Positions 1 through 64,000 of a stretch of DNA of 64,000 bases are shown here, in pieces; positions within the stretch are counted from its first letter, which is position 1, and the number at the start of each line of letters is the position of its first letter. Source of the DNA: Candidatus Melainabacteria bacterium 17Bon1m (GTDB taxonomy: Bacteria; Cyanobacteriota; Vampirovibrionia; Obscuribacterales; Obscuribacteraceae); the NCBI GenBank assembly GCA_032128875.1, contig JAVLKG010000013.1:1-64000 (forward strand), given 5' to 3'. The notes below the pieces were generated by a model that made no database searches, had not been told where the DNA came from, and saw nothing but the letters and a program-made list of their open reading frames with translations. The position numbers were made by a program, and so were the translations under genes.

Positions 1-149
1 TAGATTAAATGCCTTGGCTGAGCCGCTTTTGATGGCATAAAGCATGCAAAAAGAGGTTCGCGATGAATAATCCAGGTGAGCAGGACCTGCTACATGGTTT
101 AGTGAAGTCATACAAAAAGCTAATTTCGTTCGTCTCGACCGTTCGGCAA

Positions 150-437
150 TTAGTTGGTCAGTTTTGGTTTTCGCATGACTACGAGCCACAAGGTTCCTAG
201 CATGAACATCAGCCCGAATGGATTGATGAACATTGTCGAAATGGCAAAGACTGTCGCAGCAATTCCGAGAAAAACAATTCCGAATAATCCATAGCAGAAG
301 AACACGAAAAAGTCGAAGCAGATAAGTGCGAAGTGCAAGAACATCAGAGGCAGAGAGTTATGAAACAATCCCATCAGGAACGAAGCAGCAATGAGTACTG
401 CTCCGATTCCTAAGATTTTTCGTTGTCGATTCTGCAT
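150..437 (-). CDS. small membrane protein, paralog 1 of 4 in a tandem array
   Basis: ATG at 437; hydrophobic segments; N-terminus MQNRQRKILGIGAVLIAASFLMGLFHNSLP aligns with the three neighbouring ORFs. Confidence 0.75.
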   Translation of the reverse strand: MQNRQRKILGIGAVLIAASFLMGLFHNSLPLMFLHFALICFDFFVFFCYGLFGIVFLGIAATVFAISTMFINPFGLMFMLGTLWLVVMRKPKLTN

Positions 438-530
438 GGGAGTTCCAGGACAAAAATGTTTCCTTCCAGAAGGAGCAATCCGCATCCGAATAAGTTCCCA
501 ACTACCGCGAAAACATTATGTTCTGAACAA

Positions 531-800
531 CTAGGCTTGCTTTCGTCGGAACGAGTCATAGCTGAGCAAAATGCACAAAAACAGCAGAAAAGTAAAGGAA
601 GAAGCGTGAATTCTCGCCAAATAGAGAATGTGGTAAAACGCTGCGAGGAACACGCATTGAGCCACATCAAGCACAGGAAATATCAAAGACGTCAGTAAAG
701 TGAACGTTTGCGGCAAAGCGCTGTGAGAAAGGCCAAATATGAATGATGAAACTGTCAATACAGAACCAACTAAGACAATTTCTCTACGTTTGTTTTTCAT
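531..800 (-). CDS. small membrane protein, paralog 2 of 4
   Basis: MKNKRREIVLVGSVLTVSSFIFGLSHSALP shares the G..L...SF..GL.H..LP motif. Confidence 0.72.
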   Translation of the reverse strand: MKNKRREIVLVGSVLTVSSFIFGLSHSALPQTFTLLTSLIFPVLDVAQCVFLAAFYHILYLARIHASSFTFLLFLCILLSYDSFRRKQA

Positions 801-805
801 TGGGT

Positions 806-1045
806 CTAAGAGCTGACTCTCCGGGTTGTGTACCAAATAATGAAAAGAAAGCCTAGCACTAAGAGCACAATAGCAGGGTGAAAAACTGAGTTAGGTCGAG
901 GCATGACGAGGTATTCATAGAGATACCGATCCTGCTGCTTAATCCAAAATAGTCCCGCTTGAAAAACTCCAAAAAGGAATGAAGCAGTGATTAGAATCAA
1001 TGCGACAGGAACGAATCGCTTAGGATTCTTTTGCATGTTAAGCAC
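806..1045 (-). CDS. small membrane protein, paralog 3 of 4 (more diverged)
   Basis: MQKNPKRFVPVALILITASFLFGVFQ; two hydrophobic segments; start at 1045 or 1036. Confidence 0.65.
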   Translation of the reverse strand: MLNMQKNPKRFVPVALILITASFLFGVFQAGLFWIKQQDRYLYEYLVMPRPNSVFHPAIVLLVLGFLFIIWYTTRRVSS

Positions 1046-1307
1046 GCACTCGTTTTTGAAAGTATCTGATCACTATTAGTGCGAAAATCCAGAAGGTTGC
1101 TGGGTTAATCATTAAGAACAACGTGAATACAACCAGGTAGTAGGCAACCATTAAAACGCAACAGAATGCCCAAAATAGGACGATTAACAAGGTTGTCGCA
1201 AACTGCCAAAGTATCCCTGGGATTGCATTGTGTAACAGTCCAGCGCCGAATGAGGTCACTGCCAGAGCTGCACCGGTAGTCGCAATTTTGGCAGGTCTGT
1301 TAAGCAT
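1038..1307 (-). CDS. small membrane protein, paralog 4 of 4
   Basis: MLNRPAKIATTGAALAVTSFGAGLLHNAIP; later INP motif shared with paralog 1. Confidence 0.72.
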   Translation of the reverse strand: MLNRPAKIATTGAALAVTSFGAGLLHNAIPGILWQFATTLLIVLFWAFCCVLMVAYYLVVFTLFLMINPATFWIFALIVIRYFQKRVRA

Positions 1308-1520
1308 TCGAGTTTCCTCATCGCTGTAATTCCAACTTATCACCAAGTCGACTTGCAAGCTTTAAACGAACTCGAGCAGTAATCTTCAGCCCCGAACTGT
1401 TCAAATCTTCATTGAAAGTAATAGAAAAGAGAAATCTTCTTGAGACTGATTCTCATCAGAGTATAATCGCCGTCTGCTGAAAGAGAGCCAGCGCCGACCT
1501 CGCAAGAAGGAGAGTTTTCC

Positions 1521-2192
1521 GTGACCGCCATTTCCACATGGATGAAAGAAGAAAAACGCGATCTCGAAATGAACGAGTATCACGAGCAGTACTGGAATAG
1601 CTTTATCAAGCGCATTTCCCCGAAAGACGAAATTAAGGGCAAAACGGTTCTCGACTTCGGCTGTGGCTGCGGTGGTTTTCTGCGATTGCTCCAAGATCAA
1701 CGTCAGTTTAAAGAAGGCGTAGGCATCGACATTGCCGAGAAATCTTTGGAAACAGCAAGATCGTTGGTTGCAAAACGCCCCATCGAATATTTGTTGGCGA
1801 AGGACGCAGAGAAGTACAAAGGAAAGGTAGATTACGCCTTCAGTTACGAGGTCATCTACTTGATGCAAGATTTGGCAGAACACGCTGACTTTATGTCTGA
1901 ATTCCTCAAGCCAGGTGGCGTTTACTACGCTGCAACCGGCTGCCACACTGGCAATCCGCAGTGGGAAGACTGGAAGAAGATTATTCTCGGCGAGTCAGTT
2001 TTGCCGCTTATAGATTATGCTCCCGACGATTTCGTCGATGCTTTCAAAGCAAAAGGCTACAAGGTAGGCGTTTGCCGCTTGGATCACAGAGACTTCGTTT
2101 CCGTAATCCATAAGGATTATTTCCCTACTGTTGAAGATGCGATCAGATATTACGCTGACGACATCCAAGTTTTTCGCTTCGAGAAAATATAA
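1521..2192 (+). CDS. class I SAM-dependent methyltransferase
   Basis: VLDFGCGCG motif I, GIDIA, LKPGG; AGGAG RBS before the GTG start. Confidence 0.9.
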   Translation: MTAISTWMKEEKRDLEMNEYHEQYWNSFIKRISPKDEIKGKTVLDFGCGCGGFLRLLQDQRQFKEGVGIDIAEKSLETARSLVAKRPIEYLLAKDAEKYKGKVDYAFSYEVIYLMQDLAEHADFMSEFLKPGGVYYAATGCHTGNPQWEDWKKIILGESVLPLIDYAPDDFVDAFKAKGYKVGVCRLDHRDFVSVIHKDYFPTVEDAIRYYADDIQVFRFEKI

Positions 2193-2246
2193 GTAGGGGA
2201 GCCGCATGCGGCTTCCTGATCAGGGCGGCACATGTGCCGCCCTTAC
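2193..2246. repeat. REP-like palindrome pair (GTAG-type)
   Basis: GTAGGGGAGCCGCATGCGGCTTCC followed by inverted GGGCGGCACATGTGCCGCCCTTAC; relatives at 15123, 35314, 61848, 63363. Confidence 0.75.
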
Positions 2247-2524
2247 GATTAGAAATGGCGCCCGCTTTCTGAGTGGGCGCTAATTTTTGTTTTTTCAATA
2301 GCCAAAACTTATGTTCTCGTTCATCTGATCCGCGATCTTCATGATCCCTAAAGGATCTGTTTCCCACGGGCGCGGCGTTTCCGGCTCCTTGACGTCAGAA
2401 AATTGCAATAACCTAACGATTGCGAAACTTTGCAGGATTTGGGCGCAAAATTTTGCTGGGACTAATTGACGTTTCAAACGTTCCAACCAAAATCCATCCC
2501 AAACAATTTTTAGGAGAGCCGTTA

Positions 2525-3652
2525 ATGATGGGAGTGTTTCACGATCTCGATGTCTACGGTCATGAACAAGTAGTTTTCTTCCATGATAAGGAATCTGGAC
2601 TGAAGGCAATTATCGGTGTTCACAGTACCGTTCTCGGTCCTTCCCTCGGCGGTTGCCGCATGTGGAAATATTCCGACGAAGCTGCTGCTCTCCGTGACGT
2701 TTTGCGCCTTTCGCGCGGTATGACCTACAAAGCTGCTGTTGCCGATTTGAAACTGGGCGGCGGTAAGGCAGTTGTTATTGCCGATGCGCGCACAGAAAAA
2801 ACCCCCGAGCTTCTTGAAGCTTTCGGTAAGGCTGTTGAATCAGTAGCCGGCCGCTACATCACCGCAGAAGACGTCGGTATGTCTGTCAAAGACATCGACT
2901 ACATCCGCAATTTCACCAAGCACGCTGTCGGTGGAAGCAACGAAGGCGGCTCTGGCGATCCTTCGGTAATGACTGCATTTGGCTGCTTCCAAGGTATCAA
3001 GGCTGCTCTCAAGCACGCCGGATTGGGCGAAAAGCTTGAAGGCGTTAAAGTCGCCGTACAAGGCGTAGGCAACGTCGGATACCACCTCTGCAGCTACCTT
3101 TCTGCTGCTGGTGCCAAGCTCATCATCACCGACATCTACCCGAATCAAGTAGAGAAAGTTGTTCAAGAGTTCGACGCAACAGTCGTAACCCCTGATCAAA
3201 TCTATGCAGTAGATGCCGACATTTTCGCTCCATGCGCATTGGGTGCCATCTTGAACGAGCGCACAATCCCTCAATTGAAGTGCAAAATCGTTGCCGGTTC
3301 TGCCAACAACCAGTTGGAAAACGACAACGATGGCAAAGCTCTAGCAGACAAAGGCATTGTCTACTGCCCAGATTACGCCATTAACGCAGGCGGCTTGATC
3401 AACGTTGCAGCTGAAATCGACGGCTACAACAAAGAGCTCGTACTCAACAAAGTCAGCAAGATCTACGACACGATCGACTTGATCTTGACCCGCTCGGAAA
3501 GCGAAGGCGTGCTTCCTCAAGAAGCTGCCGCGCAAATCGCTGAGCAAAGACTGGCTCAAGCTGCGTTCGTCAAGAAAGCTGAAAAATCACTCGGCGAAAA
3601 CTTCTTGAACTCCACCTTGAGTTCTGAAACCAAAGGCGCGACAATTCGCTAG
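2525..3652 (+). CDS. Glu/Leu/Phe/Val dehydrogenase (leucine dehydrogenase-like)
   Basis: GPSLGGCRM, LSRGMTYK, GGGKAV, ITAEDVG, QGVGNVG; AGGAG RBS before ATG 2525/2528. Confidence 0.93.
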   Translation: MMGVFHDLDVYGHEQVVFFHDKESGLKAIIGVHSTVLGPSLGGCRMWKYSDEAAALRDVLRLSRGMTYKAAVADLKLGGGKAVVIADARTEKTPELLEAFGKAVESVAGRYITAEDVGMSVKDIDYIRNFTKHAVGGSNEGGSGDPSVMTAFGCFQGIKAALKHAGLGEKLEGVKVAVQGVGNVGYHLCSYLSAAGAKLIITDIYPNQVEKVVQEFDATVVTPDQIYAVDADIFAPCALGAILNERTIPQLKCKIVAGSANNQLENDNDGKALADKGIVYCPDYAINAGGLINVAAEIDGYNKELVLNKVSKIYDTIDLILTRSESEGVLPQEAAAQIAEQRLAQAAFVKKAEKSLGENFLNSTLSSETKGATIR

Positions 3653-3682
3653 TAAGCAGTTCGTCGAACCTGGTTTTTCCGA

Positions 3683-4072
3683 TTGACCTACAATACCGTC
3701 TATGCCGACATCCACTGCCCTTTTTGCAATGAAAAGGTGACTTCGGGCGTCGGCTTTCGGCTTGGTTGTTTGGAAAACAAAAACTACAAGCTGGGCGACA
3801 AGCTCAAGTGGGAAGGCGCAGTGTGCCGTCCCGAAACGCGTCCAAAGGACGGCAGCATCCAATCGATAGGCTATTTCAACTGCGATTACGTCAAGTGCAA
3901 GACCTGGTCTGACTGCTTCCCTGAAGTGCAGCAGGCGCTTGTCACTATAAAAAATGACGTTATCGAGAAAGTGGAAGTTTACAAAGGGCCCTTAAGCGGC
4001 GAGCAATTTGAGATTATTAAGCCGGCTAAGGGCGGAGCGAAGAAAACTACCTCCAAGCCCAAGAATAAATAG
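3683..4072 (+). CDS. hypothetical Cys-rich (possible Zn-binding) protein
   Basis: CPFC and CDYVKC motifs; operon position between two clear genes. Confidence 0.7.
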   Translation: MTYNTVYADIHCPFCNEKVTSGVGFRLGCLENKNYKLGDKLKWEGAVCRPETRPKDGSIQSIGYFNCDYVKCKTWSDCFPEVQQALVTIKNDVIEKVEVYKGPLSGEQFEIIKPAKGGAKKTTSKPKNK

Positions 4073-4098
4073 CCGTCCCTCCAATTGAGGTGCGCCTG

Positions 4099-5250
4099 AT
4101 GCAAGCACGTGAATTCTTGATGATTCCCGGCCCTACTCCTGTTCCGGACAGGGTTTTGGAAGCCGTCGCCAGACATCCGATCGGTCACAGAACGCCTGAG
4201 TTTTCCAAGCTCCTGCGTGGTGCGGTCGATGATTTGAAGTGGCTTGGGGAAACTAAGAAAGATCCGTTTGTCATCACATCGTCCGGAACCGGCGCAATGG
4301 AAGCTGCGATTGCGAACACCGTAAACAGTGGCGATGAGGTTCTTTCCCTGATCGTGGGCGTGTTTGGCGAACGCTGGGCAAAAATTTGCGAAGCATACGG
4401 CGCCAAAGTAGAGCGTGTAATCTCTGAAGCAGGGCAGCCCGTAGACCTGGTTTTGCTGGCTGACAAACTCAAGAAAGACAAAGACAGAAAAATCAAAGTC
4501 GTCACCGTCACGCACAACGAAACATCTACTGGCGTGATCAATGACCTCAAGGCAATCGCGAAGCTGGTGCGCGATCACGGCGCGCTGATTATTGTTGATG
4601 CGGTCACTAGTTTTGGTGCGATTCATTTGCCGATTGATGAGTGGCAAGTCGACGTGCTCGTAACCGGCAGTCAGAAAGCGCTCATGTTGCCGCCTGGACT
4701 CGGAATCATTTTCTTTTCCGACAGAGCTGCAAAAGTGAGCGAGAGCTGCAAGTCGCCGCGCTTTTATTTCGATCTGCGCAAATACAAGAAGAGCTTAGAA
4801 CAAGATACGACTCCTGCTACTCCAAACGTTTCCCTCGTTGCCGGGCTCAGAGAGTCGCTCTTGATGATGAAAGAAGATGGCACTGAGAAAATATTCGCAC
4901 GCCATATGCGATTGAAGGAGGCTTTGAGATCTGGTGTAAAGGCTCTTGGATTGAAGCTTTTCGTCGACGATGAAAACGCTTCTCCGACGATTACCGCTAT
5001 TCTTCCTCCTGCTGGAATATCCGTCGCGGATATTCGAAAAGGGCTAAAAGAGGAGTTCCGCATCCTCGTCGCTGACGGTCAGGAAGATCTGAAAGGCAAG
5101 ATATTCCGCATCGGTCACATGGGTTATGTTTTCGAAAGAGACATCCTAATGACCTTGGCTGCGCTTGAATCTGTGTTGCGCAAACTGGGACACGAAGTGA
5201 AGGATGGAAAGGCGGTTGAGGCTGCATCTAAAGCTTTTGCCGTGCGGTAA
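4099..5250 (+). CDS. class V PLP aminotransferase (alanine-glyoxylate/serine-pyruvate family)
   Basis: MIPGPT, SGTGAME, HNETSTG, DAVTS, GSQKAL (PLP lysine), FRIGHMG. Confidence 0.93.
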   Translation: MQAREFLMIPGPTPVPDRVLEAVARHPIGHRTPEFSKLLRGAVDDLKWLGETKKDPFVITSSGTGAMEAAIANTVNSGDEVLSLIVGVFGERWAKICEAYGAKVERVISEAGQPVDLVLLADKLKKDKDRKIKVVTVTHNETSTGVINDLKAIAKLVRDHGALIIVDAVTSFGAIHLPIDEWQVDVLVTGSQKALMLPPGLGIIFFSDRAAKVSESCKSPRFYFDLRKYKKSLEQDTTPATPNVSLVAGLRESLLMMKEDGTEKIFARHMRLKEALRSGVKALGLKLFVDDENASPTITAILPPAGISVADIRKGLKEEFRILVADGQEDLKGKIFRIGHMGYVFERDILMTLAALESVLRKLGHEVKDGKAVEAASKAFAVR

Positions 5251-5408
5251 ATACTAATGAAAGCGGTGAAATTCTGATCACATTTCGTTAGAGCGGCATA
5301 ACTTAATGTGCAATCAGTCCACCTTTTTGTTATTAGATCACTTGATATATGGTGATCTGGCGACCAGCCGCCCAATTCATGGATTTAAGCGGCTGTACTG
5401 GAGGAGCA

Positions 5409-6425
5409 ATGACTCTCCAATCCAAGAGAATTGTTAGTGCAAAGTTGAAGAACAGCGCAATTTTTTGTGCGGCGGCGACGTTGCTGTTATCGTCTGCAGC
5501 CCCTGCCCATGCGTATTACAACTATGCATACGGACTGGGCAATTTGCTTTGGCCGGTCAGAGCGCTTGTCTATCCGCTGGCAGTGACGCCTTGGAGCTAC
5601 CGCAGTCCTACGTATATGGCGTCCACAGCGATTCAAGCCGCAGCGCGAAGCTCCTATCGGGTGGTTCCGCAGCAAGGCATTTACGGCACAAGTCTCAATT
5701 ACACCGATGCCCAGGTTGCAAGTCAATCGCCTACTCTGATGAAAGTGCCGCAGGGTCCGTCGGATCAGATCAATTATGCAAGATGGGTCAAGCCCACAGA
5801 CCTCGCAGATCGTGAGCTTCTCGCACGCGCCCCTGGGGCGCCGCCACTACAGGCAGTGCAAGGTGGTGATCCAAATGCACAAGGCAATCTGTCTCAAGTT
5901 GCTACAAATGGCACTGTGACAGGTGAGCCGCCGATCGGAGTTCCGGTGACTTACGGTAATCAAACTGCTTTTTCTGCGGTTGACCCCAACACGAATGAGC
6001 CACTGCCGGCGCCACCACTGACGAAGCAGAAGAAATCAAAGCAGCCAAAGCACGCTAATCCAATGGCGTTTCAACAACCCGCGCAGCCAATGAATATGAT
6101 GCCTGTCGGCGCTGCTTCCAATGTTCCACAACATCTGTCTTCGCCGCTTGCTGCGCATTTTATTGAAACGGTCAACAGCCGTTTTGATGGGGATATCTCG
6201 AAGGCGCTCAAGCACAGTGAAACTCGCAATTTGGCTGAGGCTATGGGCTTGGTGGATCGCAAAGGATTTTCTGCTGGCAGTTTGAACCAAGCCAGAATTG
6301 ATGCGATTTCGCATATCTTCAAAGACACCTCACTGGATGCGACCAGTAAGCTTGACGCGATGAAGATTTTGCTCCGTGCTTCCGCTCCTGCAGCGACAGC
6401 GCAAGCCGAAGATCGCTCATTCTAG
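5409..6425 (+). CDS. hypothetical secreted Pro/Gln-rich protein
   Basis: GAGGAG RBS; signal-peptide-like region ending AHA; low-complexity middle. Confidence 0.75.
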   Translation: MTLQSKRIVSAKLKNSAIFCAAATLLLSSAAPAHAYYNYAYGLGNLLWPVRALVYPLAVTPWSYRSPTYMASTAIQAAARSSYRVVPQQGIYGTSLNYTDAQVASQSPTLMKVPQGPSDQINYARWVKPTDLADRELLARAPGAPPLQAVQGGDPNAQGNLSQVATNGTVTGEPPIGVPVTYGNQTAFSAVDPNTNEPLPAPPLTKQKKSKQPKHANPMAFQQPAQPMNMMPVGAASNVPQHLSSPLAAHFIETVNSRFDGDISKALKHSETRNLAEAMGLVDRKGFSAGSLNQARIDAISHIFKDTSLDATSKLDAMKILLRASAPAATAQAEDRSF

Positions 6426-6559
6426 AAGCTCAAATGATTTGTATGAAAACGAACCACTGACTTTGATTGTCAGGCGGTTTGCTAACTGCGCTATGCAAAA
6501 CAGTATCGAAAGCTCCTCGTAAAGCGCATAAACACAGGCTCTTTGCTACTTCGGGGCAC

Positions 6560-6589
6560 TTCAATTCGGAGAGCCGAAAGGGTTAGTAT
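6560..6589 (+). promoter_or_regulatory. putative sigma70-type promoter
   Basis: TTCAAT-N18-TAGTAT followed by a pyrimidine-rich leader. Confidence 0.45.
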
Positions 6590-6808
6590 CGAGTCCTAAT
6601 TCTTTATCGCTTCTCTTTCGGAACCACTACTCCTCCCCTTTTCTCTGCTTCCCTGCTCCTGTTTTTCTTCTTGCTCCAGCAAGTTGTGAAACTGTGGAGT
6701 TTGAAAGTTGCAGCGTAGGCGAGTTTTCCAAAGAGTTCGACTGTTTCACACAGTATCGAGATTTACATCCAGCTTTCTAAGCCGGAACTAGACAAAAGGA
6801 CATGTGCC

Positions 6809-7483
6809 ATGGGCTCTCACAGAGATGTGTTCCCCGATGTTCCTTCGCTCAAGTCACGGCTTAAGGACAAGCGTGACTTTCGGATACGTTTTCGTGACCG
6901 CGGTGCTTTCTCAACAATCGTTTCGCCGCATGGAGGTTACATCGAAGAAGGTACTTCTGCACTGGCGCGCGCTTGTGCCGGACCTGATTTCAACTTCTTC
7001 GACTTCCAAGGTCTGCGAACCGAAAATCCGAGCGAGCTTCATGTCACCTCCACGCACTTCCGCGACCCTGACCTCATGAAGATGCTCGACGCATCTGAGG
7101 TTGCGGTGTCGATTCACGGAATGGGCGACGAAGATGACATCACGATTTGGCTAGGTGGGTTGAACAAAGAACTGAAAGAGAACATGCTCAAGGCCCTCCG
7201 CGAGCAAGGCTTTTCAGTCAATCCAGACAGCCCGCGTCACCGTGGTGAAAGCAAGCTGAATTTCGTCAACATGGCAAAGCAGAAGGGTGTTCAGATCGAA
7301 CTTCCGAATAATCTGCTCAAGACCATGTTCGTCGGACCTCGCTTTGCTCGCACCGGACGTCATGTCAAAACCACGCCTGTCTTCGACAAATTCGTCAAGG
7401 CTGTGCGTCAGGTTGTGCATGCCGAGAAGCGTCGCCAGATGAAGCTGAGCGCTGGGCGAGGAACAGGAACAAATGCGAAGTAG
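6809..7483 (+). CDS. poly-gamma-glutamate hydrolase family protein (PghP/YjqB-like)
   Basis: PHGGYIEEGT, LHVTSTHF, SIHG, GVQIE motifs. Confidence 0.85.
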   Translation: MGSHRDVFPDVPSLKSRLKDKRDFRIRFRDRGAFSTIVSPHGGYIEEGTSALARACAGPDFNFFDFQGLRTENPSELHVTSTHFRDPDLMKMLDASEVAVSIHGMGDEDDITIWLGGLNKELKENMLKALREQGFSVNPDSPRHRGESKLNFVNMAKQKGVQIELPNNLLKTMFVGPRFARTGRHVKTTPVFDKFVKAVRQVVHAEKRRQMKLSAGRGTGTNAK

Positions 7484-7523
7484 CTGGGAGGTGCTTTAAC
7501 AGACCTTCCCGGCTGCTTTTTTT
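7482..7523 (+). terminator. intrinsic terminator
   Basis: AGCTGGGAGGT..ACCTTCCCGGCT hairpin plus T-tract. Confidence 0.6.
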
Positions 7524-7532
7524 GACTGTCGC

Positions 7533-7549
7533 AACGATGTGGTGTAGTA
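7533..7549. other. 3'-end spaced palindrome, copy A
   Basis: AACGA-tgtggtg-TAGTA, about 10 bp after the T-tract. Confidence 0.7.
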
Positions 7550-7616
7550 GCTTGGCTGCGAAAATCAGGTAGGATGGATTGTAGGGAAGCACCGATCCCA
7601 AAGAGGGGACTTGCTC

Positions 7617-7805
7617 ATGAAACCCATCAGAATTTTGGAAATCGGAGCGTTGATAGGGCTTTTGGTCTTCTGTCTGGGGCTGGTTTTTGGCGGGTCCAAC
7701 AAAGAATCCCAGCAGGGTATTTCCTGGGGTGGTCGACCCACAAATGCGATGGATGCCGCGAGAAATGCGGATACATCTAACTTCGATACTGTTTTGAAAT
7801 TCTAG
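7617..7805 (+). CDS. small membrane protein
   Basis: GAGGGG RBS; single hydrophobic helix. Confidence 0.55.
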   Translation: MKPIRILEIGALIGLLVFCLGLVFGGSNKESQQGISWGGRPTNAMDAARNADTSNFDTVLKF

Positions 7806-7820
7806 AACTGTCGCGGCAAG

Positions 7821-8129
7821 CTAAATGATTATCGTTCTGCGGCTTGGCCAGCCCGCTCCGACAAACTTACATGGTGTCACAAGGTCGATGCGTTGCGGTG
7901 ATGCATCGAATGATTCGCTGAACTCAAGCCTTGATTTCATGCGCTTTTGTGACACGATTTGCGCATCAAGGCAGTCATTTATTTGAGTGATAAGCTCAGG
8001 CACCTTTGGTGAGTCCAGCCCGCTTGCAGCGCGTTTGAACTCATTGATAAAGCTATCGATCATGCCGATTGAAAGTAAGTCGGCTAAAACTTCTGGATCG
8101 CAATTGATGGTGTTTTTGGAAGCGTTCAT
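7821..8129 (-). CDS. hypothetical protein
   Basis: ORF with helical composition filling the gap; no recognisable motif. Confidence 0.5.
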   Translation of the reverse strand: MNASKNTINCDPEVLADLLSIGMIDSFINEFKRAASGLDSPKVPELITQINDCLDAQIVSQKRMKSRLEFSESFDASPQRIDLVTPCKFVGAGWPSRRTIII

Positions 8130-8433
8130 AAACAGAAAGAGCAGAATGCTGGGGTTTGGTTTGGATGCTGATGATAGTATGCCCGAGCGAGATCCCCGTC
8201 CACCGTGGAAATACGACGATAGGCGAAAACCGCAATCACGCGTGGTTTTGCGGAGCGCCGTGGGCCGTATGTTTTGCGTGACGGTCCCACGATATAGGGA
8301 CTAAAAAATTAGGGGTTTTCCTTAGACTTTAGAGCATGCGAAGCCGTGCCCGTCAGCCTTCTTGGACTTTGCGGAACGTAGTGACTGCCCGCCTGGAAGC
8401 GCGCGTTCGGTTTTTGAAATGGAGCGTGGAAAA

Positions 8434-8892
8434 CTAGACTGGTGTGTCAGTCATCCAGGCCCAGAAGCGACACCACCAGCTCGAGCGAACCATCTCAAGC
8501 TTTTCGTTGATGCCTTTCATTTCTAGGTGTGTTTCAGCAAGGTGCAATTCACGCTCGATCAAGAGTGTTCGCAAATCGAGTGATTCTTGCTCAAGCTCTG
8601 GCACTCTGTTAGCAATAGCTTCCACCATCGAAAGAATGCTTGTTTGTTCTTCCAGATGTTCTACTTTGCTTTCCAGATAGCCGATGCGATGCATTGCTGC
8701 AGCCAGTCTGTCGTTTGCAAACTCCAGGCTGGCAAGCACATTCGCCATATTGCTCTGAGAGAGATCTTGCTCATTCAGAATCTGGATTACCTTTTCATCT
8801 TCTTGTTCGAGAATTTGAAAAAAGCTGTCCTGGATGTCTGTTTCCCTCGCTTCGGCTAGCATTGGTGCCAGCGCTTTGGCGGGGTTGTGCAT
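8434..8892 (-). CDS. coiled-coil protein with C-terminal WWxRFWxW motif
   Basis: heptad-like Leu/Glu pattern; C-terminus SWWCRFWAWM. Confidence 0.75.
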   Translation of the reverse strand: MHNPAKALAPMLAEARETDIQDSFFQILEQEDEKVIQILNEQDLSQSNMANVLASLEFANDRLAAAMHRIGYLESKVEHLEEQTSILSMVEAIANRVPELEQESLDLRTLLIERELHLAETHLEMKGINEKLEMVRSSWWCRFWAWMTDTPV

Positions 8893-9095
8893 ATTCTTTT
8901 AGCCCTTTCTAGCTATGTTCTTGGACCGATTTCTGACTTCAATTCGGATTGTGTGTGTGTGAATTGAGCATTTGAAATACTTCATCTGCACCGACATTAT
9001 GCTCCTACGGGCGGTGCCTGTCTAGTGGCACGCGTGATACCACTACTGATGGCATGTTTCGGAAGATTTGGAAAGTTGTGAGTTGTCAATCGGAG

Positions 9096-9551
9096 CTAAT
9101 TGCTGTCCGGAATTGGAGCCCCTTCGGGAAGGGTGGGAGTTCCAAACTTATGAGTTGTCACTGATGCCTTTTGAACACTGTTGTTCGCATAGTCGAGTTG
9201 AAGACAAGGAAGGATGTTTTCCCTCGGTCTTCGATCAATCGCAGCATAGGCTGGGCCTGGGTTTGAAGAACATATAGAAACGTCTCTGGGCCCTTCGCGT
9301 TGCAATTGGAAAAATTCCTGAGAATTAGTAGCTTTCAGTGGAACGCCGAGCATCCGGTGTACTTGAACTTTGGTAAGACCGATTAGTTGCTTGGACTCAA
9401 CCAAAAATTTTGCGTTCTCTTCTCGGTTCGTATAGGTGTCCCATTGTTGCTGGTCGAAACTCATTGAACGTGTTTCTTCACCAGCGCATGCGGCTAATGG
9501 TGCGGAAAGCGCAAATAAGCAAGATAGAATCGCAATCAAGGCGTTTTGCAT
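9096..9551 (-). CDS. hypothetical secreted protein
   Basis: signal-peptide-like N-terminus; LIGLTKVQVHRMLG resembles BamE/SmpA-like segments. Confidence 0.6.
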   Translation of the reverse strand: MQNALIAILSCLFALSAPLAACAGEETRSMSFDQQQWDTYTNREENAKFLVESKQLIGLTKVQVHRMLGVPLKATNSQEFFQLQREGPRDVSICSSNPGPAYAAIDRRPRENILPCLQLDYANNSVQKASVTTHKFGTPTLPEGAPIPDSN

Positions 9552-9660
9552 GTCATTCTCCAGACGAGAATGCAAATCATACGACAGTCCAGAAGCGTTG
9601 TAATTGTCCGGACCACGTTTCAGAACATGTGCTGTACGAATGATCGCACCTTTTGGTATA

Positions 9661-9677
9661 TACCATATTAAATAATA
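9661..9677. other. 3'-end spaced palindrome, copy B
   Basis: minus strand TATTA-tttaata-TGGTA after the SLOG-operon hairpin (about 9692-9745). Confidence 0.55.
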
Positions 9678-9766
9678 GAGACGACGCTAAGAGGAAAGGG
9701 CGTGGAGAAGAGCGGTTGCCCGCTGCGACTGCACGCCTTTCCTGGGTTCCTGGCTAGCTGTTGAGA

Positions 9767-10048
9767 CTAGCCGCGGATGTAGCGACGAATCAGGTCGGCG
9801 ACGTTGCCGACGGTGTCTTCGTTGTTCATGTAGTGGCTGACGCGGAGCAGCGCCTGGGTGTCGCTGGGCTCGTCGGTCATCTCGGGCAGGAGCTTCTCGA
9901 TGCGCGGGCATCCTTCGCAAAGGGCCTTGAGGCGCTCACCGTTGTAACCGGGAAACGAGCCGATCAACCATGCGATCTGGTCGACGTCCATCGCTCCAGC
10001 GTTGGTGTCTGCGTCCTTCAGGGCTTGCTTCAAGCGCTCTTCGATCAT
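9767..10048 (-). CDS. hypothetical protein, last gene of the SLOG operon
   Basis: GAGGA RBS; codon style matches the upstream SLOG genes. Confidence 0.75.
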   Translation of the reverse strand: MIEERLKQALKDADTNAGAMDVDQIAWLIGSFPGYNGERLKALCEGCPRIEKLLPEMTDEPSDTQALLRVSHYMNNEDTVGNVADLIRRYIRG

Positions 10049-10131
10049 GTGTTATGTCCTCGTGACGGCCCAAGATGCCGTCTGGTTATGCACTTCGGTT
10101 TGGCGTCACCGGGTGCGGTGGCGCCGGGTTG

Positions 10132-10338
10132 TTACCAGCCGCGGTTGATGCCCGCGATGGATGCGATGACCGCAGCCACCAGAGCGACGATTGCCGTGAT
10201 GCCAGCCGCCCAGAGCGCCGAGCCTCCGGAGAGGAAAGCGATGAGCGCGACGACGGCGATGACAGCGACGGCGGGAAGCCAGAGCTTCTTTACGACGCTG
10301 CCGAAAACCAGGAGGAACAACCGAATTACGAATTCCAT
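10132..10338 (-). CDS. small 2-TM membrane protein
   Basis: GAGG RBS; two hydrophobic helices separated by SGGS. Confidence 0.75.
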   Translation of the reverse strand: MEFVIRLFLLVFGSVVKKLWLPAVAVIAVVALIAFLSGGSALWAAGITAIVALVAAVIASIAGINRGW

Positions 10339-10458
10339 GTTTGCCTCATTTCTCAGGAGTGAGCCTGAATCAGGAGTTGAATAATACGGAGGGACCTACG
10401 AGGCGCATGGACTAGCCATGCGCCTCGCTGTGGTTTCGTCAGACGACGGCGACCGACC

Positions 10459-11343
10459 TTAGTCGGCGCAGCCGCAGTCTTCGCCGCCGAGCAGACCGTG
10501 CGCCTTGGCAGCGGCGGTGAGAGCGGCAGCGTCGCCGTACTTCGCGACGGTGACCAGCCCTTCGTTGCCCTTGAGGATGCCGCGGCAGCGCTCGACGATG
10601 GCGTCGACCTTGGCGATCTTCGCGGCGTCGTCACCGGCCTTGGCGCGCTCTTCGGCCGCGGTCAGCGTCCAGTCACCCTTCAGCGCCGCCACCAGAGCGT
10701 CCGCTTCGCGGAAGCTGCCTTCGGCGACGATGACCGGGATGCCCTTGGCGATGGCGGCGTAGATTTCGCCATCACGCGTCACGGCGCCGCCGTTGACGAT
10801 GAGGTAGGCCTTGGCCCAGTCGGTGAGCGCATCGACGACGGTGAAGCGACGCTCGAGGTCGCCGTCCCAGTCGAGCACATCGCTGGCGTTCTTCTGGACG
10901 GCCGCCACGTGGTGGTAGCGGTTGTCGACGACGGCGCCGTAGGCGTCGGTGTAGAGGTGTCCGTGGTCACGGTCGAACGCCCAGTCGTAGACGCGCGGGA
11001 AGGTGCCGATGGCGACGCACTCGTTCTCGGCCGCGAGGATGGCCGGGATGGAGGTGACGATGTCGCTCTTCAGCGTGCCCGTCTCCTTGTCGAAGTAGGC
11101 GGTGCCGCCCGAGAAGGCGACGCCCTTGAATCCCTTCAGACCTTCCGAAACCCAGGGCTTCATCAGGGCGGTGTGCTCCGGCTTGAAGCCCTTCACGCCA
11201 CCACCGATGAGCAGGAGTTCCATCGCCGCGGCCTTGCGGATCGAGGCGAGGAAGGTCGCGGGCATGCTTTCCTGGCTTCCCACGACGGAGAAGAGGCAGC
11301 CGCGGGGGTCGACGGAGACGAGCGGGTTGTTTGCTTTGGTCAT
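10459..11343 (-). CDS. SLOG superfamily protein (LSDAT / TRPM N-terminal-like)
   Basis: LLIGGG, FSGGT, HHV..WDGD, IVNGG, PVIVAEGSFREAD match the LSDAT motif order. Confidence 0.8.
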   Translation of the reverse strand: MTKANNPLVSVDPRGCLFSVVGSQESMPATFLASIRKAAAMELLLIGGGVKGFKPEHTALMKPWVSEGLKGFKGVAFSGGTAYFDKETGTLKSDIVTSIPAILAAENECVAIGTFPRVYDWAFDRDHGHLYTDAYGAVVDNRYHHVAAVQKNASDVLDWDGDLERRFTVVDALTDWAKAYLIVNGGAVTRDGEIYAAIAKGIPVIVAEGSFREADALVAALKGDWTLTAAEERAKAGDDAAKIAKVDAIVERCRGILKGNEGLVTVAKYGDAAALTAAAKAHGLLGGEDCGCAD

Positions 11344-11451
11344 GCGAATTGTCCTTAAGTTTTAAAAGCCGGAATTGTTTGCCGCAAAGCAAGCAGGTCC
11401 CCGGCTAAAAGGACTTGCTTGCCGCACTCGAACTTCGAGTAGCTGCGACGT

Positions 11452-12306
11452 CTAACGGGTGCGCTTGCCGCCCTTGAAGATTTGGGACGGTTCGTACACC
11501 AGAGCACCGAGTTCGAGAAGCGCAGCGCGAATCTCTTCTTCGGTGTTTCCGCAGACGTTGATGGTCGGATGTTCCTTGCGGAACTGCTCATCGCGGGCGT
11601 ATTGATCCGCCTTGCGACCGCTTCCGTCCACCAACAGCACTTGCCAGAACGGGTCGTCCTTGCCGAGGGCGCCCCACTTCTGGATTTCTTTTTCGACGAC
11701 TCCGCCACCGTTGTAGACGAGCATCAGACCTTGCCAATGCCCCTTACGCAGGTAGTCGCAGATGTCGATGCACTCGTTTGCCTCATCGTCCCAGGATGCG
11801 TACCGGTCAGCGCTGGGCTGAACGAGCAGAGTGCTGTCCTGTGTGGGATGGACGATGGTCACGTAGTGTTCCGCCTCGGGCTTCTTCTTGTCGCAGTCGT
11901 CGGAGACGACGATACCGTGACGCGAATGCCGCATGTCTCCGACCTTGGCGATGACGCCGAGTGTTTTGGCGCCAGGGCAGAGCTTGTTGATGGGCGGAAC
12001 GACTTCGGTGATGCCGGGGATGATGACCTTCGGGTTGTACCGATTGACCATCCGCGTGCCGCCGAAGAGGCAGAAGCCGGTGAATTTCGGCAACGACTTG
12101 TTTCCGCGCGGACCGCCTGTGAGAGCATTCCGAACGTTCTGCAGCCCAATGGCGTCCTCAGGACCCATCAAGCCGCATCCCCCGGTAACACGCAAGACGA
12201 ACGGACGAATCCGAATGTCCAGGAATTTCCCGAGGAATTTTTCGCAGGATTCTCGCCCCGTCCTCACGAAGAGGGCGGATGACGAATCGACAAATGACTT
12301 AGTCAT
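11452..12306 (-). CDS. second SLOG (LSDAT-like) protein
   Basis: VTGGC, LFGGT, HPT..WDDE, VYNGG, LLVDGSGRKAD; AGGAGG RBS. Confidence 0.8.
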   Translation of the reverse strand: MTKSFVDSSSALFVRTGRESCEKFLGKFLDIRIRPFVLRVTGGCGLMGPEDAIGLQNVRNALTGGPRGNKSLPKFTGFCLFGGTRMVNRYNPKVIIPGITEVVPPINKLCPGAKTLGVIAKVGDMRHSRHGIVVSDDCDKKKPEAEHYVTIVHPTQDSTLLVQPSADRYASWDDEANECIDICDYLRKGHWQGLMLVYNGGGVVEKEIQKWGALGKDDPFWQVLLVDGSGRKADQYARDEQFRKEHPTINVCGNTEEEIRAALLELGALVYEPSQIFKGGKRTR

Positions 12307-13010
12307 AGACCCTCCTTTTGGATTTGGGGTTTGAATTGATAACGCTACAACTGCTCGATGCCTCGAGCAGAGAGCAGTGGGAACGCTAATCCGAGAATGG
12401 CAGGGGGAATCCGCACCTGCGCTATCCGCTGAACGCTCAAGATGAACGCTAGAAGACTTGAACGCTTACCCAACAACATCAGTCCGCACGACGTAGTCGC
12501 GAGGGATGGACAGTAGTTGAGAAAGCGAAAAGCTTGTTAGTTGTGGGTGAACCCAGCAAAAGCGGAAAATGGAATTAGCTCAATCACCCTGACAAAAAAC
12601 AAAGATGTCAAGCAATGAAATAGGAGCTCATCTGTGACGATCTTGAGCAATTGAGATGCGCTAACTAAGAGAGCTACTGATCGGTGTATCTGGTTTGTAT
12701 TTTCAGTAGTGTTCGCGCGAGCTTACCTCTCGTCTTGGAGGTGGTCGCGCGAGCTTGGTCAAGATCTCTTGTAAACCTCTGAATTCTTCACTTGAGTTAG
12801 GCCAGGCTTACTAATTACGTTCAAAACGTACCTTTCACCTCTTTTCCCTTTAGGAAAAACGCCAGCCAACCAGCTCTAAATCACAGTTTTTCATCATCGC
12901 CCACGGGCATCAATTTCGGTTTCGAGCCGAACATTGGTGCCCGCGTTCGCAACCGGATTCGGAAATCCGCTCAGAGCGGTTCTCCGACGCACTGAAAAGG
13001 TCACAAGCCT

Positions 13011-13940
13011 ATGAAACAGCTCAATCCCGGTCGGACTTTGCGCCGAGTCCTAGTGATTCACAAGGACTCGACGTATCAGACCCAAGCGCTGGAGAAAAAG
13101 GACATCAGGTTCCTGAAGCTCCTCGCCGAGGGCTCCGAAGTCGTGAAAACGGTTTCGAAAACGCACGAACAGCACCTGCAATCGCTGGCTCAAGTCGTCG
13201 AAGCGCTCGTCGCTCGCGGCATTGCCCACGATGTGGTCAGTCGTGCGGAGCCCTTCACCGTCGCCGAAGACGTTGATCTCATCATCACCGTCGGCGGCGA
13301 CGGCACCTTCCTGCACAGCGCCAGGGAGTGTTCCAACATCCCCATCCTCGGGGTCAACTCCGCCAAGCCGAGCAGCCTTGGGCACTTCTGCCTGGCTGAC
13401 GGAGACACGTTCGGTGAGGTGCTCGACAGCATCATCTCCGGCAAGCGTCGGTGGCATCGCCTGGCTCGCCTGCAACTCGTCCTCAACGGCGAGGAGCTCG
13501 CAGTGCCAGTTCTGAATGAGGTTCTCGTTCATGATGTCCACCCTGCCGGACCGTGCAATTACATCCTCACCATCGGCGACACGACGGAAGTGCAAAGCAC
13601 GTCCGGCATCTACATCTCCACGGCTTCCGGCAGCACCGCGGTCAATCGCAGTGCCGGCGGTCGCATCCTGCCCATCACTCAGCGCCAGTTCTTGTACTTG
13701 GTTCGCGAACCAGGTATGCGCCCCGGTGTTGATTGGAAGCTGCGCAAGGGCGCTCTCAGCCCGCACGCACAGGTGAAGATCGTGTCACGCATGACCGACG
13801 GTCGCATCTACGCCGACGGCAAATATGGCAAGGAATACGCGTTCCTGCAGGGCGACGAACTCATCGTTCGTCTGCATCCGCAGGACGTTCGCGCCTACAT
13901 CGACCCCACGGTCAACAACCGCTATCAGGTGATCAAGTAA
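13011..13940 (+). CDS. nadK: NAD(+)/NADH kinase
   Basis: GGDGT, PILGVN, LNE, STASGST, ADG motifs. Confidence 0.9.
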   Translation: MKQLNPGRTLRRVLVIHKDSTYQTQALEKKDIRFLKLLAEGSEVVKTVSKTHEQHLQSLAQVVEALVARGIAHDVVSRAEPFTVAEDVDLIITVGGDGTFLHSARECSNIPILGVNSAKPSSLGHFCLADGDTFGEVLDSIISGKRRWHRLARLQLVLNGEELAVPVLNEVLVHDVHPAGPCNYILTIGDTTEVQSTSGIYISTASGSTAVNRSAGGRILPITQRQFLYLVREPGMRPGVDWKLRKGALSPHAQVKIVSRMTDGRIYADGKYGKEYAFLQGDELIVRLHPQDVRAYIDPTVNNRYQVIK

Positions 13941-14022
13941 CGACCACCAAATGAAATTCGTGTCTGATCGTCTTCGCTGGCGGTCATCACGAATGTGTTC
14001 CAAAACTTCAAAGGAGAACATC

Positions 14023-14532
14023 ATGGCAGCACTAGCCCTTCTTTTCGGGCTGTTTCTGGTGGTCTTGCTTGGTATTGCTTCGCTTGCCACCATCCTGGCT
14101 GCGTTGCAGGGTATCTCGCTCGCTCTCAAGGCCGACAAGGCGCTGGCAATTCTCAGCGTCGTGCTGGTTTTCCCTGCAGTCATCTTCGGTGCTGTCTATT
14201 GGCTCAAAGGGAAGGATCTTCCCGGCGATTTCATGGACAGCCTGAGGGAGAAACACCGCAAGGACTCGGGAGAGAACGACCAACCCAAGCCTGACGACCA
14301 TCAGCCCGGCGAACATCAGCCCGGCGAACATCAGCCCGGCGAACATCGCCCCGAAGATCATCAGACGAACGACCACGAGCCCGACGGCAACGGACCCGGC
14401 GCCGGCGGTGGTGATATGCACGACAACGTGGATCATCGCCTCGTCGACAGCGTCAAGCCGCATGCCGACGAACACGACAGACCGTTCGTGAGCGAGGTCA
14501 CCGAAGGCGACCCGATTCCGGCGAAGAAGTAA
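14023..14532 (+). CDS. membrane protein with acidic His/Pro repeat tail
   Basis: AAGGAG RBS; two TM helices; (HQPGE)n. Confidence 0.8.
   Translation: MAALALLFGLFLVVLLGIASLATILAALQGISLALKADKALAILSVVLVFPAVIFGAVYWLKGKDLPGDFMDSLREKHRKDSGENDQPKPDDHQPGEHQPGEHQPGEHRPEDHQTNDHEPDGNGPGAGGGDMHDNVDHRLVDSVKPHADEHDRPFVSEVTEGDPIPAKK
14299..14352 (+). repeat. 15-bp coding tandem repeat
   Basis: CATCAGCCCGGCGAA x3 plus a degenerate copy. Confidence 0.85.
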
Positions 14533-14558
14533 TTCGACGCCTGAGTCATCGGTGAGGG

Positions 14559-14610
14559 TCAGCAGTGAAACACTCCTTCTGGAGCCCGTTTTACTGCTGA
14601 TTCCTCTTTT
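14559..14610 (+). terminator. intrinsic terminator
   Basis: TCAGCAGTGAAA..TTTTACTGCTGA stem plus pyrimidine tract. Confidence 0.6.
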
Positions 14611-14620
14611 GAATTTTTTA

Positions 14621-14637
14621 TACTAAACGGTGTGGTA
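14621..14637. other. 3'-end spaced palindrome, copy C
   Basis: TACTA-aacggtg-TGGTA. Confidence 0.7.
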
Positions 14638-14727
14638 AGCGGCGTTTCTTTGATTGAGCGACAAATGTTGCGGTATTGAATGTGGTGGCGTGCCCTAACT
14701 CCCTTATCTCAGACTGACAGCTAGTGT

Positions 14728-14785
14728 TTGAAACTTTCGCTGTTCGTAATTGAAGCTTTCGCTGCTCGTGTTGGAACTTTCGTCG
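14728..14785. repeat. three 21-22 bp intergenic direct repeats
   Basis: TTGAAACTTTCGCTGTTCGT / TTGAAGCTTTCGCTGCTCGT / TTGGAACTTTCGTCG. Confidence 0.7.
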
Positions 14786-15122
14786 AGCCCTTGTGACAGT
14801 GAAATTCGATTATGCGTTGCTAGCTGCGCTAGAGACCAAGCGCCTCTTGTCATCTAAAAGTTTCCCGAGCCCTCCTGTTTGGGCGTCCTATTACAGGCAT
14901 GTTTTTAATCGCAGAGGTGAATTTGCCACCACGATGTATTAGGTTTTCTGCTTAGAAACTGCGTAAGGTAAATCTATCCCGCGTCTTTTTTTCTTTTTTC
15001 GAATCCAAAACCTAACCGACCCAACCCGTTAAGTACACACCTGTTTTCTTGCCTCCGTACACACGGTCGAGAGAACACGTATGGCGTAACGACTGGGTCT
15101 TAGCCCGCCTTGCCAGATCTTC

Positions 15123-15176
15123 GTAGGGAAGGCGCATGCGCCTTCATGATCAGAGAGCCGCATGCGGCTCCCCTAC
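15123..15176. repeat. REP-like palindrome pair
   Basis: GTAGGGAAGGCGCATGCGCCTTC..GAGCCGCATGCGGCTCCCCTAC. Confidence 0.75.
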
Positions 15177-15212
15177 AGGATTGAGCAGGGCTCTGAACTA
15201 TGGGGGTATAAC

Positions 15213-16511
15213 ATGCCCAAAGGTCCTAACTACTTGTTCAGTGGGCTGGTTCCGCAGAGGCTCAAAGATGAGTTTCGGCAGACCTTTCGCTCACTGACAA
15301 ACCCCCATATTCGCCTGTATTCACTCGGTCAGTTGGTTTCCAACGCCGGTACGTGGATGCAGTCGATGGCGCTCTCCTGGTTGGTGTACAAACTCACCGA
15401 CTCGGCTGTTGCGCTGGGGATTGTGTCGTTCGCTAGTTACGTGCCGATCTTGCTGCTGACTTACTTCGGCGGCATGCTCGCAGACCGCATCGACAGGCGC
15501 AAGATTCTGATGGCAACGCAGTTTGCTGGTTTCCTGCAAGCGACGCTGTTGACGATTCTAGTGCTCGCCGGTGTGCTAAATGTCTGGATGGTTGTTGGTC
15601 TGGCGCTTTTCCTTGGCTGTGTCACAGCAGTAGAGGTGCCTACCAGGCAAGCCTTTATGGGCGACCTGGTCGAAAAGAAAGACCTGACGAACGCCATCAG
15701 CGTCAACTCGGCTATCTTCAACATCTCGCGCTTGAGCGGTCCGCTCCTGGCTGGTGTTCTCATCGCAGCATTCGGCGAGGCAATCTGCTTCGGCTTGAAC
15801 GCCCTGAGCTATCTCTTCGCCATCTACACGCTCTCGCGTGTCGCCAAGGCGGTACTTGCAAATCAGAAGCCGAAAGCGGCTGATGGCGCGCAAGGAAAAG
15901 AAAAGCTCATGCAGACGCTCAAGGACCCTCGCATCCGCGGGCTGCTGACTCTGGCTGCCGTCACCTCGATGTTCGGCTTCCAGTATGGCGTTCTTTTGCC
16001 CATCATCGCTGACAAAATGGTCAACGGTGGAGCCGCGGCGATGAGTATCCTGGCTGCAGCCGGTGGTGTCGGCGCTCTTTGCGGCGCACTGTTCCTTGCC
16101 CGCACAGGCAAGAGCATGTGGCTTCTCAGAGGCATCGGTGTCGCCGTGTTGATGCTTGGTGTTTTCACTTCAGTGATCGCCATCTCGCACTCCGTCATCC
16201 TCACGGCGGTGGCTGCGGGTCTTGCCGGTCTCTGTGTGAGCATCCAGTTTTCCGGCGGCAATTCGCTCTTGCAGCAGATTGTCCCTGCCGAAATCAAAGG
16301 ACGCATGATGGGGATCTTCTCCGTCTGCCAGCTTGGTTTCACCCCGTTCGCTGGTCTCATGGCCGGCTGGACTGCGCAACATCTCGGTGTTTCATACGCC
16401 CTGCTGATTGCCGCATCGGTCTGCGCTTTTGCGGGCGCAGTTTACTTGTTCCGCCTCAAGTCGTTGCCGCCTTCGAGCGACAGCGGCAATGAGGACTCAC
16501 TTCCCAAGTAA
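15213..16511 (+). CDS. MFS transporter (EntS/MFS_3-like)
   Basis: GQLVSNAGTWMQ, GMLADRIDRRK, PTRQA, GRMMG; about 12 TM segments. Confidence 0.9.
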   Translation: MPKGPNYLFSGLVPQRLKDEFRQTFRSLTNPHIRLYSLGQLVSNAGTWMQSMALSWLVYKLTDSAVALGIVSFASYVPILLLTYFGGMLADRIDRRKILMATQFAGFLQATLLTILVLAGVLNVWMVVGLALFLGCVTAVEVPTRQAFMGDLVEKKDLTNAISVNSAIFNISRLSGPLLAGVLIAAFGEAICFGLNALSYLFAIYTLSRVAKAVLANQKPKAADGAQGKEKLMQTLKDPRIRGLLTLAAVTSMFGFQYGVLLPIIADKMVNGGAAAMSILAAAGGVGALCGALFLARTGKSMWLLRGIGVAVLMLGVFTSVIAISHSVILTAVAAGLAGLCVSIQFSGGNSLLQQIVPAEIKGRMMGIFSVCQLGFTPFAGLMAGWTAQHLGVSYALLIAASVCAFAGAVYLFRLKSLPPSSDSGNEDSLPK

Positions 16512-16523
16512 GGGGGCTGACCT

Positions 16524-17306
16524 ATGTATGCTTCTTTGATTTGCCGTCTCTTCCTCGTGGGAGGGCGGGCTGTCTCGTGCGTGGCGGACTTCCTGGGATT
16601 GGCCGGAGGTGCCGAGGCGAACATCGTTGTTCTGCCTCACGCCTCCAGCGTTCCGGCTGAAGTAGCGCAGGAGTTTGTGGAAACCCTGAAGGCTCTCGGC
16701 GCGGTCGAAGCGAAGATCCGCGTCGTGATGCCTGGGGAAGAGCTGAAATTGGACGGCGTTGACGCTGTCTTCATGCTGGGCGGCGATCAGTCACGACTGG
16801 TCGACTTGCTCGGAAAGGATGGTGTTGCCGAGCTGAAGCGTGCTTTCAAGCGCGGCGTGCTCATTGGCGGAACCTCCGCCGGAGCCGCGTGCGTTGGCGA
16901 GCTGATGATTTCCGGCGGCATGACCGACGGCAGTACGGACGCTTCCACGCTGACGACGCGTGATGGGCTGGGGCTTGCTTCCGGCATCGTCACCGACACG
17001 CACTTCGCGGAACGCAAGCGCTTTCCGCGTCCTCCGGCGGCGATGGATCATGCCCTCAACAGGGGCTTTGGTTTGGTCACCGGGGTCGGCCTCGATGAGG
17101 ACACTGCTGTCTTGATCGAGTTCGGCAAGCGCGGAGCACCGAAATGCACGGCTTACGGCGAAGGTCATGTCTGGGTTTACGAATCCAGCGGACGCAAAGC
17201 GCGCGCCGTGAAACATCGTCGGCATCGCACCGTGGGCAGTGTCAGCGAAAGCAAGTTCTCCAAAGGAGAAAGCTTCCGTCTGAAGCGCGCGCGGCGCATT
17301 CGCTAG
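16524..17306 (+). CDS. cyanophycinase / peptidase S51 family
   Basis: GGDQ, GTSAGA nucleophile, DTHF..R.R, GLDEDTA. Confidence 0.88.
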   Translation: MYASLICRLFLVGGRAVSCVADFLGLAGGAEANIVVLPHASSVPAEVAQEFVETLKALGAVEAKIRVVMPGEELKLDGVDAVFMLGGDQSRLVDLLGKDGVAELKRAFKRGVLIGGTSAGAACVGELMISGGMTDGSTDASTLTTRDGLGLASGIVTDTHFAERKRFPRPPAAMDHALNRGFGLVTGVGLDEDTAVLIEFGKRGAPKCTAYGEGHVWVYESSGRKARAVKHRRHRTVGSVSESKFSKGESFRLKRARRIR

Positions 17307-17396
17307 TTTTGAAACGGGGGCGCGAGGATTGGTGAGGTGCGTTGAAGAACGCTCGTCATCAGCCCTTCGCGTCACTCGTTTCTTTGTGATTTTTGA

Positions 17397-17413
17397 TACT
17401 AAAACGCATAGTA
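17397..17413. other. 3'-end spaced palindrome, copy D (perfect; convergent gap)
   Basis: TACTA-aaacgca-TAGTA. Confidence 0.85.
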
Positions 17414-17608
17414 TAACGAGTTTGAAAACGATTAGGCGAAAAAAGTTTGGTCAAAAACCTTATGAATGCTGGTGGAAGTGCTACAGAGCTCGAAACGTCT
17501 ATAACTTCAGACCACCCACTCAAGGCAGGGCACACATTCAAATTCGTGTGCCCTGCCCGGCAAGTAACATCGCTGCAAATGGCATGGTGACTGGCGTCCT
17601 GATGTGTA

Positions 17609-18022
17609 TCAGGCGCTAATCAACAACCATGCAATCAGCAGATTGGTTAGATGATGCACGTATTGGTCGAAGCCAAGCGAGAGCCAGTACAGCTTCATGC
17701 TGCGCTTTTGCTCGCGAGTGGCTGTCGGCATGTCGTGCGAGCAGAGATTTTTGTAGCGACCCATCATTCGAGGACTTGCTTTGATGCGGTCCATCGTGAA
17801 GTGAATGGCGAAGTCCAAAAGGGCAAGCCACCACATCGACGGATTGACGAAGCAGACAATCGCCAGAGTGCACAGAGCGTGCATCAGGCAGTGCAGCGCC
17901 AGAGGGGCTTCCCATCCGGACGCACTAAACTTGCCCTGCATGTAGTTGTTCTGCAAGACGAAGTCGGCAACGAAGTGCTTCAAGTCGAAGGCGAGCCACA
18001 ACAAAAGAACTGTGGTAATCAT
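17609..18022 (-). CDS. DUF3307-family membrane protein
   Basis: HFVADFVLQ, LHCLMH, HFTMD, GFDQYVH. Confidence 0.85.
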   Translation of the reverse strand: MITTVLLLWLAFDLKHFVADFVLQNNYMQGKFSASGWEAPLALHCLMHALCTLAIVCFVNPSMWWLALLDFAIHFTMDRIKASPRMMGRYKNLCSHDMPTATREQKRSMKLYWLSLGFDQYVHHLTNLLIAWLLISA

Positions 18023-18464
18023 TATCTTGCGTCCACGTTGTTTCGAGGCGCCTTGTTGCAGGAAGCGCACGTTTGCGCCTTCCCACACACGAGCTTTCGC
18101 GTCATTCGTTTCCCTCAGTTTGCATTCTTCACTGCGACAGGTTCTCTCGCTGGCAGGCGAAATGACTACGAATAGTCTGCCTGCACTTTTCTGTGCGCGA
18201 GATTGCTGTGGTAATTGCGGAGAAGTTGTGCTGGAGGGCCTTAAAAGAACGAATGAAACAAGACGAGGTCTACAAATTAGGACGTTCGTGCATGCAGTTC
18301 AACCGAAAGAGCCCAGCAATTGTCACTCTTTACATTCTGTCGTGTTTCAAAAGGCTCTTCACCGCCCATTATTGAAAAACTTGCGCAGTTTGATTGCGTT
18401 TCATTTTGCGGGCTGAAATTTGAAAACAACCTATTCCAGCTCGCGCGATATCCAAACCGAAGCT

Positions 18465-19100
18465 CTAAACTGCGGAATTTTCTTTGATGGATTTCTCTAA
18501 TTCCTGGCAACAAGAAACGAGCTCTTCAAACAAGTATTGATCGGTCGCTTCGGCCATCGGCAAATAGATTTTCATCGTCTGCTTCAAGTAGTCCTCTTGA
18601 AACTCGACGTCAATGGAATCAATTGACTCTCGCACATTGTCCAGGCGATCGGAGAGTTTGATCAAACGCGTGGGAATCGGTGCTTGATTGATGCGATCGT
18701 AGTAGGTGCTTAGTTGTAGTCCGCGGCTCAACGCAGCGTCTTGCGGCGGTTTGCTCAAGGTCGAGACCATAAGAGCGATATTGCCAGTGAATTGTTGTTC
18801 CAAGTCGGCGGTGGTCACTCTGCCTTCGGAATTTTCCAGCACATCGTGCAGCAAGGCAGCAGTGATTACTTCTGTGTCCCTGTATTCCAGCTCTTCCAGC
18901 AATACAAGCGCAACACGCATCGGATGAATGATATACGGCTGCGCAGTCACACTTTTTCCGGGGCGGCGAACTTGCTTTTCATGCACTTCTTCCGCCAATG
19001 CCAGAGCTTTCCAGAGCATTGCTCTTTCTGCCGCTTTGTAGTCATCCAGCTGGCTCACCAGTCGATGTCTGACCACACCTGCCAAACTCTTTTTCTTCAT
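18465..19100 (-). CDS. stand-alone HD-domain hydrolase (SpoT-HD/Mesh1-like)
   Basis: PYIIHP, ALLHDVLE, IKLSDRLDN; no synthetase domain. Confidence 0.85.
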   Translation of the reverse strand: MKKKSLAGVVRHRLVSQLDDYKAAERAMLWKALALAEEVHEKQVRRPGKSVTAQPYIIHPMRVALVLLEELEYRDTEVITAALLHDVLENSEGRVTTADLEQQFTGNIALMVSTLSKPPQDAALSRGLQLSTYYDRINQAPIPTRLIKLSDRLDNVRESIDSIDVEFQEDYLKQTMKIYLPMAEATDQYLFEELVSCCQELEKSIKENSAV

Positions 19101-19344
19101 CGAAAAGCACCACTTCCTGGCAATCTCGCTGCCGAGATCATGTCAATATAAATTGACGCCGACGTCTGCTAAATACCCTGCCCACTCACTGTCAATACAT
19201 AGATTATACGTGTCTGAGAAAACTCTCGTGCCTCATGGCATCCGTTCGCTGTAAATCGCATGCTCGTGATGAAGCAGCGCCTCCCGTGCGGCGTTTGTTG
19301 AAAGGCTGTAAGAAGAAATTCCAAGCCTAAGATCAAGCGCTGTC

Positions 19345-19361
19345 AATTATGGTTTATAGTA
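19345..19361. other. 3'-end spaced palindrome, copy E
   Basis: minus strand TACTA-taaacca-TAATT. Confidence 0.65.
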
Positions 19362-19371
19362 AAAAATTCGC

Positions 19372-19405
19372 AAAAAACGAAAGATGTAATAGCGACATCT
19401 TTCGT
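19372..19405 (-). terminator. intrinsic terminator
   Basis: ACGAAAGATGT-N7-ACATCTTTCGT stem with a T-tract on the minus strand. Confidence 0.7.
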
Positions 19406-19491
19406 CAGCAATTGAGGAGACTGCCGGTTGTGGCAGCCTCCTCGTTGCTCAGGGGCAGTCTGCGGCGGCAGGTGAAGACGCAGTCCTTAGA

Positions 19492-20100
19492 CTACTTCTT
19501 CGCCTTTTTCGAGCACTTGCAGTCGTGCTTCTTACCGTTCTTCTTGCCCTTTTTGTTTTTCTTGTGCTTCTTGGAGCACTTGCACTTCTTTGACTTCGGC
19601 TTGTCTTCAGCCTTGGGCTGCGTCTTGTCTGCGGTCTTGGCCGGCGCATTTTCTTCGCCCTTGCCATGCGCTTCGCCGTCGCATGCGACACAGTAGTCGC
19701 TGAGCTTCGGCTTAACGACGGTGCCATCTTCCTTTGTGCCGACCGGAATCTTGATGCCTTTGGCATCAACCGCGACGTAAGTCGCCTCCGCTTCGGTGAC
19801 CTGAATGATTTCGCCGCCGCGATTGACCTCCACACGAATCTTCGTGGTGATCGAGGTCTTGCCGATCTTGACGATGTCCGCCCAGCAAATGAGCAGGTCG
19901 CCGCGCAGAACGGGCTTCTTGAAGATGACCGAATCCATCGCCACCGTCACCACGCGACCAGGGTGTGCCTGGCGCGCGGCGATAGCGCCGGCGATGTCGA
20001 TCTTGGAGAGCAGAACCCCGCCGAAGATGTTGCCGGACGGATTTTCGTGCTCGGGCATCATCAGTTCGACCAGGGAGGGACATTTAGCTTTCGCTTCCAT
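19492..20100 (-). CDS. hotdog-fold acyl-CoA thioesterase with Lys/Cys-rich tail
   Basis: NPSGNIFGG, VVTV, FKKPV..GD, GKTS, TYVAVD. Confidence 0.88.
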   Translation of the reverse strand: MEAKAKCPSLVELMMPEHENPSGNIFGGVLLSKIDIAGAIAARQAHPGRVVTVAMDSVIFKKPVLRGDLLICWADIVKIGKTSITTKIRVEVNRGGEIIQVTEAEATYVAVDAKGIKIPVGTKEDGTVVKPKLSDYCVACDGEAHGKGEENAPAKTADKTQPKAEDKPKSKKCKCSKKHKKNKKGKKNGKKHDCKCSKKAKK

Positions 20101-20878
20101 GAGAATCTCCTGAAAGAGTTATGGGACCGGAGCTGCATCCGCAGCAAGGTTTTCCCATCGAGTTAGAAAAATCTGGAGAGAAACGCACGCACAGACGCCG
20201 CGTGGGAACAGCCGTGCGGCGGCGCCCGAGGGCACGAGCAGTCAGCTCGGCAGCATCAGGAACGCCTTCAAATGACGCGTTACCGTTTTTGCCTGCTGAG
20301 TTTTTGCCGCTATCGCGATGGTTGGAGAACTCGTGAAACGGCAGCCGATGCTTCGGCTTCACCGCTTCGTCATACCAACCACCGTAATAGTCGGGGTACA
20401 GCTCGCCCGTGTTTGATGTGACCGCCTTGCGCATCGCCTTGAGGATGGCAGGCCGACCTCCGCGCTTGTAACGGCGCAGCCAGGAGAGCGAGTGGTCATC
20501 AACTTTCAGTCCAAGCTTTACCAGCTCAGCTGTGACCTTCACCTCGTGCACAATGCAGTCGGTTTCGGCGTTGAGATTGAACTCGATAAACTCCTGGCGC
20601 CCCATTGTGCGCGGGATTGGGTCGGGCGTCGGCTTGACGATCATGTGCACTTTCTCGTGCGCCAGAGCAATGAGCTTCTGCGCAATCGAACAGTGCGTTC
20701 CCAGATAGATGGTCATGCGCTTGCGCATCGAATAAGCTTGGCAGTGCTTGCCTTCGCCCGTCACCTTGCGAATCTTCACGCCGTGCTGTCTGAGCTCGTC
20801 GAGATCCGCAACCAAGGTCGGGCACTGCGCAAGCGTGTCTGCGAACTTATGACCGAATTGTTTGCGTAGTTTTTCCAT
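20084..20878 (-). CDS. hypothetical protein with HExxH metallopeptidase-like motif
   Basis: LAHEKVH with a downstream E; ATG overlaps the upstream stop (TAATG). Confidence 0.75.
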   Translation of the reverse strand: MEKLRKQFGHKFADTLAQCPTLVADLDELRQHGVKIRKVTGEGKHCQAYSMRKRMTIYLGTHCSIAQKLIALAHEKVHMIVKPTPDPIPRTMGRQEFIEFNLNAETDCIVHEVKVTAELVKLGLKVDDHSLSWLRRYKRGGRPAILKAMRKAVTSNTGELYPDYYGGWYDEAVKPKHRLPFHEFSNHRDSGKNSAGKNGNASFEGVPDAAELTARALGRRRTAVPTRRLCVRFSPDFSNSMGKPCCGCSSGPITLSGDSHGSES

Positions 20879-22443
20879 TACCGCCCCCTTAAGTCTTTGA
20901 CCTCCTTGACCAGGCGCACGAGGTCGGTGAGCGACGTCGTAGCATTGGTTTCGGAAGCTTCTTTCTGAGAAGGCAGGCACAGGAGGCACTGGCTGTCGTA
21001 GATGTCAGCCAACGCTTGAATCCCTGTCGCCTGAATGCGCTGCGCGATTGCCGCGAAGTCGCGTTTTGCCGATGCCCGTTCAACTGCCATGAGTGATGCC
21101 GAAACGATATGCCGTGCATCGACGATGATGTCGACATTGGCGTCGCCCTTTTCGAGTTGCTGGCTGACCTCGCGAACGAGCTGTTCATCAGTCTCCGTCC
21201 AGGTCATCACGTCAGTGAGCGACTGTTGGGAGAGTGAGGGAAGCTTTGACTTGAGCACGGCATCTGCCACCGTGGGCAGTATCGCGCGCAAATCGGCGAG
21301 CGGCATGTCGAGAACGTAAGAGCCTGACTTTCTCAGCCAGGAGACGTGTGTGGGGAGTGTGCCGCCCATGATGGCGATGAGGCGCTCGTGCAGAGCCGCA
21401 GCGTAAACGGAGGCGTCCTTGATTGGCAGTTTGCGAACCATCTCGATGGTCAGCATCACCCGAACAAGGTCCATCGGATACTCGGCGAAGCCCGTCTGCG
21501 AGTCGTATTCCGACGTCGTCGACAAGCCGCCGTTGTGCCGCGAACCAGAAAGCAGAAGCATTCCGGCATCGACGAAAAGCGGACCCATGTTGATGAGACC
21601 GGCGGCGTCAGCGGAGATTTCCGCAACCCACGCACCGAACAACTCGCACATGAAGTCCCGCGTCGACATCGTCTTCTGCTCGCCCAGTAAGCCCGAAAAG
21701 AAAGTCTTCCCGCGCGCCGGCAGAGCAACCGACTGAGTCGCCGTCTTCACTTTCTTCTCGTTGAACGCCTTCGCGACAGCCGAGCGGATCGCCTTCTGGA
21801 TGTCGGACTGCAGCCCGTCGATGAGATTGTGAATGCCGTGACCAGCCACCTCGTGACCGTCGGCAAGCCAGAGCGGCAGGCAGGTAGCCTGAGCAACGGG
21901 CTTGGCGATGATGGTGAGTGGCAGCTCGCGAGTGGCTCCCAGGGCGTAGGGTCCGCTCTGGTCGACTGTAAAAAACGCCAGCGGGTCGAGGTCGGGATAG
22001 AGCAACTTCAGCTTGGTCGCCGAGGTGATTTGCTCGTCTTCGACAAAGCGGCGGAAAAGGTTGCTGGTGAGGGCGATGAACGCCTTCAGCTCCTTCTGAT
22101 ACTTCGAACCGGACAGCTGCACAATCGGTGCGGCCAAAACGGTGAAGACAGATTCCAGCTGCTGGAAGACCGCTTGCCGACGAGCAGTTGCTCGCGGACC
22201 AAGTGGCTTCAGTGCTTCCTCGGCTTGCAGGAGCGCGGCGTTGAGAACATCAACGTAAGGCTTCTGGTAGCGTGCAGGGAGGAATTGCCGGCCGTTTTCG
22301 ATTGCTGACTTGAACGCTTCCAGGCGATGGGCGCCGCGGAACGGTTCTGGCAACGTGGACGGGCGCGACAAGGCGCTGGAAATGTACTTAGACATAACCG
22401 GGTGTGAGCCCAGTGGTATGAGTTTATCCATGTTCAACTCCAT
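20878..22443 (-). CDS. hypothetical protein, divergent M48-like metallopeptidase
   Basis: GHEVAGH, EISADAAG, YPMDLVR appear in M48 motif order. Confidence 0.75.
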   Translation of the reverse strand: MELNMDKLIPLGSHPVMSKYISSALSRPSTLPEPFRGAHRLEAFKSAIENGRQFLPARYQKPYVDVLNAALLQAEEALKPLGPRATARRQAVFQQLESVFTVLAAPIVQLSGSKYQKELKAFIALTSNLFRRFVEDEQITSATKLKLLYPDLDPLAFFTVDQSGPYALGATRELPLTIIAKPVAQATCLPLWLADGHEVAGHGIHNLIDGLQSDIQKAIRSAVAKAFNEKKVKTATQSVALPARGKTFFSGLLGEQKTMSTRDFMCELFGAWVAEISADAAGLINMGPLFVDAGMLLLSGSRHNGGLSTTSEYDSQTGFAEYPMDLVRVMLTIEMVRKLPIKDASVYAAALHERLIAIMGGTLPTHVSWLRKSGSYVLDMPLADLRAILPTVADAVLKSKLPSLSQQSLTDVMTWTETDEQLVREVSQQLEKGDANVDIIVDARHIVSASLMAVERASAKRDFAAIAQRIQATGIQALADIYDSQCLLCLPSQKEASETNATTSLTDLVRLVKEVKDLRGR

Positions 22444-22641
22444 ATTTCGCCTGCCCGACCACGCGCAACGAGGTCAAGACAGAACGGGACGCCTAGGCTC
22501 GCTCGATAAGCTCTTCGGCTGAAAGATGTTTTCGGCCTATCAGAAAAAACTTCTGACTTAAGAGCTAAAGAGTGGCTAGGGGCTTGGGCTTTGAGAACGA
22601 AAGAGTTTTTTGAAAAACTGACTGAAGAGAATTAGGCATAT

Positions 22642-22671
22642 AACCTACTGTTGGTCTTGAATTCAAAACAA
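22642..22671 (-). promoter_or_regulatory. putative promoter
   Basis: minus strand TTGTTT-N18-TAGGTT. Confidence 0.45.
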
Positions 22672-22952
22672 GATAAATAGCGGAGATACACTATTTCTAA
22701 ATGCGGATGTCATGAGCCTTTTGATTGCCAAGATGGAGAATCGCGCAGGTGGTGCAGTCTCTAATCAGTCTCGTAAACCCTTTGTACCAGGCTGTTTAGA
22801 AACTCTGTTGTTGTCATGGGTTTGCAGCGTTTGCCTCTGTTTTTATTGTCATGGGGTGCTTCGTTTGCCTCTAGCGCGGCTCGGCTGTCTAGTGCTCGTC
22901 CAGCTTGCGCAGAAAAGCCTATAAAAGCAGGTGTTTCTTATGTTTCAAGCAC

Positions 22953-22982
22953 TTGAGTTTTATGTATGCGCTCTTCTAAGTT
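22953..22982 (+). promoter_or_regulatory. putative promoter
   Basis: TTGAGT-N18-TAAGTT then a pyrimidine-rich leader. Confidence 0.55.
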
Positions 22983-23184
22983 TTGCTTATTACTCTTCAC
23001 CATCTCCTCGGCATCTCAACTAACCCGGTAACTCGCCCTCCTTTCACTTCACCTGTATTTACGACACCACATCTGGTGCCGGGGATCTTGCCGTGAAGGA
23101 AATTGTCGTTGCCTGTCGAAGTAAGAAACGTTAGGACGCTGTGTATGCGCCCTTCAATGCCGAACAGTCCACCAGGAGATAAAC

Positions 23185-23901
23185 ATGATCGACAGCAATA
23201 AAAAATACCTGGTTGTGGCTCGCCACGGTCAGTCCTTTGCCAACCGGCGTTTGAAGAAAGAAAAGAACGGCATCAAGTATTCGCTGGCCGGCTCTGACGC
23301 TTCAATCGGTTTGACGGCGCGCGGCAAAAACCAAGCTCGCAATAGCGGCAACAAGCTTCAGTCCCTCTTCTTCGGGGAGAATCGCTTTCGCCGCATGTAC
23401 GCAAATCGATTCGAGCGTGTTCGCCAGAGCGGTCGCCTGATGCGCTCGCGCTTCGACTATTCCGTCGAATGCGTCGAGGACAAGCGGCTCGAAAAGCGCA
23501 GCTACGGTGTCTTCTGGAATCTCACGTATCGCGGTGTGCAAGAGCTGTACCCCGACGAGTACGCGATCTTTCAGGCGCTCGGACCGCTGCGTTATCGTCC
23601 GCCCGGCGGAGAGAACTACAACGATCTCTTCGAGCGCGTGGAAAACTTCTGCGATGAAGAGGCGCTTGTGTCCTTCGAAGGCAACCAACTTGTCGTCACG
23701 AGTTCTGCCGTCATGCTCGCTTTCCGCCGGCTTTACGCTGGTTTGAAAGACGCCGAGCTGGTCGAGATGTATGAAAACATGCATATCGGCAACGGTGATT
23801 TCGACGTCTACGAGTTCGACGAACAGTTGGGCACGTGGAAGTTGAAATACATCTACGCCTGCAAATTTGCCGGTCGCCCTCAAGCGTTCCGCGCAGCATA
23901 A
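23185..23901 (+). CDS. histidine phosphatase (PGM family)
   Basis: ARHGQS, LT..G..QA, R..QS, RPPGGEN; the usual second catalytic His reads VTSS. Confidence 0.85.
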   Translation: MIDSNKKYLVVARHGQSFANRRLKKEKNGIKYSLAGSDASIGLTARGKNQARNSGNKLQSLFFGENRFRRMYANRFERVRQSGRLMRSRFDYSVECVEDKRLEKRSYGVFWNLTYRGVQELYPDEYAIFQALGPLRYRPPGGENYNDLFERVENFCDEEALVSFEGNQLVVTSSAVMLAFRRLYAGLKDAELVEMYENMHIGNGDFDVYEFDEQLGTWKLKYIYACKFAGRPQAFRAA

Positions 23902-24020
23902 AGCAGCCACAAAATGAAATCCTTTCATGACCGGGTCCGCGCAAAGTTGGCTTAACCGCTGCCTTTCCACGGACCCGGTCTCTTCCTAAGCGTTTTCCAT
24001 TTTCCTCTTTGTCGTTTGAA

Positions 24021-24037
24021 TACTAAAAAGGGTAGTA
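24021..24037. other. 3'-end spaced palindrome, copy F (perfect)
   Basis: TACTA-aaaaggg-TAGTA. Confidence 0.85.
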
Positions 24038-24212
24038 AGAATTGACGCTGTACGTGTTGCGTGCTACACCTGCTGGAGAGGACTTTGAAAATGTCGAAAA
24101 CGATTCGAGCGAGTTCTGGCTTAATCTACAGTCGAACTATGAAATTGCGATGCTCGACTACACGGGCGAAAGAGATAGAATTTGCAGTGAAACTCGCCAA
24201 CTTGCCTAGTCA

Positions 24213-25685
24213 ATGAAGCTGAAGATAGAGCTGGATAGACAATCAGAGACGCCGTTGCACCGGCAGTTGTACGACAAGATGACCGTCCTCATCTTGAGCG
24301 GTGCTTTGGAGCCTGGTACCCGCTTGCCGGCAAGTCGCACTCTAGCTGAGGATCTTGGTGTTTCTCGCCCAACTGTAATTGCTTGTCTTGAGCAACTTGT
24401 TCAAGAAGGTTATATCGAAACCAAGCCGAATGCTGGAAGTTTTGTATCCAGTAATCTCAAGCAAGATACGCTAAAGAAAACTGTTCAAAAAGGCTCCAAG
24501 TCAAAGGGCGTATCCGTCGCTGACTACGAACTTTCTGCATACGGCAAGTTCATCGCTCGTGCGTCAGTCGCTGAAAAGACGCATGATGAGCCGGAAATTT
24601 CATTTTATTGTTGGCGACCAGCTCTCGATCAGTTTCCCCTCGCTGAATGGGCTAGAGTTCTTGGACGCCATACGCGAACATCAACAGCAGAGATGCTCGA
24701 TGCTGACTACGACCCGCAAGGACGCCTCGATTTGCGGGAAGCGCTCGCGAAATTGGTAAAGCGTTTTCGCCAAGTTTCGTGCCACCCAGATCAGATTTTT
24801 CCAGTGATGGGTTTGAATCAAGGTCTGGACATTGTCAGCCGTTTGCACCTCGACCAGGGAAGTGGAGTTGTCGTTGAAGAACCTGGATTTTTTCCTTCTG
24901 CATTCGAAGCGTGTGGTGCGCAGTTGTATCCCGTTGCCGTCGATGAAGAGGGCTTGCAGGTAAAACGTCTGCCAGAGCGACGAGGAAGAGATAATTTCGA
25001 CCTGGCGTACGTAACTCCGGCGCACCAATTTCCTTCGGGCGGTGTAATGCCATTGGCGCGGCGGCTCGAATTTTTGCAATGGGCGAGCGAATGTGGGACT
25101 TTGGTTCTTGAAGATGACTATGACAGCGAGTATCAAGACAGTGGGCAGCCCATTCCGGCACTGATGAGTCTGGACCGAGAGCAGCGTGTTATCTACCTCG
25201 GCACGCTTAACCAGATCATGTTTCCATCTTTGGGATTTGGATATTTGATAGTTCCGCCTCGTCTGGTGCCGCTCTACAGAAGTGCGCGTAAGCTTGCGGG
25301 TGCGCAGTTTTCTCCGCAGTTTCAAGCTGCACTCGCGGAGTTTATCAGCGAAGGTTACTTAGATCGGCATGTGAAACGTTTGCGTTCGCTCTATCGTGAT
25401 CGTCGAGACGTATTAATCAGTGCGCTGGAGAAACGCTTCAAAGATAAGGTGGAGATTGGAGCCGGGCGCCGCGGAGTGTTTATCTCCGTGAAATTTGATC
25501 TTGATTTGGGTGATGAAGAGATTATCGAACGAGCTCAAAAAGTCGGAGTTGGATTGACTAGTGCCAGAGAGTTTTATCGCCGCAAAAAGACGACTGGTCA
25601 GTTCATCCTTGGTTTTGGAAATCTCAGCGAAAAACAGATCGAAAAGGGCGTGCAGAAGTTGGCGATAGCTCTGCTGTCTGCGTAG
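24213..25685 (+). CDS. MocR/GabR-type GntR regulator with PLP aminotransferase domain
   Basis: LPASRTLAEDLGVSR wHTH; VTPAHQFPSG, EDDYDSE; PLP-lysine region reads GTLNQ. Confidence 0.92.
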   Translation: MKLKIELDRQSETPLHRQLYDKMTVLILSGALEPGTRLPASRTLAEDLGVSRPTVIACLEQLVQEGYIETKPNAGSFVSSNLKQDTLKKTVQKGSKSKGVSVADYELSAYGKFIARASVAEKTHDEPEISFYCWRPALDQFPLAEWARVLGRHTRTSTAEMLDADYDPQGRLDLREALAKLVKRFRQVSCHPDQIFPVMGLNQGLDIVSRLHLDQGSGVVVEEPGFFPSAFEACGAQLYPVAVDEEGLQVKRLPERRGRDNFDLAYVTPAHQFPSGGVMPLARRLEFLQWASECGTLVLEDDYDSEYQDSGQPIPALMSLDREQRVIYLGTLNQIMFPSLGFGYLIVPPRLVPLYRSARKLAGAQFSPQFQAALAEFISEGYLDRHVKRLRSLYRDRRDVLISALEKRFKDKVEIGAGRRGVFISVKFDLDLGDEEIIERAQKVGVGLTSAREFYRRKKTTGQFILGFGNLSEKQIEKGVQKLAIALLSA

Positions 25686-25982
25686 AACGTAGAAACTTGG
25701 CAAAGGGTGTCAGACTGTTTCGCGCTTAACAGTTGGTAATATTGTTACGTCAAAATGAAACGAAATGACCTTACCAATTTTGCCGATTCTCGAAATTCGA
25801 CTTTTCTGATTGCCAATGCTAGCTGTGATAGTTGTGGTAAGTCGAAAAATCCAAAAAATACACATTCGACCTGTCCACGCCAATTTCCTTTGTCGTCACA
25901 TTTTCTTAGCCATTGCTGTCTCTGGCGTTGTTTCAGGCATTAACCGATTGGTCGACGAATGAAGTGGTTATCTATCACTCAT

Positions 25983-26011
25983 TTGTATCGAGCACAGGCC
26001 GAGATTAGGTT
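25983..26011 (+). promoter_or_regulatory. putative promoter of the MoxR operon
   Basis: TTGTAT-N17-TAGGTT. Confidence 0.5.
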
Positions 26012-26259
26012 CTATCTGTAAGTAATTTTTCTTCTTCCTTGCAGGCCCACCCGACCCTCAAAACATCAATACGCTCACTGTGCTCTGCTGCACACATTCT
26101 GCTTCCCGGCAGAAATAGCTGACCGGTGTTTAAGGGCAATTGGTGCGGTGCATGCATCGTGGGGCTTTAGAACGCGTTAAAAGCGCGAATCCTATGTTTT
26201 AGTCGGCGAGCCGCCGGCGCTCCCAAAAGAAGAATGTAACTCCAGAAAAGGAGAACCTG

Positions 26260-27342
26260 ATGAACTTACACAACCTGCAAACTAAGTTGGGAATGAGCCT
26301 GGCTGGTTTGGCAATTGTAGTTGCGGTTGGGTTTTTCGCACTCAAGGTGGACGAACAGTCGCCTCAAGTCGGTGGACCCGACATACCGCAAACTCCGTCG
26401 ACTTACACGGAGGTCATGCCTGAAGAAAGCGGTGAGCTCTATCGCATTCATGTAAGAGACGCAGCCGGCACTGAGACTCAAGTCCATATCAAATTCTTGG
26501 ACGGGTCGCTGGGCTTGCTAAAGCTCTACCCTGACGGTGATACGAAGGAAGAGGTTCGCCTCTTTCACGATAAATCGGTCCGTAAGCAAGCCTCATTTGA
26601 TGCGCACGGACAAGTCACCGAAGGATTTGAATATCGCACCAATAGAACTCTGGTTTGGAAGGCGTTTCCCTACGGCGCTGGTAAAACCGTGACCCAATCG
26701 TTTTGGCCAAACGGCCGCCCATTTTTGGAACGTACATACGATCCGGAAAGGAAAACGACTGCGGTTAAGTTTTTCCGCGACAACGGTGCCATCTGGCAAG
26801 AGACGGTGACCGTCGGAGATGACGTGCTCACGAATCTGCGCTGGTATGACGAAAACACGCGTCTGCGCGTGATTTACTCGGTGGTCTACAGTGACGACTC
26901 TGTTCCTAAAATTCAGGTGCTTTACCTGAACGCTGACGGCACGCCGGACTTCGATCAGCAGTACGGTTATACAGCCGATTACTATTATGATCCCGCCAGT
27001 GGTGTTCCCAATCCCAATCGACTCGTCGTTAAAAGTGTCGGCGTGTACGATGACGCAAAACTCGTCGGTCGCGTGTATCTGTCGAATTCCGGCAGAGTAC
27101 AGATGATCGATAAATATCGCGCCGATGGAAACACCAATCGCTCGCACGTTCAGTCCACGGGCATGATCACGCTCAAAGAGCAGATTTCGCCCACCGGCAG
27201 TCGCAGCTCGCAATATGACTTCGACGGGAATTTCGGCATGGCGCCGCCTCTCGAAGAGCGTTTTCGTGTGCCGCTTCCCGACCGGACCGTTCCATTCAAA
27301 CAATTCGAAGACGCTGAAAAGGCTTTTCGAGACGAACAATGA
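26260..27342 (+). CDS. membrane-anchored protein with MORN-variant/YwqK-like repeats
   Basis: N-terminal TM; repeats YPDG, FWPNG, FRDNG, YRADG; AGGAG RBS. Confidence 0.75.
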   Translation: MNLHNLQTKLGMSLAGLAIVVAVGFFALKVDEQSPQVGGPDIPQTPSTYTEVMPEESGELYRIHVRDAAGTETQVHIKFLDGSLGLLKLYPDGDTKEEVRLFHDKSVRKQASFDAHGQVTEGFEYRTNRTLVWKAFPYGAGKTVTQSFWPNGRPFLERTYDPERKTTAVKFFRDNGAIWQETVTVGDDVLTNLRWYDENTRLRVIYSVVYSDDSVPKIQVLYLNADGTPDFDQQYGYTADYYYDPASGVPNPNRLVVKSVGVYDDAKLVGRVYLSNSGRVQMIDKYRADGNTNRSHVQSTGMITLKEQISPTGSRSSQYDFDGNFGMAPPLEERFRVPLPDRTVPFKQFEDAEKAFRDEQ

Positions 27343-27366
27343 CAGTAAAAGAGAAAGGAGTGAAGC

Positions 27367-28371
27367 ATGCATAATCTATTTGCAGCGCTTTCCGATTTCG
27401 CTACTGTCCTTGTGACAGTGCGATTTTTGGCAGGGGCAATGCTTGCCCTTGTCTTTCTATCGATCGGCATGACGATGATAAGACGCTGGCGACAACCGGC
27501 AGAGCTTGTCACTTCGCTGTCGATTCAGAAGAATCTGCCGCGCTACTCTATCGTCGGAATGGTTTCTCAATTCCTATTCCTTTCGGCGATGCTCTCGATC
27601 AACCTCTGGTTGGCCGAGCCCGTGATCCCCGTTTTCAACGAAACGAGGACACTAGAGACGCGCGACATATTCATTGCAGTCGACAAATCCGGCTCAATGG
27701 ACTCGCCGATTCTCGATGCGGATGGCAATTCGCAAGGACGAAAAATCGAGGCAGCCGCACAGGCGGTGAAGTTCTTTGTCGGCGGAAGAAAAGGAGACCG
27801 AATCGGGCTTGCTGTCTTCGACGACAATACATACCTGCACTGGCCTATGACTGACAATCTTCAGATCATCCTGAAGAAAGCTGACTTGATTTCGTCCTAT
27901 GCAAGCGGTGGCACCAACTTCGAATCGCCGACCGGGCCTATCCAGACCGCTATCGATCACTGGAAAGCGTACGGTAAGGCGAAATCGAAAGTGCTGATTA
28001 TGGTCAGCGACGGTGAAGCGCCCATCAGCGAAGAGCGGATGGCGGCGCTGACGAAACAAATGAAAGAGCTGGGCGGAAAGCTTTATCTGATTGGTATTGG
28101 GGAAACCTGGACCGATGTCGGAAAAGCTGATGAATCGCAGGTTAAAGCGATCAAGCAATTGGTCGAAAACCTGAACGGCAAGATTTTCGCAGCGGCAGAC
28201 AAAGAGCAGATGCTTGATGCTGTGCGCACGATCGATGAGCTGGAGAAGTCGAACGTTGATGTTGAGGTGACAACCACCTATCGTGATGTTTCGATTTGGT
28301 TCGGCTTTCTTGCCTTGTTCTGCCTCTTGCTCTTCTTCTTGAGCGTCGCTCTCACCGGCGAACGCCCGTGA
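27367..28371 (+). CDS. VWA-domain membrane protein (BatA/MxaC-like)
   Basis: MIDAS DKSGS..T..DG; DRIGLAVF; TM segments at both ends. Confidence 0.88.
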   Translation: MHNLFAALSDFATVLVTVRFLAGAMLALVFLSIGMTMIRRWRQPAELVTSLSIQKNLPRYSIVGMVSQFLFLSAMLSINLWLAEPVIPVFNETRTLETRDIFIAVDKSGSMDSPILDADGNSQGRKIEAAAQAVKFFVGGRKGDRIGLAVFDDNTYLHWPMTDNLQIILKKADLISSYASGGTNFESPTGPIQTAIDHWKAYGKAKSKVLIMVSDGEAPISEERMAALTKQMKELGGKLYLIGIGETWTDVGKADESQVKAIKQLVENLNGKIFAAADKEQMLDAVRTIDELEKSNVDVEVTTTYRDVSIWFGFLALFCLLLFFLSVALTGERP

Positions 28372-28375
28372 ATTG

Positions 28376-28488
28376 GCGCGCCGGCGGCTCGCCGATGTCC
28401 TGGGAGCGCCGGCGGCTCGCCGGCACCGGGCGATGCAAGTCATGACTTCAGCTCAGGAAAATTCAGGGCGCGTGCAACGCGCCCCCAC
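28376..28488. repeat. cluster of REP-like palindromes
   Basis: GCCGGCGGCTCGCCG x2 (inverse copy at 26202) and GGGCGCGTGCAACGCGCCCCCAC (copy at 38283). Confidence 0.7.
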
Positions 28489-28512
28489 GCTCATCATGGA
28501 AAGGAAAACGCT

Positions 28513-29142
28513 ATGAAACCAATTAAGAGTTGGTTCGAGTTGGGAGCGCTTGTTGGTTGCTTCTTGCTCGGTGCATCAATGCTCTTTGCCGGACATACAT
28601 TGGCGACCTTGCAGTCGCCGCAAATCCGGCTCTACAACGAAGGTTTGAGTCTCTACAGTGAGGCTCTGAAAGACCCGATGAAAATCGATGCTGCAATTCT
28701 GGCATTCGATCTGAGTCTCGACGATTACACTGCGGCGGAAAACCGCGGTGTGCTCGAATCCTGGGTCTACCCCTCGCGTTCGCACGAGGTGGCCGCGCTT
28801 GCTTACAGCAAGAAGGCTGTTCTACTCCTCTACAAAGACAAAGCCGAAGATGCTGTTCGCGCATTCAAAATGAGCATCAGCATCAACTCCGGTGTTGTCG
28901 ATCCTGACTTGATCGCGCTAACCATGCCCGACAAAGAGTACACCCAGGAAGAAATCGCACGACTGGCTGCGCAAGCGCATGTCTCGATTCACAACCTGGA
29001 GATGCTCTTCGGCAAAAAGCCTGCACTCGCACAAACGCAAGGGCAGGGGCAGGGCAAGGGAAAGAATCAAGATCCAGATCAGGCTCCTGGCTCCAAACCC
29101 GCTCCGGGTGCTGGTAAGACCGGCGACCCTAACGCGATATAA
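28513..29142 (+). CDS. TPR-like membrane protein (BatC/MxaK-like)
   Basis: N-terminal TM, YNEG, HNLE, G/Q/P-rich tail. Confidence 0.75.
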   Translation: MKPIKSWFELGALVGCFLLGASMLFAGHTLATLQSPQIRLYNEGLSLYSEALKDPMKIDAAILAFDLSLDDYTAAENRGVLESWVYPSRSHEVAALAYSKKAVLLLYKDKAEDAVRAFKMSISINSGVVDPDLIALTMPDKEYTQEEIARLAAQAHVSIHNLEMLFGKKPALAQTQGQGQGKGKNQDPDQAPGSKPAPGAGKTGDPNAI

Positions 29143-29153
29143 AGGAGGGTGCC

Positions 29154-30218
29154 ATGGGTTTTACTAATTCGGAATACCTCTGGCTCCTCGCGCTCTTACC
29201 GGTTTTTGCTGGATTGTTCTTTCTAGGTTTTCAAAACCGGAAGGCGAACAGTGAAGCGTTTCGTTCTTGGAAATTCCGCAAGATAGCTACCGAAAAGCGC
29301 CCACCGCTTCTCGGCGAGATGCTCTATGGCAGCGCTATGTTGCTTGCTGTCAGCTTGATCATCGTAGCGATTGCCGGGCCATACCAGAATGACAAACCGG
29401 TGAGAGTGCCGGAGGGTCCTGTGCAGGCGTGTTTTGTCGTCGACGTTTCGCGTTCGATGGCGGCGGAAGACTACCGCGAGCACATGCCTGAAGACGCCGG
29501 AGTGCGTCCCGACCTCGACTCCGCCTGGGGCAGTCGCCTGCAAATGGCGAAGTACCAGATTGAGAAGGTGATGGACGTGCTGCCCGGCAATCAGCTGTGT
29601 CTGGTGACCTACACCGAACATGGCTTTGCTCAGTCGATCTTGGACAGTGATTTTGACGCACTGCGTTTTGTCCTCAAGCACTGGGTGAAAATCGGCACCG
29701 CCCCTGGTGACGGTTCTAACTATGCCGATGGCATGCAAGTTGCCGTGAATGTCCTGAAGGACTCAGACTCTCCGGCTAAACAGAAGGTGATAATTCTTCT
29801 CACGGACGGAGGCTTCACGGGGCAGGAAAAGGAAGTCGCAGAAGCGGTGAAGCGTCTGCAAGATGAGAAGGTAAAGCTGGTTATCGTCGGCATCGGCATG
29901 CCCGGCGAGAACGCAATTCCCCTTTACGCCAACGGTCTCCGCAAGGGGCAGATGGAAAAGGACGGGAAAGCTCTCACTACATCATACGAAGAGGATGCGA
30001 TACGCAACCTCAAAGCGCAGACCAACGCTGGCTACAGCCACATTGGTCTGGATGTGGATAGTCAGGTTGTGACTGTCGATTGGATGACTGAGATTAGCGG
30101 CACGAAAGTTGTGTTTGAAAAACGCATGCTGGGCAGATACCTCGCAGGCGTTGCTTACCTCATCTTCGTCGTCATAGCTGCAGTCGGATTCTTCACCCGT
30201 CGGCGTAAAGTCGCGTAA
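29154..30218 (+). CDS. VWA-domain membrane protein (BatB/MxaL-like)
   Basis: YLWLL start, DVSRSMAAED, SRL..AK, LLTDG. Confidence 0.88.
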   Translation: MGFTNSEYLWLLALLPVFAGLFFLGFQNRKANSEAFRSWKFRKIATEKRPPLLGEMLYGSAMLLAVSLIIVAIAGPYQNDKPVRVPEGPVQACFVVDVSRSMAAEDYREHMPEDAGVRPDLDSAWGSRLQMAKYQIEKVMDVLPGNQLCLVTYTEHGFAQSILDSDFDALRFVLKHWVKIGTAPGDGSNYADGMQVAVNVLKDSDSPAKQKVIILLTDGGFTGQEKEVAEAVKRLQDEKVKLVIVGIGMPGENAIPLYANGLRKGQMEKDGKALTTSYEEDAIRNLKAQTNAGYSHIGLDVDSQVVTVDWMTEISGTKVVFEKRMLGRYLAGVAYLIFVVIAAVGFFTRRRKVA

Positions 30219-30268
30219 AAGCGCCTAACGTCGGCGAAGTTGAAACTCTAGCAAGAAAGAAAAAACAA

Positions 30269-31327
30269 ATGTCGAATCAAATCAATCCCATCGAGGGCAT
30301 ACTCGGTGAGGTTCGCAAGGTTGTCGTCGGTTATGACGAGATGACGGAGAAGGTGGCTTACACCCTCTTCGTGCCAGGCGGACACGTACTTTTGGAAGCA
30401 GTTTGGGGTCTGGCGAAGAGCGTCACGGCTAACGCCTTCGGGCGAGCTATCAAAGGCGCCACCTGGTCACGATTCCAGATGACACCAGATATGATGCCTG
30501 CCGATATCAAAGGCAACCGCGTCTACAACCGTGAATTGAGCAAATACGAGATCATTCAAGGTCCCGTGTTCGCCAACATCGTCCTGGCGGACGAAATCAA
30601 CCGCACCACGCCGCAGACTCAGTCTGCACTTCTCGAGCCGATGGCTGAGAACTCGGTGACGATCGCCGGACAAACCTTCCGCATGCCGACTTTGTTCTGC
30701 GTCCTGGCGACGCAAAATCCTCGGCAGAGCGAAGGCACCTACCCGCTTCCGGAGCCGCAGCTCGACCGCTTCCTCTTCAAAATCGACATGGGATACGTGT
30801 CGGAAGAGGCGGAGGATCGCATGATGCGAAATCAGAATACCCTCAAAGGTCAGGACCCCTACAAGGACATCGTGCCTCAGGTCTCTGTCGAGGACATTCT
30901 GGCTCTGCGTGAGAGAATCGCGCAGACTTATGTTTCCGATGCTGCTCGTGCGTACATCCGTGCGCTCATTCGCGGCACTCGTCCCGGCGACAAGCATTTC
31001 AACACCATCGTCGACCGCACCGGTGCGGACGGTGTTCTCTATCGCGACGCCATCGAAATCGGCGCCGGTCCTCGCGCTCTGCAGGCTCTGCTTGCCGCTG
31101 CGCAGGTTCGCGCCTTCCACATGAACAAGGGCTATGTTCTTCCTGAGCACATTCAGTACGTCTACAAGGACGTCGTGCGCCACCGGCTTTTCCTTCACCA
31201 GAAGGCGCTTTTGCGCAAAACGGTGACGGTCGATCAGCTCGTCGCCACTGCTCTCAAGGGTACTCCTTTGCTCACCAACGACGAGCGCGCCTATGTGCCC
31301 GTCGGAGTTGGCTTTCTAAGCATGTAA
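30269..31327 (+). CDS. moxR: MoxR-family AAA+ ATPase
   Basis: RFQMTPDMMPADI, LADEINR, ATQNP, EGTYPLPEPQLDRF; atypical Walker A AVWGLAKS. Confidence 0.92.
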   Translation: MSNQINPIEGILGEVRKVVVGYDEMTEKVAYTLFVPGGHVLLEAVWGLAKSVTANAFGRAIKGATWSRFQMTPDMMPADIKGNRVYNRELSKYEIIQGPVFANIVLADEINRTTPQTQSALLEPMAENSVTIAGQTFRMPTLFCVLATQNPRQSEGTYPLPEPQLDRFLFKIDMGYVSEEAEDRMMRNQNTLKGQDPYKDIVPQVSVEDILALRERIAQTYVSDAARAYIRALIRGTRPGDKHFNTIVDRTGADGVLYRDAIEIGAGPRALQALLAAAQVRAFHMNKGYVLPEHIQYVYKDVVRHRLFLHQKALLRKTVTVDQLVATALKGTPLLTNDERAYVPVGVGFLSM

Positions 31328-31357
31328 GTGAGGACACTGCATAAATGGAGAACTCAG

Positions 31358-32302
31358 ATGAAAGCAGAAACGGAACTGGAGATTGAAAACATTCTCCAGC
31401 GCGTCGCTTATTGCGCCATTCCCATCGACTGGAGGACGATGAATTCGTTGCCCGGCGTTGGCAATCGCAAAGGCGTGCGCCGTGGTCCCGGTCTGGACTT
31501 TCTCGGCACCGCCCTCTTTCAAGAGGGTGATGACGAACGTCACATCAACTGGGTCGCCACCGCTCAAGCCGCTGACGATGATGAGATCTACAAGACCATC
31601 TATCGCCAGCGCAAAGAGTTGAAGGCGCACATCTTCGTGGACATCAGTCTCACCATGGACTATGGCACGGAGCGCAACACCAAGCGCGGCGTCGCTGCCG
31701 AGGTAGCTGCGTCAATTCACTACGCTCTGGATAAAACCCGAGACAAGGTGGGTTGCACGCTATTTTCGCGCGACACTGTGCACGAAACGCTGCCCACCCG
31801 CAACGCGCGCACCAACCTCATTCCTGCTCTGGTGAATATCCTGGAGTGCGAACGAGCTGAAGCTGTAAGCCGTGACTCCCATCCTGGCAATGGGCTGGAC
31901 AAGGCGCTTTCGCTCATGCCAGCATCGCGTCAGCTCGTGTTTGTCATCAGTGACTTCATGAATCTGAGCGATGCGGATTGGGATGCGCTCGGCAATCTTG
32001 CCGTCATTCACGACGTCGTTTGCATCTACGTGCAAGACCGTCGCGAGCGCGAGTTGCCACAGCCGAATGGCGTCCTGAGTGGGTTTGGGTACTTCCTGCG
32101 GATACAAGATCCAAGTGGACTTAGCAAATTGGTTTGGAACAATGCCAAAACACGCCGGCAGTGGACGGAGAACTGGAAGGCTCACGAAGCCCGCATCTCT
32201 GCCTCCATAGACGAGCGTAATTGCGAACTGCTCATCCTCAGCACTGAGGAAGACGAAAGCGCAATGGAGAGTGTTCTAAGTCTATTTGCTGGTCATGGAT
32301 GA
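31358..32302 (+). CDS. DUF58 family protein
   Basis: GLDF, GDDERHINW, VDIS..M.YG, VISDF, HDV. Confidence 0.88.
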   Translation: MKAETELEIENILQRVAYCAIPIDWRTMNSLPGVGNRKGVRRGPGLDFLGTALFQEGDDERHINWVATAQAADDDEIYKTIYRQRKELKAHIFVDISLTMDYGTERNTKRGVAAEVAASIHYALDKTRDKVGCTLFSRDTVHETLPTRNARTNLIPALVNILECERAEAVSRDSHPGNGLDKALSLMPASRQLVFVISDFMNLSDADWDALGNLAVIHDVVCIYVQDRRERELPQPNGVLSGFGYFLRIQDPSGLSKLVWNNAKTRRQWTENWKAHEARISASIDERNCELLILSTEEDESAMESVLSLFAGHG

Positions 32303-32317
32303 GTCTAATAGCCAAGG

Positions 32318-33358
32318 ATGTTTAACATGACTAGCAAATCTTTGACTGCCCTGTTTCTGGGGCTCTGGATGGGCTTATCTACGCCAGCTCAGAGCCAAGA
32401 AATAGCCGCACCGCTTCCGAAGCCGCCGGAGACTGTTGTCCCTGCGCTCGAGAATCCGGTCACCGGCTTGATGGAGGCGGGACGGCTGATCATCACCGTT
32501 TCTGCCACGCGCAAGTATGCCGATGGTCCGTCGGTTAACTACGGTTTTCGCACGGGTGAAGCAATTCCCGTCACCGTGGTCATTTCCGCTGATCCGGGCG
32601 TACTTGTCGATATCGGATCATTGAAGGACAAGACAATCAGCAAAGGCGAAAGCGAATTCGAAATCATCGCTAAGCCGGTCGTTGTCCATTTGGAGCGGAA
32701 TGGCAAAAACATTACCGTTCTTCAAATCGTTGTGCGCACGTGGAATCTGGACCCGTCTCTCGTCTTGAACTTCCAGTTTCACTACGCGACGAATTATCTG
32801 CCGGATAAGAAAACACCGGCTTGGAAAGTCGGGACCACGCCTGACTTTGTCATCAGCACATCGAGAACTGCGACGCCTAGCAGCAAGCAGCTCCTTGATG
32901 GAGACATGGGCAAGAAGGCAACCAATGTGCGTGCCGCAGAACCGCTGAAAATCGGCGGAATTCTCGTCATGCTCTTGGTGCCACTCTTCATCGCTTGGCG
33001 ATTGTGGAATATCTGGCGTCTTGCTGATCGGCTGACCAAAGCCCAACGCGCCTGGAAAGTTATCGATGAAGTGGTCCGCAATCGGGGCACTGCTGGCGGT
33101 GACTTTTCGATCGCTCAGTTGGAGCAAATCTCGGCTGCCCTGCGCGAGTATCTTGAGGTTGCATCGGTGTCCACTGCCCAGCTGCAGGAGCCGCTCGGCG
33201 AACGTTTTGCCGGGCACGAACGCAAGGCTGATATGTTGGCGAATTGCTTCGGTGCATTCGCCAAACTCGACCGCGCTATCTACGGAAAGGCAGAGCTGTC
33301 GCACGAAGAGTGTGATGCCTTGCTCGACGAGATCGCGCGCATCATCCCCAGAGAATAA
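32318..33358 (+). CDS. signal-peptide plus TM protein (MxaA/BatD-like position)
   Basis: signal peptide, YGFRTGE, TM helix, helical C-terminal domain. Confidence 0.7.
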   Translation: MFNMTSKSLTALFLGLWMGLSTPAQSQEIAAPLPKPPETVVPALENPVTGLMEAGRLIITVSATRKYADGPSVNYGFRTGEAIPVTVVISADPGVLVDIGSLKDKTISKGESEFEIIAKPVVVHLERNGKNITVLQIVVRTWNLDPSLVLNFQFHYATNYLPDKKTPAWKVGTTPDFVISTSRTATPSSKQLLDGDMGKKATNVRAAEPLKIGGILVMLLVPLFIAWRLWNIWRLADRLTKAQRAWKVIDEVVRNRGTAGGDFSIAQLEQISAALREYLEVASVSTAQLQEPLGERFAGHERKADMLANCFGAFAKLDRAIYGKAELSHEECDALLDEIARIIPRE

Positions 33359-33370
33359 CTTGGGCCGTTC

Positions 33371-33457
33371 GTGGGGTCGCGTTGCACGCGACCTTACTAC
33401 AGTCACGTTCGGCAAAAGTCGCCAATTGCCTGGGAGCGCGGGCGACTCGCCCGCTTC
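33371..33457. repeat. REP-like palindromes
   Basis: GTGGGGTCGCGTTGCACGCGACC and CTGGGAGCGCGGGCGACTCGCCCGC. Confidence 0.65.
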
Positions 33458-33582
33458 CTTGGTTTTACAACCTCACCAAGATTTACTTCAGCCGCCCGAC
33501 GGTTTCAAGAATCCGCTCGGGCCTTAACCGGAGAAACGGACGGCGAAAGCCGTTCGCGTTGTCTCCAGGAAGAGAGATAAAA

Positions 33583-35298
33583 GTGAAACACTTACGCACA
33601 CTCTCGCTCGCTCTGTGCCTTTCTTTGGGCGCATTCAGCGCAGCAATTGCAGAGGAACCGCAGGGAAATTCTCCGCACGTTCCTCTGATGGACCACATCC
33701 GCGATCACGGCGAAACGCTGATGCCTGTGGAAGCTCCAGCGCAAGAACCCACTCGTGAACCTGCGCAAGAGCCATCAAAGGAGCCAGGCAAGACATTTGT
33801 GCCTGGTGACAGCGACGGCGGTGTTTCAAGCGCCCCCGAAGCAACTGACAAAGACGGCAAGGCTGTCGCGCCTGGTCCGCAGGTGAAAGACATCAACGAG
33901 CTGCCTCCTGAGGTGCGTCGCATGCTTGGCGTGCGCGAACCGCAAGAGACTCTGGTGGAGCCGACTCCCGCAATGCGCGAGCAGCTCTACAAGCAGATCT
34001 GGACACAGATAGGCGCGGAGTATGTCGACGAGTCCAAACTCAAGGACTGGGAAGCTCGCCTCACCAAATATGACGGCAAGCTGAACAGCGCAGAAGAACT
34101 TGACGCAGCTCTCACCGAGCTCGTTGATAGCGTTGGCGATCGCTGGACGAAATACCAGAGCCCGACGTCAATCCGAGAGTTCAGTGCCATGGTCAAGGAC
34201 GGCTTCGTGCTGGCCGGCATGGTGTTGCGCAAGCATTCCGACAATGCCTGGCATATTGATAGCATGATGTACGATTCTGCAGCGCAGAAATCAGTGCTGC
34301 GGGAAGGTGACATCGTCGTCTCCATCAACGGTAAGAAGCTCGACAAACTCAGCGAGACTGAGGTGTTGAAGCTGAGCGCCGGACACGAAGGCGAAGTGAT
34401 GAACGTTGTTGCTGGTTGGGACGGGCAAATGCACGAAGTGCAGTTGACGCTCTTCCGTCCGATGAAGGATCGCGTACAAGTCGCGAAACTTCCCGACGAC
34501 GTCCTCTACATTCGCCTGCCTACTTACGAAAAGCCTGAGATTGTCGACGACTTCATGAAGCAGCTGAAGGCGCAATACTATGAGGCGAAGGGCGGCTTGA
34601 CCGGCATCGTTCTCGACCTGCGCAACAACAGCGGCGGACTGGTCGACATGGCTTTGAAGACTTCGTCGCTCTTCTTGGAGCAAGGCACCATGGTCAAATC
34701 CACGGTGCACAAAGGGCAGCTGGAAACGGTCACCGAATACAAGGTGAAACCGCTGGCGTCGTTTGCCAAAAGAATGATAACGGAGCCGCACATGCTCGAT
34801 TTCTTCAATTGGCTGCAGAACACGCCAATGGTGATTTTGATCAATGGCAGCACCGCGAGCTCTTCCGAAATCACGTCAGGTGCTCTTCAAGACAATGGGC
34901 GCGCTTACGTGATCGGAACGCATTCTTTCGGTAAGGCGGTGGCGTTTACCATTCAGGATCTTCCGAATGGCGGACGTTTCTTCCTCACCTCGATGAAGTA
35001 CCTCACGCCTAACGGTCACGATGTCTACGATGTCGGCATTCAGCCTGACCTCGTCGTCGAACAGCCGCGCGATGCGAAGAACGATGCGCAGCTTATCGCT
35101 GCACACGACTACATCGTCAAGCTGTCGGCGCAACGCTTCAAGCAAGTGCAGGATGGCAAAGACCTTGCCGCCAAGCCTGCGACTGAACTGAAGCATTTGG
35201 ATGCCAGCCCTTATCGCAAGCCGCTTCTCATTGCGGTACTTGTGATCGGTCTGGTTATCATCGCTTTCACTCAGCTCGCCAGCTACAAGAAGAAGTAA
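33583..35298 (+). CDS. S41 carboxyl-terminal processing protease with PDZ
   Basis: LDLRNNSGG, TASSSEI, SFGKA, YLTPNG, GIQPD; signal peptide and C-terminal TM. Confidence 0.92.
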   Translation: MKHLRTLSLALCLSLGAFSAAIAEEPQGNSPHVPLMDHIRDHGETLMPVEAPAQEPTREPAQEPSKEPGKTFVPGDSDGGVSSAPEATDKDGKAVAPGPQVKDINELPPEVRRMLGVREPQETLVEPTPAMREQLYKQIWTQIGAEYVDESKLKDWEARLTKYDGKLNSAEELDAALTELVDSVGDRWTKYQSPTSIREFSAMVKDGFVLAGMVLRKHSDNAWHIDSMMYDSAAQKSVLREGDIVVSINGKKLDKLSETEVLKLSAGHEGEVMNVVAGWDGQMHEVQLTLFRPMKDRVQVAKLPDDVLYIRLPTYEKPEIVDDFMKQLKAQYYEAKGGLTGIVLDLRNNSGGLVDMALKTSSLFLEQGTMVKSTVHKGQLETVTEYKVKPLASFAKRMITEPHMLDFFNWLQNTPMVILINGSTASSSEITSGALQDNGRAYVIGTHSFGKAVAFTIQDLPNGGRFFLTSMKYLTPNGHDVYDVGIQPDLVVEQPRDAKNDAQLIAAHDYIVKLSAQRFKQVQDGKDLAAKPATELKHLDASPYRKPLLIAVLVIGLVIIAFTQLASYKKK

Positions 35299-35364
35299 AC
35301 ATTGCTTTCGGTTGTAGGGGCGGCATTTATGCCGCCCGCCGATTGCTATACCAAACGAAACTCA

Positions 35365-35398
35365 GGAAGCAAGCCATTCGGCTTGCTTCCCCTTTTTT
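35365..35398 (+). terminator. intrinsic terminator
   Basis: GGAAGCAAGCC-ATTC-GGCTTGCTTCC plus T-tract. Confidence 0.8.
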
Positions 35399-35406
35399 CA
35401 AAAGAT

Positions 35407-35423
35407 TACTAGGGTATGTCGTA
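35407..35423. other. 3'-end spaced palindrome, copy G
   Basis: TACTA-gggtatg-TCGTA. Confidence 0.7.
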
Positions 35424-35500
35424 GCACTGTGAGGCATATAAACTGTGATGTATCCTCTTGTTTTGCAAGTAGGAGTGTTTCGATCCTTAACGGAGCAAAA

Positions 35501-35782
35501 GTGCGTATTCGTTTAGTGTTTAACTGCATATTTCAGAGTTTCATAATTACATTGGTCTGTGTCTTTCTTGTGGCGTTATCGTTCGCGATAAGTGGATGTT
35601 TTGCAGATACAGCCCCGAAGTTGCTGGAAGAAAAGGTACGCGATGCTCTATTTGGTTTCTACCTCCTGTTTCTTGCTGCCTGGTTTTGGTTGATCGCGCC
35701 GTCTTTTTGGTGTTTGGTTTTCTTTTGTTTGTTGATTCGAAGAATTTTCCGGCCCGCTCAAAGTGACGAACCAACTAAATGA
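35501..35782 (+). CDS. small membrane protein
   Basis: GGAG before GTG; hydrophobic segments. Confidence 0.5.
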   Translation: MRIRLVFNCIFQSFIITLVCVFLVALSFAISGCFADTAPKLLEEKVRDALFGFYLLFLAAWFWLIAPSFWCLVFFCLLIRRIFRPAQSDEPTK

Positions 35783-35930
35783 TCGCGATTGTGAAGTCGC
35801 TGGATCTCTTAACCTCACCTTAGTAAGCAAGCGCGCAGAATACCCGCAACAACAACCGCATAACTGCGAAAGCCTGACGAGATCAGGTTTGTAATGATGT
35901 GATTGCTGATATTCAAGGAAACTTTTTACT

Positions 35931-36188
35931 ATGATTTCTGCTGCTTCGGTTTCGTTTACGGACTTGATTTGCGAATTGCAAAAACGGCACAAGGCAAAGC
36001 AACGCTGGGATGATTCGGCGTATGTCGAATCGCTTATCTTCGATCTGCATATGGCACAGAAGAGCCTCCAGCGCTCGATTTACAACCAACAGGTCACTTC
36101 GATCAATCAAAGAGATCTGGTTGCAAAAACGAGATGCCAAACGCAGCGTGAAAAACTGCAATCGCGTTTGGATTATCCAGAACGCTAA
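35931..36188 (+). CDS. hypothetical protein
   Basis: AAGGA upstream; followed by GGGAAGCC-GAAA-GGCTTCCC hairpin (36241) and T-tract. Confidence 0.5.
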   Translation: MISAASVSFTDLICELQKRHKAKQRWDDSAYVESLIFDLHMAQKSLQRSIYNQQVTSINQRDLVAKTRCQTQREKLQSRLDYPER

Positions 36189-36754
36189 GTTCCGTTACTT
36201 TTCTCCTGCGCAAAAGACTTATCCGGTCGGGATTCAAACAGGGAAGCCGAAAGGCTTCCCTGTCGCCTTTTAGGTGTTTTTTTTGCGTTCGCGCGAGCTT
36301 TTGAGGGCTCAATGTTAAGTTGCGCAACAGTGTAAATTGACGTTTTATGTGCTTCTTAACCTCACCATAACCTTTTTGTGCTGGTGGCGTATATGGTGGC
36401 ATGAGCTAGCTGCGCGAGATCATGTTTTCTCGTATGAAAGTGGACTCGATTGGAAACCCTGAGTACGGGCGGTTCTTCTAAGCGCTGTTAGACCTTGCTT
36501 TGCAATGTGTTGAAACAATCTAGTGCTTCCGGAATTTAATGGTTGTTAGCGTTGGGTGTCACTTTCTTTTCCCTTCACTGGAAACCGATTTACTAAGTCC
36601 CGAGCCACCTTCTCTTTAGCCAGCATTGTTCAAGGTCTTCAAGACTTGAGCGACGCTCGCGCATCTCTCGGACAACCAATCCAAGTTTTCGACAGGAAGA
36701 CCGTAACGAAGGTTTTCCTATGAGTGCCTAACGGCAAAGCTGGAGATCTGCAGC

Positions 36755-38179
36755 ATGGATAAAACTCTCAATGACGCCCGCACAGCGATGATTGTGGGTG
36801 AGATTCGTATCGCGGCACCGGCGGAAGAGCAAAAGCACTTTGTTCTGAAGCCCATGCTTCAACTGGGCTCGAAGTACGGCAGAGGCTTCTTCTCTTCGCT
36901 CGAGCTGGTCTGGTATGCCTATGTCGGCAAACGTCACTGGAAGATGCTCGTTCGTCCGGAAGGGGCGAGCAAGTGGACTTTCGTCACGGTCGACAAGGTC
37001 GACTCTGTTGAAATTGCTGACCACGAGATGCATCGCCTGAGTGCGCGCATCAAAAAGTCCGGCACCTCGCAAGTCTTCGAATATAAGTTGCTGCTCGATG
37101 ACGAACTGGTTTTCGAGTCGCAAGGTCGCTTCCCGTCGCGCTCTGACTCCGCCAACGCGCGCACTGTTGTGTTCGGCGATTTTGCTGACGGAGCGACTGG
37201 CGCGAGCAAAATCGCACAAGCGGCGCTCTTGCTGAATCCCGATCTCGTCGTCATTCCTGGCGACATCGTCTACAAAAGCGGCTTGTTCAGTGAGTACCGA
37301 AAGCACCTCGACCCTGTGTTCAACGGCTCTGCGCCGGAAGGTGTGCCGCTCGCATCGACAACGGTCATCGCTGCGGCCGCTGGCAATCACGATACTCGCA
37401 TCCCTGACTTCGAGGACGCGCAGCAGCATTCTTCGAATGCGGATCTCTTCGCTTTCTTCAGGACTTGGCGTCACCCCGACAACGGTCCCAAGCTCAAGGC
37501 GAAGGACGTCGCAGACATGGTCTCCAAGCGCAAAGAAGGGCGCAAGCTGCTGGAGCAGTTTGGTCCCGAGTACATTCGCGCTTCGAACTACTGGTTCTTC
37601 CAAGGGGATGCGCAGTGGATTGTTCTCGATGCCAACAAGTACATGGACTGGCGCCACGATGACTTGCAGCGCTGGCTGAAACGCACTCTCAAAGCTGGTC
37701 GCCGCAAGACCTGGCGTTTCGTCACCTTCCACCAGCCCGGCTTTAACAGCGATCCGAAGTATCGCGCCGACTGGCGGATGCGAGTACTAGCGCCTATCTT
37801 CGAGGAGTTCGGAGTGGACGTTGTCTTCAGCGGGCACTGCCACTTCTACGAACGTCATCGTCCGATCAAGTTCCGCCCGCACGATGACGAGTCTGGTAAG
37901 AAGCGCAACCCGCGCGGTATCACGACCGTCGATCTGGAGTTTGACGGCGACACCAATCGCAAGCCGAATGGTGTCATCTACATCGTCACCGGCGCTGGCG
38001 GTACTCTTCTGAAGGAGGAGCTGCGTCCTAGTCTGCACGGAATTTCCGAGACTACCGCCTTCCTCTGCGAGAACAAAAACTCGCTCACGTTGCTCGATTT
38101 CGGTCAGCGCACACTGACTGTTCAGCAGCTTGATCACCGGCTGAAGGAAATCGACCGCATCGTCATCGACAAGAACTAA
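36755..38179 (+). CDS. calcineurin-like metallophosphoesterase (purple acid phosphatase-like)
   Basis: FGD, GDIVY, GNHD, FHQP, FSGHCHFYER, VTGAGG. Confidence 0.9.
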   Translation: MDKTLNDARTAMIVGEIRIAAPAEEQKHFVLKPMLQLGSKYGRGFFSSLELVWYAYVGKRHWKMLVRPEGASKWTFVTVDKVDSVEIADHEMHRLSARIKKSGTSQVFEYKLLLDDELVFESQGRFPSRSDSANARTVVFGDFADGATGASKIAQAALLLNPDLVVIPGDIVYKSGLFSEYRKHLDPVFNGSAPEGVPLASTTVIAAAAGNHDTRIPDFEDAQQHSSNADLFAFFRTWRHPDNGPKLKAKDVADMVSKRKEGRKLLEQFGPEYIRASNYWFFQGDAQWIVLDANKYMDWRHDDLQRWLKRTLKAGRRKTWRFVTFHQPGFNSDPKYRADWRMRVLAPIFEEFGVDVVFSGHCHFYERHRPIKFRPHDDESGKKRNPRGITTVDLEFDGDTNRKPNGVIYIVTGAGGTLLKEELRPSLHGISETTAFLCENKNSLTLLDFGQRTLTVQQLDHRLKEIDRIVIDKN

Positions 38180-38249
38180 CACCCAACTTGTGGGGTGGAG
38201 ACTTGTCCTTCGGGATGGTCTTCGCCTCACTTCGTTTTGAAACTCGCTA

Positions 38250-38266
38250 TACTACATCAAGTCACA
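38250..38266. other. 3'-end spaced palindrome, copy H (one arm only)
   Basis: TACTA-catcaag-TCACA at the expected position after TTTTG. Confidence 0.4.
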
Positions 38267-38497
38267 GTTGCGCGTTAAAAATGGGCGCGTGCAACGCGCC
38301 CCCACGCAAAGGATTTTTGGGTGTACGAATAGTTGTTTCGCACGCATGGCGGAGCGCTTGATTACACAAGGGTTTGTGTCGCATGACAACTTTCTCGCGC
38401 GCTTTTGCGAGTTGTTAGAGTTTTGCCGCGTGGCTGAAGTACTGAGCTTTTAAGCATGTTTCTGACCATCAAGATTACTGTTAAGCAGCAAGTGTTA

Positions 38498-38527
38498 TTG
38501 ATCCAAGCGCGCGGAAACTCCTAGGTT
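38498..38527 (+). promoter_or_regulatory. putative promoter
   Basis: TTGATC-N18-TAGGTT. Confidence 0.55.
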
Positions 38528-38660
38528 TTCACTTGTTCTTTTATCGGTTTCTCTCAATTCCTCGCACTCATCCCAAACCTCCTTTTCCATCGCATATTCG
38601 TAATTTGACCTTGTAGGAACGCACTCATTGCGCTCCGAATGAACACGAAGGGATCCTGTC

Positions 38661-40124
38661 ATGCAACCCAATGATGACAAGGACGCTCAATGGCGCCCTA
38701 AGATAGCCGCGGAAAAACGCTGGCCTGTATTCGGTTCGCTGATGTTGGTGATGCTTTTGGCAGCGATGGATCAAACCATCGTTTCCACTGCAATGCCGCG
38801 CATCATCGGCGAATTGCAGGGACTCGACCACTACTCCTGGGTGGCGACGTCGTACCTGCTTCTCTCGACTGTGACTTTGCCCCTCTACGCCAAACTCTCC
38901 GACGTCTTCGGGCGAAAGAGAATTTTGCTGTTCGGCGTGATTGTGTTCTTAATTGGCTCCGTTCTCTGCGGCTTCGCCCAGACGATGATGCAGCTGATTC
39001 TCGCGCGTGGCTTCCAGGGTATCGGAGCTGGAGCGCTTATGCCGATCGTTATGGCGACGATGGGTGATATGTTCAGCCCTCGCGAACGCGGGCGGTATCA
39101 AGGATTCGCAGGCGCAGTCTTTGCATTTTCGTCAGTCGCCGGTCCTTTCCTGGGCGGTTTTATCACCGACCACACGAGCTGGCGATGGGTGTTTCTCGTC
39201 AATTTACCGCTCGGCTTCATCGCCATGTTCGCGCTGATGCGCCTCATGCCTTCGTACGCAAGTGCGAAGTGGAAAGACGTCAGAATCGACTTTGTCGGCG
39301 CGGGCTTCCTCGTTGTGGGATTGACTTCGCTGTTGCTTGGTTTTACGTGGGCCGGCGTTTCGCTGCCCTGGACGTCACCAGTGATCATCGGCTTGTTCGC
39401 GGCGTTTGCCGTGAGCTTGGTCGGCTTTGTCGTAACCGAGCTGAAGGTCGCTGACCCGATTCTCGAGCTGCGTTTGTTTCGCAACGAAATCGTCTTCGTG
39501 TCCATGCTCGTGACGCTGTTGACGAACGCTGCGATGATGTCCGGCATCTTCTTTCTGCCGCTATTCATGCAGGAAGTGCTGGGACAGTCTGCTTCGGACA
39601 GCGGCACTGTGATGACGCCGATGATGATTGCGCTCGTGATTGCGAGTACGATTTCGGGGCAGTTCATCACGCGAACCGGACGCTACAAGCGCAATGCGAT
39701 GCTTGGTTCTGTCATCCTCGTTGCAGGCACCGTGCAGCTTTTGTTCCTTGGCGTCGACTCGACGACCTGGAATATCACGCTCGCGATGATCACAATGGGT
39801 CTCGGAATTGGCGTCGGCTCCAGTCTCTACACCACGGTTGTTCAGAATGCGGTGAAACAAACGCAGATGGGACAGGCGACTGGTGCCGTGACGCTGTTCC
39901 GTCAGATTGGCGGTACGGTCGGTTTGGCGCTGTTCGGCTCGATGGTGAGCACGGCAACCATCGGTGGCGGTGCGGCTAAGCTCGCATTTGCTGCTGCGCT
40001 GCATCATGTGTTCATCGGTGTTGTCGCGGTGGCGGGTCTTGCGATGGTGGTTTCGTGGTTCCTCAAGGAAATCCCGTTGCAGAGCCGTTCTGACGACGAC
40101 CCGCCGCCTCCGCCCGTGCACTAA
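38661..40124 (+). CDS. MFS drug:H+ antiporter, DHA2 (EmrB/QacA) family
   Basis: DQTIVSTAMP, KLSDVFGRK, RGFQGIG, WRWVFLVNLP; about 14 TM. Confidence 0.92.
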   Translation: MQPNDDKDAQWRPKIAAEKRWPVFGSLMLVMLLAAMDQTIVSTAMPRIIGELQGLDHYSWVATSYLLLSTVTLPLYAKLSDVFGRKRILLFGVIVFLIGSVLCGFAQTMMQLILARGFQGIGAGALMPIVMATMGDMFSPRERGRYQGFAGAVFAFSSVAGPFLGGFITDHTSWRWVFLVNLPLGFIAMFALMRLMPSYASAKWKDVRIDFVGAGFLVVGLTSLLLGFTWAGVSLPWTSPVIIGLFAAFAVSLVGFVVTELKVADPILELRLFRNEIVFVSMLVTLLTNAAMMSGIFFLPLFMQEVLGQSASDSGTVMTPMMIALVIASTISGQFITRTGRYKRNAMLGSVILVAGTVQLLFLGVDSTTWNITLAMITMGLGIGVGSSLYTTVVQNAVKQTQMGQATGAVTLFRQIGGTVGLALFGSMVSTATIGGGAAKLAFAAALHHVFIGVVAVAGLAMVVSWFLKEIPLQSRSDDDPPPPPVH

Positions 40125-40254
40125 TCACCTGTGATTGTGACGGGGTGAGAAACTAACGCGTAGCTGGCAAGTTGAGTGTTCATCGGACATTCGGCTTGCC
40201 GGTCTTCGCGCTTTCTTGCTGCGTTTTTTCTGAATCTTGTTTTGAAACTTTATA

Positions 40255-40271
40255 TACTAAAAAAGATAGTA
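40255..40271. other. 3'-end spaced palindrome, copy I (perfect; shared by convergent units)
   Basis: TACTA-aaaaaga-TAGTA, extendable to TATACTA-N7-TAGTATA. Confidence 0.85.
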
Positions 40272-40413
40272 TAATACTGGGCGAAAAAAGAAAGAGAGCG
40301 AACGCCCCGAGAAAAATCCCAGTGCGTCCGCTTCTTCCATGTTCTTACTTCAAAAGAACAATGCGTGTCGTCGACCCCGGGGGGCGTGGCCAGGCATCAT
40401 TTTAGCGAGGTCA

Positions 40414-41013
40414 TTACCAGTTTTTGAAACCGGAGAATATGCCGGTGAAGAACCCGCGAGGATTCAAGACCGGCTCGGAGTCGACCTTCACGAAAGACGT
40501 GTGCGGCACCGAAGTCACATCCAGCTTCGCAAGATTGCGGTTGCGCGCGGCGTTGGACTTGCATGCAGTCTGCGCGACGACAGCCAACTTCTCCGCCTCG
40601 TTGATGAAGTGCTCAGCGCACTTCTCCAGGTTGATGGCGAGCTGCTGGCGAGACGCCACGGCATCCTTGAGCACGAGAGTCGACTCGTAGGTGCCGAAGG
40701 GGCGCTTGCCGCTGTCACGCGCCTCGGTCTTGAGGCTGTGGGTCAGCATCAGGTCGGCGTAAGCCGACAGATCCAGACCATCCGGCAGCGTGACGGCTAT
40801 CCGCTCGGGAGCCGGGCTGTTTTCGTCCGCCATCTGACTTGCCGCAAGGGCAAGCTCTTTGGCGAGCAAGGTAGCGTTGCCGCTAACGATGAGAAGGCCC
40901 ATCGACTTCAAGCCGACGACTTCCAGGCAGGCTGACGTTTCCATCAGCACTTGAGCAAGGTCGCTTACGCGCTTCAGCACGATAGCGCCGCGACCGGGTT
41001 CAGTTATATTCAT
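40414..41013 (-). CDS. hypothetical protein
   Basis: GGGAG RBS; co-oriented with the ClpP-like gene. Confidence 0.72.
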   Translation of the reverse strand: MNITEPGRGAIVLKRVSDLAQVLMETSACLEVVGLKSMGLLIVSGNATLLAKELALAASQMADENSPAPERIAVTLPDGLDLSAYADLMLTHSLKTEARDSGKRPFGTYESTLVLKDAVASRQQLAINLEKCAEHFINEAEKLAVVAQTACKSNAARNRNLAKLDVTSVPHTSFVKVDSEPVLNPRGFFTGIFSGFKNW

Positions 41014-41104
41014 GGTTTACTCCCACTGAACAGGGTTGGGAGCAAGAGATGGAATGGGTGTTCCGAAAAACACCCACTCCAGTTTGAGAATTGCCGAGAC
41101 GCTC

Positions 41105-41896
41105 TTACTCTTGGCCGTCTTCGGTTTCGGACGATTGTCCACGCTTCTTCTGCGGATACGCGAAGCGAACATAGTCCGCATCGGTCGGATCCGTGCCGAG
41201 AATTCTGTCTGCGAGTCCAGCCGCGACAGTCTCTTCGGCATCAAGCCAGTAGTCGGTCTTCTTCCAGCGAGCCTTGATCTGGCGCACCGTCAGCTTCGAC
41301 TTGCTGGAGAGAATCTTCAGCAGCTTTTCCTGCAGGCGCGCAGTGAACTCGATGGAGTCTTCCATCTCGCTCACCTTGCCAGACGTGCCCGCCGAAACTT
41401 CGTGCAGAAGCACGAAAGCGTTGGGGCCAATCAAGCGGCGATCGCCGGCTTGCAGGAGAATCGAGCCCATGGACGCAGCGCGACCGAGAGCGACGACGGT
41501 CAGATAATGACCCGACAGCTTGAGGATGGTCAGGTAGTCGAACAGTGCCAGACCTTCTTTCACAAGTCCGCCGGGCGTGTTCAGAATCAGGGTGATGTTG
41601 GCCTTGGGAGCCAGGCGCGACCAGCGGGCGAGCGTGTTGATGCAGTTGCTGACGCTCTTTTCGCTGACGCTTTCGAAGAAGTTGTAGACAAAAGCACCGT
41701 CGGCAAAAGCCTGGTCGGCGCGACTGTACAGATTGTCGAGATCTATTTCGCCTTTGGCGACGTCGATCTCGAGTTTGCGCAGCTCAAGGGACTTGCGATA
41801 CTCCTCAGGCGTTGGCGTCTTCTTGCCATCACCATTGGTGTCAGGAGCAGCAGCTTTCAAGCTCTCGTCTTGAGCGGGAGTTTGATTGTTTTCCAT
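41105..41896 (-). CDS. ClpP-like serine protease (S14)
   Basis: NTPGG, GRAASMG (Ser), LLHE (His), DYWLDAEE (Asp); AAGGAG RBS. Confidence 0.88.
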   Translation of the reverse strand: MENNQTPAQDESLKAAAPDTNGDGKKTPTPEEYRKSLELRKLEIDVAKGEIDLDNLYSRADQAFADGAFVYNFFESVSEKSVSNCINTLARWSRLAPKANITLILNTPGGLVKEGLALFDYLTILKLSGHYLTVVALGRAASMGSILLQAGDRRLIGPNAFVLLHEVSAGTSGKVSEMEDSIEFTARLQEKLLKILSSKSKLTVRQIKARWKKTDYWLDAEETVAAGLADRILGTDPTDADYVRFAYPQKKRGQSSETEDGQE

Positions 41897-42022
41897 AACT
41901 AGTCTCCTTCACAACCTCGAGCAAATGGGCTCCGGTTGCGAAACATGTGAGATTGGAGAAGGGGATTTAGCGCGAAGTCAAAGAGCAGGAATACAAAAAG
42001 AGAAACAGTAAGAAACTCTATG

Positions 42023-42052
42023 AAGCTATCAATGGTGCTCTTTTTGTTTCAA
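42023..42052 (-). promoter_or_regulatory. putative promoter
   Basis: minus strand TTGAAA-N18-TAGCTT. Confidence 0.5.
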
Positions 42053-42270
42053 CGACCATGGTTTTGAGAACAGGCCGGCACACGTGTGAAACTGCCAGCA
42101 AATCAGCATCTTCAGTGATCGCTGCTTGGATACTCCCAGTTAGTACAGTTTGCAAAGCTTAGCGAGCTGTACTCGCTTGGCTCATTTGCTCGTTCTTGAC
42201 TATCGTTTGTTGCAGGCTGGCAGCGGTGGTGAAGCGCTTGGCTACTAGTGTCTGTTGTTGAACGTGTTTG

Positions 42271-42287
42271 TACTATGCAATGTCGTT
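42271..42287. other. 3'-end spaced palindrome, copy J
   Basis: minus strand AACGA-cattgca-TAGTA after a T-tract. Confidence 0.7.
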
Positions 42288-42453
42288 TGGTTTGCGAAAA
42301 AACGAAATCGCGAGAGAAGCAGGCGACCGGTGAGAAATGAATCTCACCGGTCTACAGGCTTAGCCTAGCGAAACGCTTTCTGTCAGCGGATGTGGACGAT
42401 GCATCGCATCGCTCCTACCGACGCTCAACGGAAAGCTGCTTGCTATTGCCCGT

Positions 42454-42666
42454 TTAGCTCTTCGACTTGGACTTCTTCTCCGCAGGCTTCTTGCCCGAGG
42501 TCTTCTTGTCCTTGTCGTGGAGCGCCTTGATCAGTTCCGCATCCTTGTTGCGGAAGTACATCTCTTCGCGAGCGTGCGAGAGAGCTGCGATGCCGTTCGA
42601 ACCACTGCTCGCGTCGCGGGCAGCCTCGTGCTCGGCCTTCATGGTGTCGATGGTCTTGTTAGTCAT
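42454..42666 (-). CDS. 70-aa helical protein with EExYFR motif
   Basis: AGGAGG RBS; AREEMYFRNKDAELIKAL; Lys-rich tail. Confidence 0.75.
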   Translation of the reverse strand: MTNKTIDTMKAEHEAARDASSGSNGIAALSHAREEMYFRNKDAELIKALHDKDKKTSGKKPAEKKSKSKS

Positions 42667-42828
42667 GGTGAACCTCCTGTGTGGAGCGCATCCATGCGTC
42701 CACGGTTTGGGTTGCATTAGCAAGGCGTATTGCACGCGCCCTGCTTCATTCCGTTGCATGGAGTGCACCCGGTTGCCCAGACGCACTCCATGTCGATGGG
42801 GAATTCGCTGGAGAGCTAGCAGGCTAGC

Positions 42829-43827
42829 TTAAAACAGCCAGCCGGCCATGTCGCGGAGTGCTTCCCACGGAGTAGTACGGCTTTCACCGACTTCCATGAA
42901 GAAGGTCACCACGACGGCGCCCGCAACCACTGCCGCGTGCGGCATGAAGCGGACGTAGAACGGCTGAGCACGCCAATTGCGGCGACGCTCTTCGCGTGCC
43001 TCGCGCTCGCGCATCTTCACAGAGTGGCGGAACGAAGCTTCCGGATCGGGGTCCGGAGCGCATTCGTCCAGCACCTGCTGAGTGCGTGCGGAGTTGAGAG
43101 CACTGCGGATGCGCAGCTTCTCGATGTAGACGTCAACGTCACGGTTGATGCTCTCGAGCATCGGCTTCATGTTGGCGTCGAAGTCGGCGAGGGTCTTCTC
43201 GATGACAGGCTTCATTTCGGCAGTGAAGGTGGCACGCGCTTCGGCGCCGGCTTCGGCGATTTTGCGCATGGCTTCCTGGAGAGTCGCGTTGTTATCGAGA
43301 GCCTGCTCGACGTTGAAGCGAACGATCATGTGGCTGACATTCTCGCCGTTCAAAGTATGCCGCTGGAACGAATCCAGGCAGCGCGTCAGAGAGCCGACAT
43401 CAAGCTTCGTGAGCAGAAGCATGGTCGCCGAGCTGGTTTCCACTTCGTGCAGGACGATGTTGGTGAAACGCCAGGCGAGCAGAGTGCCCACCTGATTGGC
43501 GTAGTGGTCGTCAGCGAGCTGTTCGCGTTCGATGCGGAGCTTGTGGTAAGTCCACTTGCCGGGGCGCGGCGCCTTGAGCTTTCTCACCAGAAAGCGGCGG
43601 TACTTCGGGTCTTCCAGCCTGTCCTGATCGACTTCGATCGGCTTCGCATTATGCTTCGAGGGCTCACGGAATTCCGTCAGTCCAAACACATCCAGCGAGT
43701 TCAGGCGGGCTTTCCAGCTCTCATCCGACATCGCAGCATTGCGCAGCACAGAAACGAACAGTCCGCGCCAGTGGCTCATCAGAACCTCGGCGTGACCCAT
43801 GGTGGGCAGGTTGGTAGTGTTGGTCAT
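42829..43827 (-). CDS. hypothetical helical protein with C-terminal TM
   Basis: GGGAG RBS; coiled segments; hydrophobic C-terminus. Confidence 0.78.
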   Translation of the reverse strand: MTNTTNLPTMGHAEVLMSHWRGLFVSVLRNAAMSDESWKARLNSLDVFGLTEFREPSKHNAKPIEVDQDRLEDPKYRRFLVRKLKAPRPGKWTYHKLRIEREQLADDHYANQVGTLLAWRFTNIVLHEVETSSATMLLLTKLDVGSLTRCLDSFQRHTLNGENVSHMIVRFNVEQALDNNATLQEAMRKIAEAGAEARATFTAEMKPVIEKTLADFDANMKPMLESINRDVDVYIEKLRIRSALNSARTQQVLDECAPDPDPEASFRHSVKMREREAREERRRNWRAQPFYVRFMPHAAVVAGAVVVTFFMEVGESRTTPWEALRDMAGWLF

Positions 43828-44604
43828 TGGTAGTCTCCCTTTAAAGGCTAAGGGGGAAAAGGTGTCTTCACAGACGCGCTGATGACGGCATTCCGAAGGT
43901 TTCGGAAGCTTTTGAGAGCGTGTTGCAAAGGGTGGGCTCCTGTCCGGGGAGTTGATCCCTTGTAGATATGCTGGTTTTGGCTGTTGGTGTTGCCGTTAGT
44001 AAGGATGGACTCCGCTCTGTTTTTCTTTTTTTTCTTTGGACAAGAATGAGTCCCAGAGTAGTCTTGGGCCACCCTAAAACAAAGAGATTCAGATCGTGTT
44101 TAATCTGTGCCTGTCAAGCGTTGAGCGCTGAAAGCCGCATGAATAGGGCGTCTGTCATGAGCCTGTCATGTTTATTTCACGAGCCTGACTAGCGCGATTA
44201 GCGCAGAAACAGTGAATCTTTCAATAGTTTTTCGTGAGGTTTTCATTTAGCTGTCGTTCAAAAACTAGCTTAAATAGCTAGTTTTCACCAACCTGTCGCG
44301 TATATGCAAAATGGCGTGGTTTATATAGATGCACTTGCCAAGCCATTCTTTCAATACAATTTCAAAATCATTTCGCTTTCCTGTCGAAATTCTCGTGACA
44401 AGCATGGCAAATGTTTCGACAAGCTTTCCGCTTGGAAACTGCGTTTGGCGTGGTCGGGGAGTCGCAAGTGTGCGCTAGCGGCGCTAACGTTGGACAAATC
44501 TAGAGTGGTAGTCAAGCGCCTGTGATCACTGCTTATATCTCAAGAGCCTTGTATATGCTTATGTCGCGCGATCTGTTGAACACCATAAATAGCACCTCAT
44601 CTAC

Positions 44605-44634
44605 TTGAGAAGTCATCTGGTGAGGTCATAGAGT
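44605..44634 (+). promoter_or_regulatory. putative promoter
   Basis: TTGAGA-N18-TAGAGT. Confidence 0.55.
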
Positions 44635-44845
44635 CTGGTGTTACTTCTGCCGTCTCCCTATTTTTTCTGTACTCCGCACTTCTCGAAAGCACCACCCACT
44701 CTGTCCTCCTTTGACCTTTCGTCTTCCTCTTGGAAGAAGAGACTTCACGGGCATGACTTTGTGCTGGAACACTGCGAGCAGTTCGGGTGCAAGACGCGCA
44801 AAAGTAAGTTCAGCTCAACAGTCCCAACAAATTGGAGAAATTACC

Positions 44846-45082
44846 ATGAGCACCGCAAACACCCACAAGGCGAAGCGCGATTCCCGTCTCGACGAGGTTC
44901 TGGGTCTGGCCACCGGCCACGCCAAGAACGAGCTGGGCGATTCCGAGAACAAGAGCGTCACCGCTGCGGCGACCCTGTCCGTCAGTTCCACCGAGAACGA
45001 CGTCAAGGAAGACTGCGGCGTCAACGCGTCCGTCACCCTCGGCGCCACGCACAGCAAGACCGACCTCAAGGCGAAGAAGTAA
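44846..45082 (+). CDS. 78-aa hypothetical protein
   Basis: GGAG RBS; strong bias toward C/G-ending codons. Confidence 0.75.
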   Translation: MSTANTHKAKRDSRLDEVLGLATGHAKNELGDSENKSVTAAATLSVSSTENDVKEDCGVNASVTLGATHSKTDLKAKK

Positions 45083-45424
45083 GCGTCGCCGTCGGCTAGT
45101 CAGCCGATAGTTTGTGAACTTCATCTGAAGCCGAAGGCTTTAGGCAACAGATGATTTGTACTCGGCACTGGCGCAAACTGATGATTCGTCGTCGGTTTCG
45201 CACAGTGCCGAGATTTTGGTGAGCCGGAACTCCGCCTTCGAGTTTCGGCTTACCTTTTCTTTTCTAGATTGGCTCTTTTGAACTCTTTCGAACCGTTTCG
45301 AAGCTTTTTCGAGCCTATCTAGCCCCTGTTCGAGCTTTTTGCTCCGTTTTCGAATTGCGCATATCGCTCGATTCTCCGACGTTATGCGCCCTTCAAAGAT
45401 GCAGCAAAAATTTTGAACTATGCT

Positions 45425-45441
45425 AACTATGGTCGGTAGTA
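45425..45441. other. spaced palindrome, copy K
   Basis: AACTA-tggtcgg-TAGTA, 343 bp after the small gene and 60 bp before the next gene. Confidence 0.65.
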
Positions 45442-45500
45442 AATCTTGACTACCGTGTCGTGCAAGACCAGCACGGCAATAGACTAGAGGAAACGCAAAA

Positions 45501-47627
45501 ATGAGCGCCAACAATTCCACGACCGCTCAGAGCCCCCCGAAGGATTCTGAGTGGTTGGATGATATGCCGCAGCCCTACCTGGCTGTGAATCCGAATCATC
45601 CAAGATTGGCGATCAAGCACCGGAAGCTTTTCTTGCTCGTCGACACCGAAGGAATGGTGCCGGGCAAGAACGAGCAGGGATTTGGCTTGTTTGCCGATGA
45701 TACGCGCTGGTTGAGCAAGTGGGACATGTCGCTGGGCGGCTTGTCTCTGCTGCCGCTTAATCGCAACGTCGACGAGGGCTTTGCTGCCCACTTCGTCTAC
45801 GCCAATCGCGCCTTCCCCGGCGCAGTCGAGCAGAGCATCAAGGTCGACCGCGAGTTGGTCTTGAACGATGCTTTGATCGAACGAGTAACTGTCACCAACT
45901 ACAGCCAGAAGACAGTCGAAACGGAGCTGGCGGTTGTCGTCGGCTGCGATTTCGCGGATATGTTCGAGGTGCGCGGGGCCAACAGACCCAAGCGCGGAAC
46001 CCTGCGCCGTCCAGTTCTTCGTGGCAATCGACTGACGCTGGGCTATGTAGGACTCGACAATGTGCTGCGCGAGACGTCGATTCTTGTCCGCACAAGCACG
46101 CAGAATACGACCGTCGGCTTCGATGATCGCATGCTGCGCGTGCCTCTCACGCTGAAGCCTGGCGAGCCGGCGTCTGTCGAGTTCGTCGTGCGCGCTCGTG
46201 TGAATGGCAAGTTCGACATCGCGCGTACACCGCGTTCGTTCGAGCGCGAAATTGCTTCTGCTCGCAAAGCTTATAGCAACTTCGTCGCCACGACCGGTTC
46301 GGTCTCGACGGACAACCCGCAGTTCAACGCTATCTTCGCGCGTGCGCTTCGCGATATCTACATACTACGGCAGGAAAGCCCGCGCGGCAACGCTATTGCT
46401 GCAGGCGTTCCGTGGTTCGCCGTGCCGTTTGGACGCGACTCTGCCATTACTGCGCTGCAGACGGTGCCATTCATGCCGGAAGTCTCACGCGATGTGCTGC
46501 GTGTGCTTGCTGCCTATCAGGGCGAGAAGCACGACAAAGTTACAGCGGAGGAAGCCGGCAAGATCATGCACGAGCTGCGCACCGGCGAGATGGCACTTCT
46601 CAAGGAAGTGGCATTCCGTCCCTATTTTGGAACCGTCGACGCCACTCAGCTCTGGCTGATGTTGCTCGCCGAGTACGTACGCTGGACCGGTGATCTCGCG
46701 CTCGCGAAGGAGCTTTGGCCCAATGTCGAACGCGCTCTGGCTTTTCTTGAGGCTGCCACTGCAGGCGGTTACATCCGTTATGGTGGTGTGGCGGGCGAGG
46801 CTCTGAGCAACCAGGGTTGGAAGGACTCCGGCAACTCCATTGTCTTCAAGGATGGAACCCTCGGCAAAGCTCCGATCGCTGTCTGCGAAGCGCAAGGCTA
46901 CTTGTACTCCGCATGGAAAGGCATCGCTACCGTCGCGCGCCAGCTCGGCAAGTGGTCGCTTTGCTTCAAGCTTGGACAGCGCGCCGACAAGCTGCGCGAC
47001 GCGTTCCAGAAGGATTTCTGGATGCCGGAGCAATCGTTCGTTGCCATCGCTCTCGACGGTGAAAACCGCCAGTGCGATGCTGTTTCGTCCAATCCTGGTC
47101 ACTTGCTCGGCACTGGCATTCTCACGCCGGAGCAAGAAGCAGCGGTTGCGGATCGGCTGATGGCGCCTGATATGTTCTGTGGTTGGGGCATTCGCACTCT
47201 CTCGAGCAGCGAGCGCGCCTATCAACCGATGGACTACCAGGTGGGCGCAGTCTGGCCGCACGACAATGGCTTTGCCATCGAAGGACTGGCGAAACTCGGT
47301 AGGCATGCTGATGCGCACCGTGTCTTCGAAGGACTGATCGCGTCCGCTTCAGCGCAGAGTGATTTGCGATTGCCCGAACTCTTCGCTGGTTTCGACCGCG
47401 CCGGACACAAAGAGCCTGTTCGCTACCCGGTTGCTTGCGTCCCGCAAGCCTGGGCGGCTGGCAGTGTTTTCCAAATCATCAAAGCTTGTCTGAACATGCA
47501 GCCCAATTCGAAGACCGGCACAATCGACTGTGGCGGCGCTTCAATGCCTGCTTGGCTAGGTCAGGTTGTGGTGAAACGGATTCAGGTCGGCGACAAGAAA
47601 GTCGATTTGCATTTGCCTTTGAACTAA
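45501..47627 (+). CDS. amylo-alpha-1,6-glucosidase / glycogen-debranching-like glycosidase
   Basis: DTRWLS, DFADMFEVRG, AGVPWF..FGRDS, GKIMHE, NQGWKDS, WPHDN, LPELF, PQAWA. Confidence 0.9.
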   Translation: MSANNSTTAQSPPKDSEWLDDMPQPYLAVNPNHPRLAIKHRKLFLLVDTEGMVPGKNEQGFGLFADDTRWLSKWDMSLGGLSLLPLNRNVDEGFAAHFVYANRAFPGAVEQSIKVDRELVLNDALIERVTVTNYSQKTVETELAVVVGCDFADMFEVRGANRPKRGTLRRPVLRGNRLTLGYVGLDNVLRETSILVRTSTQNTTVGFDDRMLRVPLTLKPGEPASVEFVVRARVNGKFDIARTPRSFEREIASARKAYSNFVATTGSVSTDNPQFNAIFARALRDIYILRQESPRGNAIAAGVPWFAVPFGRDSAITALQTVPFMPEVSRDVLRVLAAYQGEKHDKVTAEEAGKIMHELRTGEMALLKEVAFRPYFGTVDATQLWLMLLAEYVRWTGDLALAKELWPNVERALAFLEAATAGGYIRYGGVAGEALSNQGWKDSGNSIVFKDGTLGKAPIAVCEAQGYLYSAWKGIATVARQLGKWSLCFKLGQRADKLRDAFQKDFWMPEQSFVAIALDGENRQCDAVSSNPGHLLGTGILTPEQEAAVADRLMAPDMFCGWGIRTLSSSERAYQPMDYQVGAVWPHDNGFAIEGLAKLGRHADAHRVFEGLIASASAQSDLRLPELFAGFDRAGHKEPVRYPVACVPQAWAAGSVFQIIKACLNMQPNSKTGTIDCGGASMPAWLGQVVVKRIQVGDKKVDLHLPLN

Positions 47628-47739
47628 CGTGGCGGCGCATTTTCGCGCCTGCAGACAACAAGGGTGATGCACGCCATCGCCTTTAGATAAGACCGGTCGA
47701 AGCATGGTGTCGACCTTACAGATAATTGGGAGAACAACA

Positions 47740-48279
47740 ATGTCACAGCATTTGCATCCTTATGTGCACCCAAAGCTGGTGGCGAAGATTCGTGACTTCG
47801 CTGCCGGGCAAATCAATGGGGCTGCGCATGGTTCGCACGACAAGATGTTTACGCAGAAGTGGCAGGACATCAAGGCGCAGGGCGAGCATCTCGCTGCCTT
47901 CGCGTCGGAGCTGACCGGCAAAACGGTGAAGGGACACGAAGATACCCTCGCCGCGCTCTTCACGCCGGAAGCTCTCGCCTACATCGAGCTGAAGTGCCTG
48001 AACACCTACTGGTTCTGGTATTTGATCTCGAAGGTCAACACGCGCAACCTCAAGTTCAACGAGGCTGCCATTGCGCGCGCTCATGCACGCGTCAAGGACA
48101 GCATCAACGACACTCGCTACGGCTTCAACTTCATCGAGCCGTCGCCGTTGGAGCACCAGCTCAAGGGCTTGCCTCCCGGCTTCGTCTTCGAGATGTGGCA
48201 CAAGGGACGTTTGCTCGCCGAATATCGTCCCTCTGGCGACTACAAGACGCTTCTCAACCCGCTTCTGATCGACGATTGA
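47740..48279 (+). CDS. hypothetical protein
   Basis: GGGAG RBS; consistent codon bias. Confidence 0.75.
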   Translation: MSQHLHPYVHPKLVAKIRDFAAGQINGAAHGSHDKMFTQKWQDIKAQGEHLAAFASELTGKTVKGHEDTLAALFTPEALAYIELKCLNTYWFWYLISKVNTRNLKFNEAAIARAHARVKDSINDTRYGFNFIEPSPLEHQLKGLPPGFVFEMWHKGRLLAEYRPSGDYKTLLNPLLIDD

Positions 48280-48320
48280 TTAGAAGTGCCATTCCCCCCT
48301 CATGTTTGTTGGGAGAACAG

Positions 48321-48914
48321 ATGAACAACACCGAGAACGAAAACACTCAGCACCAGACTGCTGATGCTGATGTGCGCCCGCCGCCGCGCCGCCGCAAAAC
48401 CTTCAGCGAAGTCGCTGACGACCTGCTCTTCGCCACTCGATGGGTGCTCTATCCGATTAATTTCGGGTTGGTTTTGGCGCTCACCGTATACCTGCTGAAG
48501 TTCCTCTTCCAGGTTGGCGAGCTGCTCTACAACGCCAAAGAACACATCTTTGGTCACGGCGCCGGTCATTCGCAGTTGATGATCGAGATGGTCAGCTTGC
48601 TTGACCAAGCTATGATCGCATCGCTGATGATCCTCACGATCATGGGCGGTCATCAGATCTATGTGAGTCGCTTCAAGTCAAGGCGCGCCGATCAGACACC
48701 GCAGTGGCTTGATCACATCGACACGATCATGCTCAAGGTCAAGCTGGGGCTAGCCTTTGTCGGCGTCTCCAGCGTCGTGTTGCTGCAGGATTGCTTGAGC
48801 GCCACCGCTGTTCCGCATGACGTGTGGATTCAGCATCTGGTCATCCATGCGACATTCCTGGGCACCACGCTGGTGATCGCTCTGGTCTGGCGCATAATGC
48901 ATCCCAAGCAGTAG
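48321..48914 (+). CDS. UPF0114/YqhA-family membrane protein
   Basis: TRWVLYP, LLD..MIASL, GG...YVSR, WL.HID...LKVKL. Confidence 0.85.
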   Translation: MNNTENENTQHQTADADVRPPPRRRKTFSEVADDLLFATRWVLYPINFGLVLALTVYLLKFLFQVGELLYNAKEHIFGHGAGHSQLMIEMVSLLDQAMIASLMILTIMGGHQIYVSRFKSRRADQTPQWLDHIDTIMLKVKLGLAFVGVSSVVLLQDCLSATAVPHDVWIQHLVIHATFLGTTLVIALVWRIMHPKQ

Positions 48915-48977
48915 GGTTGTTGCATTGACTGCCAGCTAAGAAAAACAAGACTGGCAGCGTTTCACTGAATGTTTTGG

Positions 48978-49024
48978 AAACCTTGGTCTCCTCCCCGGAA
49001 GGCCAAGGTTTTCTTTTTCTTTTT
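48978..49024 (+). terminator. intrinsic terminator
   Basis: AAACCTTGGTC..GGCCAAGGTTT stem plus long T-tract. Confidence 0.75.
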
Positions 49025-49031
49025 GAAGGAA

Positions 49032-49048
49032 AACGACAAAAGGTAGTA
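49032..49048. other. 3'-end spaced palindrome, copy L
   Basis: AACGA-caaaagg-TAGTA. Confidence 0.7.
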
Positions 49049-49184
49049 GGGCTTTGGTAGTGAGAGTAGTCTTTATGCAAAGTAACTTTCTGTCTGAAAT
49101 TGAGGGCCGGCGCTTTTCATTGCCTGTACAATTTCATCTGCGCATTTCATTGAAATACGCGGCGACTCACCATTTGGGATTCAT

Positions 49185-49808
49185 ATGGCAGAAATCAAAG
49201 CGGTCGTTTTCGATTTTGGATGCGTCCTTGCATACGAGCATCTCGATTCGGATTTAGAGGAGATGGCTGATTGCCTCGGTTTGAACGTGCATGTTTTGAG
49301 GGAGGCCTACTGGCACCACCGGCACGATTACGATTCCGGAATTAGTCTGAGTCCTGCTTATTTCAAGCAAGTCGCCGAGAAGTGCGGCGTAGAAATTACT
49401 CCTGAGCAGATCAAACGCTGCGTAGAAATAGATAACAAAGGTTGGAGTCGACCTATTCATGAGATTGTTGATTGGGCGAATCGTCTGAAGGCTCAAGGAT
49501 TCAAAATTGCGATCCTATCCAACATGCCACAAGACTTTCGTGACTTTCTGCCGGAAATTGCATGGTTGCCTGAGTTTCATCATGCGACTTATTCGTGTGA
49601 ATTGAAAACCGTCAAGCCTTATCACGATATCTATCACCATTGCCTCGAGGGACTTGGTGTATCACCTGAGAATGTTCTATTTATCGATGACCGTCTGCCC
49701 AACATCGAAGCAGCTAAGGAACTCGGTTGGCAGGGATTTGTCTTTACGAACGCAAAAGAGTTGCACGAGTTTCTCAAAAACTCTAACCTGCCGCCGGTCT
49801 TAGTGTAG
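49185..49808 (+). CDS. HAD-superfamily phosphatase
   Basis: FDFGCVL, LSN, KP, FIDD. Confidence 0.9.
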   Translation: MAEIKAVVFDFGCVLAYEHLDSDLEEMADCLGLNVHVLREAYWHHRHDYDSGISLSPAYFKQVAEKCGVEITPEQIKRCVEIDNKGWSRPIHEIVDWANRLKAQGFKIAILSNMPQDFRDFLPEIAWLPEFHHATYSCELKTVKPYHDIYHHCLEGLGVSPENVLFIDDRLPNIEAAKELGWQGFVFTNAKELHEFLKNSNLPPVLV

Positions 49809-49811
49809 CCT

Positions 49812-50525
49812 CTAATACCGTACTAAACGTTCAGACATTTTGGCGCGTTCTCTCCAGAATGAATCATCGAATTCGCTGGAGAATTTATTCATTAGCACCT
49901 TCATGCGCTCCATTTTTCGCCGTAGCACAGCATCTGTCTTCGCGAGCTTTTCAATGCCTTTGTAATCAACAATCATGTGCGAAAAAGTATCCGCTTTGTC
50001 TTCATGCACGGCTGTCATTGCATACGTGGAGACGAAACCTTTAGAGGAGGCTTTAAATAGTTGATTGGGCAGATGATCGTCTTTATAGATGAAGTTGGGA
50101 TGGTTGAGTTTCTTCCAGTGATTGTCGTACATGCCGTTGATGTCGTCGGAGTCATCGATTAAATGATAAAGCTCGTGGTGAATCACCGAACGTGCATACG
50201 AATCTAGTGGCGCATCAACATTGATGAGGATGTTGTTTCCCAGAAGCACTGAAAAAATCCACTTTGGTTCGGCAAGACCGGCTCTCTTTTTTCCGCTCGA
50301 AACTAAATTCTTGCAAAGAATGATTTTCCTCAAGTTGCTCTTTTTGAGTACCTTCTTTGAATACAGAGATAGTTCTTTGGAAAGAAACGATTCAATATAG
50401 GCGCTCGTCTTTTCTTCGTCCGCTTCGAGGTACGCGACATCGATTTCTAGACTATCTTTGGCGGCGACTACGGACACGCCAAACTTTTTTTTGAACTCTT
50501 CAATAATTTGTTTTTGAGTGCTCAT
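49812..50525 (-). CDS. putative zinc metallopeptidase
   Basis: IHHELYH; GFVSTYA....EDKA; AT-richer than its neighbours by eye. Confidence 0.78.
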   Translation of the reverse strand: MSTQKQIIEEFKKKFGVSVVAAKDSLEIDVAYLEADEEKTSAYIESFLSKELSLYSKKVLKKSNLRKIILCKNLVSSGKKRAGLAEPKWIFSVLLGNNILINVDAPLDSYARSVIHHELYHLIDDSDDINGMYDNHWKKLNHPNFIYKDDHLPNQLFKASSKGFVSTYAMTAVHEDKADTFSHMIVDYKGIEKLAKTDAVLRRKMERMKVLMNKFSSEFDDSFWRERAKMSERLVRY

Positions 50526-50783
50526 GTATCCAGTATGTTCAAGCGGTTCGTTAACGCATTAATTGCCCTGATTTCTTTAAACATTTCCGGGTCTGGCACT
50601 CCGGCCACACTCGGTTTCCCGTCTCGATTTACTTAATGCCCGCAAGCGCCAATCGCCGCCGGCCTTTCGTGGTTTTCTCCGGAAAAGTTTTGCACTGTGA
50701 TGTGATTGTGATGTTGCCACCCGATACTTCAGCCATCCCCCACCGCTACCGCTACGAGCGAGTCGGTTTCTGAGGTTCTAAAT

Positions 50784-51755
50784 ATGGTTTCTCATGTTTC
50801 TGATTCTTCCTTTCACCCAGACCCGCGTGAGACAGGCAAAGACAGTCTCGCTGACCAGGTTCTTGCGAAGCTTCAAGATGAATCCCTAACTTCAGCATTC
50901 AATTTTATGAAGTCCTCCGTGCAAAATGTGTATGCCGGCCGAGATGAAGACCACGACGGTGTGCTCGATTTACGCGACAGACGCGATGATGTCCCGATGA
51001 ACGATAAGGAAAAGCAGGAGTTCTGGACGTCGCTGTCAAAGGAATTGGAAGAGAAAAGACCGGGAGTTCTGAAAAATCTTTCCGCTGTTTGGCTCAAAGA
51101 TTTTAAAACCACTGAATTGAAAACGATGCCGTTCGAAGCTGACTACGTTCAGCAAATCGCAAACAACGGCAAGGCAATGAACAAGACATTTGCCGGTGAA
51201 GCGCTAAAAGATCTGCCCAACATCAAAGCTCTCAACCGCAACGATGACATTATTGACGACATCGAATTAGACAAAAACATTCAAAGACAAAAGCAAATTC
51301 CACGCGAGCAGTTTGTGACCGACATCATCAATAAAGCGCTTACAGACAGCCAAACGAGCCCGCTTAAGGCGGTAGATGCGATTTATGCATCGCTCAAACA
51401 AAGAGGGCAAACTGAAACTCAGGCTGAAAGAGTAGCTTCATTTGCCGCAGTCGCTGACGCATTGAAAGAACATCCGGACCTGGCTGCGAAGCTCTCGATG
51501 GGTTACATGCAGCGCAACTTCAAGGATGTAGACACTAACTACGGCGAGCACAAAGAGGACTACAGAATCTCCAAGGAAGAGCTTAACGACTTCACTCCAG
51601 ACAGCATTGGAAAGGTTTTTATCAACTACGTGAAAGCTAACTTCGACTCAATTGCCAGCACATCGACCTACGACAAATATCTGAATTCACAGAATTTGAC
51701 TGCTGACGAATTGAACAATCACATCAACCGCTTAAAGCGTAAAGGCGGGAATTAA
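50784..51755 (+). CDS. hypothetical acidic protein with EF-hand-like loops
   Basis: DEDHDGVLD, NDDIIDDIEL, ISKEEL, LTADEL. Confidence 0.75.
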   Translation: MVSHVSDSSFHPDPRETGKDSLADQVLAKLQDESLTSAFNFMKSSVQNVYAGRDEDHDGVLDLRDRRDDVPMNDKEKQEFWTSLSKELEEKRPGVLKNLSAVWLKDFKTTELKTMPFEADYVQQIANNGKAMNKTFAGEALKDLPNIKALNRNDDIIDDIELDKNIQRQKQIPREQFVTDIINKALTDSQTSPLKAVDAIYASLKQRGQTETQAERVASFAAVADALKEHPDLAAKLSMGYMQRNFKDVDTNYGEHKEDYRISKEELNDFTPDSIGKVFINYVKANFDSIASTSTYDKYLNSQNLTADELNNHINRLKRKGGN

Positions 51756-51816
51756 AAGGTTTTTGGGAGGATGAGGTTGAAGCGCGGTAAAACGCGCTTT
51801 GATCTTCCCAAGGCGC

Positions 51817-51833
51817 TACTATAGCATGTGGCA
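51817..51833. other. 3'-end spaced palindrome, copy M (convergent gap)
   Basis: minus strand TGCCA-catgcta-TAGTA between two terminator hairpins. Confidence 0.5.
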
Positions 51834-51927
51834 GTAAGCGTTAAAGCAGAAAGGCACGATGAAAGAAGAGCGTTGAAGCCCCTTTTCACCGTGCCCCCTG
51901 TTAGACCTTATTGCGGTCTATGTCCGA

Positions 51928-52770
51928 TTAGCCGAGACGACGCTTGGTCTCTTTCTCGGCAAGTTCGGACAGCTGCTTTATCTCGTTGAAGATGATGTCC
52001 GTCGCAGCGTCCAAGTCGTCCGGAAGGTCTGCAAGCGGAATCGGCTTCCCGAAGGCTACTGTGGCACCGAATGTGGTTTCGTTGAACCAGTCCGAGAACC
52101 AACGAATGCCGAACATTCGCGCTATCCTGAAGAGGATCGTGGCATGCTTCGAATCACGATCGTAGTAGATGCCGACAGGCAGCACCGCGAAGGGCAGTTC
52201 GCTCTTCTTGGCGGCATGCTTGCCGATCATCAACGCTCCGGCGAAGAAGTCTTCGCGGCGCAGCGTGTTGTCGCGGATCAGGCGACCTTGGGGAAACACA
52301 ACGAGAGAGCTGTCTTTCTCCGCGCTCATTGCCCGCATCGCTGTGCGAACGGCGGCGGAGGGGTTGCGGTCGTGATGCACGGCGATACCGCCCAGCCAAG
52401 CTGCAAACGGTGCTCGCAGCGCGGTTATCTGGTTGATCGCCATCAAGAAGCGAAAGTGCATCGTGCCGAAGACAGCTGTGACGAGAACCGCGTCCTTTTC
52501 AATCTGGTGGTTGGGCAGCATGAGGAGCCGCCCTTTGAACTTCAGGTTCTCTTTGCCGATGATAATCAGCCGACCCACGCGCAGCCACAGTGCGAAGCGT
52601 CCGATGATGAGTCGCGTTGCACGCGCCCACCACGAGACTTTCGGTGTCATGTAGCCCGGTTGCAGGAGCTTCTTACCTTCGTTGATCCAGTAGCGCACTC
52701 GCACGGCGGCGAGTATGCCGGCGAGCAAAACGGCGCCCGCAATCGCGAAGAGCAGGTGAGTTGTTGTCAT
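51928..52770 (-). CDS. PlsC-like lysophospholipid acyltransferase
   Basis: NHQIEKD (HX4D), FPQG, VLPVGIYY, FGKPI; N-terminal TM. Confidence 0.88.
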   Translation of the reverse strand: MTTTHLLFAIAGAVLLAGILAAVRVRYWINEGKKLLQPGYMTPKVSWWARATRLIIGRFALWLRVGRLIIIGKENLKFKGRLLMLPNHQIEKDAVLVTAVFGTMHFRFLMAINQITALRAPFAAWLGGIAVHHDRNPSAAVRTAMRAMSAEKDSSLVVFPQGRLIRDNTLRREDFFAGALMIGKHAAKKSELPFAVLPVGIYYDRDSKHATILFRIARMFGIRWFSDWFNETTFGATVAFGKPIPLADLPDDLDAATDIIFNEIKQLSELAEKETKRRLG

Positions 52771-52837
52771 TTTTTTCTCGTTTTTGAGCCACGGCAAAGG
52801 AGGGGGCGAAAGTGCCCCCTCCGGAATGCGCCTGTGG

Positions 52838-54535
52838 TTAGGCGCCCGCGTTCAGCTCCTTGGCGAGTTTTCTGACTCCCTTGAGGTCGAGCTTGCCGGT
52901 CGGTCCGACCGGGAAGGCATCTACCTTGTAGAAGTCACCGGCTTTCGGAATCCACAGCTTGGGCACGCCTTCGTCGGCGCCCAGCTTGCCGACTGCCTCT
53001 TGCGGAGTGCAGGGCATGACCGTGTAGAGCACGATGAGGCGCTCGCCACGAGTGGGGTCCGGGACGCTGGTCACGACCAGTTCCATCTCCGTGACGCCCG
53101 TGAGCGTGCGGAGCTTCGCCGCCACCTTCTTGTTGGGCACCATCTCGCCGCCGATCTTGGAGAATTCGTCCAAGCGGTCGACGATGAAGAGGAAGCCGTC
53201 GGCATCGACGTAGCCGATGTCGCCGGTGCAGTAGATGTCGCCGTCGAGGACCTCGTCGGTCTCCTTCGGGCGGTTGAGGTAGCCCTTCATCACCTGCGGA
53301 CCGGCGACAAAAATCAGACCTTCCTGGCCGGAGCCGAAAGGCACGACTTCGCCCGTGTTGATGTCGACGATGGCGATGGCGGTGCCGGCAACGGGCTGCC
53401 CGACTGAGCCGAGCTTGTTACCGTGAACGCGACGTCCGTCGGGCGTCGTCACTTCAGACGGCGAGTTGGCAGCGACGACCGGAGCCAGCTCGGTGCAGCC
53501 GAAGCCTTCCACGGCTTCCAGACCGAGCTTTTCCTTGATGTCGCGGGCGAGCTCAGGCTGCAGCTTTTCCGAGCCCAGCAAGAGCCACCGAACGCTGGCA
53601 AACTGCTCTTTCGTGCAGCGCGCGAGATACGAGCGCATCAGGGTCGGAGTGCACGCCATCAAGGTCGGCTTCTCGGATTCGAGCAGCTTGGCGACGGCAC
53701 GCGGGTCGAGCGGACTGATGTGATACGCAGCCGAGCGGCCGAGCGTCGCCATCGTCCAGAGCGTCACGGTGAAGCCGAACGAGTGGAAGAAGGGCAGGAT
53801 GCCCACCACCGCGTCGTTCTCTTCGATGCTGGCATGATTGTTGATCTGGTGGATGTTGGACAGAACGTTACCGTTCGTCAGCATCACACCCTTGGGGTCG
53901 CCGGTGGAGCCGGAGGTGAACATCACGGTGGTGATGTCGTCCGGAGTGGTGCGCATGCCGGGCAGGAATGCACCGAGCAGTGCGGTCGGAACGACCTTGG
54001 CGACGAACCAGCCCCAGGCTTTGTCGGCCTTGGTGATGGCGGTCAGCAGGTCTTCCAGGTAGATCACTTCAGCGTTGAGCTTGAGCTCTTGCTTCTCGAC
54101 CACCTTGCGAGACGTGATGATGACCCCGATGTCGCATTGCTTTGCGGCAGCATTGATCACTTCCGACGTCGCGGTGTAGTTCAGGTTGACCGACCACTTG
54201 CCGAGCAGTGTGGTCGCGAAGTTGGCGATCGTCGCCGGCACCGAGGGCGGTACCAGAATGCCGATGGCTTTCTGTCCCTTCACCTTGCGGCTCAGGAAGC
54301 GTGCCATCACGCACGAGCGAAGGAGCGCATCGGCGAACGTGATGCGTCCTTTCGTCGTGTCCGTGGCGAACAGTTTTTCGGGCGAGCGGCGTGCCTGCTT
54401 GACGAAGGCGGAAGCCAGAGACGTCCAACCCGCCGGAAGGGGCGAGAGCTGTTTCAGCGTGACCATCTGATTGCGTGCCGGGAAGGGGACGCCATACTTG
54501 GTCAGTTTGGGTGAGTTGCTCACGTGTATCTCCAT
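52838..54535 (-). CDS. Aas-like acyl-ACP synthetase (AMP-binding domain only)
   Basis: FTSGSTGDPKGV, LPFFHSFG, EGFGCTE, TGD, KIGGEMV, TGK. Confidence 0.9.
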   Translation of the reverse strand: MEIHVSNSPKLTKYGVPFPARNQMVTLKQLSPLPAGWTSLASAFVKQARRSPEKLFATDTTKGRITFADALLRSCVMARFLSRKVKGQKAIGILVPPSVPATIANFATTLLGKWSVNLNYTATSEVINAAAKQCDIGVIITSRKVVEKQELKLNAEVIYLEDLLTAITKADKAWGWFVAKVVPTALLGAFLPGMRTTPDDITTVMFTSGSTGDPKGVMLTNGNVLSNIHQINNHASIEENDAVVGILPFFHSFGFTVTLWTMATLGRSAAYHISPLDPRAVAKLLESEKPTLMACTPTLMRSYLARCTKEQFASVRWLLLGSEKLQPELARDIKEKLGLEAVEGFGCTELAPVVAANSPSEVTTPDGRRVHGNKLGSVGQPVAGTAIAIVDINTGEVVPFGSGQEGLIFVAGPQVMKGYLNRPKETDEVLDGDIYCTGDIGYVDADGFLFIVDRLDEFSKIGGEMVPNKKVAAKLRTLTGVTEMELVVTSVPDPTRGERLIVLYTVMPCTPQEAVGKLGADEGVPKLWIPKAGDFYKVDAFPVGPTGKLDLKGVRKLAKELNAGA

Positions 54536-55589
54536 TTCATGGGTAATGCTCGCCTCACGCTGGAACGCTGTGCGTTCTCACATGTGTGAGCGTGAGAGGG
54601 AGCGGCGTTCTTTGAGAAACGCGGAAATGTCGAATGCCCGGCCACATCGCAAAGCGTCCTTCGCGAAGTGAAACCAGACCAAAACACACTCGCCAAGCCG
54701 CTATCGCAAACGCGACTTGCAAGCTCATCGTCCTGAAATCAACCTCATCTCAAAAAACGCGTTCTCCAACAACGGATATAAATCCGGTGCGTTTGAGCGT
54801 TTGAATTCGACTGTGGTTTACTCGGGAACGATTTCTTGGAGTGTGTGGAAAAGAAAGACGTTTACTGTCTACCAGCGTGCGCTCTATGTCTCCAACATAA
54901 TGGTTAAGCTACTAAAAGATTCGGAAAGCCTTATTTGTTGAGCTTTTAGGCTGCTATCTCCAAAACAAATAAAAATGGTGTCTAACTCATAATTGTCAAG
55001 ATGTGCAAGAACTAAGGCTGCAGCCACCTTTTCAGTGGCGCGTCTCGCGCGAATTTTTAGCTGCACTTAAGGTGAAAACGCGTTTGAGCCGTTGGTTTAG
55101 CGATGGTTGGTTGCGCAAGCGGAAAGTGGTCTGGTGAGTCAGGTCTCAAGTGGCACCATCAATTCAAAATTGGAACTCTTAGCGCCGCGATTTTGAGAAG
55201 AAAATTGCAAAACTGAAGACCCGTAACGTAAATGCGAACCCTTTCGAGCGGTTTCGCGCTACCTGCGCTACTGCGATTATCACGGCTTTTCGAGGGTTTT
55301 CACTGTTGTGAAGAGACAACTAATGATACGCCAAGTGGTTTTGCCCGCAGAGCGATCAACGGTCTTTGTAGGTTTCCCCTATCCCGGTCACTTCCAATTC
55401 CAACTTCCCGTCAGTCCTTTTCCGAACCCACGTCAATTTAAAGCGCATGTTCTCTCAGCTCGAAGGCTGTGTTGAGGGCGCACGTGATCGAAAAATGACT
55501 GGCAGCACCGGGACGATTCTTCCCTTGCAAGCGGTTCATGAGCCGTTTGCACAACGACGAACCAGAATTCGTCACAGGAGAAAACCATA

Positions 55590-56693
55590 GTGAGCAATTC
55601 CAAAGTCATCCCGACCGCCGCCTTCGCTCTCGACCTCCTCAAGCAGGAAGTCGCCGCCAAACCGGGCGAGAACGTTCTTGTTTCGCCGCTCTCCGTTTCG
55701 CTCGCCCTCGGCATGACCGCCAACGGCGCGCGTGGCACGACCCTCAAGGGCATGACCAGCGTTCTCGGCATCGAGAGCGATCTGGGCGCCAACAACAAGG
55801 GCTACGCTGCCCTTCTGGAGCTGCTGAAGCGTTCCGGCATCGGTGTGACGCTCGACATCGCCAACGGCATTTTCGCCAAGCTCGGGGTCACATTCAAGCC
55901 CCAGTTCAAGCAGGCGAACAAGCGCTACTTCAACGCCAAGCTCGAGGACCTGGATTTCGATGATCCGGACACCCTCGACATCATCAACGGCTTCGTCTAC
56001 GAGGGCACCAACAAGAAGATCGACAAGATGCTCAAGTCGATCAGCCCGGACGCCGTGATGTTCCTCGTCAACTGCGTCTACTTCAAGGGCGAGTGGACCT
56101 CGAAGTTCGACAAGAAGCTGACCAAAGATCTCCCCTTCGCCGGCGTCGGTGACATCGCCACGATGTACCGCAACGATTCGATGGTTTACAGCAGTGACTG
56201 GCAGACATATCAGACCGTCGTGCTGCCGTTTGGCGAGTCCAAGGCTGTCCGTGAGGTCATCATCCTGCCTTACGAGGGCAAGAGCATCGACGACGTGCTT
56301 GCCGCGCTCGATGCCGATAAAATCCTGGGCTTCACCAAGCACGATCACGGCAGCGACGGCGAGCTCTGGCTGCCGCGCATCGACATCGGCTACGAGAATT
56401 CGCTCAAGGACTCACTCATCAATCTCGGCATGGAAGACGCCTTCGGCGGCGCCGATTTCACCGGCATGTCCGAAGACCTCGACCTCAAGATCGGCGACGT
56501 GAAGCACCGCACCGGCTTCAAGCTCGACGAGGAAGGCGCGGAAGGCTTCGCCGCCACTGTCGTCGAAGTGATGACCGAGAGCGTCTCGATGCCCTTCCAG
56601 ATGAAGGTCAATCGTCCGTTCGTGAAGTTCACCATCGACTCCGAAACCGATGCCGTGCTCTTCGCCGGCGTCGTCGTCAACCCGACGAAGTAA
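55590..56693 (+). CDS. serpin family protein
   Basis: NVLVSPLS, NCVYFKGEW, DEEGAEGFAAT hinge, VNRPF, LFAGVVVNP; AGGAG RBS. Confidence 0.93.
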   Translation: MSNSKVIPTAAFALDLLKQEVAAKPGENVLVSPLSVSLALGMTANGARGTTLKGMTSVLGIESDLGANNKGYAALLELLKRSGIGVTLDIANGIFAKLGVTFKPQFKQANKRYFNAKLEDLDFDDPDTLDIINGFVYEGTNKKIDKMLKSISPDAVMFLVNCVYFKGEWTSKFDKKLTKDLPFAGVGDIATMYRNDSMVYSSDWQTYQTVVLPFGESKAVREVIILPYEGKSIDDVLAALDADKILGFTKHDHGSDGELWLPRIDIGYENSLKDSLINLGMEDAFGGADFTGMSEDLDLKIGDVKHRTGFKLDEEGAEGFAATVVEVMTESVSMPFQMKVNRPFVKFTIDSETDAVLFAGVVVNPTK

Positions 56694-56927
56694 TTCCGTC
56701 GCTCTGGAGAGTCGGCTGCCATCTTGGTAGTCGACTCCCCTTGCGGGTTGAAATGCTTGCGGGATGAAATGCCTGCGCGTTGAAACGCTCTTTGGGAGGC
56801 GCAGGAGTCGTGGCGTAACGCCATGGATTCTTGCGCTTTCCAATTTTTTTGCCCATGCCTGCCCACTTCAGGCAGACAATTTGTGAAATATCGGGTGCTC
56901 CCCGTTATTTCCTTTTGTGGAATGGGT

Positions 56928-56944
56928 AACTATATGATATAGCT
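56928..56944. other. 3'-end spaced palindrome, copy N
   Basis: AACTA-tatgata-TAGCT after TTTTG, just before the IS1595 transposase. Confidence 0.55.
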
Positions 56945-56986
56945 AACTCCCCCAAAAGTGAGGCAAAACTATTGCTGTACGTAGAT

Positions 56987-57889
56987 ATGAACCTTTTGGA
57001 GTTTCAGAAAAAGTATTCAGATGAGGAGTCGTGTCTGCAGGCGATTTACGCCGTCCGCTGGCCACGTGGTTTTATCTGTCCGTATTGCGAACACAATGAT
57101 GGGCATCGAGTCCACACGCGCCGCTTGATGCAATGTTGCCTTTGCCGCCGACAGAGTTCAATTACAGCCGGGACAGTTTTTGAACAAAGCCATATTCCGC
57201 TTACTGTATGGTTTTTGATGATCTACTTTGTAGCTCACGACAAAGGCGGCTGCAGTGCAATGAAACTCTCGAAGCAGCTTGGTGTCTGTAGAAACACTGT
57301 TTCTCTCATGCTTATGAAGATTCGATCGGCCATGTCCGCCCGCGACGAGAATCTCACGCTTGCTGGCTCTATCGAGTTTGATGAAGCACTTTTTGGAGGG
57401 CGCAGCAAAAGTAAAAGCGTGGGAAAGCCTCCAAGTACCAACAAGAAATATGTGTTGGTACTTGTTGAGAATGAAGGGATTCAAGCTGGAAGTCTGGTGA
57501 TGAAGGTCGTGGACAGCCCGTTCTACGAGGATTTGAAACCAGTAATCGCAGAGAAGGTCGAGTCAGATCCGCCTGGGCAATGGCTTACCGCCGATGGTTG
57601 GGGTTCTCATCATGTAGCCCTTGAGCTAGGGCACAAACTCAGGATGGGTCACATTCCTAACCACCTTCAGGATCGTTATCTTCGTTGTGTAAATCTTGCG
57701 GTTTCCCATGCTAAAAGGTTCTTTAAAGGCACCTACCATCACTTCTGCAAGAAATTTATTCAGTGCTACTTAGACGAGTTCTGTTATCGGTGGAACCGAA
57801 GGCACCTGGAGAAACAGATTGCAAGTCACCTTATTGTCGCCTGCGTGTTCAAAAATCCATATCGCAAAGCCAACCCCCAAGCCGCTTAA
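56987..57889 (+). mobile_element. IS1595-family transposase
   Basis: RWP.GFICPYC..CCLC Zn ribbon, EFDE, TADG, KGTYH, YLDEFCYRWNRR; element ends not resolved. Confidence 0.92.
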
Positions 57890-58141
57890 TCTGATTCATA
57901 CAATTCCATCACACTTACACGCTGCTCACAAGAGCAGCTCTTTGTGCTGCTTTCCAGCACGCACTATTCAAAGCACCAAGCTGCCAGGTTCGGAAATCGG
58001 AACTGAATTCCCAGTCACCAAGCCACTTTCGTCTGCCCATTTTGGGCACGTATGTTTTTGCCCGGATCACTAAAAGCCGTAGTAAAGGCGATTGATTTTA
58101 GCCTGCTTGGGAGCAATACAAATTTGATGAGCGTACACTCT

Positions 58142-58300
58142 CTCCGAAAAACAGAAGTTTTTCGGAGTGCGGATCTCCCAAAAGCTAGTTGCTGCAAGGC
58201 TCTGCGGATTTCTTGTCCGACAAAAACCACCGATCCCCGAAAGCGTTGTCCTGCAAGGTGTTTGCGATTTTGTTCTCCGAAAAATATCGGTTTTTCGGAG
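58142..58300. repeat. two palindromes with identical arms enclosing two direct repeats
   Basis: CTCCGAAAAA-N6-TTTTTCGGAG at 58142 and 58275; GATC..AAAGC..CTGCAAGG..GATTT twice between them. Confidence 0.75.
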
Positions 58301-58475
58301 GAAAGACCAAAAGGAATCCAAATCACCCATCTCCAGACTGAAGTTTGAAGCAGCCCCTATTACACAGCAAAGTAGTGCAACCGCCTGTACTGGCGCGGAA
58401 CTAGTGTTTACCCGGGAGTGAAAATTGCAACTCTTTTGCATAATGGATTTCAGAGACAAGCGTGGGGTGTTGTCG

Positions 58476-58991
58476 ATGAACAACGAAGTGATTCAGAAGG
58501 ACTTTAGCGGTGGCGGCGGCAGGGCTGGTGGTGTGATTCTTCTGGTCACGGCATTTTGTCTGATGGGCTATTTCGGACGCCCGTTCCTTCGAACGTTGGG
58601 CATAGCGGTTCCGCCCGCAGAGACGGTACAGTCGGTTCCACCGGTCGCTCCTGTCGAGCCTGCCGAAGTATACGTACCTGCTGAAGTCAATGTGCCTGCC
58701 GAGACAGTGGTTTCTGACTCGTTCAATCCAAGTGTGAGAAACACTGATGATTATTTGGTAGCTGCGCAAAACCTGCCTGAAGGAAAAGTTTTGACTGGAA
58801 ACGACCTGAAGATAATCAAAATGCCGGGGCTGCGCGGCTACGAGTTGGCGTTCTACAAGTTTCAGCCGGTAGTTGGAATGAAACTCTCGCATGCGGTCCC
58901 CTATGGGCAGCCAGTGCTGCCATATCACGTCGAAGAATCGATGGCGGCGCGCAGCTACAACAACCTTTCGCCTGGTGAGCGTGAACAATAG
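58476..58991 (+). CDS. TM plus SAF-domain protein
   Basis: LVAAQNLPEGKVLT..DL, VVGMKL...VPYGQPV. Confidence 0.75.
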   Translation: MNNEVIQKDFSGGGGRAGGVILLVTAFCLMGYFGRPFLRTLGIAVPPAETVQSVPPVAPVEPAEVYVPAEVNVPAETVVSDSFNPSVRNTDDYLVAAQNLPEGKVLTGNDLKIIKMPGLRGYELAFYKFQPVVGMKLSHAVPYGQPVLPYHVEESMAARSYNNLSPGEREQ

Positions 58992-59066
58992 CCATCGCAA
59001 GCATTAACCATCGCAAGCATTAGCCATCACAAGCAATAGCCATCACAAGCAATAGCCATCGCAATC
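58987..59066. repeat. 16-bp tandem repeat x5
   Basis: AWTARCCATCRCAAKC units, contiguous. Confidence 0.9.
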
Positions 59067-59143
59067 ACCAGCGCATAAATGTTTCCTGTACGCAGGACTG
59101 ATCGTATTTGCGTCTCTGCTAATAATGGAAATATTGGATTCCG

Positions 59144-59557
59144 GTGAGACTGAGAGTGATCGACGAAAAACAAGACACAGTTACCGAAGAGTCTCTTCTG
59201 GAAAGATACAAGAACGGCATGGGCGCCGTTGCCTTCCTCGCGGTGATTATGCCAGTTCTGATCACGTTGTGGGTGGTGAATTACCATCCAGAGTTTCGAA
59301 TCCCGCTATCTGAGCAGCGCGTGAAGCAGGCAGCATCGCCATCTATTAGCCGAACCGAAAGCCTAGTTGTAAGAGCTAAGCAGGATATCCCGAGGGGGAT
59401 CACTGTCACAGACGAAATGCTAGAACTGGTTTGGGTTCCTGAAGAGTCAAACTTTGAGCCGTTGGTACTAAATTTGGCAGACGCTGTCGGTTTGAGAACT
59501 ACCGAAGAAATTCCACGCGGCCGATTGATCCGGAGAGCTCAAATCGTGGCGCAGTAA
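59144..59557 (+). CDS. TM plus SAF-domain protein
   Basis: VVRAKQDIPRG.TVT..ML, DAVGLRT.EEIPRG. Confidence 0.75.
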   Translation: MRLRVIDEKQDTVTEESLLERYKNGMGAVAFLAVIMPVLITLWVVNYHPEFRIPLSEQRVKQAASPSISRTESLVVRAKQDIPRGITVTDEMLELVWVPEESNFEPLVLNLADAVGLRTTEEIPRGRLIRRAQIVAQ

Positions 59558-59778
59558 GGTTGTAGGCAATAGAGTCGTGCATGTGCTCACTCTAGGTCAA
59601 TTGGTCTGTCCATACCATTTGGGTGCTGTTTCAGATTTAAGTGAAACAACGAAAGAGCAATAGTCAGCGCTCGTGAGGTTTTTGGGCGCTTTGTTTAAGC
59701 AATGATTATGGCCGAGCTTGTTGTCAAGTAGAGTCGATATGATGCCCAACAAGTCCCTCGTTGGAGCGTGGTCCAAAA

Positions 59779-60024
59779 ATGTTCTCGATTCTCGACATTC
59801 TGTTCTTCTTTTTGCCAGGACGTCATCATCATCACGGTTGGGGTTATTCGTCTTCCTATGATTGCCGGTCGGCATCACAGGTCGATTCCGACTTTCGCAT
59901 CTTCGGTTTCATTTTGGGCTGGGTCATATTGGCGGCAGTTGTCATACTCGCCCTGTACGCATTCGTACCGAATTTCCACCTTCCACTTGTCGAGAGATAT
60001 TTACCCGTCTCCGTCGGCAGCTAG
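59779..60024 (+). CDS. small membrane protein with His4 stretch
   Basis: GGAG upstream; RHHHHG; one TM helix. Confidence 0.5.
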   Translation: MFSILDILFFFLPGRHHHHGWGYSSSYDCRSASQVDSDFRIFGFILGWVILAAVVILALYAFVPNFHLPLVERYLPVSVGS

Positions 60025-60457
60025 TTAAGCGTTCGCGCAATCGCTGTTGACATGCGCTTCTCAAGAGCGCGAGGCTCGCGCGAATGGTAACTCTATGATT
60101 TTCATCAAAGCCTATCTAGAGGCCTAAGTGGCCCAGTTTTAGTAAAAACCAGAAATAAGCCTCGCTTTGGGAAACTTCCAGGCGCGTGCAAGCCCGACTA
60201 TCAGTACGCGTTAGGTCTAACGCATATGCTAGAACGAAGACCGGAAGCCAACAATTTTCTCTCTTGAGAAAACCCTCTTAAATCAACACCTCCTCCCGGC
60301 GTTCACGTATCAGCATTTCTGTCCCTTCGGACAGTGGCTCTGCGCCTGCTTCCGCGCCACCACTGGTGCACTGCACCTCTAAGAAAAGTCCGGCTCGAAC
60401 GACTTAGTGTTCGGGTTAACGGACGTTGAAATCACAACTGAATAAGGAGCATGAGCA

Positions 60458-61834
60458 ATGAAGACCAGCTCTCTCCTGCGTTCGCTATGGCGTATCCCGA
60501 TGGCTCGCAAAGCCATTGTTCGATACGCATCGGACGCATGGTTGCTTGAATTTACCCAGCGAGCCCACTTCGAGTGGTTTCGCCGGAATCAAAACCCCCG
60601 TACCGGTCTTGTGAAAGACCGCGACCAACCGAAGGCTCCTGCCAGCGTTGCTGCTACTGGATTTGCACTTGTTGCTTATCCGATTGCGGCGAGCCGCGGC
60701 TGGATAACGCACGACGAAGCCCTGACTTACGTCAGCAAGACTCTTCGGGCGCTATCTGAAGCCCCGCAAGGACCTGAGCGCGAAGGCGTAAGCGGCAATT
60801 GGGGTATGTTCTACCACTTCCTCGATCCCGACACCGCCACTCGCGCAGTCGCTCCGAAGTTCTGGGACAGCGAGTTGTCGACCATCGACACTGCACTGCT
60901 GATTGCCGGCGTGCTTTTCGCTGGTTGCTACTTCGACGGTGACAACACGCACGAGAAGGGCATCCGCTACATGGCGGACAATCTCTACAAGCGTGTCGAG
61001 TGGAAGCGGTTTGTCAGGGAAGACAACTTGATTTTGCACGCATGGACGCCGGAGCGCGGCATGTGGGACCCAGTCTATCGCGGTTATAGCGAAGCGTTGC
61101 TTCTCTATGTTCTTGCGCTTGGCTCCCCCACGCATGCGGCTCCGGCTGCCAGTTGGCAGGCATTCATCGGGGACGCGCAGACTGAAACGCACTACGGGCA
61201 GACGTTCATTCGCATGCACGGAATGCCGCTCTTCTGCTATCAGTACCCGCAGGCGTTCATCGATTTCCGTGGTATCACCGACGATGTCGGTCGCCGCCTC
61301 GGCTTTGACTACCACGAAAACGCTCGCCGCGCCTCGCTTGCGCAGCACAGCTACGCAGTGGTCAATCCGAACAACATGCGCGGCTACAGCTCGGTGAACT
61401 GGGGTCTGACTGCATGCGATGGACCTGGAGGCGGTCGCAAGATCGTCGACGGGCGTGAAGTGGATTTCCGCGGATATAGCGAACGCGGTGGTCCCATGGG
61501 CTTCGACGACGGAACGATCGCACCGACTGCGGCGCTGTCGGCGATGCCCTTTGTTCCGATCAACTCGAAGGCCGCGCTGCGTCACTGGCTCAGCGACCGT
61601 CCCGAGCTGTTCGATTTGGATCTCGGTTTTGTCGACGCGTTTAATCCGACGTTCGACAACCGGACTTACAACGGCTGGGTTGATGCTGAGCGCATCGGCA
61701 TCGACCAGGGTCCAATCGTTCTCATGTTGGAAAACTATGAGAGCGGCTTGGTCTGGAACGTGATGCGTCGCAACGAACATCTCAAACGCGGGCTCAAGGC
61801 TGCCGGATTCTCCGGTGGCTGGCTGAACTCGTAA
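60458..61834 (+). CDS. glucoamylase-like protein, probable GH144 beta-1,2-glucanase
   Basis: GLVKDR, SVAATGF, GMFYHF, ELSTIDTA, YSEA, WGLTACDGP, DGTIAP, GIDQG. Confidence 0.85.
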   Translation: MKTSSLLRSLWRIPMARKAIVRYASDAWLLEFTQRAHFEWFRRNQNPRTGLVKDRDQPKAPASVAATGFALVAYPIAASRGWITHDEALTYVSKTLRALSEAPQGPEREGVSGNWGMFYHFLDPDTATRAVAPKFWDSELSTIDTALLIAGVLFAGCYFDGDNTHEKGIRYMADNLYKRVEWKRFVREDNLILHAWTPERGMWDPVYRGYSEALLLYVLALGSPTHAAPAASWQAFIGDAQTETHYGQTFIRMHGMPLFCYQYPQAFIDFRGITDDVGRRLGFDYHENARRASLAQHSYAVVNPNNMRGYSSVNWGLTACDGPGGGRKIVDGREVDFRGYSERGGPMGFDDGTIAPTAALSAMPFVPINSKAALRHWLSDRPELFDLDLGFVDAFNPTFDNRTYNGWVDAERIGIDQGPIVLMLENYESGLVWNVMRRNEHLKRGLKAAGFSGGWLNS

Positions 61835-61847
61835 GGCAATTTGTCCT

Positions 61848-61900
61848 GTAGGGGTGGCGCATGCGCCGCCCTGTCAGGGAGCCGCATACGGCTCCCCTGC
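61848..61900. repeat. REP-like palindrome pair
   Basis: GTAGGGGTGGCGCATGCGCCGCCC..GGGAGCCGCATACGGCTCCCCTGC. Confidence 0.75.
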
Positions 61901-61927
61901 GAGGACGAGATAACAGGGAATCGAAAA

Positions 61928-63352
61928 ATGGGACACAAACAGGAAACTACCGCTCAGAAGCGTGTGATCGATGCTGCAATCTCCGGGTTGCCTGCGCACT
62001 TCAAGTTCGGCGCCGCTACGTCTGCCTACCAGATCGAAGGTGCTGCCTTGGCTGACGGCCGCGGACCCTGCATCTGGGATACTTTCCTCGCCGACAAGAG
62101 TCGTCCGCATTCAGGCGACACCGGCGAGGTGGCGTGCGATCACTATCACCGATTCCGCGAAGACATCGCCATCATGAAGGAGCTGGGGCTCGATGCCTAC
62201 AGGTTCTCCATCTCGTGGTCGCGTATCTTCCCGGAAGGTACGGGCGAGATCAATCGCGCCGGCCTGCAGTTCTACAACGACCTGGTGGACGAGCTTCTGG
62301 CTGCGGGCATCACGCCCTACGTCACGCTCTATCACTGGGATCTGCCGCTCAAGCTCCAGGAGAAGTGGGGCGGGTGGCTGTCGCGTTCGACTCTGCACGC
62401 TTTCGCGCGCTACGCGGAAGTGATGGTGCAAGAACTCGGCGATCGCGTGAAGCACTGGACCACTTTCAACGAGCCGGAAGTTATCATCGCCGGCTACATC
62501 GGAAACGGCATGGCGCCTGCGTACAATCGCGGCGACGTCGCTTTCCACGTCGGGCACAACCTGATGGTTGCGCACGGACTCGCCGCCAAGGCAATCCGCA
62601 AGGCGAGCCCCGATGCGAAGGTGGGCATCGTGCTCAACTTCAACATCGTCGACCCGAAGGACAACACTGAAGCGTGCCGAATTGCCGCTCACAAGCGGTA
62701 TCTGCGCGCGTACTCGTGGTATCTGGACGGACTGCTCAATGGCGAATATCCGCCTGAGGTCGTCGAGGAACTCTCGAAGACGCCGGAGCTGCCGGGTGTT
62801 CGCCCGTATCCGAAGCGCCACGGCAATGCCAACTGGATCAAGCGTGGCGACATGAAGTTGATCTCCCAGGAGCTCGACTACATGGGCATCAACTATTACA
62901 CGCGCTTTGTCGTGGACGAGAACGGTCACGACTACGTAACGCCTGACGTCGCGCGCACGCAGATGGGCTGGCAGATCTACCCGTTCGGTCTGGCTCGTCT
63001 CATGGACGAGATGCACCGGCACTACAAGCTGCCTCCCATCTACATCACTGAGAACGGCGCCGCTCTCGACGACACTCTCACCGTCACTACCGACGGAGCC
63101 AGTGTCAACGACGAACAGCGTGCAAAGTTCATCGTCGACCACCTGGGCGCCCTGTCGGCCGCATGTTCGGCGGGTGTGGACGTGCGCGGCTATTTCGTCT
63201 GGTCGCTCCTGGACAATTTGGAGTGGCCGCTCGGATTCGCCAAGACCTTCGGCATCGTGCACGTCGACCGCGCCAACGGTCTGAAGCGCACGGTGAAGGA
63301 GTCCGGTCGCACTTACGCTCGTGCCATCCACCGGCACAAGCTGCGTCGCTGA
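61928..63352 (+). CDS. GH1 beta-glucosidase
   Basis: ATSAYQIEGA, YHWDLP, TFNEP, ITENG, WSLLDNLEW. Confidence 0.95.
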   Translation: MGHKQETTAQKRVIDAAISGLPAHFKFGAATSAYQIEGAALADGRGPCIWDTFLADKSRPHSGDTGEVACDHYHRFREDIAIMKELGLDAYRFSISWSRIFPEGTGEINRAGLQFYNDLVDELLAAGITPYVTLYHWDLPLKLQEKWGGWLSRSTLHAFARYAEVMVQELGDRVKHWTTFNEPEVIIAGYIGNGMAPAYNRGDVAFHVGHNLMVAHGLAAKAIRKASPDAKVGIVLNFNIVDPKDNTEACRIAAHKRYLRAYSWYLDGLLNGEYPPEVVEELSKTPELPGVRPYPKRHGNANWIKRGDMKLISQELDYMGINYYTRFVVDENGHDYVTPDVARTQMGWQIYPFGLARLMDEMHRHYKLPPIYITENGAALDDTLTVTTDGASVNDEQRAKFIVDHLGALSAACSAGVDVRGYFVWSLLDNLEWPLGFAKTFGIVHVDRANGLKRTVKESGRTYARAIHRHKLRR

Positions 63353-63492
63353 AGTTGAAACTCTGACGGGAGCCGCACGCGGCTCCCGTCAGGACGAACG
63401 CAGGGCGCCGAGGAGGCGTCCGTAGTGAGTTTGGGAAGCGCGCGGAAGTTGAGGCAAAGCCGAAACTGGAGCGCTAACAAAAGGTTTTAGCA

Positions 63493-64000
63493 ATGTCAGA
63501 CCAAAATGACAAAAGCAATTCGGGTGCAGTGATTGTGCTCGACGATTGCAGTGATGCATCGAATTGGGAGGTGCATGCGACCGAAGGTGTCGTTGCGCTG
63601 GTCGAGGTCGTTGACAGCGAGGGAAGTGACGGGCACAAGAGCCTGCGCAAAAACCTGCGACTGGACTACGACTTCAACGGACGAGCGGGTTTCGCGCTCA
63701 TCCGCAAGAAGGTGGAGCTCGCGCTCCCCGAAAATTACGCGCTGACGTTCGGCGTTCGCGGGCAGTCGCCCGACAACACGCTCGAACTGAAGCTCGTCAA
63801 TGAGGCTCAGGACACGGTCTGGTGGGTTAATCGCCCCAGCTTCAAGTTCCCCTCCGAGACAGTCGAGCTGCGCAACAAGGCGCGCCACTTCTCGTATGCA
63901 TGGGGACCGGACAAGTCTCGTCTTGTCGATGTTCGCTACATCGAGCTCTGCGTGACTGCCACCAATGGCGGCAAGGGTTCTGTGTGGTTCGACAATCTCA
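63493..64000 (+). CDS. partial CDS running off the window; N-terminal carbohydrate-binding-like domain
   Basis: my translation MSDQNDK..LRLDYDFNGRAG..NTLELKLV..VWW..AWGP..GKGSVWFDNL stays open to the edge; absent from the ORF track because it has no stop. Confidence 0.75.
   Translation, partial: MSDQNDKSNSGAVIVLDDCSDASNWEVHATEGVVALVEVVDSEGSDGHKSLRKNLRLDYDFNGRAGFALIRKKVELALPENYALTFGVRGQSPDNTLELKLVNEAQDTVWWVNRPSFKFPSETVELRNKARHFSYAWGPDKSRLVDVRYIELCVTATNGGKGSVWFDNL

Follow-up and report, generated by a model that had tools for sequence, protein, structure and literature searches.

The window, by which we mean the whole 64,000-nucleotide stretch of DNA analysed, belongs to a genome (G000) of Obscuribacterales, uncultured relatives of cyanobacteria, and carries genes on both strands, many of whose 3′ ends are followed by a short spaced palindrome, TACTA-N7-TAGTA (Table 1). 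Genes were delimited with a crude codon-model caller, plus Pfam, rather than with a standard gene finder. An initial annotation had listed 14 copies of the palindrome, all of which score between 9.4 and 24.3 bits with a weight matrix built from genome-wide sites, the weakest being those at 38250 (9.8 bits), 56928 (9.4) and 49032 (10.0). The copies it had placed in convergent gaps (its D, I and M, at 17397, 40255 and 51817) do lie there by our gene calls and Pfam, and those at 9661, 19345 and 42271 face the 3′ ends of minus-strand genes, with a run of A on the plus strand. Three runs labelled as RNA-Seq (X2–X4), kept as contigs, span genes of both strands together with four of the sites, as the DNA run X1 does. 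Breaks specific to the RNA runs occur only at 10.3–10.5 kb and at 17527–17554 (a GC-rich hairpin), and are accompanied by adapter letters.

Table 1. Palindromic sites and an insertion-sequence end in the window (hairpin energies in kcal/mol; G032, G057, G063 and G066 are related genomes)
Feature	Position	Strand	Score (bits)	Context
Insertion-sequence end, terminal inverted repeat	1..113	+		Abuts terminator T-run; source of the window match at 88; counterpart of the end found 16 nt from palindromes at other copies
Site AACGA-N7-TAGTA	7533..7549		11.6	Behind terminator of + gene 6809-7483; T-run ends 10 nt ahead of arm; upstream hairpin -23.3; site kept in orthologous G032 gap
Site TACCA-N7-TAATA	9661..9677		14.2	Faces 3′ end of minus-strand ORF 9767-10048; right-side run 11 nt off, hairpin -21.6
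Site TACTA-N7-TGGTA	14621..14637		17.4	Downstream of + gene 13951-14532; arms retained, spacer altered in G032, G066, G063
Exact site	17397..17413		24.3	Convergent gap, 16524-17306 (+, peptidase S51) / 17609-18088 (-, DUF3307); T-run 12 nt ahead of arm; arms retained, spacers differing in G032, G066, G057, G063
Site AATTA-N7-TAGTA	19345..19361		13.9	Faces 3′ end of minus gene 19492-20100; right-side run 10 nt off, hairpin -12.4
Exact site	24021..24037		18.9	Downstream of + gene 23185-23901; arms retained in G032, G057, G063
Site TACTA-N7-TCGTA	35407..35423		13.3	Behind terminator of operon ending at 35298; hairpin -20.8; T-run 8 nt ahead
Weak copy, left arm only, TACTA-N7-TCACA	38250..38266		9.8	Downstream of + gene 36755-38179; hairpin -26.3; T-run 11 nt ahead
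Exact site	40255..40271		23.4	Convergent gap, 38661-40124 (+) / 40414-41013 (-); midway between left T-run and right A-run, 11 and 12 nt from arms; right-hand hairpin -26.6
Site TACTA-N7-TCGTT	42271..42287		11.5	Faces 3′ end of minus ORF 42454-42786; non-consensus arm TCGTT retained in G032
Site AACTA-N7-TAGTA	45425..45441		11.9	Without terminator; 60 nt upstream of debranching-enzyme gene 45501-47627
Site AACGA-N7-TAGTA	49032..49048		10.0	Behind strong terminator hairpin, -23.4; T-run 8 nt ahead
Site TACTA-N7-TGGCA	51817..51833		13.2	Convergent gap, 50784-51755 (+) / 51928-52797 (-); runs 10 nt off on both sides; right-hand hairpin -27.1; identical arms in G032
Weak site AACTA-N7-TAGCT	56928..56944		9.4	28 nt ahead of IS1595-family transposase gene (Pfam); T-run 11 nt ahead
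Extra site CACTA-N7-TAGTA, absent from the initial list	58068..58084		13.5	T-run on neither side

The three copies reported as perfect, at 17397, 24021 and 40255, are exact matches, and no exact match of any kind appears in 100 dinucleotide-preserving shuffles; when up to two mismatches are allowed the window holds 20 matches, compared to 3.77 on average and at most 10 in the shuffles. The weight matrix, too, shows enrichment, with 18 window matches of at least 9 bits where the density elsewhere in the genome (19.9 per Mb) predicts about 1.3 per 64 kb. The spacer length is fixed, as had been claimed: 23 exact sites occur genome-wide at a spacing of 7 bp and only 0 to 4 at each other spacing from 0 to 15, while the spacer sequence differs in all copies, also genome-wide. 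Apparent spacing classes of N10 and N4 proved to be by-products of the TA-rich borders of N7 sites. Comparing exact counts with those of the reversed pattern is insensitive (23 versus 18 in G000), and a T-run-coupled pattern was used instead. Folding of the three exact sites as single-stranded DNA is weak (-0.9, -1.8 and -2.6 kcal/mol), so the element cannot be a folded structure. A literature search whose coverage excluded subscription journals found no description of the motif, or of terminator-linked palindromes, in these bacteria.

The coupling of the palindrome to terminators, described initially as a position 7–12 bp after the T-tract behind the hairpin, is confirmed and can be stated more sharply. 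Among 78 sides bearing a T-run, the distance to the arm is 11 or 12 nt on 45 and 9–13 nt on 62, and in a second genome, the single-contig G016, the T-run ends 10–12 nt ahead of the arm on 41 of 104 sides. Three quarters (75%) of the T-rich sides (n = 122) fold at -12 kcal/mol or lower, compared to 30% of shuffles. Seen from the terminators, 43 of 145 stringent predictions inside the GC-rich compartment of G000 are followed by a site, versus 0 of 443 elsewhere, and the site begins 14–33 nt past the start of the T-run (14–24 nt at 41 of the 43). Of these 43, 39 divide evenly between tandem (20 of 88) and convergent (19 of 52) terminators. When all gaps of the compartment are considered, a site with at most one mismatch is found in 38 of the 145 convergent gaps, 59 of the 628 tandem ones and 2 of the 175 divergent ones; G016 has 52 sites in 80 convergent gaps, 48 in the 287 tandem gaps and 10 in the 109 divergent ones. 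Roughly 7 of 107 sites have a T-run on neither side, for example those at 45425 and 58068. The 17 nt of the former, arms and spacer, are almost fully conserved in four relatives, as are flanking blocks, and it possibly represents an operator-type use of the same kind of site.

The half-sites are under purifying selection. In the congener G032, 29 of 30 orthologous gaps hold a site with at most two mismatches, compared to 71 of 600 shuffles, and identity between the two genomes is 266/290 (92%) in the arms, a value inflated by choosing the G032 site as the best consensus match, versus 110/203 (54%) in the spacer and 290/696 in the near flanks (41–45% over the flanks). Arms that depart from the consensus are also retained in G032, and in four alignments of relatives the arms are kept and the spacers changed at the three readable sites (14621, 17397 and 24021). 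Taxonomically, one of the two Obscuribacterales families has the T-run-coupled pattern in 26 of 30 genomes and the other in 2 of 2, at counts of up to 55 against 0–3 for controls. In the remaining families of the class, and across 200 further genomes of the phylum, it does not rise above background. The motif is absent from the complete relatives G043, G047 and G045; G009 has no T-run-coupled match, and its congener G043 lacks the motif within 200 kb of dnaA.

The distribution along the chromosome, which could not be seen from the window, alters what the element may be for. In G016 the sites fill 2.41–3.07 Mb, a segment that includes dnaA (2.832 Mb), the GC-skew minimum (2.83 Mb) and the yidC-jag / dnaA-dnaN arrangement at the origin, and the skew trend extends past both borders of the domain. 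All 11 matches in the 6.7-Mb single contig of G048 fall at 1.675–3.024 Mb, with dnaA at 2.581 Mb, and in G000 the contig with dnaA, C7, is rich in the motif. Near-perfect sites total 116 in G016 and about 150 in G000. The G000 compartment was first outlined partly by motif density, though a split on GC content alone leads to the same result (99 sites in the 1.62 Mb with GC of at least 0.51, versus 31 in 5.90 Mb). The motif-bearing compartment is thus a compositionally distinct domain around oriC, whose base composition differs sharply from that of the remaining genome (GC3 +0.11) and whose gene content varies widely among genera. No other kind of motif was found when we looked behind terminators outside the domain. 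Among 61 genomes of the order, 13 lack a dnaA match, and the origin domain seems to have been lost from many metagenome bins.

We sought a protein that might bind the sites. The neighbours of dnaA in G016 include no candidate, and a 147-residue protein with 74% conservation was dropped since it is hydrophobic and membrane-like. Pfam searches of 88 of the 93 one-locus domain proteins shared with G000, the other five having already been scanned, returned TetR, ArsR, CsoR, OmpR and treble-clef matches, none of which could be singled out. In both genomes the gene for the top MerR_1 match lies within the domain, and the protein is specific to the order (20/32 versus 0/119). As a binder it looked promising but is doubtful: genus g5, in which no motif was found, conserves it equally well, and it occurs in G009 with a nearly identical helix-turn-helix. 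The ParB N-terminal domain was found in neither G000 nor G016, nor in any of 32 genomes of the two families. The canonical parS consensus has three matches with two mismatches in G000, all outside the compartment, and none in the 760 kb of G016 between 2.34 and 3.10 Mb. ScpB is present. The Rho RNA-binding domain was not found in G000 or in single-contig G016.

Several roles could account for a palindrome in this position. The suggestion that it is a promoter, possibly bidirectional, with the T-run or TTG as -35 and TAGTA as -10, or else a site where polymerase is recaptured after termination, is encouraged by tandem gaps, in which the T-run side is always toward the downstream gene and A-rich sequence and ribosome-binding sites often come next, and by the conserved site 60 nt ahead of the start codon at 45501. 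However, sites are rarest where promoters must be, in 2 of 175 divergent gaps compared to 38 of 145 convergent ones, the distance from TTG to TAGTA is about 19–20 nt rather than the 17 ± 1 nt of a sigma-70-type promoter, both arms are equally conserved, and the base following TAGTA, which in a -10 hexamer would be a conserved T, is unconserved (T 0.34). We therefore reject the promoter, and think polymerase recapture hardly more credible. Very improbable, too, is the option listed first in the initial annotation, by which the sites would be recombination or insertion points that build an array of mobile gene cassettes. Like integron attC, there is one site at the 3′ end of each unit, and insertion sequences do lie close to sites: at 7 of 7 copies of one insertion-sequence end a palindrome-like site (0–3 mismatches) is found at exactly 16 nt, the partner end abuts terminator T-runs, and in G016 another repeat lies 14–26 nt from sites at 4 of 5 copies. 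(The C15 copy of the insertion-sequence end is not a transposon, its neighbours being PKD and sulfate-permease genes.) The variable gene content of the domain would also suit cassettes, as would adjacency in G016, kept for 0 of 3 gene pairs across a site versus 22 of 38 across other gaps of at least 80 nt, though these are too few pairs to count. Against this, a palindromic crossover site would flank both ends of a cassette and appear in divergent gaps, and tyrosine-recombinase exchange does not tolerate differing spacers, which here differ every time. Moreover, attC sites are long, imperfectly palindromic and fold when single-stranded, unlike the 17 bp without a stable fold seen here, and an integron recombinase lies beside its array, whereas none is nearby here: all 8 Phage_integrase matches fall outside the motif compartment (on C9, C2, C32, C3 at about 1.0 Mb, C1, C4 and C17). 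Integron cassettes are co-oriented; here units occur in both orientations, and convergent gaps have the highest site density. Across four sites, G032, G066, G057, G067 and G063 preserve the gene order, and with the sites themselves conserved in congeners the idea is largely refuted at genus depth.

Two further possibilities concern DNA topology and chromosome organisation. REP/BIME elements bind gyrase, and GapR accumulates at 3′ ends. GapR has also been reported to sense DNA topology and modulate topoisomerase activity (PMC13408042). The sites might similarly be preferred by gyrase, topoisomerase IV or a supercoil-sensing nucleoid protein, relieving positive supercoils at 3′ ends and above all between convergent genes, where their density is highest. 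We consider this improbable: precise half-sites with a free spacer resemble a classical dimeric regulator site, neither the fixed distance to the T-run nor the restriction to the origin domain is expected for supercoil relief, and site rates are similar at tandem and convergent terminators. A more substantial though still somewhat unlikely possibility is that the same protein-binding array has a mainly chromosomal job, to mark, compact, tether or segregate the origin domain or to load SMC in a lineage without ParB-parS, the place behind terminators merely keeping the complexes clear of RNA polymerase and promoters. It would account for the strict confinement to one contiguous oriC domain in G016, the clustering in G048 and the position of dnaA in G000, it agrees with the missing ParB domain and parS and with the presence of ScpB, and it has precedents in origin-restricted sites: RacA has 25 ram sites spread over about 600 kb, and RicO has 9 ricS sites over about 700 kb (bioRxiv 10.64898/2026.03.06.710092). 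However, site numbers are far above any of these precedents, the peak at 11–12 nt is a mode and not merely a lower bound, and divergent gaps, likewise untranscribed, are almost empty. Since each site is individually conserved, a local rather than a collective role is suggested. The absence of ParB is uninformative, as the protein is scarce throughout the class (27 of 151 genomes, mostly weak matches) and its lack is not specific to genomes that bear the motif.

We therefore favour, tentatively, another reading, in which the 17-bp element is a predicted duplex site for a dimeric sequence-specific protein and serves most likely as a two-way transcription barrier. Of the three options in the initial annotation, a roadblock or insulator behind terminators fits the anatomy best because the distance to the T-run is fixed at 11–12 nt, a single site is centred between facing terminators, the arms are conserved while the spacers drift, and divergent gaps are near-empty; the earlier interpretation as a whole is partly supported. 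In the mechanism that we propose, a dimer would bind a pair of 5-bp half-sites whose centres are 12 bp apart and whose spacer is free, placed 11–12 bp past the last T of an intrinsic terminator, with one terminator on one side in tandem gaps and the site exactly between two facing terminators in convergent ones. RNA polymerase that has not been released would run into the bound protein with its active centre still over the final U residues, and would be held there until the hairpin drives release. E. coli elongation complexes have been found to stop 14 nt upstream of the site of a bound protein (PMC5499547); this stall distance, together with the 11–12 nt gap, would leave the RNA 3′ end at the final residues of the U-tract. 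Each transcription unit of the domain might thereby be insulated from its neighbours, in a lineage in which Rho was not found. Protein binding, barrier action and any benefit of confinement near the origin are inferred; the barrier by itself leaves unexplained why 0 of 443 terminators outside the domain carry a site and why the motif is absent from some complete relatives. The roughly 7 in 107 sites that lack T-runs altogether also speak against it. It is conceivable, though we hold it doubtful, that one candidate protein behind many intrinsic terminators of the origin domain is both two-way barrier and physical domain mark, replacing ParB-parS and Rho, with the base composition (GC3 +0.11) as a consequence and with no described bacterial counterpart.

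The arrangement can be compared to several known systems. RNA polymerase I terminators consist of a T-rich element followed by a bound protein, and roadblocks are formed by general regulators in yeast and, in bacteria, by LacI and EcoRI-Gln111. In these as here a specific site, whose protein is putative in our case, comes a short, fixed, footprint-compatible distance after a T-rich release element; unlike them, the site here is symmetric, serves two facing terminators and is confined to one chromosomal domain. We know of no bacterial genome in which a large fraction of the intrinsic terminators is paired with a site of this kind, and our search of literature outside subscription journals turned up none. 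REP elements are stem-loops of 20–40 nt with a conserved stem, lying within transcripts and spread by a RAYT transposase. REP/BIME elements share with our sites an extragenic position at the 3′ ends of units, rarity between divergent genes and use as insertion-sequence targets, but the arms here are only 5 bp with a free spacer, the position is past the T-run, folding is as weak as given above, sites are conserved between orthologous gaps, and the only Y1 transposase match is weak and partial (25.4 bits, on C12, outside the compartment). ParB-parS, RacA-ram, RicO-ricS and MatP-matS likewise place a short motif in a domain of several hundred kb at a replication landmark, though with about 9–25 sites rather than the 116–150 seen here, and none is coupled to terminators. 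The canonical parS consensus is not matched by the element, and ram sites lie inside genes and ricS is non-palindromic, unlike the sites here (bioRxiv 10.64898/2026.03.06.710092). Roadblocks can cooperate with canonical termination in delimiting units, according to a review (PMC10310618).

For at least one insertion sequence the motif provides a safe-harbour target. If the barrier is real, protein roadblocks can be a routine part of terminators in bacteria, a principle so far known from eukaryotic RNA polymerases, and would offer a testable answer to how read-through is contained in lineages that lack Rho. If instead the array organises the chromosome, it would be a dense mark of the origin domain in a class largely without ParB, and would show how such sites and transcription are accommodated together. 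On both readings the origin domain, sharply bounded and with a composition and a 3′-end signature of its own, is a new feature of these genomes.

The palindrome TACTA-N7-TAGTA, two 5-bp arms around a 7-bp spacer, occurs exactly at 17397, 24021 and 40255 in the window, and no match at all was found in any of 100 dinucleotide-preserving shuffles. When up to two mismatches are allowed there are 20 matches, compared to a shuffle mean of 3.77. Across the whole genome (7.55 Mb in 35 contigs, the window being C13:1–64000) 23 exact sites have the 7-bp spacing, and each other spacing from 0 to 15 yields between 0 and 4. A weight matrix derived from the genomic sites with at most one mismatch gives 18 matches of at least 9 bits in the window, where about 1.3 are predicted from the 19.9 per Mb found outside the GC-rich, motif-rich part of the genome (the compartment). 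The recurrent spaced palindrome reported in the initial annotation is thus upheld. All 14 copies listed there score (9.4–24.3 bits), though those at 38250, 49032 and 56928 are weak and one at 58068 had been overlooked.

The placement of the sites relative to genes confirms that they are elements of 3′ ends, as had been proposed. Using genes called with a simple home-made codon model (the calls in the window were checked by Pfam), we found that, of the 107 compartment sites with at most one mismatch, 38 fall between convergent genes, 60 between tandem genes (36 on the plus strand and 24 on the minus strand) and 2 between divergent genes, with 1 in a coding sequence and 6 at contig ends. The distribution over gap classes is the reverse of that expected of promoters, another function suggested for the motif, to which we give only small weight.

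Sites by class of intergenic gap in the genome under study and in the single-contig relative G016
Region	Quantity	Convergent	Tandem	Divergent
GC-rich compartment	gaps with site/all gaps	38/145	59/628	2/175
Remainder of genome	gaps with site/all gaps	2/530	1/1757	9/819
G016, 2.34–3.10 Mb	sites in number of gaps	52 in 80	48 in 287	10 in 109

The coupling to terminators is equally apparent at the level of single sites. In the compartment a T-run is found on whichever side or sides of the site face the 3′ end of a gene, so that in convergent gaps there is a T-run to the left and an A-run to the right. Just upstream of the run, 75% of the 122 T-rich sides can fold at −12 kcal/mol or below, compared to 31% of T-poor sides and 30% of shuffles. 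The distance from the end of the run to the arm is 11 or 12 nt in 45 of 78 sides and 9–13 nt in 62 of them; in G016 it is 10–12 nt in 41 of 104. Counting from the terminators instead (stringent hairpin-plus-T-run predictions, with a site of at most two mismatches 14–33 nt downstream of where the run begins), 43 of 145 compartment terminators have a site, 41 of these at 14–24 nt, and by the same criteria none of 443 in the rest of the genome does. Within the compartment the rates are alike for tandem (20/88) and convergent (19/52) contexts.

The sites are also conserved individually. At 14621, 17397 and 24021 the arms are retained in three to five congeners while spacer and flanks are altered. 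The genes on either side of 30 sites could be placed on a 400-kb contig of the congener G032, and there the orthologous gap contains a site in 29 cases with up to two mismatches (shuffles: 71/600) and in 15 with at most one (shuffles: 4/600). Identity between the two genomes is 266/290 in the arms, somewhat inflated as the G032 site was picked as the best match, compared to 110/203 in the spacer, 41–45% in the flanks and 62% in the T-rich distal flank; the contrast between arms and spacer is too big to come from this choice. Even the non-consensus arms TCATA, TCGTT, TGGCA and TACTG are retained. As single strands the exact sites are barely structured (−0.9 to −2.6 kcal/mol). The half-sites do not vary, the spacer is free and structure is lacking, which together points to a putative duplex site for a dimeric protein.

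Several neighbouring stretches show conservation patterns of their own. Upstream of the debranching-enzyme gene (45300–45520) the 17-nt site has only single changes in four related loci (L001, L002, L003 and L007), and is preceded by an A5T4GA block and followed by a TCTTGAC block, both conserved in the four; the 9 nt that separate the former block from the site vary. Beside site 24021, the stretch 24038–24212 lacks some 450–550 nt present in the congeners G032 and G057, and a third congener, G066, holds about 940 nt more than the window; of a small gene pair the window seems to have kept no more than the ends. A 43-nt intergenic stretch at 19200–19243, which could be a small RNA or regulatory site, is 90–95% identical in four relatives (G032, G057, G040 and G063) amid surroundings that cannot be aligned.

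The sites are confined to contigs or parts of contigs with about 53–54% GC, and those with about 49% hold next to none. Sorting 25-kb windows by GC only gives 99 sites in 1.62 Mb (GC of at least 0.51) compared to 31 in the 5.90 Mb below this value, and genes have a mean GC3 of 0.622 in the compartment and 0.512 elsewhere. This compartment is the domain around the replication origin. In G016, a relative from another genus assembled as one contig of 5,037,910 bp, the sites form one block from 2,410,236 to 3,068,451, its left border being marked by a rise in GC3 from 0.41 to 0.54 and its right border by a fall from 0.58 to 0.47. The block contains dnaA (2,832,383), the classic arrangement yidC-jag/dnaA-dnaN and the lowest point of cumulative GC skew; past both borders the skew does not change sign for at least 230–270 kb. 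In G048, another single-contig relative (6.7 Mb), all 11 matches to the palindrome coupled to a T-run lie at 1.675–3.024 Mb, with dnaA at 2.581 Mb. In the genome under study dnaA is on a motif-rich contig (C7), the best matches of genes near the G016 origin are mostly on such contigs, and proteins matching G016 2.34–3.10 Mb number 266/982 in the compartment and 104/982 elsewhere. The compartment also encodes ordinary core proteins (release factor 2, TrmD, adenylate kinase, ribosomal protein S18 and DnaJ), which, with its relatedness to the G016 stretch, makes it an old chromosomal domain rather than contamination or a recent island. An origin-proximal domain with sharp borders, and GC3 about 0.11 above the rest of the chromosome, is thereby seen in two genera.

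A search for a T-run 9–13 nt before an exact palindrome finds the pattern in 26 of the 30 genomes sampled from one of the two Obscuribacterales families and in both of those sampled from the other (counts up to 55; controls 0–3), and only at background in the nine other families of the class and in 200 genomes from elsewhere in the phylum. It is not universal in the order: of the near-complete genomes, G016, G048, G036, G013 and G008 have the motif, and G043, G047 and G045 have 0–1 matches. Within the 400 kb that surround the G043 dnaA there is no dominant spaced palindrome, just chance-like sites. Among 61 genomes of the order, 13 lack a dnaA match despite completeness of 82–92%. The origin domain seems to have been lost in the binning of such genomes, probably through its differing base composition, and a bin that lacks the motif has thus often simply missed this domain.

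Other observations concern the assembly. Immediately ahead of the MFS gene (15120–15180) lies a repeat of some 55 nt that is dispersed on many contigs and in relatives; contigs of all four sequencing runs show an inverted joint to 7001 and, at 15176, loose ends. At a perfect GC-rich hairpin without a U-tract after a minus-strand gene (17525–17558), contigs of the three runs labelled RNA-Seq break, with adapter letters in one (X2), and the DNA run is continuous. Short high-depth unitigs at 14299–14343 break contigs of all four runs, the DNA run included, which suggests a repeat or strain variant within the ORF 13951–14532. The genome has two RpoB domain-6 matches (C10:32000–33196 and C9:262382–263578); the second, in a 1615-aa open frame and with a lower score, may be a paralogue, a fusion or contamination.

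The sites had also been proposed to delimit mobile cassettes. This is not supported, and a recombination site receives small weight. The compartment has no integrase-family gene, the genome has only one weak Y1 transposase match, and both the sites and the order of genes are preserved among congeners. The site does serve one insertion sequence as a landmark: in 7/7 copies a palindrome-like site (0–3 mismatches) starts exactly 16 nt outside one end, and the opposite end, seen at 1–113 of the window, adjoins terminator T-runs. Its interior is absent from the assembly, and the element, which has terminal inverted repeats, breaks many contigs (ends of C3, C5, C7, C8, C14, C15, C23 and C35). Another family of repeats occurs at the ends of three contigs (C8, C13 and C35) and adjoins terminator T-runs in two of these copies (C13 and C35). 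An IS1595-family transposase gene (56972–57889) starts 28 nt past the weak site 56928.

Two functions compete for these putative protein-binding sites. We lean, at somewhat short of even confidence, to a transcription barrier behind terminators. A bound protein would halt the polymerase, and at a distance of 11–12 nt this would leave the 3′ end of the RNA at the final U residues; one symmetric site would serve both facing terminators. Elongation complexes stall 14 nt upstream of bound EcoRI-Gln111 (excerpt of PMC5499547), and roadblocks can combine with canonical termination to delimit units (excerpt of a review, PMC10310618). Rho was not found in this genome or in G016. The conservation of individual sites suggests a local effect, but a barrier gives no obvious reason for the restriction to the origin domain. 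That restriction would be readily expected if a centromere-like or compaction system organised the domain, a role we rate as somewhat less likely than the barrier. ParB was not found in either genome while ScpB is present, RacA-ram and RicO-ricS offer precedents (excerpt of bioRxiv 10.64898/2026.03.06.710092), and the place behind terminators and off promoters would then just protect the complexes. A topological role has small weight.

No binding protein could be singled out among the dnaA neighbours in G016, the origin-domain proteins and a MerR-type candidate. The origin domain encodes an order-specific protein (C5:191.7–193.5 kb; L020:14789–15634 in G016) whose MerR-type N-terminus hardly varies; this is joined by a short stretch that looks coiled-coil-like by eye, a proline-rich linker of very unequal length (281 compared to 612 aa) and a conserved C-terminal domain. 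Barrier and organiser are not mutually exclusive, and the same putative sites may serve as both in the origin domain.
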